NCBI GenBank assembly: GCA_000934665.2
Contig: KZ538773.1
Coordinates: forward strand, 1 to 48,456
Length of the DNA: 48,456 nt
Direction of reading: 5' to 3'
Origin: Catajapyx aquilonaris
Lineage: Eukaryota
Shown here: positions 1 to 48,456 of the stretch, piece by piece
How positions within the stretch are numbered: position 1 is the first letter of the stretch
How the letters are laid out: the number at the start of each line of letters is the position of its first letter
The notes under the pieces: model-generated
The model's database searches: none
Told to the model about the DNA's origin: nothing
What the model saw: the letters and a program-made list of their open reading frames with translations, nothing else
Translations under genes and position numbers: made by a program

Positions 1-20
1 CGTCAATATGACGTAGTTTT

Positions 21-101
21 TCTTCGGCTCTCTGCGGCTCTCTTCGGCTCTCCTCGGCTCTCTGCGGCTCTCCTCGGCTCTCTTGCGGCTCACCTCGGCT
101 C
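21..101. repeat. Tandem repeat, about 8 copies of 10-bp unit TCY(T/G)CGGCTC
   Basis: Direct reading: tcttcggctc tctgcggctc tcttcggctc tcctcggctc...; possibly subterminal repeats of a DNA transposon. Confidence 0.9.
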
Positions 102-457
102 ACCAGTGAGGGTGTACACCGGCTCTCCGAAGTGACTACCCCCTTGGGAGCCAGGTTCCTCAACATTTTTTGGCTGAGGAGCATTAATTTCTACAGTTGT
201 GGAAACACTCCATGGGGGCACCTGATATTGTTTTGTGAGGCAGTGCTCTGTGAGTAGGTGCATCAGCGAAGTGACAGATGTGTATGAGTCAGACGTCCTT
301 TTTTTTAAATCTGCTAACCGCAAATATTACTGCCATGTGCTGCAATATGTTGGGTAATACAGTTTGAAAGTGAAAGTTTTTATGAGATAGTTTTATCCAT
401 TAATATGGTGTGGTATTTCCTGTCATGTGTAGTTGACTTCTAAAAATATTTTTACAG

Positions 458-678
458 GCTGTGATACAACACGAGAAGATGGAGGAGAACTTTCTGTTTG
501 GTCTGTGTTTGTTGCAGCAGGCCGAATTCTACTACCTTCTTCCCAACACGAAGCTACAAAAGGTGGCTCCTCCAGGATGGCAAAATGGCCAGGTCTTTGG
601 CGTGAATACATTTGTTCCTGCTACCTGCCTGCTTTACTTCCGAACAAAGTTCTACCTTCCGTCACTCAAGTATATAAG
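458..678 (+). CDS. Coding exon, FERM F1 lobe (AVIQHEKMEENFLFGL...FYLPSLKYI)
   Basis: Acceptor tttttacag|457/458, donor AG|gtatga 678/679; 221 nt, phase 0-2. Confidence 0.92.
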
Positions 679-757
679 GTATGAAAATCAATCACTTGAT
701 ACGGTGGCTTTTTTTGGCAAGTAGAAATGCCCTGTCACTGAGACCAGTTTTTTTCAG

Positions 758-896
758 GAACACAAAGACAAGGCACTACTTGTACCTGCAATTTCGACGA
801 GACGTACTGGAAGGGAGAGTTCGAACGTCGTCTAGCAACCACCTTACCTTAGCTTCACTGGCACTTCAGATTGAGTTTGGAGACTATTGCTCCCAG
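758..896 (+). CDS. Coding exon, FERM F2 lobe (RNTKTRHYLYLQFRRDVLEGR...LALQIEFGDYCSQ)
   Basis: Acceptor ttttttcag|, donor CAG|gtgaga; 139 nt, phase 2-0; FERM signature ALQxEFGDY. Confidence 0.95.
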
Positions 897-1178
897 GTGA
901 GATGGCCTACTTAATCAGTGGCATGTGCCAAAGCAATAATTATTATTGGTGACGGCAAATTGTCAATTTTACAGTTCAGTGGTGCAATTGGCACTTGTGA
1001 AGGAATGACACACTATGTGGCTTTTGGAGACATTCTGTTGTTGAACACCTTCCGCAGATATTTTCTGCCAAATGTTCACTGCCAATTTCTAATGATTAAA
1101 ACATTGGCAGTGGTGCACTCCTGATTTTATAATACAATGCAATTACGGAGTTAATTTAATTTTTGCTTATTCATTCAG

Positions 1179-1579
1179 GTTCATGGGGTGGCCCCATATT
1201 TTGTTGTGGACCACTACCTCCCAGAATCCATATCGAAGCTACTGGGAAAAGTACAAGCAAGGAGGACCCTTTGTCTCCTGCACCAGAAGCTGTCTGGACT
1301 GAAACCCCATCAGGCCGAGGCCCGTTTTATTGAGACAGTGCAGAAAGCAGACCTGTTTGGTGTGCACCTGTACAGGGTGTTTGGGAAGAACAAGGAGGTT
1401 CAATGGCTGGGCATAGGAAGCCAGGGGATGTACATGCTCAAGGAAGGGAGCTTCAGGGCTGCTGATGTAACACAGGCATGCCCCTGGGCAGAGATTGAGA
1501 GGGTCTCATACACCAAAAACAGCCTCAGCATCACTTCCACTAAGAAGGAGAAGCATAAGTTCTATATGCACGGTGGAAT
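1179..1579 (+). CDS. Coding exon, FERM F2/F3 lobes (VHGVAPYFVVDHYLP...KHKFYMHGG)
   Basis: Acceptor tcattcag|, donor AT|gtgagt; 401 nt, phase 0-2; motifs HYLP, AEARFI, FGVHLY, WLGI, PWAEIERVSY. Confidence 0.95.
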
Positions 1580-1649
1580 GTGAGTTCTCTTGTGACTTTG
1601 AACTTCAATTAGCGCTTCCTTCTGGTCAGTGTATTTATCTCAGTTCATG

Positions 1650-2331
1650 CGAGGGTTGTTTCGCAAATAAGTTTCCTGTTGTAATTATTTCTGAAAGTAT
1701 TGTACATATGGGGAAATTTTTACCGCCAGCAGTTAGAGGACCTTATTCTCTGTGTGAGCCAAATTTGGTCTCCCTTGTGTACTCCATGCATGCGTAGGAG
1801 CAAGCGGAAGAAAGCAACTTTTGCGGCGAGCATGCCCAATTCATAAGAGCTTGAGTCAAAGGACGTATACAAAAGATGAAGTGAGGGCATTATCTGCAAG
1901 ATCCATGTCATCGTCCAGACAACTGTATCCACAGTAACCCGCAGCAGATGGCTGTGACAGTGTGGAAGAGGAGCAGCGCCGTGAAAGGTGGTTGACTCGA
2001 AGACTAAGGTGAACGTCGAACTTGTGGATGCCATTATTCAAGCCAACCGACGGGTCACTGTCTGGTCACAGTTGTCTGGAGGATGACGTGAAACTCGCCG
2101 ATAACTGCCCACACTTCATCTTTCATCCATGTCCTTTAACTCAAGCGCTTATGGGCAATGGGCACGCTTGGCATACAAGTTGCTTTCTTTCGCTTACTCC
2201 TGCACATGCGCAGCGTGCATGAGGGGCATGCAGAATTATGTGGTCTAACCGCTGACTGTGAAAATTTCCCCATATGTATAATACTTTTGGAAATAATCGC
2301 AAGGGGAAATTTATTTTTGGAACAACCCTCT
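1650..2331. mobile_element. Fold-back mariner-derived non-autonomous element (MITE-like)
   Basis: Ends CGAGGGTTGTT...AACAACCCTC. Diverged inverted arms of about 280-290 bp (about 1650-1940 vs 2050-2331), e.g. tacatatggggaaatttt / aaaatttccccatatgta. Flanks tg/ca fit a decayed TA duplication. Confidence 0.85.
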
Positions 2332-2961
2332 CATCTGAGAGCTGTTGCACTTTTTTGCTTGTCCAGCATGAAAACGTGTTTTCTGGTTTCTGTTTTCCCA
2401 CATCAGGGTATTTCGATATGAACTAAGCCTCCTGGAAAATACTTTAGTAGTCAACCCAAAGACAGTATCTTCCAGATAATTAATGTCAGTAGTCATTTAC
2501 TGGGTCCAACATTTCCCTGAAGTAACATTCAAAATGCCATTATAACCATTCTATCATTTGTAGATAAATAAGTATTACAATGCTTTTGAGTCATTTATTG
2601 AAGTTTTTTACAAGATCAATGTATTGCGTGATACCGTATGTGAATGATTTTTTCTAAATGCAAAACTACTGTGTAACTGTAAAAGCAGGTACTTTTTAAA
2701 ATGTGACTAAATAGGTAAAATTATCTGATGGTGACATGACCCAATGAGGTTCATAGAGCTTTAAATAGTGATCATGCATAAGATTTGTCATGCCTGTACA
2801 ATAGTGTATTACAATATTACAATATTTTATTAACAACATAATCTGACAGGAGACTACGAATGCCGACAGGCAACATTTAATTTTTGTCAGGTATTTCAAA
2901 AGTTTGTTAGTGATCATTATTCTTCTTTAGTGTTTTTAACATTGTCATTTTTTATTTGCAG

Positions 2962-3050
2962 GTCTCAGTACATATTTAATCTGGCCTCATCACACCACCA
3001 GTTCTCCCTAAGGCTCAGACTAGGTGTCAAACTGACAGACATAAATCAAG
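2962..3050 (+). CDS. Coding exon, FERM C-terminal helix (SQYIFNLASSHHQFSLRLR)
   Basis: Acceptor ttttatttgcag|, donor AAG|gtaagt; 89 nt, phase 2-1. Confidence 0.9.
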
Positions 3051-3553
3051 GTAAGTTTCCAGATGATCTGCTCTATCAGTGTTCAGATTACAAAAAAACT
3101 AATCCCAGAGGAAGTAACAGTCATATTGCTGGAATATTGATGCAGTAAATTGTCGATTCATAATTTTTGTTGCCTGACAGGGGTGAAATAATTGATGAAT
3201 GAGGGAAAATTATAAATGCAGGGGCCTGCATATTATGAAAAAACGTCATATTTGCCTGTATATTTGCTACATCAAAAATCTTTTACAAATGTTACTTTTC
3301 AATTGTCAAGTCAAATCAGCATTCTTGTTTTAAAAAAAAGTCATTATAGTCATTTGTTTATTATCATTTTTTCCTTTCTAACTGGACAGTAAACTTTTCA
3401 ACATTCACAATGTTTTCTTTGTAGTCTTTAGTCGTGACGTGAGCATACAAAACTCGTTAATGATCAGATAAATAAAGGCATTCATTTTACATCTCTCCAG
3501 TAAATGAGAGGAGTTGCGTACGTAACATTAATTTCAAATCCATGACATTCCAG

Positions 3554-3952
3554 AGTTTGGCTTCTCCTTGGTCAGTCAGCATCCCAAACGAAAGGAAGTC
3601 CAACGCTGCAAGACCCTTCCACCACTCACCAATGTACGCACAGCCCGCAAACTGACCCATTTTCCATCTGTACCCAACCTTTTGTCAGAGGAGAAACTGT
3701 CTGAGTTCAAGCCCCTCCAGCCACACTGTCCTGTATGCAAGTATGATCTACCAGTGCAGCCTTCCATGGGGGTCACTGCCACTGTTGCCAGCCAATGCGA
3801 AACATGTGTTGGGGGCAGCAGCGCCTGGATTCTTAAGCCCAAAAACAATCCCGGCAGCATTCGGATGGGCACCAAAGTGTCTCCAAGTGCCATTCAACGG
3901 CAGAGGGCAAGAAGCTTGGAGGATCTGCTGGGGCCTAGTGCGTATGTGCTGG
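3554..3952 (+). CDS. Coding exon, FERM-PDZ linker
   Basis: Acceptor attccag|, donor TGG|gtgagt; 399 nt, phase 1-1, open frame, GC-richer than flanks. Confidence 0.85.
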
Positions 3953-4028
3953 GTGAGTAATTGGGACCTTACAAATTGTCTCACAGGAGTCTTATCAATT
4001 CTGACCACACATGTATTAATGATTTTAG

Positions 4029-4274
4029 ATGCAAGCATTCACTCCCAAGATCAGACCTGGAAGGTTGACTTTGACGAGACCATGAGCAGCTCCCTTGCAG
4101 AGAGGTGGGAAAACATGTCAGAGGTGGAGGGTGAAAAGGTCATTGTGAGTGTGAAGCTGACCAAAGGACAAGATGGGCTTGGAGTGGTGGTGGAGGAAGG
4201 GAGAGATGGACGGGTGCAGGTGACCAGAATTAACCATGGTGGACAAGCTCAACAGAATGGGATGATCAAACCTG
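4029..4274 (+). CDS. Coding exon, N-terminal part of first PDZ domain (VKLTKGQDGLGVVVEEG...GGQAQQNGMIKP)
   Basis: Acceptor ttttag|, donor CTG|gtaaga; 246 nt, phase 1-1; PDZ carboxylate-binding loop K..GLGV. Confidence 0.92.
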
Positions 4275-4424
4275 GTAAGACTGATTTGACATTATTGTAT
4301 CATAAAAATTACTGATAAAGATTGTTGCTCATAAGCAGCACTAAAAATCAAAGATGACTGATGAAAATGTGACCCTTAGCCACATTGAATTCAATGATTA
4401 TAATGACTGTCTGTCACATTCCAG

Positions 4425-4562
4425 GTGACTACATAATTGGAGTTAATGGGCACAACTTGGAAAACATGAATTATATGAGTGCTTTGCAATTTCTACAGAA
4501 TACTTCTTCAGAAGTGGAACTCCTGGTTTCGCAAAGAGTATGCAAAACAAACTCAATGAAAG
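4425..4562 (+). CDS. Coding exon, C-terminal part of first PDZ domain (GDYIIGVNGHNLENMNYMSALQFLQN..VELLVS)
   Basis: Acceptor attccag|; donor AAG|gtgagc at 4562/4563 (phase 1). If that donor is not used, the frame runs to TAG at 4645. Confidence 0.9.
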
Positions 4563-5479
4563 GTGAGCATGAGTTTTCCTCTCAGACGTATTTCAATGGG
4601 CAAGGTATGGCCATTACGGAAGAAACATTCAGTTTAATTGTTTAGGCTGTTGGGAGACAATCAAACCAAAAAATGACATTTGCAAAATGTATCTGAAATT
4701 GACAATCAGGTTGATGTGATACAAAAGATAGATCTCCAAAACCAACTGAGTTACCATTATTTTACTAGTGATTGTTGTGTTCAGCTTGTGTTAGCTTTTC
4801 TTGTTGACATTAATTAGTAATAGAAATAGAGAATTTTAACATGATTAATGATAGACTGCTTTGCCATGATAATGTAGTAACACTGCCAAAGTTAAGCATA
4901 GAATATGAGGTATTCAGCTGTGTTCACACATTGAGTTGTTGGAGTTGGGATCCATCTATGAGCACATTGTGTGGTCATCCTTTTCACTGGATGGCTTTTG
5001 CTCATTGGTTGATCTCAACAAATATTATGCAAGACAAAGACAGACTCCCGAGTGATACACATTTATGCGTAACCAAAATGCGAATTAGATAATCAAGCTT
5101 CGTTAGTTAATATGTAATTAGTGGTACTTTCGTGTGACTGCATTTCTACAGAAATTATTTTAAGATAGTATTATATACATTTTTGGAACAATATTTCCTA
5201 CTGGACAGGGTGATTTTACTTTGTTTTGCTGAAACATTGTGAAGTCCTGGAACAATCACATTTACAGAAAGAAAAATAATATATTGTTTAATTAGACAGT
5301 ATAATTATATTACAGGAAATTCTTACAAAGTTGAAAAGCATTTAATTATACGAGTTAGTACTGTACAAAAATTTGTTTTCTTATTTTGCATTTAACGTTC
5401 AGAAAGGATTATTATTTGCTACTTCAATATTGCTTGAAGAACTAGCATTATAATATTCACCAATTAATCCCTAATTATA

Positions 5480-5801
5480 CAGTATTCCCTCTCCATCTGC
5501 AAGGTATACGTAGGTTCAAAGCACCTTCATGGAAGCTTGAAACTCCACATAATACGGAACTCTTGCACAAATACATTTTAAACTTTCATACATACAGTAT
5601 GTGTGTGATGCAGTTTAATATAAAAACTACACGCATAAAGACATGAATAAAAGCAATTTACATAATTTAGAATATTTAAGGCAATTCTGTACTGTAAAAA
5701 GAGACTGTTGGATTTATCCTGAAATTGAATATTTTCATTTCATATATATTTATTATTTGTAAACCTTGGATAATTGAAACTGCAGATAAGTGGGAGTACA
5801 G
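5480..5801. mobile_element. Degenerate pogo/Tigger-type MITE
   Basis: TA|CAGTATTCCCTCTCCATCTGCA ... TGCAGATAAGTGGGAGTACAG|TA imperfect TIRs with TA flanks. Confidence 0.65.
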
Positions 5802-6023
5802 TATTTCTTTACTACTGAAAGAAGCAGTCAGTCACTGACACAACCTTTTGAATATTGAGCATGGGAAACATGTCGAATTAGATCACCTTCCTGTGATACT
5901 GGGAATGGGTGAGGTGGCATTAATGCAAGATTTTTAAAGAAAGTATGACATAATAAAGATTTCAATTATGGTGACATTTTGGAATAAATATGCATTTGAA
6001 ATAATTAGTCCATTATGTTACTA

Positions 6024-7019
6024 CAGTAGAACCCCGATTATCGATCACTTGAGGCATGGTCGGAACACAAAAAAGGTCTGATAATCCGAGGAGCAAAGAA
6101 AACTCTAAGGAAACAACAAAAAACCTAGAAAAACATGTACAATACAGGGTGATCTGTTTGGGTAGGGATAATTATAAAATGCTATGGTGTGTGTTGTAAC
6201 AGACAGAATTTATCCAAATTAGGCAGAGATTACGTTCATGAGTGGGAGTTTGTCTAGGTCTCCACATGACCCCCTTTGCGTACTCGGTAGAATTGATATC
6301 AGGTGCTCAATTCCTGCCACGTGTTTTGTAACATTTCTGGCGTGATTTGTGCGAACACTGCAGAAATTTTCACCTCCAGGTCATCCAGGCTTTGAGGTCA
6401 TTTTCCGTAGATGAAAGTCTTCACAAACCACACACAAATAAATCGTGGGGAGTGAGATCCAGGGAGTTTGCAGGCCAAGGATTAGGGCCACCATGATCAC
6501 ACCAATTGTCATAGAAAGTGTTGTTGACGTTCCTGACTTCCAGTGACCAGTGGGGCGGAGCCCCATCTTCCTGGCAAATGACATTGTTGTCCAGTTGTGG
6601 TACCAAGAAGAATGTCAAAGTATGGTCCTGCTCATATTATGTCCTCAGAGAGAAAAACAAGGTCCGTACAGCTGGTTACGCCACATCCAGCCTCTTCTGT
6701 CACGATGCAGGCCCAATTCAGGCGCACTGAGTACAGTGCATGAATCTCCTATCTTCGTCAAACTAACAGAATTTCAACTTGGTACGGCTTATGTGTTGAT
6801 TATGATACATATTTTAAATTATCCGTACCCAAACGGCTCACCCTCTATTATGGTGTATTATGGGTGTACTCTACACTCTACTGTACTGTATTTACAATTT
6901 ACCTAAGACAATATGAAACAAATGTGTAGTACATTACAGTATTTGATTTGAAAAATATACATTTATTGCTGGAGCAGGATGGTTGGATAATCAGAGGTAG
7001 GATAATCGGGATTCTACTG
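6024..7019. mobile_element. pogo/Tigger-type MITE interrupted by a nested element
   Basis: TA|CAGTAGAACCCCGATTATC ... GATAATCGGGATTCTACTG|TA (18/19 TIR match), subterminal GATAATC repeats. Confidence 0.85.
6145..6845 (-). mobile_element. Internally deleted Tc1/mariner element with transposase remnant (rosa/DD41D-like)
   Basis: TIRs TA|CAGGGTGATCTGTTTGGGTAGGGATAATT ... AATTATCCGTACCCAAACGGCTCACCCTC|TA. Minus-strand remnant QEDGAPPHWSLEVR...GGPNPWPANSLDLTPHDLFVCG, with 40 residues between the last two catalytic Asp positions. Confidence 0.88.
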
Positions 7020-8046
7020 TACCTACTGCAGTTGCTGTAAATGAAAAGCAACATGTAGGCTTACTATGAAAATATGTGCAAATTATGAAAGATCTATTTT
7101 AAAAACAGACAATCAATTTTGACAAAAAATACAGTTGCTGTGATTTACTAAGAATTAATTTGTTAAAAACACCCAAGAACTCGAGTTTTGGCAATAATTC
7201 ACCCGAGATGCTCGTGTGTTAATAAACAAAATTAGTACATGCAATTTAAAAGTACAATAAAAATACAGTGTATCCATATAAATATATCAAATTATATTGG
7301 AAGGAAAAAAATATGATAGAATAACAGCAGCATTTGAAAAACCCAGCTGCATAATGTTGTTTCTCACTCCTTGGGGCATTTAAAATTACTCAAGCTGTCA
7401 GATTATTCTAACAGAATAAAATAGATGAATTATTTATACATTCTGGAAGCTTTCATGGGATTACAGTTTTGCAGAAAAACAAGTGATGTTTGGATTGTTG
7501 TATGTATTACTTACCAGATTGCAAATGTTATATTTTGAAAATAAAAGTAATCTACAATACAGTAAGTCATAAAAGAAACTAAATAATTTGAGAACTGATG
7601 CCACACGTAAATCAAAAAAATTCAGTGTCTTAATACCATTGTGACGAAATATTTTGTAGGAAAAATTATTCCTGCAAAAACCGGTTTTGTTATCACTTGG
7701 AGAGTAATTATTAGGAAAGGTGTTATAAGTTACATCTTTTGAATGAGCATGCACACTTTTTGAGGGGTATCCAATATCTTCATAAAGTTTGTGTTGTTTG
7801 CAGTATCTTTTAATTGCTAATTTGTTGTAATGCAATGTGTCAAAAGATTACTAGGAAGAGTGAAGATACCCACCACTTATTGTTCATATGCAGTAGAAAC
7901 TTTGTTTTGTTTTGGTACATTTTCGATGTGTTTTTTTTTTTTTTTTTACGATGATGACCTGCATATTATGAATTTTTGCTGAATGGTACGACTCTGTTAT
8001 ATTGCATGCATTATGTTATTTTTCGCAAGCAAGTATGGTCAAGTTT

Positions 8047-8052
8047 AATAAA
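8047..8052 (+). terminator. Candidate polyadenylation signal of the upstream block
   Basis: AATAAA followed by T-rich tracts, near the end of the CpG-poor domain; AATAAA is common in AT-rich DNA. Confidence 0.25.
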
Positions 8053-9567
8053 CCATTCACTTTCCTTTTCCGTTTTTTTACCATAGCTATTACATTGGTT
8101 TCAATGTTTTGTTACTTTGTTTCAATAACGCACTTTTGTAACACCATGCACTGTTTTGTTTCACCCCTTATGTTGCACTAACCTCACTGCATTAAACCAT
8201 TTTTTTCAATCTATGTCTTTTATCATTTGTTGTTACCCTGTGTTTTTATGACTTTTGCATTTTTATTTTGCCAATGTTAGCGACACTTCTAACACTGAAG
8301 TAAACTAAATTAAATTTTAACATAGGCGCATACACCAGTGATATTTATTCAGCCTTTGTCCTTCGCAATTGTTTTGTATTGTTGACCCAGGAGGCAGCTT
8401 AGTGACCTGGTAGCCAATGAGCAGCGGGCATATCCTCTGCATGAGTCCGAGTGAATTTGATCATTGTTGATTAGGAAACGAGTGCCAGGCGGGCCAACTC
8501 GGAATGCGGGAACAATATAATTATATCTCTCCCTCTGAGGGACAGCAGCCGAGGGGGTGTTGATATTGGCCCGGTTTGCAGTATACACACGTGTAGACTA
8601 TGTAGTGCATGACTGTGTGTGTGCCGAGGGGTGTTGTAGAATATTAAGCGAAATATTGTGCACAAAATGAAGCTTGATAGTGACAGTTCAAATTGGAAGG
8701 GACACGGGCCATTTTTCGATGGGCCATGTGGTCATAGCTAATGTCATTGCGAATGACGTAATCCGCACGATTATCCTATCTGCTTGGACCGTTGGGAAAT
8801 AATACGCTTTTCGGTGAATGTAATCTTAATTAGGTTCGGGAAAAACAAGAGTATAACAAGCTTGCTCGTTTTTCTTTTTTTAAAAGTTCTGATTACACTC
8901 TTTTGAAGGTGACCGTGAAAACTCTGCGTAAATTTTGTAATCAGCAAAAAAAATATTTTGCCAGCTCATTAAAATGCGAGGAAACTACGTTCTTATGAGA
9001 GCGAGGGAGTTTTTAACCAGATTTTTGTTAATGAAGTTAGCTTACGTAAGGAGAAAAAAAGTTGGGGGGATCAAAGCAGAATTTTGAAGAGAATAAATCA
9101 GAGAAGGATTCAAAGGCTGATAAAATCAACCCAGAGGAATTTTGAAAACTGGGTATATTTAAAAAAAAAGTTCTTTAAATTTTAAACAGTATTTACATTA
9201 TTTGTTATGTTTTCCTTATGGACATTCTCGTACTGTCGTACATTGTGATGGATTTTTTAAACATTGCTATGTTGTTTTGACATTACGATTTGCAAAAATC
9301 TGCAATTAGATTATGTACTGTACATATGGGATAATTTTGTTTGCTTTCTTGAAATACATCCAGCTCTTGTTGTGACGCAAATGTTTCTTTTAGAGACAAT
9401 TTCCCACATAAAAAAGCACTTTTCATTACTGTACCTTTAATTCCTTACGGGACAACCAGTGTGCATAACAATAGCCTTTTCATAAGATTGCAAACGGGTT
9501 GATCAACTTTCACCAAAATCGGATCATCCCAATTCCATTACCAGTGCCGAAAACAATTTTGCTGTTT

Positions 9568-9869
9568 TCAGTCAACAGTAAAGAAAGACGGAGGACAAAA
9601 AAAATAAATCCCCTTTTCGAAATTTGTGACATTGATCCAATTTGTGTCACCCTTTGTGTCGTTCGTGATAGAATGAAGTTGACGAGGAACGTCGTTTTGG
9701 CGCGGACTTTGCGCAGAAGCAGAAGTTGTATGCAGGGGTTACCACAGTTCCTCTTTTTTTGTCCAGAAGCGGCATTTTGGTAGGGGGGTGTCTGGATCCA
9801 GCACGAGACACTCCAGATGAGGCCCAGCTGCCGCAGGGATAGGACGTGTCGATAACGAGGTCCCACAAG
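9568..9869 (+). promoter_or_regulatory. Candidate initiator and non-coding first exon for the downstream block
   Basis: TCAGTC (arthropod Inr consensus TCAKTY) at 9568 and donor AAG|gtcagt at 9869/9870; stops in all three frames before the donor. Confidence 0.25.
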
Positions 9870-12800
9870 GTCAGTACTGTTGGTCACTTTGGAGATAACA
9901 TTTTATATGGTAGTTGGATTTTTCCTCATTTTGTGAATGTTGCGTCGAATTACAGTATATCAACTGACGTGTTTATTACCATGAGTACATATAAGACATC
10001 GTACAGTGCGCATTGTGGGCGTCCCATTTGGGGGGAAAAACTAGATGCAAAGGGCATTCATTTATAGACTGACAATACTCATGTTGATGGACAACTATTT
10101 GCGGCGAATGGATTACTCCAACCTGCCGTGAGCGAATGGACAGCCAGACCGAAATAATGCCCGGGAACTGATGGCCGTGCAAATATTTAGTCGCGCGTTT
10201 TTTTTAATCCCTGAGGGTGCAGGTGATGTCACATTGATGACTAATTGTCGCTTTGTCCTTTTTGTTAAACGGAGGGGGCGTGCAATCACCTGATTGCGCT
10301 GATTGTCTACGCAATCGATCAAACGTTCAGTCATTTGTAGGAAAGGGGAAAATCTGACCTTCACTCGTATGGTAATTAATGGCGAATCCTTTTGTGTACA
10401 TGATAAACACACTGGGCTTGTTATGCTTTTGAGCACTGATTAATATTTACAACGTTCATTATTGGATTGTTCAGTAATGTATGCTGGGAGTGGGAATGTA
10501 GGCCCCACTGCTGCAATATATCTCCGTCGTGTTCCTTTTTCTAATTGCAAAAAAAAAATATTCCAGGAAATGCCAAAATTCCAAGCTGCTATAGTGTAGT
10601 AGAAGCCACCGGATATCGGAGATTGTAATCTTCTCAAGCGGAGTTTTAGCACAGCAGCTTCCGAGCTGCAACTTAGGAGCAATCAATGGATATACCTGCT
10701 GGGGAAGAATTACTGGGGCTTGTCTGTGTATACTACGAGGGCTTTACTCGACGCACGCAATTCGAGCTGCAAAATTTAGGGGCCCAAATTACAGAGCGGT
10801 ACAAAAAAAGGGAGATTAAGTTTGGTCATTATTTTTAACCTGCAACAACAGACAAGCTTTGGGGCAATGCACTTTTCCCTATGAGGCTCAACAATGTGGC
10901 TAGTGGCACGACACTGCCATGCTTTCTTAGTTAAACTTAACATTTAATGGCATATAAATATTTAGTACATTTCACTGTAAAGGGTGGCTCCTTTCATACC
11001 CATCTCCCATTTCCTTCCTCATAATTACCCTGGTCCACATGAAAGGCAAACCCTAAAGTAGCTGCTAGAACTGCCTTTAATATCCTGCGAAACTTTGTTC
11101 AAAATTTTAAGGTGGTGCTTTTATTCTAACACTGTTAGAAGATAAAAGGGGGCCACGCCTTCTCTTTTAGCAACACTGAGAGCTTGAAGACAGGTTCGAT
11201 TGGACCAAAACGCAGTCTCGCAGTTGAAAATGAACGAACTGCGAAATCTACGCCGACTTGGGAGCTAATTAAAACTACACCGCAAATTTATGACCTGACA
11301 TCAAGAGCGGTGAGGTCCTCCGCGTACCATTTTCCTGGGGCCTCATTCATCATGCAAAAGCCGAGGCATGGCGAGAAAAGGTCTCATGCACCTGGCCACC
11401 CTCGCTTCGCTGTGAAATTCCATCATGGCGACCTGCCCCCACCTCGCAAAGTATCGTGGCAATGACAGCGTTTACCTCGCGCGAAATTAATTGCCGGTGG
11501 GCCCAGTTAATTGCAATTGTGTGGCACAATAGGGATAATATAGGCAATAGACACGATGGCGTGCCTGGAGGGCGTGTATATAACCAGTCAATGGCGGCCA
11601 GTGTCGCGATGACACAGAGTGTAGTAACAACAAAAAAGAGCTTTGCCAATATTATCGGTTCCACAGAGCCCCGGACTATTCCATACCCCCTGCAGCTAGA
11701 AGTGATATCAATGGCGCGGGGTAATGAGTATCGCTGATGTTGTCAGGCATTAAACGTGATTAACTGGGCTGGGTCAAAATAACTAGCCTTACATTCAATT
11801 ATGAAATAAAACACAACCGATGTAAATATCGGGAGAATAAGTAATTAAAGGGATAATCGTGTCATGCTTTGGAATAACATGCCTTGGTGTATAGGGCCTA
11901 TATGAATTTGGATTATTTCGGCAATCTAGGTTCACTATTTAGTAGTGAACTGGATTATTCGGTCCAACCGGGGTAAGCCGCTGCATCTATTCAGGTCATT
12001 CATATAGTTTCGATCATACATATTCGTAGCGTAATTTTGGTTCGGGGGGGTATTGCGTTTGACAATCCTGATATGTAAAAGCGACAACGCATTTGGCACA
12101 ATGAAATGTGCGTCTGAGGGACATATCAGTTTTGAATGCTTTAAAAAAATCACTTCAGCATGCAAATGAACTGAAGGGTTAGGTACCGGTCCTTCAAAAT
12201 TCGCTTCGTCGGCCTTTCAGAAATGAATTAATGTGCTGCCGCAGTTTGCGGTCGGATGATTATTACTGCGGTTGAAGGACTTCTTTTTTTTCTTTCGTGG
12301 CCCTTTCTGAACGCATGATCGACGCCGAGACACTTTTCGCCGAATTAGTCGCAAGAAAACCCCTTTCAAAAAACACCTCCAAAAAGGATTCTCAAGGCGA
12401 TGCAAATTAATTTTAATTGCACGTTTTCATGCGGATGATAATTAACGGATTTGTCAATTGATGCGTGCTATGATACCGTTTGAATGTAACATGAGTTTTT
12501 TTTGGTGCATGTGCCGCGAAGTTAATCCTATTTTGCAATGGGGGGGGGGGTATTGTACTATGTGCGTACATTGATAATGACGCTTACTGTATACGGCTAG
12601 AATCTCTTAATGCTTTGAAGCTTTACGTTTTCAGAAGCCCCCTGCTTTTGGTCCTTTAATTGAATACGCCCAGCTTTCACGCCCTGTTAAATTTTGATAG
12701 GAGTTATAGCATTCTAGTACGTGTACAGTGCTTAGTGAATTAAAGGCACAAACTGATGTAATATACACACCCATTTCATATAGAAACCGACCATTAGCTC

Positions 12801-15800
12801 GAAGTATACGCAGCATCTTAGGTTTCCGACTACCCCAACGTCTTATGTGTCAGGCCATCTGCGTTTTCTTCTTCATCCGGCAGCCCTGACAGGAATCCCA
12901 TTAAGACGCACTCCAGGTTAGATTTACGCGCTCCATAATCGGCCCTCTCACTGGTGGCCAAAAGATAAAGGCCATGATGGCCACGAAGGCAGAAGGAAAA
13001 ACACTAACGTCATACGCAGATAAAACATGGGTCGTTGCATAATAATCACTCTAGGATATATGGAAGAAGGAAATACAAACACACACTGGAAGGCATATTC
13101 TTTTCTTCTCTGTAAATCTCTCTCCAGGGTGATATCCGCCTCCAGGAGGTCTATCTCTAGAGATATCTAGAGACAAAGCTGAGATTGTTTGCTGAAATCA
13201 AGGCACTTTCTGCACGCTTGGGATGCTTAGCGCGCATCTGCGTCTATCGGCGCTATTTTGCAGTCTTCTTCTGAGGTCCCTGTAGGAGATGTGCAGCTGC
13301 AGGGAGAAAAGTATGGGGGTCAATGCTTGTTTCATGATGCAGTTATAGTGAATCGATACTTCATCCCAGTTTCCAGTAATATTTGACACTGGCAGGCTGG
13401 TGCAGTAGTAAGTGGGCCAAGAAAATAAATTATTTCGAAAATAATAATGCAATAAGCTGTACCAATCTACATATTATTATAAAATGCAAAGTTTGTACCA
13501 TCTCAAGCTTTTATTGGCTTAATGACTATACCCCGGAGTAGTTTACACATTCTGTGATCAATTTCCTTCCACACTGCTACAGTAGATAGTCTAATTAAAT
13601 TAATTACTCTCCCTTTATTATGGTGGTAGCTGGTAATCAACGTAATGGGTGTGGACGGCGTTTCACACAAGAAAAGAGTGATGTATGTGCTAGGCAATTT
13701 TGAAAATTAAATCCCAATCGAATTGACAGGTGCACCACTGGGAAAAAGGATGAGTGACTATAGCCCTGGGGGATTTATAGGCTTTTTGCTGTGGTGGGTG
13801 CATTCATATAATTAATGTATAGGATGTTTACTGTTGATCGCACAGTTTTTTGGTGGTTGGACGTTGGCGAAACCTCACTGTACTTAGGTGTTTACATTCT
13901 GGGCCGGGCATTTATTTATTCACATATACAACCAGAGTACATTGTTTGGAAATGATCACAGATGTTAAATGCATAGAAATATTAAATTTTGTTACAATGC
14001 GTTATAAAATAATTTAACAAGAATGATATGTGGAGAATATTCGATATTATTCACAAGACATGGAGTGCAATTTTTGTGTAAATTGAAGCTTTGAAACCAT
14101 GCTCTGTAGTACAGTGTGATACAGTCTTCCTTCACCTCTAAGAGAATCTTGAGATTTGCATTTTTGCAGAGAAAAAAAGTTTTGGCGGCTTTTATTTTCA
14201 GGGAATGTTCTGAAATTATGGCTTTCGCCCCAAAAGTTTAGTAATATTGTGGAATTGATTTTGGATACGGCTCACTTCTTCTGCAGGTTCAGTAATAAAA
14301 GATGACACGTATTTTCTCCCATACTGTAACTTAAAAGAGCTTCAAATTATATGCAGTAATACTACCACTCTATAACGAACCTTTTCCACAGCGGAAACTT
14401 GTCATTCTCATTCTCGATTCTAATTTGGTTTGGTCCCAAATGAGAATTTTAACGTGTTTCTGTCCATATAATGGATTTCTTTGTGACTTTGTTATAATTC
14501 AGTCCGTCTTCATAAGGGCATTAAATTGTTTAAAGCAGCGTAAGTGTCATATGGTTGTAGTAATTGCATGTGTTTCATGAATATATTACGACAATCAAAT
14601 AAGACCACTTAAAATTAACGACTCCACTAAATTCTTTATTTTCTTCAGTAGACTTCCTGATGGAACACTGTGGAAGTCTATATAAGTCGTTTGTAATCCT
14701 TTTTCGGTCGTCTGACAGACGCACGTGGATTCGCTGGAGTGTGACAGGTAGGGTTGAGCTTATTTTTACAACCTATCCCGTCACATGGATATGACATCCC
14801 TATTCCGGGATAACGTATCTCTTTCGTATCCAAAAATCTAGCTGAAAAAGTACACAAGTAAGGTTCTATCTCAAAGGAGAAGAATCTGGCCACACACTTT
14901 TGCAGCACACGATAGGTTGTCCAGAACTTTGTTTCTAGGACGGTAATTGAAGTAATTGGGCCTCCAAGTTTCCAGTTAGGTCGTAAAACTCGAGACGTAA
15001 ATAAGTTTTAGAGACGCAGTAAAGTTCCCACATAAGGGTTACTAAAATGTTTATGAGTTTAAACAATTTTTGAGCTCTTAAACAATTTCTTTAAGGGAGT
15101 TCCACTTGTGAAGGAAAAAAATTGGAGGAGCTGATAATGGAGCTAAAAGTGGTGAAGATAGAAGCATTTGGATCTTTGCCTCATTTCCGTAGTCGTTTGT
15201 CAACCGGATCTTACGGTTAAGGAAGTGCTTTTGAAGGGGCCTTCTGCGGACCTAATTTCCGTCTCTATCCCGGAACAGTCCGAATTACCCGGAATGTGAC
15301 GATTCGATTGCAGCCTTTGGTCTCAGGTTTCCTCCGCTTTGTTTCCAACCATTAAAATCAATCCTTTGGTTAAGTGCATGGCGCAGGGCGAAAGTGATGA
15401 TGGGGTGTTGGGAGCCACTGCGCAACCTTCCTAAGCGCAGGTGCTACAACGGCGATAATTCTCATTTTGGCGAAATTATTGGCAAAATGATTCCAGACCT
15501 GACACAATGAGAAGGTTGTGCCATAAGTTGCGGCCGGTTCTGTAAAGTCTGAATATTGCATGATGAAGCACTTTTCTACTTTATAATTGGGGTGAATTGA
15601 GCACATTTTATCCCGATTGTTACCAAGTGGAATAGCTAATAATTATATTGTAAATAATGGAATGGAATAATTATCTGAATGTGTCTAAAGTTACCCCAAC
15701 ATTGTGTCCTGGTTTCATGCAGAGCACAGGACAGAAAAAAAAACTGCGAACTTGAAGAGGCCAATTGGGAATGCAAAAACTCTGTTATCAGGACGTCGCC

Positions 15801-17939
15801 ACCTGTACACAATTGTCTTGGACGTGAGGAGACTCACGAAAAAAGGGGGAAAAAGTCCACTCTTTGGAGAAAAAGGGGGGACTATTTCACACCTCCTTTT
15901 TCGTGCTCCGGAAAATCCTTCTAAAAGTCTCCTATGAAAAGAAGGGATCTGGAGTCGGACCACCCGGAGTTCCTAGGGTTCTTTTGGAAGCCATCTTGGC
16001 CCGAATCTTCACCCTAATCCCGTCGGTTGCACTCCGAAGAGAATACGAAGTGTCATTTTATGTTGGCAAATGCATCATGGAGGAACAGGACATTGTTCAT
16101 GTGCAGAGTGAAAAATTGCTGCCGTTAAAGTGTACCACGTAACCTTTTTGTACGACTGTCGCGGAATCCCTTGCAAATGGAGCACACTGTGAGAGGAGTT
16201 CACATTTTCATAAGTGGATATCTTTTTTTTAAAAATGTATGCAAAATAATATGGCGGGACACTGCTAATTACCAAGTTGATATTAGTCTACTGTAATTTC
16301 TGCAGTATGCAAATATCATTTATTACACCCTGATTCATTGCCTTTGTTTTAACAGTCCTGCAGCTGAGTACTCATAGGGGCACACATATAGTGTAATTAG
16401 GCAGCGTTAGCCCACAAGTTTTCACTCTCTCGGGTAACCCGCACGCTAATTAAGCGATCCAACATCAGTGCTTACGACTCTGCTTCATCAAGTTGCTTAG
16501 TGCTAAGCCCAGTTCTGAAAATATGGGAAGGAAACACCACAAATGTTAATATCCATCCTATAAACCGCATTACACAACACGTAACAAGTACCTCTTCTAA
16601 AAATTGCACATCTTGATCTTGACCTTTCGCCAATAAACAAAATTTGCAAACTCTATTTTTCCGTGTGTGTAAATAAACGTTACGTCCAGGTGGAACGCGT
16701 TTTGGACCACGTCCAGTACCTAAATGGGTTAATGTATAGCGAGAAAAAATGGTTTGAAAAAAAAAAATCCCACACCCTAGAAACCCGGGCCTTTTGCCAA
16801 CGTTATTGCCAAGTTTTTGGTAGGGGTTAGAACTCGGGATGCAGCAAAAGGAAAGGCGTGCCCTGGGAGTCAAATGGGACTAGGGGACACACAAACCCAA
16901 GCCCCACCACCAGCCCTCGTCTCTTCTCTTCCCGTTGTGTCACCCAAATCAATATGGAGAGTAAAAGTGGGCGAACATGGGGCGGGGGCGGAGAGGCCTG
17001 TTTTCTGTGCAATTTCGCCCCAAATTTGAATTTATGGTCATGACTGGCGGGGGTTCTTTGGAAGGATTGTCATCATTGGCCAGTGAAATATTTTGAAATT
17101 GTGTGTGTAAACAATTCGTTCCTGCAGTGTTAGAACTATTAAACGCAAGAAATTCTTGTTTGAACCCANCCCCCCCCCCCCCCCCCAAAAAAAAAAAAAA
17201 TGTTTATTTTTGAAAGTAATGGAGATTTGTTAAAGGTACGAGGCTGACAGGTTTCAATGTGTCGACGTTGATGCAATATGTACCTGCCCATTAAGCTGTC
17301 TTCTTTAAACAGCGAGTGCTTTGAAAGTAAAGGATCAAGGGGTGACTGTAAGCCCTTTGAAAACGTATCAAGGAGATGTTGGCACCTATCAAAGGACTGA
17401 CGTGTTCTGGTTATAATTCTCGAAATTGTCGCACAAGGAATGGAATTCACAACCTAGCAAAACTATGCAGATACTGTATACCTTGCACGTGCAATTATTC
17501 CAACAATATTGCATAGACAGCGCAAATTTGTGGAATGAAATGCCAATACAGTATACTTTTCCACTTTCGGTCCAAGGACCCTGATACAGTATATTTAAAG
17601 TCCACGTGCCTACAGTAGGTACCCAACATTCAATTTTAGAGTTTCCAGATAGTACAGTGCAGAGCAGCACACCATAACATCTTCAGAGTCCAGAAGTTGG
17701 CGGAATCATCCCGCCACATGTATCATTACGAGGTCTTTTCCCGTCGAAAGAGGAACCACCCGTCTCCATCAGAGTGTCACATTACATACCATAACGCAGA
17801 TAAGCATCTCCGCAAATCCTAGAAACATGGCAACACTTTGGCAAACTATTTTGGCACGGGTTCTCACACCAGCAAAAAAGAAGCCAGAAGCTAGAAGTAG
17901 GGCAGTAATGCCGAGAAGAGAGCCAGAAGCAGTTCGACA

Positions 17940-18408
17940 ATGCGAAGTCCGGAACCTCCCGGTACGCGATACCATTTCCAAGTGAACGTGCACAAATCGA
18001 AAGACACCTCCAGATCCTCCATTTCATCCGGATCCCTGACCCGACCATGCTCCTTCTCGGCTTCCCTGCCCGGAAAATGGCGTGGACCAGCCCCTGTGGT
18101 CAAGGTCACCGCAAGTTTCAGCGAATCCAGGAAATCCGGGACGGACAGCAGCATCAGACATGTTGTGGCCCGGAGCCAAACCTGTCCTACGATGGAAGTA
18201 CGGCAGCCTCCTCCGGATATCAGGATATACTCGCCTACAAGTCCGGTGAATACGGGTGTTTCGTGGAGGTCAGTGCCTCGTCCTAAGACGATGGTGATGG
18301 AGACCATAGCCGAGAAGGAGAGGAAGGAGAATGTGAATCCGGATCGTGGGAAGAAGTCCAGGAAGAGGAAGGTTGTCCGAAAGAGGAGGAAGAGCCGTCG
18401 AAATGATG
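17940..18408 (+). CDS. Probable first coding exon of downstream block (MRSPEPPG...RKRRKSRRND)
   Basis: GC-rich 156-codon ORF, acaATG start, in-frame TAG at 17898. Donor ATG|gtacac is weak, but phase 1 matches acceptor 38420. Confidence 0.65.
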
Positions 18409-18477
18409 GTACACTTTATTTGATTATTTACTGAAAACTTATACTTGGTGTACACATACTTGTCTCAGTAATTACTG

Positions 18478-18639
18478 CCGTACCAAGGTAAAACACCCTA
18501 ACTTGAAAACTAGTAAGGATGAAAGTCGCATGCACGCCCTGCACTAATCCCCTCTGAGTCAGGGGGGGATTAGTGCAGGGCGTGCATGAGACTTTCACCC
18601 TTACTAGTTTTCAAGTTAGGGTGTTTTACCTTGGGACGG
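18478..18639. repeat. 162-bp near-perfect palindrome (probable hairpin MITE)
   Basis: Arms of about 80 bp (ccgtaccaaggtaaaacaccctaacttgaaaactagtaagg... / ...ccttactagttttcaagttagggtgttttaccttgggacgg) with 4 mismatches and one indel, centre TGAGTCA. Confidence 0.95.
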
Positions 18640-21600
18640 TTTATCACACTAATTTTGTAAAATTTTGCATAATGTGTTTACATGAACTAAATGTTTGCCT
18701 GGCATTGTATAGCCTATTTATAATAATTTTTCAAATAGTTTGGATAAAGCGTGTACAGTATGTTGTTGAAGTCAGTGTCCTCTCAGTTGGAATGAAGGAA
18801 TGCAGAGACCATGCAATAATTTTTGTGCGAGGTTTCTTAAAATAGGGACCGAGGTTCCTTGTTGAGGTAGGGGCAAGTGGCTTAAGTTAATTAGTCGGTG
18901 CGAGTTTGTCAGATATTTTAAATTGATGTTTCTTAGAGCAAAATTGGGTTTAAACTTATGACTGGACGGTTTTAGTATGAAAATGTTGGTTTTGATTGAT
19001 GGCCTGCAAACTTTCCCATTACCAACTTTCATATTATAGTAGGTTCGAACACTTTTCATTAATCAACTGCGGAAACCTCGATTGCTGCACTGTGGCCATT
19101 GTACTGTACCTCTGTATAGATTTTATTTTTTTGAAACATCGTTCTCCAGCATGATTGGTTTCATTGTTGATGCCTAATTTCAATGGCGCATATAAAAATT
19201 TTCGGAAAGAGTAATGCAACACAGATGATCGAAACACGGAATTGGAAACCCACAAACATACAATTAAATTAATTAAAAAGCACCGCAACACCTTTCCCGA
19301 AACCACGATAACATGCATAGCAAACAAGCTCCATATCATCATATTTTCGTATATAAGCGACCGCATTTAAAAGGTTCAGCGCATTTATTGAGCAATTACA
19401 CCTCGAGTGAAGCATCGCCTTTTGTGGGTCTTGAAACGCGAACCGCTAATTCCATTCCTCGCTGATGAAAAGTCTCATTTGCATGTGATATGTGTGGTAC
19501 TATTCCCCGTGAAAACCAGAGCAACATGTGCAATAAATGAATAGATTTAAAACGTGCAGGATTCGCTCAAAAGTTTTCTTCTACTATTTTTTTTCTTCCA
19601 ACCACGTATTCTTAGAGTGCTTCCCACCTGCAATTGGAGCGGTTATTGAGTTTTGTGCTATCTCTTTCTCATTTCCCGACAGTTAAAGAAGATAGAAAGT
19701 CAATTATGGCCTGGAGCCTGAAAAAAGATTGTGGGAGGAAAAGGAAGATGTCTGTGGAATTGCAGTTCCACGTCCTGTGTGCACAGATTTTAATAACCTT
19801 GATCCTGCTCTCAGGCAAATTACAGTTCTCTATAACATACTCGGAATTATTACTGTGGAATAAAAATGAAATCCTGCTCTTTTGATAGCATCTTAAAGCC
19901 GGATCATTATTATGCTCGGAAGGAGACTGCTGAAAATTAATCAGCAGGATAGGCACGTAACCGTGCTTAGTCATTACGTAATTTCATTATCTACATTGTT
20001 GTCATTACAAACTGCGGATAACATCATGAGTAGGTCATGATGATATTTTCCAAACATCTTTTTGATTTCTGGAAATTGCCAGAAAATTAGCTGATGCACA
20101 TAACGTATATGTTTATGCAGTGGAATGAATACTTTTATGTACAGTACGTGTGTATTATAGGGCATTGATTGTGTACAAATTGACATTTTATGCACCCAAT
20201 TTTGACATTTTTATTCACAAGCACAATGTGAATAAAATTATGCAGAATTCTGAATAATCTGGATATGTCAGTTCAAAATTTTTTGTAGCTCCGTAACAAT
20301 CAGTGTGCTAAAACTCTTTCAAACAGCTATTGGAAGCCACTACTTACCACTAATTGCCAAGGAAAAAAGAATGGCTTTCAACCCTGTAGTGGCCAATTTG
20401 GCAAGGACATTCTCACAGTCGGGTGTCCTCCTTTTACCTCGTCCACCTAGCCTATAGCTTCTTCGTTCTTTTCTCCTCTTCTTTCACTGAAAAAAAAGCA
20501 GACTCTGCGCTAATGAAGCACGTCCCCCCTGAACTTCTCTCCATTCGTGTTTGCTGGTCTGGAAGCTCCAGATTTATTTTCTCTCTGGGTCTCTCCCCAG
20601 TAAAGAGGTTGCTGGAGGAGAAAACCCTGTGGAACATGGCCAGGGTTTTATGAGTGTTGCGTGTTGGAAAGAGGTTTCCCCCTCTGGGTTGTCTTGGTCA
20701 AGGGAGACAAAAAGGCTGACTCGTAATGGCCACCATTTTGGGTCTGGCTGGACACACCAAATGGCACACTTTGGTGCTATTTGGGTCCTCCTTGACTTGA
20801 TGCTCTGGGAGGTGTTTTAATATATGCGGGATTGGACGCTTTTTAAAGTAATTATGTGTTTTTTTGGGGTGGATGGAAAGAGTGTAATTTACGTCGGTCG
20901 TTTGGGTAAATTAAATGGGGGTTAAGTTGGCAAGGGCTGTGTCAGTCCTGGGGTTTTAGTGAGGCGAAACTTTTGTTTGGACGGGCTTTTTGTAATTTTG
21001 GGCTTCTAATTTTAGGAGCTGGAAGTTTTGAGGAGAAACAGGTGGTTTTTATGTGTTGGCTGGAGATGTAGTTGTGAGGTAGGCTTCTACAGGATGGTGC
21101 ACAGCCAAAGTCCACTGAAGAAGTTATTGTTCAAATACCTGCGCTAATTCCTGATTGTTATTGCGATTCCTGATTGCTAATTCCCTGGTCGTTTCCCTTT
21201 TAAAATATTTAAAAAGTTCTGCGAACAGGGGATTTGATGAGTTCACTACCCTGTAAGCCTATATACATGATGAACTACTTCGTCTCGTTGGAAATGAAAA
21301 TAGGTTTGATGTAAAGCCATGAAATAATGAGATTTCGACTCTTCATACAGTAATTTTCAATCCTCTGTGCGATTATGCAGTGAGTTTTGAATTCCCATTC
21401 ATTAACATTTCGTCTGTGAATATACCGTCTCATATAGTCGATGTAAATCAAAAGTGGAATTGATGTAGTGTCGTCATAGCTTCAGCACGGTCCGTATATT
21501 TACCAGCGAAAATATAGGTTCTATGAAATATACTCTAATATTGATACTGTAGGCGTCTACGGGGTCTCTGAAACAAGATTTACAGACTCTAGTTTACCCA

Positions 21601-24600
21601 AGTGGACGGTTTTATTTAATAATCCATCACATTGTTACCTACAGTTCCTTGCAAGGATTTCACCAACTTTGCGATAAACAAACGCCCCTCTCAAAATTGG
21701 ATTATCATAGTTTGACTTTGGACTGCTGGTTTTTAATTAAGTCATAATGCAACGCCAATGTGTAACCATCCGATAAAAAAGCGATATGAATCATGTTTAA
21801 CTTCCTAGCCACACTGAGTCTATTAGCCAAAGGCAAACCCTTGGAAAAAAGTAATAAATTGGATCCCTTTTCATCTCTCACCCAGCGACGTCTAATTACG
21901 CCAGTCCTCAGCCCTATAATTCACACGCGTCTTTTTTGCGGTCGAAAAAACGCGTCAAATTGCCTACCACCTGAATTACGACACTTAACCAAACGTATGG
22001 TCCTAACTCCTAAAGACGCGGCTTATTTCCCTGGGAACAATAATCCAACATAAATATTTTCATTCATCATTCCAAAATGTAATTTTGCATACGCGCATCA
22101 AGCTTGAATTTTTATTAGTCCAACCATCATTTCTAGGATTTTTGAAGAAAAAAAATTTTATCCAGCCCCTGAAAGTCTGGTCGGATTTAGGCTATAATCC
22201 GGTGCCATCAGAGCCATTAATTTGCAGAGTTTTTTTCGCCCCCTAGTGTGCGCTCTTTAATGGAGGATATGGTCGTGCTGCTTACGTAAGTAACGGTCTG
22301 TGGGCGCATGAAATGGGTTTTTCATCTGGTAACCCTCTCGGTGCAACCATTTTTGTTTCATATGCCAAATTTTTTTTGGTAGCCGCGACGCGGTTAGTGT
22401 CGACGTCAACCAGTTTCGGTGCATGTTTCTAAATGTGAGATAAGTGCACTTAGTTGGGTTTTATCTGACTAATTTGGTTCTGAAACTGCTGCATTTATTA
22501 TCTGACTAGAAAATTAATCTTGCGGATGATCCATAATTCAGCGGATATAGGGCCATCCAGGTCTCGAGTTATGTCAAATACAAACAATACTGTGATACAA
22601 GCTGATGAAGTTATGCAAATTGCATCATGGCCAATGAAATGATGGGTTAGGTCAGCGCCACACTATGGATATGTGTAAAATGAGCGTGATTCACCTGTGT
22701 TCACATTATTGCGAGCGAATTCGCGACTTTTTAGCGTGAGCGAGAAGGCTATTGACGAATATGGTGCGCTAATTGGCTTCTCGTCACGCTCTGATTCTAC
22801 GACAATGATCACATCTTTTAATGTAAGCTAAAATATTAAATTTATTGATAATCACAATACATCCTACTAGAATTATTTAAAATACTGGTACTGCACAATT
22901 TATTTATATTTTTTAAACAAATTAATTGCAATTAGTCACGACCTTCACGCTTCATCGAAATGTCATCGACGCTCGTGACGACAGCTGTCACCGGAAATGA
23001 TGTAATTTATATTAAACTGCCTCGTATATCGTCGCAGCGAGTGGTGCTCAAATGTGAAACGTTGGATGCAGCTAATAGCATTAACCCTAAGTACACTCTG
23101 CGTAACTGTAGGTCCTTGTCAGTAGTTGTCACGGTGTTAGACCTTTCCTCCACACCTACCCCTCACCATGGTGTGATTACGAGGAGAAATTGCGGCACAA
23201 GTCGCCACGGAAAAGGCGTGGTTTTGTAAGGTGGAACTCAATCCGCTTTCAAACAGGAGAGTGGAAATTAGGTTTTCCTCCTGTTTTAATGGCCAGATCC
23301 CTCAGGATTTAAGGCCGTGGTAATTACTAGGGATGCTTGATTCTAGGCAGGGACGCTAGGTGGCAGCGGGATAGAAAATGGCGGAGGCCAGGTGGGAATT
23401 TAGGTATTGGAGTGAGGGTAATGAGGATTGGGGAGATGCACTCCAGGTTGGATTATTATTGCATGCTTCACCTCGCTTTCTGCATCCACNNNNNNNNNNN
23501 NNNGGGGGGGGGGGGGGGGCTTGAAAATTTTCTCAAGGTATATTGTGGAGGAATCCTTGTGAAATTGTGGAGATTAACCTTCAGCATTGGTTAGATTGTA
23601 AATATCAAAGAATAGGTAGGTGAATGAACAAAAAATGCATAGGATTGCACTGATTGTTGTAATTTATTACTATTGCACTTGGCTCATTTCTACATTACAG
23701 GATGCTGAAGAAATCTGAGTTTTTTGCTATATAGGATAGGGAATGGAAAATAGTTGAAATTCAGTGTGCCATTTGTTTCCTACAACTACGTTTCCTATTT
23801 AAAAATAAGCCTACATTTTTTGTTGACTCGTTACTTCACATGAGATTTCGTGCAATCCGAACGAATAACTCCACTGATATACACGAAGGTCATTCATGAT
23901 GCAAGTGTATCCGGTTAGCTAACTTTCAGGATGATGTGTGAGTTTTTCAAAGACGTGTGCACCTTGCTCAACTCCCTGTTCACATGACGATATTCATCCC
24001 TGATAATGCGTCACTCATGGCATTTATAAAATATGGGTATCATTTCCTACAGTATCTTTATTACCCTTGCATATACGTATGTGTGCACTGTACAAAAATA
24101 CTGTAACACCTACTGCACCATTCCCAGCACATTTCGGGCGATCCTCGTTTTGAATTCTAGCAAACATACATGGATACACGTTTCATTTGGCACGTAACCG
24201 GCACTACCGGCAATTTGTATAACCAGGAAAGTCATATCCGCATCCATCCTCTTCCTGCTTCTATTTTTGATCCTCTCTACTACACCTAAAAAAATCCAGA
24301 AGTGCCTATTACTTACCCCTCTTATCTCTCATTTAACTCCCCTTCCACCATGACCATTTATGTCACCTTCGCACCCTGGGTGTAAAGGATCAGTGGACAA
24401 AGCAAAGAGGGGACGCCACACGCGTGTCATTCATGACGCCATTTTGCAGGCAAATGGTGGTGCTGATGATCAGTCAGGCGTGGGTTCCCCGCATTTTCAG
24501 TCTGGGGATAATAGGCCTTTAGTAGCACTTTTATAGTGAAAGAGGATGGGGGGTGCAGGCAGGTGAGGGATTATTTTAGTGGGTTGTCAATGGATGACGC

Positions 24601-27600
24601 GAACAAGGTTAAATCGGGGGGATAAAGACTTTTGGAGGGCACGTCAGACCAGATTCGAAGGGTGATGGTGGTGTTTTTTGGGAGGATAATCGGAGTGAAA
24701 ATGAGCGGGTGTTGGTCGATTTCTGGCGCGAGTTTTTGGCGAGTTTTTTTTAGATGGAGCTTTGATGATGGAAGCTTCATATGGAAGTAACGAGGTTACG
24801 TGTATGAGGCGTACAGGCTTGTAGATGCTTTTTAATCATGCAGTTGTAATATCATTTGAGAGGGAATATGTAATTTCAGCATTCGTTAACGAAGATGATA
24901 ACGTATGTGGGAGGTTCATATAAAGAGGGAAATATAGTTTTGCAATAATAATATTTTCATTAAAACACTAAATACATCGATTTTTATTATTCATATGCAC
25001 ATCCACATTCTGCCCTGGGCACTATATTACAATGCAGTCCATGTTTTAAAATGATGACCAGGATATAACGGAAAATGTCAATATTTCACTTAACTTCCGT
25101 GACAGAGGGCAGAGCGGAACAGAATGCAAAACTCTCCATATGTGACAGCAGTAAACCATCTGGTGCTATTTTCAACCCTAGCATGCATTATAATTAGATG
25201 AAGCACTTTATAATTATTGATCATATTTTGATACGGTAGGGCACGTGTCGGATATATGCCAGTTGGTGGATAGACGCATTGACCAATTAAAAACACTTCA
25301 TATTTTTATCCCGCTAAGATCACAAGCGCGACTTTTAACCGCTGATTTTATCAGGAAAAAAAACCGTTGCAATGCTGACCAGTAGGGTTGGATATTGTAT
25401 CACTCTCCATGTGATAGGAGGTTCATTATCTAAGTAGGTGTCCTTGAATAGTGCAGTTATTCATCCGGAATAATGACTAGTAGGCTATTAAAAATTGATT
25501 GCTGAACTTGTTAGCAAATGATCTACGGTCCCTGAAGAACTGTTATTTGTACAGCTCATACTGTGTAGAAATTTCCTTGCTTACACTATAGTCCCTCATT
25601 TCTGAAACACACGGTGCCAAAATTTGCCAATTGACGCAATTATTTCAAGTAAAACTAGTTATTTTATTTTGAAAACAAATATCACAGGGAAGACTTCCAA
25701 TATCAACAATGTTACAAAACAAGAGGGCTTGAAAACAATACTATCAGCTTCAAAGTCGATCCCTAACACGCCTTGTCAGTTGATATCATCAGGTATTTGA
25801 ATCATCTTAGCGATAATAGGCTCTTGATGTGAGTCATTATTATCTCGAGGAGCTCCATGAGAATGAAAAATGTAGTGGCAAATTCTCCCTGATAAAACCA
25901 GTAATTAATGTTGACAGAGAAGGGCCGACAGGCACATAGTAGGTGCAACCTGCAGGGCTCAGCTTACCCCTAGCAGCCCAGTAATTACACCCGCTGAAAA
26001 CTTAGATTCACCAGTCTACCCCCATGATTTATCACCGCCATGACAGACCCTTTTATATCCAGCGCCACCCTGCGTCAAAGCCGGTTATTGTGACATTCAA
26101 AAACTCGCGGCCCGGATATATCCAATAGAAAATTGATGGCTTCAGCTCCGGTCTAAAGCCTGGACTCTAACCTGCTGGACCCAAAAATAGAAAATTTATA
26201 GTCACCTCTAGTGTGAAGATAGAGCGTTAAAATTCCTGGAATTCTTGGAATAACTAAAGGAGATAGAAAGTCCAGGGCTTAAAATGTGTGGGTTGCAGGT
26301 CTCTTTTTTTTTGTTCTTTCGTCTGTGCGAACATGGGAAAGGCGGTTTTTCGCTTCATTTATTGCGGGAACTGATGGGAAATCGATGCGGTTGGAGAGTC
26401 GTCGGTTTTTGAAGTTGGCGCGGGTCACTGGGGCCAATTTTGGCGGGAGAAGGACAAAGGAAGAGTCGCCATGATAATGCCGAAGTCGAATCGAAATTGA
26501 TTTAATCACATGCTGTGCTTGTCAAGTATAGCCGATATTAGGCCATGTATCATCCAGGGAGATATTAATATAAGAAATAGTTATCATGTAACTTTTTAAG
26601 GATATGTGATTTTGATTTTTCATATACATTCCTCGTACTTGTTCATAACCAATCTTTTGGAAACAATTGGCAGGAATTGCCGGCTTCAGATGAAACATGC
26701 TGCTGTAATCAAGGGTACGTCGTATCCCAGGCACGCGGTATTGCGAAATACCAGTGTATACCATATGCTGGTCGGTTAAGCATTGCTTGGATGCCAATAT
26801 GCACACGCTCGGAAAATATGAAAATAACGAGCAAGACATACTGTACAAGGCATAGAATTGCTGCGATAGTATCCTACAATATCTTGTGCGAAAGAAAGTA
26901 ACCACTTGTTCACGCAATGTAATTTGCTACTAAATTAAGATTGAACTTTCCACCTTCAGATAACGATCCCAAGTAGAACGTGGCCTTCAGCAGATATAGA
27001 ACCCGGTTTGAAAAACCTGATAATTTGCGAATCAGGTTGAAGGTTGTAGTACGTACCACGAACGGTACTCGGGTAACAGGAAAAGATCATACTCTGCGTC
27101 TGATGCATCCAAGGTTACTTTTTTTTTAAATGCAATTTCTGTACTCGACTTTGAGCTTATATAGAACCTGTAGCTACTTTGCAGAAACTTTACATCTTCA
27201 GAAATCAAATATTCCAACCGGAAAAGTAGATTGCCGTTAGAATATTTCTCGCCTCCCACAGTTTCCTACATTTAGTCAAAACTTCTTTCCAAGTGGTTCA
27301 CTCCAGCATTTCAAACACGCTCCGGATAAAAAACCATCCCCGGATTCTCCCAGCAAACTTGAGACTTCTGACGTCATCTAGCTCTGAATTTCCTCAAGTG
27401 GAACTTTCAAAAAAAAAAAAAATCGCCAATTTCATCAGACGATGACACTTTTGCCGAACATGGATCGATCCAAGTAACTCCGCCTCGACTTTGATACTTC
27501 CACTTTCAAAGATTTCCTCCTCCCCAATTTAGGTAATTCTTCCCACCCCCTCCTTACCCTAGGATGGTGCCTAATAGCTTGATTGATTAGGGTTTTCTTT

Positions 27601-30600
27601 ATAGGGAACATGCAATAATGGCGTGTCCCAGCCATTTATTTTTGACCTCGCAATAGCGTGACCTCTTGTAATACATTCACCTTCAGTAATGGTCTATTGG
27701 ACTGTGTATTTTTAGACATGTAATTACGGCCACAGGTGAAGACAGTATAGAGGTTCAGGGAAGCGCGAATAAGGATGAGGATAAGGAAGCGTGTTTGCAT
27801 TTCATTTTGCAAGGTTTGCTCGAAATAATTGGGAATGGCGCCAGGAAGTATAACATATTTTATTGTTGACGTTTATGACATCGACATGTCGTAAACGGTT
27901 GGCAAACAATGGCTCGATATAAATTTTTTTAAAAAAGCATGTCGATGATCGTTAAAATTAACGGTCGGTTGGATATTATTTAATGATGATCTCCGGTCGT
28001 TAATATTCCGTAGTTTATTAATTGACGTAAATGTCATTTGCCGTTAGAATATTATCACTGATATTTAATGAGATCGACAGCGTCCATACGCAGCAAACTG
28101 TACAGTATTTTATCACGAACAATGTAATATTTTTTACAACGGTAGCAAGGCGTGCTTCATATTAATTTGTAATAACATTGGCTCCATGTAATTCTGAAAT
28201 TAAGCTGCCAATATGGGGGTTCATTTGGTACATAGAGCGCGAACATAACCATAGGTAAATATTTTGTTTGCGGCAAATATTAATTGCAGCGTCAAATGTT
28301 GCTCGCTTCACTTAATTCAGACCTGCTTTAGCTATTCATCATCGCGTAATATGCGTTAAAGTCGCATCCTGGAAAGTAACCATACAGTACAATGAAATGC
28401 CTGAAATGATTTACTATTACTTTGTTGTTCTGTGGGTACCTCGAACAATAATTCCGCTCTATTTCACGGGCATAGCATAGCACCAAACATTAAATGAACG
28501 TAACTTCCATTGTACTTCAATTACAAAATGGAACGATTGGAAGAAAAAAATTATCGTTATTATCATAATTGGCAATCACACCATTACAACTACCGGTACT
28601 CCACAGTGTTTTCCTTCGCATTGTCTTCGTGGTCTAATTCAAAAGCAAGGCGAACCCTTACGTGTGCATAGTTCCAACCTTTCCCTTCTGTTTATTTATT
28701 TATACATCCATTCTGGGTGTAATCTTTGGCAGGCTAGATTGCATTATTGTGCAACCCTTTCCCCGAGAGAAGCCCGGTGCCTCGATGGGAATTCCGCAAC
28801 AATGGGGAATCCTGTATGGCTGCTACATGGGTGCCTCGACCGTACTCTGAGAGGATTAAAGGAGCACGGAATTGGAATTAATCCGGATTAATCCTCAAAG
28901 TTTAACTAAGAGCTGGCCGATTGGTACGCCTTCCTAATGCGGTAAAAGTTTTAGTCGAGGGTTGGCTTCATTAGGAATGCGTTTTATCTTGCGCTTACAA
29001 ATAGGTTCTATACCTTATCTTAACTGCAGGATGTACTGTACCATACTGTGACCTACGTCGCTTATCATATTTTCTCAGCCTATCAGTAAAAATAGTATGA
29101 ATCATGTACAAGTTCTTAGACAATGTGGATGACCGTTGTTCTCTCATATTTGGCCAACTGGTTAGTGATTCGAAGGTCGGTGGATCAAATCCACTCTGGT
29201 GGTAATATTTATTTAATAATTTTGCGGGCCGGTAGAGGGGTGGGGGCGATAACGGGGGAAGGAGTGTGGGACAAACCGACAATCTTCTCCTTATATATAA
29301 CATTAATAATTATTGGCGACGGCGATGTAAATTCTGCTCTTCAAAGGTCCCGCTCTCCAGTAAATGACCACCACAGCAAAATGTCACCCTGATATTTTGT
29401 ACGGAACCATTTACGTCACCCAGTTCGGCTAAATGACAGCCCCTGTCAATTTCTAAAAAAAACAACACTCTAATCCAAAGTGGAAAAAAAACTCACTCTT
29501 TCCAACCACTTCCCATCCATCAAGCACTCAATGTGGCAACGTCGAATTCAGTTCCCAGGTAAGAGTGGTTGTGAGGGGAGACCGTGTGGGGTGGTTGGTA
29601 GTAGGAGGGAGTAGGGGAGGTTAGAAGGGGGGCACAGGTAGGAAGTCCCGCATTTGATAGGTGAGTTTCAGGCAGGTAACCTACTCGCTTGGCTGCCTCT
29701 CACCCTTTCGTTTTAAACCTTTGTATATAAAAAACTATTATAATAGCAAACTCCCCCCCCCCCTATAGTAGCAATAGTGCAAAAGTGGGTGTGCGATATT
29801 CTAGTGGACAAAAGTTGGGCAGGTGGATGACCAACTTGTAGGACCGGACAGGTAAGGTGTACACACTTGATCAGTTTTTAGTATATGCAATAGTGTTTTT
29901 TTTTGTGTGTGTGGAATGTACTGCAGTGTAAGTTTTGCGATATTTCGAAACGGCGTCAAGGCCATAGCGTGTTAGAAAACCTTTCCGTGTGCTGAACTAG
30001 CTTGTAAACTACCCTCCTGTGCGATTACTACTTGCAGGTTTATTACTAGAGGACGTTACTAAGAAAAAAATAGGCAAGCTAAGGGTGACGTCCCAGTTTT
30101 TATATACACTGTAAAAAGTCCAATAAAGGAAAAGTGTATTCAGTTACATAATTTGTTGATAAAACCTGAAATTTTAAAGCCAGTTTCGTTCTGAATATAC
30201 CCAAAAAGTGGGCCTGAACCAATATACCAGCCAGATCGCAATAAATCGCCCAAATGTATATCCAGCTGTCACCTAAAAATGTCAAAAATTTTGATATAGA
30301 TCTAAGGTTGCTCTTCAGCTACATTATTGAGACCGTTTTTCCGGCTAAAACCTGATGCTTACGCCACTTGGGGGTCAAGCACCATCCATTCATTAATCAT
30401 CCCCACATGCCTCTTGATTCAAATCTAACAGTGCGGAATGAAAAGCCACCAGATGCCACTCTTACTTCAATATGGCAGCCCATGCTTGACCCTTCAATAT
30501 AAAAAAAAATTGTGTTTACACACTTCTACGCCTTTTAGCATGATTAATCCCTTTAGGGACATACGCCTATAGGGATCACTCGCTAACAAAAAATAGGTTG

Positions 30601-32039
30601 GACTCTATGGGGAAATAGAAATAATTGCTAGCTTGACTGCAAATTGAAATTATTCGGAGATCTACTTTACGAGCACGTTTTTTTTAGAGAGATGGACTGT
30701 GAATTTGCTGTAACGACATTACACCTGGGGACAGCTGAGCTAGGACTATGTAATTTAGTTGGTAGTTCTAGGAGTCGTGGTCATACTTTTTTTCAATTTC
30801 AAGTTAGTGGTGCTTCGAATGCTGTATCAGTGGAAATGTTTATTACCTGGAAGTGACGTGAATGGGTGTGGATATACCTACGGAATGCGTGGGAGAGGCT
30901 CAAAATTGCCTACTTAGGGTGTAACCTGGTAGCTAGAACCGGTAATATTTGATACCCATCATTTTTTTTTTTAAAGTAATGGGAGCGTACATTGTTGACT
31001 GATTGTGAGTGAACATTTTTCTGTTCTGTACAAATGAAAACTGCGGCAAACAACTGTAGCCTGTCGAATATTTGTATGCCCGATGGCAGTTGGAAGTAAT
31101 ATTTGTCCTTCTCCGAAAATCCGGAACGAAAAAAAAAGCGGTTCATCTTGGAGAACGGATGTGAAAATAACCTGAAGATATTTGCTCTCCTTTTGAAGAA
31201 TTCACATTCCCGGAGGCCCCTCCAGATTTTTAGTAGGTACCGGAGTATACTGAAGAAAAGAAAAAGAAGGGTCTATTGTTGTCTACCAGTTTCCGGTTTT
31301 GAGAACTGGTCTCCCCCATTCTCGTCATACCTTATGCTCTTTCCTTTTCTCTCAGGATTTTACCATCTGCCTCGAAAGAACCCCTCACACCTGTCCCCTT
31401 TTCGCGAAAATTTTCTACCGGACATTTTCTGAGTCAGAGGTTAAGAAGGCGGTTATGGGAAAAACCTCAGACACGTTAGGGGCAGCGTGGAAATTGAGAC
31501 TGACAGATCTTTTGTAATGTGACAGCCTCCCTACCCAAAATACGGGTCCCCACAAGATCTTTGGACCCACCCTTCTTTTTGATCAAAGAAATTTTTTGGG
31601 AGGGAAGGGGTGGGTTTGATATGGAGATGGGTTACATAGTAGTAGCTGTTTTTTTGGGGGGGTTCCTTTTATTTCGGGTGGATGTTTGGTGAAACTGGGT
31701 CTTGAGAATGGCCAGTTGGTTGCTTTTGATCTGGTTGCGTTTTTTGGACTGCTCAGTTTGGTGGCACTAACACGCACCGATGTGTGCGTTTGTGTCAGTC
31801 ATTGGATGATGATTCAATGAGTGAATAGGTTGAACTAAACGGTTTTGTCTAGTGATAAGCTGGGTAGATTTTTAGTGGGTTAGTGGAGTCTGTAACTGGA
31901 CCTTTAGGCTATTCAATTAAGCGGGAACTGTTACTACTGTAGGATGGAGTGGGCTCAAGTCATGTGTGGATAAGCCTGTGAAACCAATCAGCAGAAGGTG
32001 TGTCTAATCAGCATAACACTGGTAAAGTACATTTATGCC

Positions 32040-32087
32040 CACATATCTTAATTTGACAGCGGTTGCTCACATATCTTAATTTGACAG
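32040..32087. repeat. Short direct duplication (CACATATCTTAATTTGACAG x2, 28-bp period)
   Basis: Direct reading. Confidence 0.85.
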
Positions 32088-33576
32088 TAGTTTTTTAAAA
32101 AATCCTCAATACAGTCAAACTGTGTGCCAGTATTAAAATAGACAAATATTACAGCAATTGAAGTGAAAATGTAGAAAAATTAATTCTACAGTACATTTTG
32201 AGGATTGGTTTACATTAGCTTAAAATAGTGTGCATATATACGATATTGATTAAACGGTTCTAAACGTGCGCAAATTTAGAGGAACTTCATTGATCGAGCA
32301 TCCACATGATTAAAGTGCTAATTTATTGTAGGATAGGGGCTCGAAACGTGTTGATTGCGTGAGAATAACACTGTAAAAGAGAATTAACCGTAATTATCGC
32401 CATTAATTGATTATAGGCCTAATTCCATCAGTAAAGTGCTGTTAAATTGGTTCCTACAACGAGTGTTTATTCATTTTCAACAGAGCCAGCGATTACAATA
32501 ATCAAGATTTGAGTGGAATTTATTGCGGTTGTTTTGACAAAAACATTTTCTCCCATACAGTTAATGAAGTACTTAAATACTGTAATTAAAAATAAGCCTG
32601 CATATAGGTGTGGATGTTTTTCATTTTGTTTAGGCCACTCCTTGTGATTATTATTTTTCAATGAGCACTGTAACTTGGTTGAATCATAGTGCAAATTGCA
32701 TACACACCTTGTCGACTCACGTCAACTTTGTGAATGACTATTCACATCCAAAGGTACAAGTCATTACAATGACGCAACATATTCTTATTGAGGCCACTCA
32801 CACATCCACAATGTCAACCAGTCGAGCGAGTCAATCCGAAATAAGGCGTGAATCAACGTTGACCGTAAGATTCCAGTTTAGCCTGGCCGCGTCACCTGGT
32901 CAAGTGACGTCATCGTTGACCCGGAAACCCATACTGGCAAAGGAGGCACACACACACTTAAAAAAAAAAAAAAAAGATATGGCGGGAATGCACACTCATA
33001 AATCCTACTTGGCTCAATTCCGGGTTGGAGAAGAAGAAACGAGGTGTTTGCCCTTCAGGCCTGCCTCTTTGCTTCTTCGACCTCGATATTAGAAGAAGGC
33101 TGCCTCGAGTTGCATAATCCTCGAGACCCACTTTAGCTGTGGCATATCGGGTCAGGCTTCCAAAATAATTAATGCCTGCAGTAATATTTCTGAGTTTACT
33201 GTAAAGGAAGAAGCTTCCAACTTTTTTTTCTTCTTCTTCTTTTCTTAAGACTTCCTTCCAGCTTGAATTTATGGCCTGTTCCGGAGAAAATTCCGGGGCC
33301 TTCCCAGCAGCCGCGGCTTCCTAACCGGAAGCGGTTGTTTGTTTTTTGTATGGTCATAGAAGGGATGTTGCGCCCAAAATATTTTAAGAGAAGGAGGGGT
33401 ATGCCATGGGAGTGGTTTCTGGTGTCTTCAGCTGCTTTCGTTCCATTACAACACAATTGAATACGAGGTAGTAGTGTTGCTCTTTGGTTTAGGAATTTGT
33501 TGTAACCACACAGTTGATGTATAGGGTGACATCAATTTTCCTGCCTGCCATGAATTATTTTGAATTTTTTTAAATG

Positions 33577-33630
33577 AGCTGTGACGCTCCTCACTAGATG
33601 GCATGCCATCTAGTGAGGAGCGTCACAGCT
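33577..33630. repeat. Perfect 54-bp palindrome without spacer
   Basis: agctgtgacgctcctcactagatggca|tgccatctagtgaggagcgtcacagct, 27/27 match. Confidence 0.97.
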
Positions 33631-36600
33631 GCATTTTGTAGAGTCGTGAAACGGCCTAGCTGCACACATGCACATCCTGGTTCAAAATGGCAAATATTCC
33701 CTCAGCCAACGTTTATTTCTTCCATTCCGTGGGATTGCAAAATTTTACACAGTCATATGACCCATTCGGCTAGTATTTGCATTCCAAAATGATGGCTTCC
33801 TCCGCTTCTGATAGAAAATGTCGCCTATGTTTCTTTTATTTTCACTATCCTCCCCAGTTTGGAATATGCCATGTAAAATTTGCAAACTGGAAGCCCCCCC
33901 ACGTTTTTAGAGGGCACTTGAATGCAAACGGCTGGATTGTAAGCAATTTGAACCGATCAGAGAATGGCGACTGGCATTTTCCCCTCCTTTCCTCACAGAA
34001 CACCGGAATTGGCTCTTTGGCCGAATTTATTTCAGGGGTATACAGCGAGGGGGTTTGTTGTAACGGCTTCAAAGTTCTTGCATTAACGAAGTCATTAGCC
34101 GCGTTCCGCAAAAGACTGCGTCGTGGAATAGGGAGGATCGTGTTTCCTTTTTGGAGCAATGGAAGGGAAGAGCAGAAAGCGAACCCCCCCCCCCCCCCTA
34201 TTGAAACACTAAGATTGCAAATAGGACTGGGAGATATTTACTGATGGAAATAATTGGATGGCATTAAGCTTGAAATGCGCGGCTTGATTACGTGATTGTA
34301 ATCGAATTTTGCGTTTTTTTTGGAAGCGGGAAGTCGAAGGCGTGTTGTTTGTTCAAAATGTGTAATTACATGAGATTACAAACACGACTCTCAGAGTGTA
34401 AAATTAGACCAAGTTGATGTATAATGACAGAGGCAAAGACGTTAATTTGTTCAGTCATTTTGTATAATTAAGATATTGGAGCCACCGAATTCATTTTCAG
34501 TCCACGTGGTTTTGATGACCCAATCTCGAGCAGCTTCAGTACGATTTTACGGTGTAGCACCATCGGGTGATTATCGTTGCGTAATCTCGGTTCCCGAGCA
34601 TCGATTTTAATGATGTTTGCACCACCAGCTCCCGCACTAAAGCCTCACTCGATTACTCGCAAAAATTTTATTTACACATACGAAATATGCATCCATATTA
34701 AAGTGCGAACTTGTGTGATTCTACGTCTTCGATTACTCATATGTTTCACCTGGCTTATTCTGATATGATCTTGGGTTCAATTAAAGCGTCTGCACGCAAA
34801 CCTATGTTATACATATTGATTCAAACACTAACCAACCAGAAGTCTACAATCAAGGCTATGGAACCTTCTTTCACAACCCATGAATATTTTTCCTCCGGAT
34901 TTTCCGTCTTGAAGGATGTTCCCAGCGAAAATGGTTGGCAGTGAAATGTGAGGTTTATGTATAGAAAAACCTGAACTCTCTCTCTCTCTCTCTAGTAACC
35001 CTTAGAGAACACCGGAAAAAATAGAGGAAAAGAAATATTCCGGGAGATACTGCATCTGGAGCTATGACGCAGGATTTGAGGGGGGGGGGGCGGGAAAAGG
35101 ACAAAGGGGGTTATGCCATGGGGTCGTAAGGGGGCTAGTAATGATCAAGAGCTGCTCTTCATTTCGTATGCTTGGTACAGCCTTGCGGGGGCTTTCGAAG
35201 AGTGGGCCATATTTGAGGTGATTCGATTATTTGGGAGGAGGAGTTGGGAAATTTGATATTGGATAGGAATAATTTTTTTTGAGAGAGGGGGCGAAGCGGG
35301 GCGAAGGCTTTTATGAGGATGGTTAACGCCAGTACAAGAGTATGAACGGTCAATTTTTTTTTGGCAATTTTAAATAGCCTAAATATTTTCAGCAAGTTTA
35401 CAGTGAAAAATAATGCAAGTTTATGCAGAAATATTTGGCGCAAATGGCACGTGCAAAAACTCTGGGAAATAAACGTTTAAAAATTTGCAAATTTTCGTTG
35501 CATTCCGATGTTAAAAATTCTAGTGAGACTTTCCCACAACATGGTTTTGTTTCCATAACGGACGTAGGAATTTAATTTCCATTCCAGCCTTTTGTTTGAT
35601 AGTATGCCTATGCAGATGTCAATCATAGCACAGCGGAGGGACCCTGAATAAAGAGCTCGCGTTAGAATTAATTCTATGGGATGTGGTTAAAAAAAAATCG
35701 CTGCTGGGATTTGCGGTTTCACCTAGTGTGAAATGCGCCTTTGATCTGAAATAATATCGGTTACGGCATGTAAATATTCTGGGAGAATATTCCAAAACTG
35801 CGTGTTTGACAACCTTACTGAAACGCTGTTAGCGAGCAATTTGTATGCGTCAATGATCTTATTGTGACATATTTGCATTGATAACAACTAGAACGTAAAT
35901 AATTAGGACTCCACGTATTGTTAGTAACATACGTCACATGCTACACAGCCTTGTGCATTGTACGGGCTGATTATTCAGATAAGCGATCAGTCATGTATTG
36001 CTATACATAAGGGTGTGTGATCTGAAATATTTTCAGTTGATCACTCGTGATTTAAAAAAAAAATTTAAGCTGTTTTACAAAATTATTTTAACTTATATGC
36101 TGGTATACACGTATATCTAACGTACACGGACGAGATTCCGTCACGGTGGCCAAACACCGTGTATATGCAATGCTGTTGGGGGCCAACCCCCGATTACCTG
36201 GTAATAAGAGCTGATGATGCGATTATGAGAATGTCGAAAAGAGGTTCCCGAGTCGACACTGAAGGGACGTACGTGATCCGACTTTGATGGAGTACTCTAG
36301 TTCCCTCAAAAAGGACGAAGAAAAAAAAACTGGCTTTGACATCACTTTTCCTTCACTTTTCTACTCAACTCTTGCTGACCTGTCAGAAAAATCCGCAGCC
36401 AAGGATATGCCCATTTTGCTACGCCCAAGTGTAACTTCCTCCGGAAAAGTCAACAAGAATATAGCACATAGCTTCTAATCTTTCGAGAGCATCAACAATT
36501 TTCCCCTATGAAGTCAAAAAGGAGAAAGATGGGTGGGTGAAAGTGAAGTGAAATTTTTTCGGCGTGTGTTACTACTTCGTCGAGCGCGATGCACAGCGGT

Positions 36601-38419
36601 ACGTGTGACTAGTTGTCTGTACCAACATGTGTGCAAGGAGAGTGCAGGGTGTTACGAGGGGAATGGAATGTAAGTGCTAGCAAAAATTGATTACTTTTAG
36701 TTTTTACTGCCGAAAATGTAGGCTAGTGCGGAGTTACATTGAGCCAACAGGGATGTAACGATTTTCGTGAGTATGGATAACAATGGAACAAAGATTTTTT
36801 TTTTTTGCAAAAAAAAACTAGGGCGGAGATTCTGACCTTTTAAATCGAAATGGTGCTCATGTACTTTGTTCTCTATTGTGATTTAATCAGTTGGATTTAA
36901 AATTAGTGTTGGAAACTATGCGTGAAATTAAGCTGAATCATATCGGGTTGTCAATTTTGGCATTGAGTTTGGTGATAAAAGTGGCCTTCACGTGCCTTGC
37001 ATAATATTCGAATTTTTAATAAAAATAATAATCAGGAAATGGATACATATATTAATAATTCTCAACATTTGTGTACAGTCAGTGCAATATTTGACCAGTG
37101 GTCAAGCCAGTAAATGCAATAGTTTTCTCTCGCTTCGTGCATTCCTGTTGCTATTTTGTAACACTTCGGACCTAAACAGTGAAGTACGCATTGTTCTGGT
37201 GATTGATGATTGCGGTGTTTCTGTGAAGCACGAGAGAATGGCATGCAATTGGGCACATTTATTTCAGAAAGGAAGCTTTTTGTTGGAATCCCTTTGAAGA
37301 GAAGCCCGGAACTTGATAAATAATTAGCTGCGACGTTGCTGCGACTTTGGATATTGGAAGAAGTTGTGTAGAAGTTGAGGGAAAACTTCGGTGTAAATCC
37401 GGATTAAAGAATATTTCTTAACACGTTTCATTTGTCAGGATTAGAACAAAAGGCATCCAAAGTATTGCGTCGTCTGCATTTGAAATAACTAGTTAATTAT
37501 ATTGGTTTTACAGAGGCTTTCATGCGCCATTGTTAATAAATTAGTAGGGTCATTATTTTGCGATGTTTTTGTCAGTACCTGATAATTAGGCAAATGCGCA
37601 TAATTGGCAGTTAATTAATTGGTTTCATTTACAATGCAACCATATGTGCCATTATACACGAACCCCACAATATGGCCGATTTTTGCACAATTTCCTAGCA
37701 AAAAAAATGGGTCATCTGCATATATTCCCAAGAAGCACAAGTATCTGCATGTCTATTACATTTACATATTTTTGCCACATCTGCGTGCATTCTGACGTTA
37801 TGGCCGACATGCATTTTGGCCAGCATGAACACATGTTGCCTCTGGTAAGTTAAATTTAACCAGCACTCGGAGCGTTGCAAAAAAAATATGGCGGACGCGA
37901 CTAATAGGACTTTTTAATGGCGGCCTTGGCTAGTGGCCGTGACCACAAAAATAACGCCAGCTGATTCAAGAAGATCACTGACTACACATGTGTTTACAAC
38001 GGACTATGCGGTCTGGTATTTTTTCGTCGAAAAGTTTGGGGGCTTAATGGGGCCAACCATGAAGAATAGGTTTTCCCCAAGCGCTGTAAATTGGCAACAA
38101 TTCAAATCACAAGAGCCAGAAACGATTGCGGCAGTTTGCAGAGTTCAGTCTGTAGTTTCGCATCCTCTGAAAATGTTGTTAAGTGGCCTTGGTCTGATAG
38201 TTGCAGGTAGGACTAGTTTCTATTACTTAACATCCTTTGATCATCATTCGATGACGTCGAATAGCGTTGCAAACTGGATCTGACGTACTTGCAAATTAAT
38301 CTATATTGTGTGAACATATCTACGCAGTTCTGAACACTCATGTTTAAAAATAGATGCCGTCGACCCAGCGTCGACCCATTTCTATCGCCTACTAATGACT
38401 TCATTATTATCCTCCCCAG

Positions 38420-39109
38420 GTGAAAGAGGCCAATCGAGCAGCTCCGACGATGAACCCCCGGTCTCGTTGAGGACCCGAGCCAACCGAGCCCGTAAAAATA
38501 ACCGGCGTCTCGATGTCCTAAAAGAACCTGCCATCTTGGAAGAAACATCAGGCAGCATGGGTGCCAGGTCATCGAAGGGCCTAAAAGCACGGAGCCGGTC
38601 GTCTGGCAACCTGTACACAGTCAAGAAGGGAGAACTAGTCGACAGGTTTAAGCTGGGCGGGTCGGTACCGAACAACCTGTGGGCCGTGGGTAAGAAGAAC
38701 GCGTACCAGTACTCGCACGAGGACCTGGTGGTGAATCGGAACAGGAAGAATCAGATGTACCAGAATGGGTGTGAGATTCATAGGCATCAACCGCAGCATC
38801 CGTACCACCAGTCGTTGCCTAGGAGCAGCGGTGATTTGGTGCACAGCGATACGTGTCCGTTTATGAGACAGTACGACGAGGATGGATACTACATCTCTGA
38901 GAGGTCGGTGGACCACGACATCTCCTGGGAAGGTTCCAGGACTGCTCCGGGTACTCCAGGGTTCCATCCGGCCAGTAGGGGTTGCGAAGACAAGGCGGTG
39001 ATGACTGTGATGATGATGATGCAGCAGTTGGATGCTGAGGATGAAGAGGCAGATAGTACCAAAAGGGAGTTCTCAGGAGGGAGAATCAACTACCCGTTCA
39101 TTGCCAAAG
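38420..39109 (+). CDS. Coding exon, low-complexity region before PDZ (GERGQSSSSDDEPP...INYPFIAK)
   Basis: Acceptor tcctccccag|, donor AAG|gtaatg; 690 nt, phase 1-1; GC-rich coding-like codon usage ends at the donor. Confidence 0.88.
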
Positions 39110-42100
39110 GTAATGTCCACAACAAGTCGTCACCACAATGGTTTTTGCTTATCTTTCAACTTGTTGAACTGAGGGAACTATCCAGTGTACCACGATATCA
39201 TAGCACAGGGGATATTGAAACAGCTGTGCGAGGCAAAACATTCGGGCTGTCAAAATATTGGCCTTCATATGCCACCCTGCTTGTTTTTCCTGGTCGAGTT
39301 GTTACAATGAGGAATGCATTCAAATCAGTGTGGGGGAATATGCATGGATGGGGGCTATCGAAATAATCCACCAGTTTTGTTCAACTTGTGAGTTTTGAGA
39401 GCAATATTTATTGAGTTCAGCTGGGAAAGATGACTGGGGATTTAGTGTAGATCCAAAATAATGTATAGTTGGACGGAGCATTTTTTACTGTACCATAAAA
39501 TTGATGACTTTTTTCCGGACTAACCTGAAGGCGTAGTCTCTTATCGTATTATGCAAACATGGAAATCTGACTTTCAAAAATTCGAATGAAAAATGCGACC
39601 AGTTCGACGAAGAGACATTTTGGCTAATAATTCTGCGAGTAGGCTACTGCATGGTTTGAATGTGACATACACTGTGAGGGCAGAGTGAAGTGCAGAATAC
39701 AAAATTTGTGAGTCACAACTAAATATTTATTAGGCTGAAATGGCTATTCAGGGATTAGAGGTAGATTCCATTCAATTTATTGGTCATGACTGTATTGCAG
39801 TATTTATTGAAATGAGGTAATCAGGCTAAATGCTTCTCGAAATGGTGCTGTTCACTCTTAAAGCAGTATGTATTGTCATTGGAGAGGTTGAGCGGAAATG
39901 TACTACGTTACCCAACATTCCCTGACTTAATGTGGCCTGTTCCTCGTCACGGTTACACACACCGACTTTTCTTTTTTTTTTGCCAAATTTTTTTCGCCAG
40001 GTGTATTGTTGGAGGCAGTTGAGGGCACGTTAGGGTTAAGAACTCATTCAAGGAAACGAAAGGGCGACGAACCACCTCCGGTCTTACCGTCGCTGCAGGC
40101 CCAACCAGCATTACAAAATCTCTTTAATCTGCCCCGTTTTGGCCCCCCTCCCCCCCTTCCTTGATTAACTCGTTGGGCAGCCGAACTGGAAAATTAATTG
40201 GCCGACGCTCCCACACGTCGGCGCCACTTGAGGAAGTCCCCCAGGCGGTTTTCCCGCCTCCACAACCGAGAAACTTTTAGCAAACAAAGTGGTGGAATTC
40301 GGGGCTCGGAAATTGTTGGCACAGGCCTTGAAGGGTACCCAACTGTGTATGCTTTTGCATTCCGAGTCCGGAAGAGTGGGGGGACTGAACTGGAGACCCT
40401 GAGTCAGCAGTCTTTTTTGATGGTGAAGGAGTGGCGGGTACTTCCAAGAGGGAACAGTCACATGGCGCCTCTGACGTCAGTATAACCTAATTGCCATGAT
40501 TCCTGACCTACACATCAGTTTCGCGTGACGCCATTGTTAGGAACTATATAAGTGCTGGATTGCTTCATAAGTTTGTGAGCTGTGACTATAGTAGAAAATC
40601 TTTGGTTATTCACAACATATTCAGATTGTAAATTTTCCTCGATAAAACCGGCTTGTAGGAGGCTGTTTTACCCCAGAGAATATACGCAATGGATCATCTA
40701 GATGTATTGTACAGTACAGTAGGGCCTACTCCATTGACTCTATCCTCGTGTGTTCGTTCAATCGACTATCCTAGTAACGGGTGTCTTCAGGTCACGGAGG
40801 TCAGCCACTAGATCCTCAGATAAGCCCCAGTGAGAAAATGTATAGGTTCCCAACGATCGCTTCGGATTTGTTCATTTGGTCCAGCTCCATCAGCTCTCTC
40901 GGGGAACTCTTTGAGAGTCTGCGGACAATCCCAAGTACTGTCCAACTTCGCAATTTTTTAAAGTCCCTCACGCTTCACAGCCACCACACACACTCTGGAT
41001 CTGATAATGTCAGTAAAGTTTACGAGTTCCTCCATAAAACTGTTCAAACGGCGAATCACTATTTTGGGTCCAAAATTGAACAAGACCAGAAGTGGTGTAA
41101 CGTTCGTAGGATGTACGACTGAAAACTTATCATGATTGTACAGTGCTGTTATAACAGTACATCCAATAAATTTAGTCCAGTATTAACCCCAATCTACAGT
41201 AAATCCTGACTAATGAACATAATCAATTAGTCGCTCAAATAAATGACTATACCTGTAAAAACCGCAAAGTCCTGTTCACCTGCACCAAAATGAGAGCTTC
41301 CCTTTTTTTGTGACCTAGACGAACTTTTTTTTGTATGGGCAAAGTCTGTAACTCCAGTGCGAAACCCATCATCCGAAATCGGATTATCCACGCCTCCTTA
41401 CAAGTCAAGCCCCGCCGCCTAATTAGTCCTCAATTGCAGGAATGAATCAGGTTCCCCCCCCCCNCCCATCCTTGATTTTCTCATCATCCACTCTTTTTCC
41501 GTCACACCCAGTGGATATTGGGAGCACGAGAAAAAAAAAGCTATCGTATAGTTCCAGGCCGGAACTTTGAGTCGCCTGCAAGGCTCGAATTGGCAATCTA
41601 ATCAATATGTCTCCATTTTGAAATTTACACCATTTTGCACTTTGAAAGTCTAAATCATGGACAATAAGCGAATGTTAGATGAATTTAAGAGGGAAAAGTT
41701 AATGAGTGATTTTTTTAATGACGCGTTTTTTTAAAAAATTTTGGTGCCGCACTTTCGAGCGTAATTAGCTGTGCACTGTTTAAAATTAAGGGAGAGTTTC
41801 CCTATTCAGTTGTCAGTTATGTTTTTATACTTGAGTATGGATGTAGGTCATTTTTTCCATGTCTGCCCAGAGATGTAAACATCTAACTAATTTTTCTTTA
41901 CAATTTAAGAAACTGTTTTTACCTTGCTGGAGGTAATATAGAGGGCGTCATTGTAACATGCTACCCACAGGAGAAGGAGACAGTTTTCATAAGTCCTGCT
42001 TTTATCTTAGACCTGTAGAATTCCTCACGCGCTCACACGCACAAATATAATGCATATTACCCTAATGAGTTTTCCTAATCAGCCATTCTCTTTGTCTTGG

Positions 42101-44112
42101 ACCCCAAGAGTAGTGCTGGAATATTCCCAGTAGGCGCTGAGGGATAGTCCTTCTCATGCGTCACAACAGACGACCGCAAAGTGGCTCATTCTAGGCTTCC
42201 CTTGAAATTCCAAGCCAGCCTATGCGCACATAGTCATGTTTGCATGGACAAACCGCGGCTTTTCCACCACTCCCAGAGCCGCCATTAATTATAACAGAGC
42301 TTTAAGCTACACAGCCAGGGCTTCCGCCGCAAATCCTCCTTTCAGAGGTTTTCGAGGTATGAAAACCCCAGACTCCCATTACGAATGGAGTTAAAATATT
42401 TTGAATTTATATCCCAATCTCTCCGGATGCGTTAGATTTACAAGGATGTTCGTTAAAATCATCGGAATGGGCGGCCATTTTTTTTTCTTTGTTCATGTGA
42501 TACATTCGAAGGTAGCAAGGAAGGTAGTATGTAATCTGATCTGAAGTGGGTCGTCGATCGGCGCCAGGGTATTTTTCTATAGACGATTGTTGATGGGTAT
42601 CGATTCCTTGTCAAAAAAAGTAGGCTCTTTCGAAACGATTTTTTTGTCCCTCATGTTCTATTAGTACGATGATGTGCCGAATGGTTTTTGTTGAGACGGC
42701 CATGTGTGAAAATATTTAAATATATTTAAATATTTTCAGTTATACACAGCTGCCAGCTGTACTTTACCACGAATAATTTTTAGGAGCTTCTGAGTGTCAG
42801 TGAAATGTTAGAAATCGTATTGTTGACGGGTAGAAGAGTCCTACTGAAAAGGACTATTAATAGCACGAGCTACATTAGCGCCAGGCTATAAATATTGTGG
42901 GGATTCCCCGAAGGCCTTCGAGAAACTAGTTCCGTTATTGCTAGTGGCCTGCTTTTATCTAGCTTTTGAAGTGGATCAATCGCAGTCTTGATATATATTT
43001 TTTTGTGTGTGTTTCTCTCTTTGATGTTCAACGGGCGTAGGAAATTCTTCCCAGCTTTAGTAAAACTGACAGAAACAAAAGCCAGCCAGAAAAACAACAA
43101 TCGGAGTAATCTCGGGTCAAGGATGAGATTTAATTTTTCATGGCTTCGTAAACACTTTGTTCTGTTTCGAGTCTGGCGGTTTTTATTTGCATATTTTCAT
43201 AACATTTTTTTTTGCGGGTACATTTTCCTGCAGTGGAAAATTGTGTTTGGACCCGCAATTATGTTGGAACTTTTTTTTGGTGAACATTTGAATAGCCTGG
43301 AGGTATCGGCACGTTGTGGCCTTATTAAAAACTCATCAACTTAATTACGCCAACTGTTTTGTGTGTGAATGAGCGGTGAACCGAGGCATGTGAACCCGGA
43401 GGTTCGTGCTTTTGTCCAGGAATTTCATACAGCAACTGGGTCTCTCTTCATTAACTTGAAGCCAGAGAGGTGGAAGCTAGGTTAGGAGCAGGTCACATAA
43501 ATTTTAAAAATAATTGTCAAGACCAGTAGCCTAATTTTGAAGTCATTTGTATACTACTAGAGGCAATTCTGGTTCTTTTTTTGCTGTTGTCAATCTGTCT
43601 TCATGTGTACTACGAATCAGTTATGCCATAATATTTGCTTTAAAAATGTAGTACGTCGGAAGCAATTTGGGGCCCGACCCTGCATACACAACATCCCTTG
43701 GCGTAGAAAGTGGGGCATAATTCATATTGATGATGTCGGGTCTGCGGATGAGTGATGAGATTTTCCCAGGAGGAACACGTTTCAGGCTCGTGCTATGTTT
43801 GGAAACCAGTGTCAAGGAAATGAGGTGGGGATGGATTGGCAGAAAAATGACTTCCTTGGCACTTGTCCCCAAGTCCTGCTCCTCTTTCGCCCTTGGGGAG
43901 CTCTAAATACTTTCACTCTGTTAACTAATTTGTTTGCACCCTTCCCCTGCAAAACAGAGTGTTTGTGTACAAAACAAGCTAGTTACGTCAAGGGTCCCAC
44001 ATGTGCACAGCCCAATGTATTCAGAATGAGAATAGTACTGATGTCACAATAGGCTAAAAATGACTCTCAACAATATTGACATTGTTACTAAAGGATTACT
44101 TGGAGGAATTTA

Positions 44113-44199
44113 TATGGTGGATATGTTCGTGGGTCACTTCTTGATAACTAATATCGCCTGTAGTTATCAAGCAGCGACCCACGAACTTGGACCACCCTG
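44113..44199. mobile_element. Miniature Tc1/mariner-type MITE (about 87 bp, almost only TIRs)
   Basis: gttcgtgggtcacttcttgataacta / tagttatcaagcagcgacccacgaac arms; right end ACCACCCTG|TA, left flank TA. Confidence 0.8.
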
Positions 44200-45067
44200 T
44201 ATTGAGCAAAATGGTAGAAATGCAGTAGACATGTAACTTGTATATTTACGAAAATTTTATTTCAGGTAAATCTGCCTAAATATTAAATTACAATTTATGG
44301 AAATTATTAATAAATAAAGTTACCCGATCGTTTCAAATTCACATATTTAGAAAAATGTACTTCAGGTGAATAATTTTGAGTGTAATTTAAGAGTAATTTT
44401 TGCCTTTATATGATTGAAATTTGCATTTAGATGAGTTAACTGTACGTAACACATAATTCGATTTTTTAAAAAAATCTTGCATTTTTGTCATTTTCTTCAG
44501 AATCTTCCCATTTTGCTTTTTTTTGTCATATTTTTTGATGCAAGGAAGGTCCGAGCGAATTTGAGTTTTCCAGCCCGATGGTTTTCAATTTTCGGTAGGG
44601 AAAAAGCAATCGGTCCTAGGTCCAAGTCAATTCCGGGCTTCTTGTGCCCCCCCCCCCCTCCCCCTCTCTCTCTNTCTCTCGTAGTTTTTTTTGTTGCGTC
44701 TGATTTAGATTGATTTTCCTTCCCGTCCCTTTGGGATTCGGACGCAATGAAAAGATTTACATCTCGTTTCGAGTAGCAAAAAAAAAAAGTCAATTTTTTG
44801 GTCATGCATGGACCCAAAATCGCAGAGTGCACTGTAAAGCTTGAAGGTTATTCTATCTGCTTTTAGCAGGGTTTTTCCTTCCTTCTGGCAGATCTGACAT
44901 GCCATGTTGATTTTATTGCCTCGAAAAACGGAAATGACGGTCGGAAAATAATTTGTCACATCACAATGTTATTTTGTAAGTGGATGTGAATAATGTAAAT
45001 TGTATTCCAATAAGTGCGGATTCTGTTCAATAAGGGAACATACAATAATTGTGTTGCATTGTTGCAG

Positions 45068-45276
45068 AAAATACATTTGAGGTCCTGGTGAGCAAAGGGT
45101 CGCATGGTCTAGGCCTGAGTGTGTGTGGAGGCTGTGAGACCAAGGAGCCATGGCCCGGACTGATCCGGATCAAGAAGATCTTCCCACATCAACCAGCGTG
45201 GCAAACTTCCAGACTCCAATCAGGAGATATCCTCCTAAAGGCAAATGGGGTTCCACTCTCAGGCTTAAGCAACTAC
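45068..45276 (+). CDS. Coding exon, PDZ domain (ENTFEVLVSKGSHGLGLSVCGG...GDILLKANGVPLSGLSNY)
   Basis: Acceptor gttgcag|, donor TAC|gtaagt; 209 nt, phase 1-0; GLGL and GDxLLxxNG motifs. Confidence 0.95.
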
Positions 45277-46086
45277 GTAAGTATAGATATCCGTATTAAC
45301 TAATCTAAGCCACTGGCTAATTAGCCTTAAGCACTAAGTAGAACGAAGTAGACTTCAAAACCAGAAGCTCTTCTGCTTCCAAGACATGTTCTTACAAGCG
45401 TCACTAGCAGACCTTCTGAAGTATATGGGACCTGTCAACTGTAGATATTTGTCGATTTGTAGCCAACCCCATCATTTCCGATTCGAGGCAGCGTCATGGG
45501 AGGTGAGAAATTGCCAAAATGCCTGTGTGATTTTCTGGTCCTCGATGGAACGCGATAAATCAGCCGAGTGCAGATCGAAATTGACCACTGAGAGCCTGAT
45601 GGGCTCAGGGTTTTTGTGGGAGCCATAGCCCCAAAAGTGGCCGCAAATGGAACTGACAACACAAGGCATTTGGGTGTTGCCGACCACCTTTTAAGGCCCC
45701 CCTGAAATCCTGTTTTCCTGTAAAACATCCGGTTTCCACTAGGGAGTGCTGACAATCGACACGGAAAGTTACTAAAGGACTGACAGTGTGTAACATAAGT
45801 CGCTGTCGAAACAGGGTCACAGGCTATCTCATGGGGCTAATAAAATAACTGGGGGTAAAATATTCAGGTAACAAACAGAAGTTTTATCTTCACTGCCGAA
45901 CTTGTAACGACCTCTTGAACGACACTTGAAAAAAAAATAGTGCGACCTACTTACGTAGCTTGTAGTGTTTCCCAAGTTTGTCGTAACCTGTGCTCGAACC
46001 GTATTTTCTAGTTAGGGAAGTCATCACAGCCTCTGATTCTTTAAAAATTTAAAGAGATAAAATGTGACCACCACACTTGTTCACAG

Positions 46087-46290
46087 GAAGCCCTGGAGGT
46101 ACTAAGGATGACCCCATCCGAGACGGTGCTGACCGTCTGCAGGCCAGTGGCCGGCATCTTCAGCGCCGCCATGGCCCTGGTGCAGAGTCAGCCTGACCTC
46201 AGCACCAGCACCAGCTCTAGTCAAACGGAACTGGCGCCTAGTCACCACCTAAACTACCTGACCCCTCCCAACAAATCAGGACCATGCGGG
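46087..46290 (+). CDS. Coding exon, end of PDZ (EALEVLRMTPSETVLTVCR) plus linker
   Basis: Acceptor ttcacag|, donor GGG|gtaagt; 204 nt, phase 0-0. Confidence 0.93.
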
Positions 46291-46352
46291 GTAAGTAAAG
46301 ATGACCTTACTTGTCGAATTTGAAAATAATTTACATATGGTGTTATTCGCAG

Positions 46353-46505
46353 GAGTTTGAAGTATGCTTGACCAAAGTTAACGGAAGTTTGGGATTCACG
46401 TTGAGGAAGGAGGACGAAAGCATCATGGGCCATTATGTCCGAGCTTTGGTCAAGGAGCCGGCCCTTTCCGACGGCCGGATCAAGCCTGGAGATAGGATCA
46501 TTTCG
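46353..46505 (+). CDS. Coding exon, next PDZ domain (EFEVCLTKVNGSLGFTL...GRIKPGDRIIS)
   Basis: Acceptor ttattcgcag|, donor TCG|gtagga; 153 nt, phase 0-0; SLGF loop. Confidence 0.95.
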
Positions 46506-46612
46506 GTAGGACCCAAGGCTTATCTCTTTTACATAATGGCCCCCCTCTTCAGTGTTATATACGAGAGGGTCTGAAAATGAGACGGGGCGAGAGAGCGCCA
46601 ATAGGCCTATTA

Positions 46613-46626
46613 GTCGCCATGGCAAC
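46613..46626. promoter_or_regulatory. RFX X-box consensus match
   Basis: GTCGCCATGGCAAC fits GTNRCC-AT-RGYAAC; function untested. Confidence 0.35.
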
Positions 46627-47135
46627 TTGTATGAAATTGGGTGAAGCTGTTGGGGTTTGATGTGCTCAAGGATTGTTATGCGGGGGAGTCATGAGGTTAG
46701 GAGGATTATCGACTTGGATGGGAGCAAGTTGAATGTAAGATGCGGGTAGCAGTAGGACACCCTGAGGGAGGGAGGGGGTTAACAACTGGATTTAAGAGGA
46801 TATAACCATCGGATGGGAGATTTAATCTTGGTTAAGAATTGTGACTTAATCGCTTTTTGGTGCATATGGATCGAGTTGAAGATGTCTGTTTCAGCGACCT
46901 GTCAACTGCAACTGTCTTGAAGACAAAAAGTTTTTCCTCATGACATAATCTTTTGAATAACAAGCGTTTTATAAGGATGAACTGTATTTCGACCTAGTTG
47001 GTCGTTGCTCGAGCGTGCCGTTGACACAATGAGGTCGAATGAGGGATCAGGGATTCTGCAGGGGGCGACGGCCGCTGTGCTGCTGTCTTGTGTACTGAAT
47101 CCCCGACTCTAAAAGACCGACTTTCAACTTGTCAG

Positions 47136-47305
47136 GTGAACAGCGTGGACTTGTCTCCCATGAGCCACGCCGAGGCTGTGGCTTTCCTGAGGAAGTGTCC
47201 GGATGAGGTGACGCTCAGGCTGTTCCGGGACGAGTCTCAGACACCCGTGTCGCCCATGTCGCCCACCGAGTCGGAGAAAAAGTTCAGGCCCAAGCCGCTC
47301 TTGAG
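47136..47305 (+). CDS. Coding exon, end of PDZ (VNSVDLSPMSHAEAVAFLRKCPDEVTLRLFR)
   Basis: Acceptor cttgtcag|, donor GAG|gtactg; 170 nt, phase 0-2; HxEAVxxLR helix. Confidence 0.94.
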
Positions 47306-47369
47306 GTACTGTAGTTTGACACTTTTGATGTAGTACTGATATGTAACTGATCAATTATTTGCTTTACAG

Positions 47370-48084
47370 GAAGGAGGCAATGGACATGCTGTGCGACTTG
47401 GCCGTTCGTAAGATATCGTCTCCCAGCGGATCTCCGGGCACCCCGTCCCGAAGACGCCTGTCTCTCGATCCGGGACAGCTGTCCGGATCACGTCGTAACT
47501 GTAGGCGGCTGACCCGGACGCCTCCGAGTCCTGACCACAGGCCGGCGGATGAGAACTCCTGGCCGTCCAGCCCGTGCAGCAGCATCTCGTACATGTCACC
47601 TCCTCCGGACTTCCGAAACAGGACGTTCGTGGTGGACAACCCGGACGCCACATTCGACGTCCCACCTAAGAGGCCCGATTTCTTGGACCTGTCCGGCTCC
47701 AGGAGGCGCAAGAGGTTCGTGCTGTCCGATCGCGGCCAGGACAACGGGGAGGATGTGCCTGACAGCAGCGGTCAGCCGGACAGCGTGGTGTCCGAGCCGT
47801 CCAACCGGCCCAAGTTCAGCTACCACAACCCGGCGTACCAAAGCGCGACGGTCACCGGCTGCACCGGAGGAGAGTCGTCCCCTACGGCCATGTCGGACAG
47901 GGACATGACCTCTGGGGCTGCCGCAGGGGAAGGGGAAGGGTCTCAGGGGCTGCTCAAGTGGAAGGGGGTGGTGTTCACCCCTGAGGAGGAGGTCACCAAA
48001 GGGCTGCTGGGGATCAGGGAGAGCCCGGATGGGAAAGAGGACACCTCGGTGGGTGAGAAGGACGATGACAGCCAGGAGGAGAAG
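47370..48084 (+). CDS. Coding exon, Ser/Pro-rich region (KEAMDMLCDLAVRK...LLKWKGVVF...SQEEK)
   Basis: Acceptor gctttacag|, probable donor AAG|gtgggc at 48084/48085; 715 nt, phase 2-0. Otherwise the frame stops at 48129. Confidence 0.88.
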
Positions 48085-48399
48085 GTGGGCACTAGTTTAT
48101 CCGATCCAGGAACTCATCATCTATTCTAAACCATAGACAATACCTCTGCTGCACTTATCAAATAATTAATTGCAACAGTAAGGTCGAGTACCACAACTTT
48201 GCGAAAGAGAAAATTGCCTGACAGTTAAGAAGTCTTTGCACAATCCTGTTTGTGTAGCACATTAAATAAATCGTGCTCATTTTTTGAAAATGTGTTACCG
48301 GTACCACACACAGCCCTATCAGGTGTAATATATATTGACACTTGCTAAGGAAATTGTCAGTGTTATTTAGATTGGTAAGCTGCCCAGTGCACATCCCTA

Positions 48400-48456
48400 C
48401 AGGGCCGGCGTTAGGTGAGATGGCGCCCTGTGCCGTTTGACATATATTACGCCCCC
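48400..48456. mobile_element. Possible left end of a hAT-like non-autonomous element running off the window
   Basis: Abrupt CAGGGCCGGC...GGCGCCC terminus typical of small hAT-type elements; partner end not visible. Confidence 0.4.

Follow-up and report, generated by a model that had tools for sequence, protein, structure and literature searches.

Does the PTPN13-like locus of Catajapyx aquilonaris encode one protein or two, and if two, when did the ancestral gene break? The window analysed here, 48,456 nucleotides of contig KZ538773.1, carries a front block of FERM and PDZ exons and, far downstream on the same strand, a back block of further PDZ exons. The original prediction took these for the two parts of a PTPN13-like locus divided into two transcription units. 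The coordinates, exons and splice phases on which it was built all hold, as open frames joined by GT-AG introns. The two blocks are probably separate transcription units, judging from the sequence, and we think it reasonably probable that they preserve an old pancrustacean fission of PTPN13, the halves of which still lie in tandem in this genome.

The front block consists of seven forward-strand exons spliced by GT-AG introns. Exon 458-678 holds the end of FERM_N (Pfam), 758-896 lies in FERM_M (Pfam, E 1.6e-11), 1179-1579 covers FERM_M and FERM_C (splice frame and Pfam), and 2962-3050, placed by splice frame, ends FERM_C; a FERM-PDZ1 linker exon at 3554-3952 is marked by a short motif common to the lobster and insect orthologues, and PDZ1 is encoded by 4029-4274 (Pfam, PDZ tree) and 4425-4562 (Pfam, splice score). 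Joined, the seven give an open frame of 544 aa, FERM-linker-PDZ, with Pfam matches to FERM_N, FERM_M, FERM_C and PDZ, that ends at a phase-1 donor at 4562. Two preceding exons lie on contig C2473, and the join of that contig to the window is marked by a single insertion, which has matching inverted ends and has duplicated 8 bp of its target. The best matches of the FERM domain are mostly PTPN13-type, and a quick-search tree without bootstrap groups it with PTPN13-like proteins of scorpion, lobster and insects; a word-index search with the FERM exon gave no match among 133 candidates. A KIND domain was not found in 30 of the 31.8 kb of C2473, nor with a lobster query, and the three Pfam KIND matches in the genome are all on another contig.

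Where does the front gene end? The donor at 4562 is strong, scoring in the top 1.3% of 2393 intronic GTs. Reading past it unspliced, the frame meets a stop after 26 codons (about 4643-4645), and those codons score as non-coding in the codon model (-0.28 bits per codon). Four insect-group tail profiles, acceptor scans and the codon model, the last blind to exons of fewer than 40 codons, found no last exon in the 4.6-17.9 kb interval. The idea that the hydrophobic C-terminus of the front protein might bind PDZ domains of the back protein was set aside, as this tail differs between orders. The stretch from 4563 to 8430 is CpG-depleted, and we read it as the probable 3' end of the FERM-PDZ1 unit, that is, its last intron and/or 3' UTR; at 8047 an AATAAA with a T-rich tract behind it may serve as the poly(A) signal. 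The ratio of observed to expected CpG is 0.29 in the FERM exons, 0.42-0.45 in the next 3.9 kb and 0.75-0.81 further downstream, with a change point at 8439 whose gain of 17.7 compares with a maximum of 8.6 over 500 permutations that ignore local clustering. The G+C- and CpG-richer stretch at this point (8391-8800) is a candidate boundary or promoter region. The depletion need not mark gene limits and may instead follow exon-rich or 3' regions, since part of adjoining contig C9126 is also CpG-low (0.40).

The back block, also on the forward strand, comprises exons 17940-18408, 38420-39109, 45068-45276, 46087-46290, 46353-46505, 47136-47305 and one from 47370 onward, which form an open frame with two PDZ domains. 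PDZ3 begins in 45068-45276 (Pfam, PDZ tree, homologue matches) and ends, with a linker, in 46087-46290 (splice frame); PDZ4 is encoded by 46353-46505 and 47136-47305 (both by Pfam and the PDZ tree); and the PDZ4-PDZ5 linker exon, 47370-48084, has a phase-0 donor that fits the PDZ5 exons on C9126, at 704-853 and 1107 to the stop. The original prediction allowed for a PDZ-PDZ-phosphatase product. In the traced frame, the stop on C9126 follows directly after PDZ5, and none of 69 tyrosine phosphatase (PF00102) matches lies on the window's own contig (C1472), C9126 or C2473, so that this product must be given up. A PDZ2 profile run over 2145 open stretches of the window matched only the known PDZ exons, though a very short or decayed exon could escape it.

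Exon 38420-39109, phase 1 at both ends and with conserved blocks, may explain how the back gene begins. An ATG at 38557, in good start context, opens MGxxxS, and Met-Gly-x-x-x-Ser at a translation start is the N-myristoylation motif rule. MGxxxS is found at the aligned position in the window, louse and mosquito, the three of three lineages with models that cover the region. The similarity of the window to the louse N-terminus was matched by 1 of 300 shuffles; that to the mosquito N-terminus alone was not significant (63 of 300). The MG at 38557 is the conserved start candidate of the back gene and its putative N-myristoylation site.

Both blocks appear, with good support, to be derived from PTPN13 with the ancestral order kept. 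In a PDZ tree, likewise a quick search without bootstrap and limited to PTPN13-type domains, the window domains fall in the PDZ1 (SH-aLRT 90), PDZ3 (93), PDZ4 (94) and PDZ5 (81) groups, with support for joining the scorpion domains of 95 for PDZ3 and 96 for PDZ5. Along the scorpion protein the two window models align one after the other, over residues 507-790 and 867-1016, then 1492-1767 (E 3e-49) and 1874-2009 (E 2e-19), and the match extends through sequence outside the domains. The predicted arrangement of FERM-PDZ and PDZ-PDZ blocks in PTPN13 order thus finds agreement in tree and co-linearity alike. Among the features of the family, the PTPN13/FRMPD2-type FERM and orthologues of PDZ1, 3, 4 and 5 are present; PDZ2 was not found in the window, and the traced frame has no C-terminal tyrosine phosphatase domain.

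What evolutionary history accounts for two blocks? The original prediction offered an independent fission or a partly fissioned locus. Comparison does not support a fission special to this lineage: ten insect orders show the FERM-PDZ1 / PDZ3-4-5 division, as do a lobster and an ostracod. FERM homologues of 398-1778 aa have one PDZ in 117 of 120 cases, none in three and more in none, among the matches listed, of which those named are insects. The PDZ3 homologue search covered 122-2000 aa, and bounds of this kind could hide long fused isoforms in relatives. A search of the window's FERM clade without length limit gave PDZ2-5 in none of 33 other rows, PDZ1 only in 19 and no PDZ, which is uninformative, in 14. 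No FERM or PTP family is listed for any of the eight PDZ3 exon matches. The lobster and ostracod proteins likewise end after PDZ1, and stick insects, a louse and a mosquito have proteins with PDZ3-4-5 but no FERM. The scorpion protein has FERM and five PDZ domains in a single chain. There is therefore an intact form in the outgroup, here one chelicerate cluster with no myriapod, and complementary, non-overlapping halves in the ingroup, as fission predicts. In Timema shepardi the accession numbers of a FERM-cluster member (CAD7256947.1) and the PDZ3-5 model (CAD7266312.1) are far apart, which is uninformative on linkage. The fly gene CG15803, considered as a possible orthologue, found no support in a literature search and was dropped.

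The CpG step, the conserved internal MG start and the one-PDZ FERM homologues make two transcription units probable. Are the two units fully separate? The locus might be only partly fissioned, giving the short products and also a full-length FERM-PDZ1-PDZ3-4-5 protein by splicing 4562 to 38420 across 33.9 kb, skipping 17940-18408 as an alternative first exon; we hold this to be possible but doubtful. The locus would then be an intermediate toward the fully split state of winged insects, and the window FERM does branch outside the winged-insect clade. The strong phase-1 donor at 4562, for which tail profiles, acceptor scans and codon model turned up no other target, meets a fair phase-1 acceptor at 38420 (top 11%), the first good in-frame acceptor 3' of 4562 with coding DNA behind it. 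Between the blocks there are 105 long open frames, none with a Pfam match, which leaves no sign there of another gene. As predicted, the joins of 4562 to 38420 and to 45068 both leave an open frame, but they are one coincidence and not two, since both ends of exon 38420-39109 are in phase 1. Phase 1 is moreover common in the locus, being that of the last three FERM-block introns, and the odds of such a match by chance are about one in three or better. Against joining stand also the CpG step at 8.4 kb, the absence of a fused form from the 33 FERM-clade rows and the 120 listed homologues of 398-1778 aa, and the lobster, where two isoforms diverge by 107 residues from one junction within PDZ1; the pair implies that in a stand-alone gene PDZ1 is followed by a phase-compatible intron and then by a last exon specific to that gene, and that such a donor can serve that exon. 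Joined FRMPD2-PTPN20 transcripts were detected by RT-PCR in zebrafish and human cells (PMC3335823). At its fullest, and tentatively, one locus here might produce FERM-PDZ1-PDZ3-4-5 by the 4562 to 38420 splice, FERM-PDZ1 by early polyadenylation and a myristoylated PDZ3-4-5 from an internal promoter.

The exon at 17940-18408 is a separate puzzle, and the argument for two genes does not need it. It is a coding-like, single-copy exon with an ATG and a basic cluster; no homologue was found, and an ESM Atlas search gave no usable match. Its frame resembles neither the N-terminal extensions of mosquito and louse nor the scorpion linker significantly (93, 47 and 127 of 300 shuffles). Coding-like codon use ends at its donor, 18408, which is weak: 54% of the 2393 intronic GTs score as high. 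The original prediction argued that in-frame stops upstream barred it from being an ordinary internal exon. Such a stop does sit 5' of the ATG, at 17898, but by itself it is no bar, as seven phase-1 AG sites lie inside the frame; the five scored by the acceptor matrix or listed near it are poor. In our view the downstream gene probably uses it as an alternative first coding exon.

Could part of the 17940 frame, read for instance from the AG before 17983, instead belong to the FERM unit as an internal or last exon, homologous to the insect FERM-PDZ1 tails, in a single ordinary gene? The splice from 4562 to 17983 is in frame, and a five-residue motif outscores 991 of 1000 shuffles against the beetle/moth/caddisfly tail profile. 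That match, however, was the best among 20 post hoc tests and ranks only third to fourth across the whole window (E 2.5-2.9), and the frame is matched neither by tail profiles from other orders nor by the last exon of the lobster gene. The acceptor is a weak AAG equalled or beaten by 43% of intronic AGs, and the CpG ratio of the exon (0.90) resembles the downstream gene and not the FERM block. As a tail of the FERM gene the frame is borderline at best, and we find a single ordinary gene improbable. That an unrelated multi-PDZ gene merely neighbours a FERM-PDZ gene is very improbable indeed: the top PDB row for exon 45068 is full-length PSD-95, as a sum of three weak domain matches, the Atlas clusters nearest the louse protein are generic PDZ, automatically named Dlg-like and GRIP-like, and the PDZ tree has no outgroups beyond PTPN13, but the best single-domain match is PTPN13 PDZ3 (E 1.7e-12), the three back domains fall in order beside the scorpion's, and the scorpion match runs on outside them.

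On the reading we prefer, an old fission, the arthropod lineage would first have lost the C-terminal phosphatase, leaving a FERM and five-PDZ scaffold, which is what the insects and this genome suggest together with one scorpion cluster. A break between PDZ1 and PDZ3, with loss of PDZ2, would have followed in or before the pancrustacean ancestor, to go by the spread of split forms, and the halves would still be in tandem here because no rearrangement came after. Membrane targeting of PTPN13 requires FERM, which also suffices for it (PMC7763032); the front protein would reach the membrane through this domain and end in a tail of its own. The back gene, starting with MGxxxS at 38557, might use myristoylation as a lipid anchor for three PDZ domains in place of FERM, and the 17940 exon would probably give a longer, non-myristoylated isoform.

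That genes can split is known, and both halves already stand in databases as models of their own under misleading names: 'PTPN13-like' for a protein with no phosphatase, 'FRMPD2-like', 'uncharacterized'. That they complement each other as parts of a single ancestral gene, divided in crustaceans and insects alike, seems not to have been described, judging from literature listings. If the interpretation is right, PTPN13 scaffold functions gain testable counterparts in beetles, moths and mosquitoes, and nature has separated membrane-anchoring from cargo-binding parts and replaced a lost anchor domain by a lipid tag. Should the locus prove to make a joined transcript, it would show an intermediate step of fission, in which the downstream half had a lipid anchor of its own before the two became separate genes in winged insects.

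How does the locus compare with known systems? PTPN13 (PTP-BL, PTP-BAS, FAP-1) of vertebrates and other animals has the same order of FERM, PDZ1, PDZ3, PDZ4 and PDZ5, and the same tree groups; in the window locus no PDZ2 or KIND was found, no phosphatase follows PDZ5, and there are probably two polypeptides. The scorpion PTPN13-like protein (Centruroides, XP_067136231.1; P0017) is the nearest intact relative among those compared and likewise has no PTP family match, but it is one chain of 2020 aa with five PDZ domains, and its linker does not match the 38420 or 17940 exons significantly. The insect and crustacean proteins named 'FERM and PDZ domain-containing protein 2-like' or 'PTPN13-like' (for example Tribolium, Anabrus, Timema, Panulirus) share FERM, a single PDZ1 and linker motifs, though they are only 24-42% identical to the window over the FERM alignment, and nothing in the window clearly corresponds to their post-PDZ tails. 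The insect PDZ3-4-5 proteins (Timema CAD7266312.1, Polyplax KAK6629940.1, Anopheles XP_058176237.1), 62-75% identical over the PDZ3 exon, share the three domains and linker motifs and, in louse and mosquito, MGxxxS; no counterpart of the 17940 exon was found in them. FRMPD2 keeps three PDZ domains, and the vertebrate break point therefore differs from that of the window. Vertebrate FRMPD2 and PTPN20 are likewise a PTPN13-like locus in the form of two adjacent genes, with joined transcripts reported (PMC3335823), but they constitute a vertebrate paralogue in which the phosphatase is kept. It is relative to this pair that the predicted independent fission stands, and not relative to other pancrustaceans. 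By analogy, the parallel suggests that the PTPN13 architecture breaks repeatedly.

The exon chain of the original prediction is real: both exon sets yield open frames in the window, which is the complete contig C1472 of a 286-Mb genome. Seven exons at 458-4562 give an open 544-aa frame of FERM, linker and PDZ, and seven at 17940-48129 an open frame of 885 aa that contains two PDZ domains. Pfam confirmed FERM_N, FERM_M, FERM_C and the PDZ pieces, with no match above cut-off for the exons at 17940, 38420 and 47370. Both fusions then put forward, from the 4562 donor to 38420 or to 45068, do give open frames, and count as a single coincidence, because both ends of exon 38420-39109 are phase 1. A long imperfect palindrome in the third FERM intron (1647-2334; several arms, 75-83% complementary) is probably a fold-back element; short ones, perfect or near-perfect, lie in long introns at 33577-33630 and 44125-44186, with arms of 27 nt without spacer and of 26 nt. 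The ~1-kb insertion at about 6022-7021, whose short inverted ends start with TA and whose long frames gave no Pfam match, is probably a decayed DNA transposon. Intronic 40975-40998 (24 nt) is 92% complementary to 45114-45137, where the PDZ3 exon codes for the peptide-binding loop; the two could pair in pre-mRNA, for editing or splicing, and since both arms are CA/TG-repeat-like, chance is the likely explanation.

What is the origin of these domains? For exon 45068 the best single-domain PDB match is PTPN13 PDZ3 (E 1.7e-12), which full-length PSD-95 outranks only through the sum of three weak matches. A quick tree search (SH-aLRT only, PTPN13-type domains only) covered 97 PDZ domains, taken from the two window models and 27 PTPN13-type proteins. 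In it the window domains group with PDZ1, PDZ3, PDZ4 and PDZ5, and window PDZ3, PDZ4 and PDZ5 adjoin scorpion domains 3, 4 and 5. Among PTPN13-type proteins, then, the downstream PDZs fall with PTPN13 PDZ3-5. The scorpion (Centruroides) protein XP_067136231.1, which has FERM plus five PDZ domains and gave no PTP match, is tiled in order by the two window models; a PDZ2 profile found no additional exon in the window. The locus is real, and its origin is PTPN13.

A PDZ-PDZ product with a PTP domain downstream had been suggested as one option. Louse PDZ5 as query matches two exons on the downstream contig C9126, which join the 48084 phase-0 donor in frame, and a stop follows directly after PDZ5; none of the 69 PTP matches lies on C9126, C1472 or the upstream contig C2473, so that a PTP-bearing product is refuted for the traced frame. 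C2473 carries two pre-FERM/FERM_N exons; neither a scan of 30 of its 31.8 kb nor a lobster query found a KIND domain, and the three Pfam KIND matches lie on another contig. Each contig break is spanned by one insertion with inverted ends and an 8-bp target duplication on either side (left, window 1-146 plus C2473 1-153; right, window 48400-48456 plus C9126 1-607), presumably hAT-like from the duplication length, and these insertions confirm the order C2473(-), C1472, C9126. Because neither of the features sought for a PTPN13 phosphatase, PTP and PDZ2, was found, the locus should not be filed as one.

Is the fission special to this genome? It is not, as the same FERM-PDZ1/PDZ3-5 split occurs in insects, Panulirus and Darwinula. 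A profile from seven FERM-PDZ1 proteins matched 148 homologues (lengths 398-1778 aa only). Among the 120 listed, the named ones are all insects and span ten orders; 117 have one PDZ, three none and 0 more, and in many the tail end is hydrophobic (for example QVFI, QIFL or LSYL). The Panulirus and Darwinula proteins likewise carry only PDZ1. Dipterans are absent from the 120 of 148 listed, yet Anopheles has the PDZ3-5 half; loss of the FERM-PDZ1 half in flies would be only a lead. In one FERM tree the window FERM shares a clade (support 94) with lobster, ostracod, 16 insects and four unnamed proteins, and this clade position is outside the group of winged insects (support 98). A FERM search without length limit gave 71 matches; after removal of four rows that were short or could not be aligned, 67 plus five added insects entered another tree. 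PDZ2-5 occur there in 0 of the 33 other rows of the window's clade, 19 of which have PDZ1 and 14, possibly fragments, no PDZ; multi-PDZ FERM forms were found outside the clade. A PDZ3 exon search (122-2000 aa) returned eight proteins out of 34 candidates: three Timema, Polyplax, Anopheles and three without names, 0/8 with a FERM or PTP family. Because split forms are common to insects, lobster and ostracod and no row of the window's clade shows a fused form, the break would most simply be one old event. Databases already list each half as a model of its own; in a literature search that took in few subscription journals, no listed paper describes the two as parts of a split PTPN13.

On balance we lean toward an old pancrustacean fission, with the locus now working as two membrane scaffolds. 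How would the back half reach the membrane? Exon 38420 has blocks common to louse and mosquito, the first being MGxxxS at ATG 38557. The window-louse match in this region is better than 299 of 300 shuffles, and the window-mosquito match alone is not significant (63/300 score as high); the region is absent from Timema models. FERM is described as necessary and sufficient for PTPN13 membrane targeting (PMC7763032), and the candidate myristoylated start at 38557 would, for that reason, be a natural stand-in for the FERM anchor. The case for two transcription units here is indirect, by this start and by CpG content. In insects and other invertebrates, CpG depletion is reported to serve as a proxy for methylation of gene bodies in the germline (PMC5915941). 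FERM exons have a CpG o/e of 0.29 and FERM introns 0.53; the value is 0.42-0.45 from 4563 to 8.4 kb and ~0.8 beyond, with the best change point at 8439 (gain 17.7; permutation maximum 8.6, n=500, local clustering ignored). Because the depleted domain extends over the first 5 kb of C2473 and part of C9126 is low too, depletion may follow 3' or exon-rich sequence and not the boundaries of genes.

Might a residual full-length isoform be spliced besides the two scaffolds? The 4562 donor is strong (top 1.3% of intronic GTs scored in the window) and the unspliced continuation looks non-coding, so the donor is probably in use. Tail profiles, acceptor scans and a codon model, which would miss a short, diverged last exon, found no partner upstream of 17.9 kb, and this leaves room for a joined product. 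We consider it doubtful, as lobster X1 and X2 diverge by 107 residues from the same in-PDZ1 junction, which points to a stand-alone gene whose PDZ1 is followed by a phase-compatible intron and then by a gene-specific last exon.

The single-copy 17940 exon (17940-18408) probably serves the downstream scaffold as an alternative first coding exon. Its frame runs 177 codons without stop (19/2000 shuffles as long, in a region picked post hoc) and scores 0.285 bits per codon, against 0.278 for exon 38420 and 0.02 and 0.18 in its other frames; of the 86 long frames that lie between the blocks, these two exons score highest, and the coding signal falls off after 18408. The exon could still be internal, entered via a weak acceptor; its own 18408 donor scores as weak with a matrix built from ten of the window's donors. 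The ESM Atlas, FERM-PDZ1 homologues and pairwise shuffles gave no homologue, and a short borderline match to the beetle/moth tail motif (9/1000 shuffles) was the best of 20 tests. Another frame that opens with ATG (17828-17985, 52 codons) overlaps the exon start in a different phase; it scores non-coding and may be an upstream ORF. A 162-nt hairpin element (18478-18639; 75-nt arms, 96% complementary) lies 70 bases behind the exon.

How does this locus compare with its relatives? The Hydra PTPN13-like protein P0031 has nine PDZ domains by our profile, and Pfam shows no PTP in it, which suggests further independent phosphatase losses. For vertebrate FRMPD2 and PTPN20, RT-PCR on zebrafish embryos and on HEK293 cells is reported to show a joined transcript (PMC3335823), so that mixed states do occur in the PTPN13 family; the counterpart here would be a joined FERM-PDZ1-PDZ3-5 isoform, which we hold to be possible and rather unlikely.
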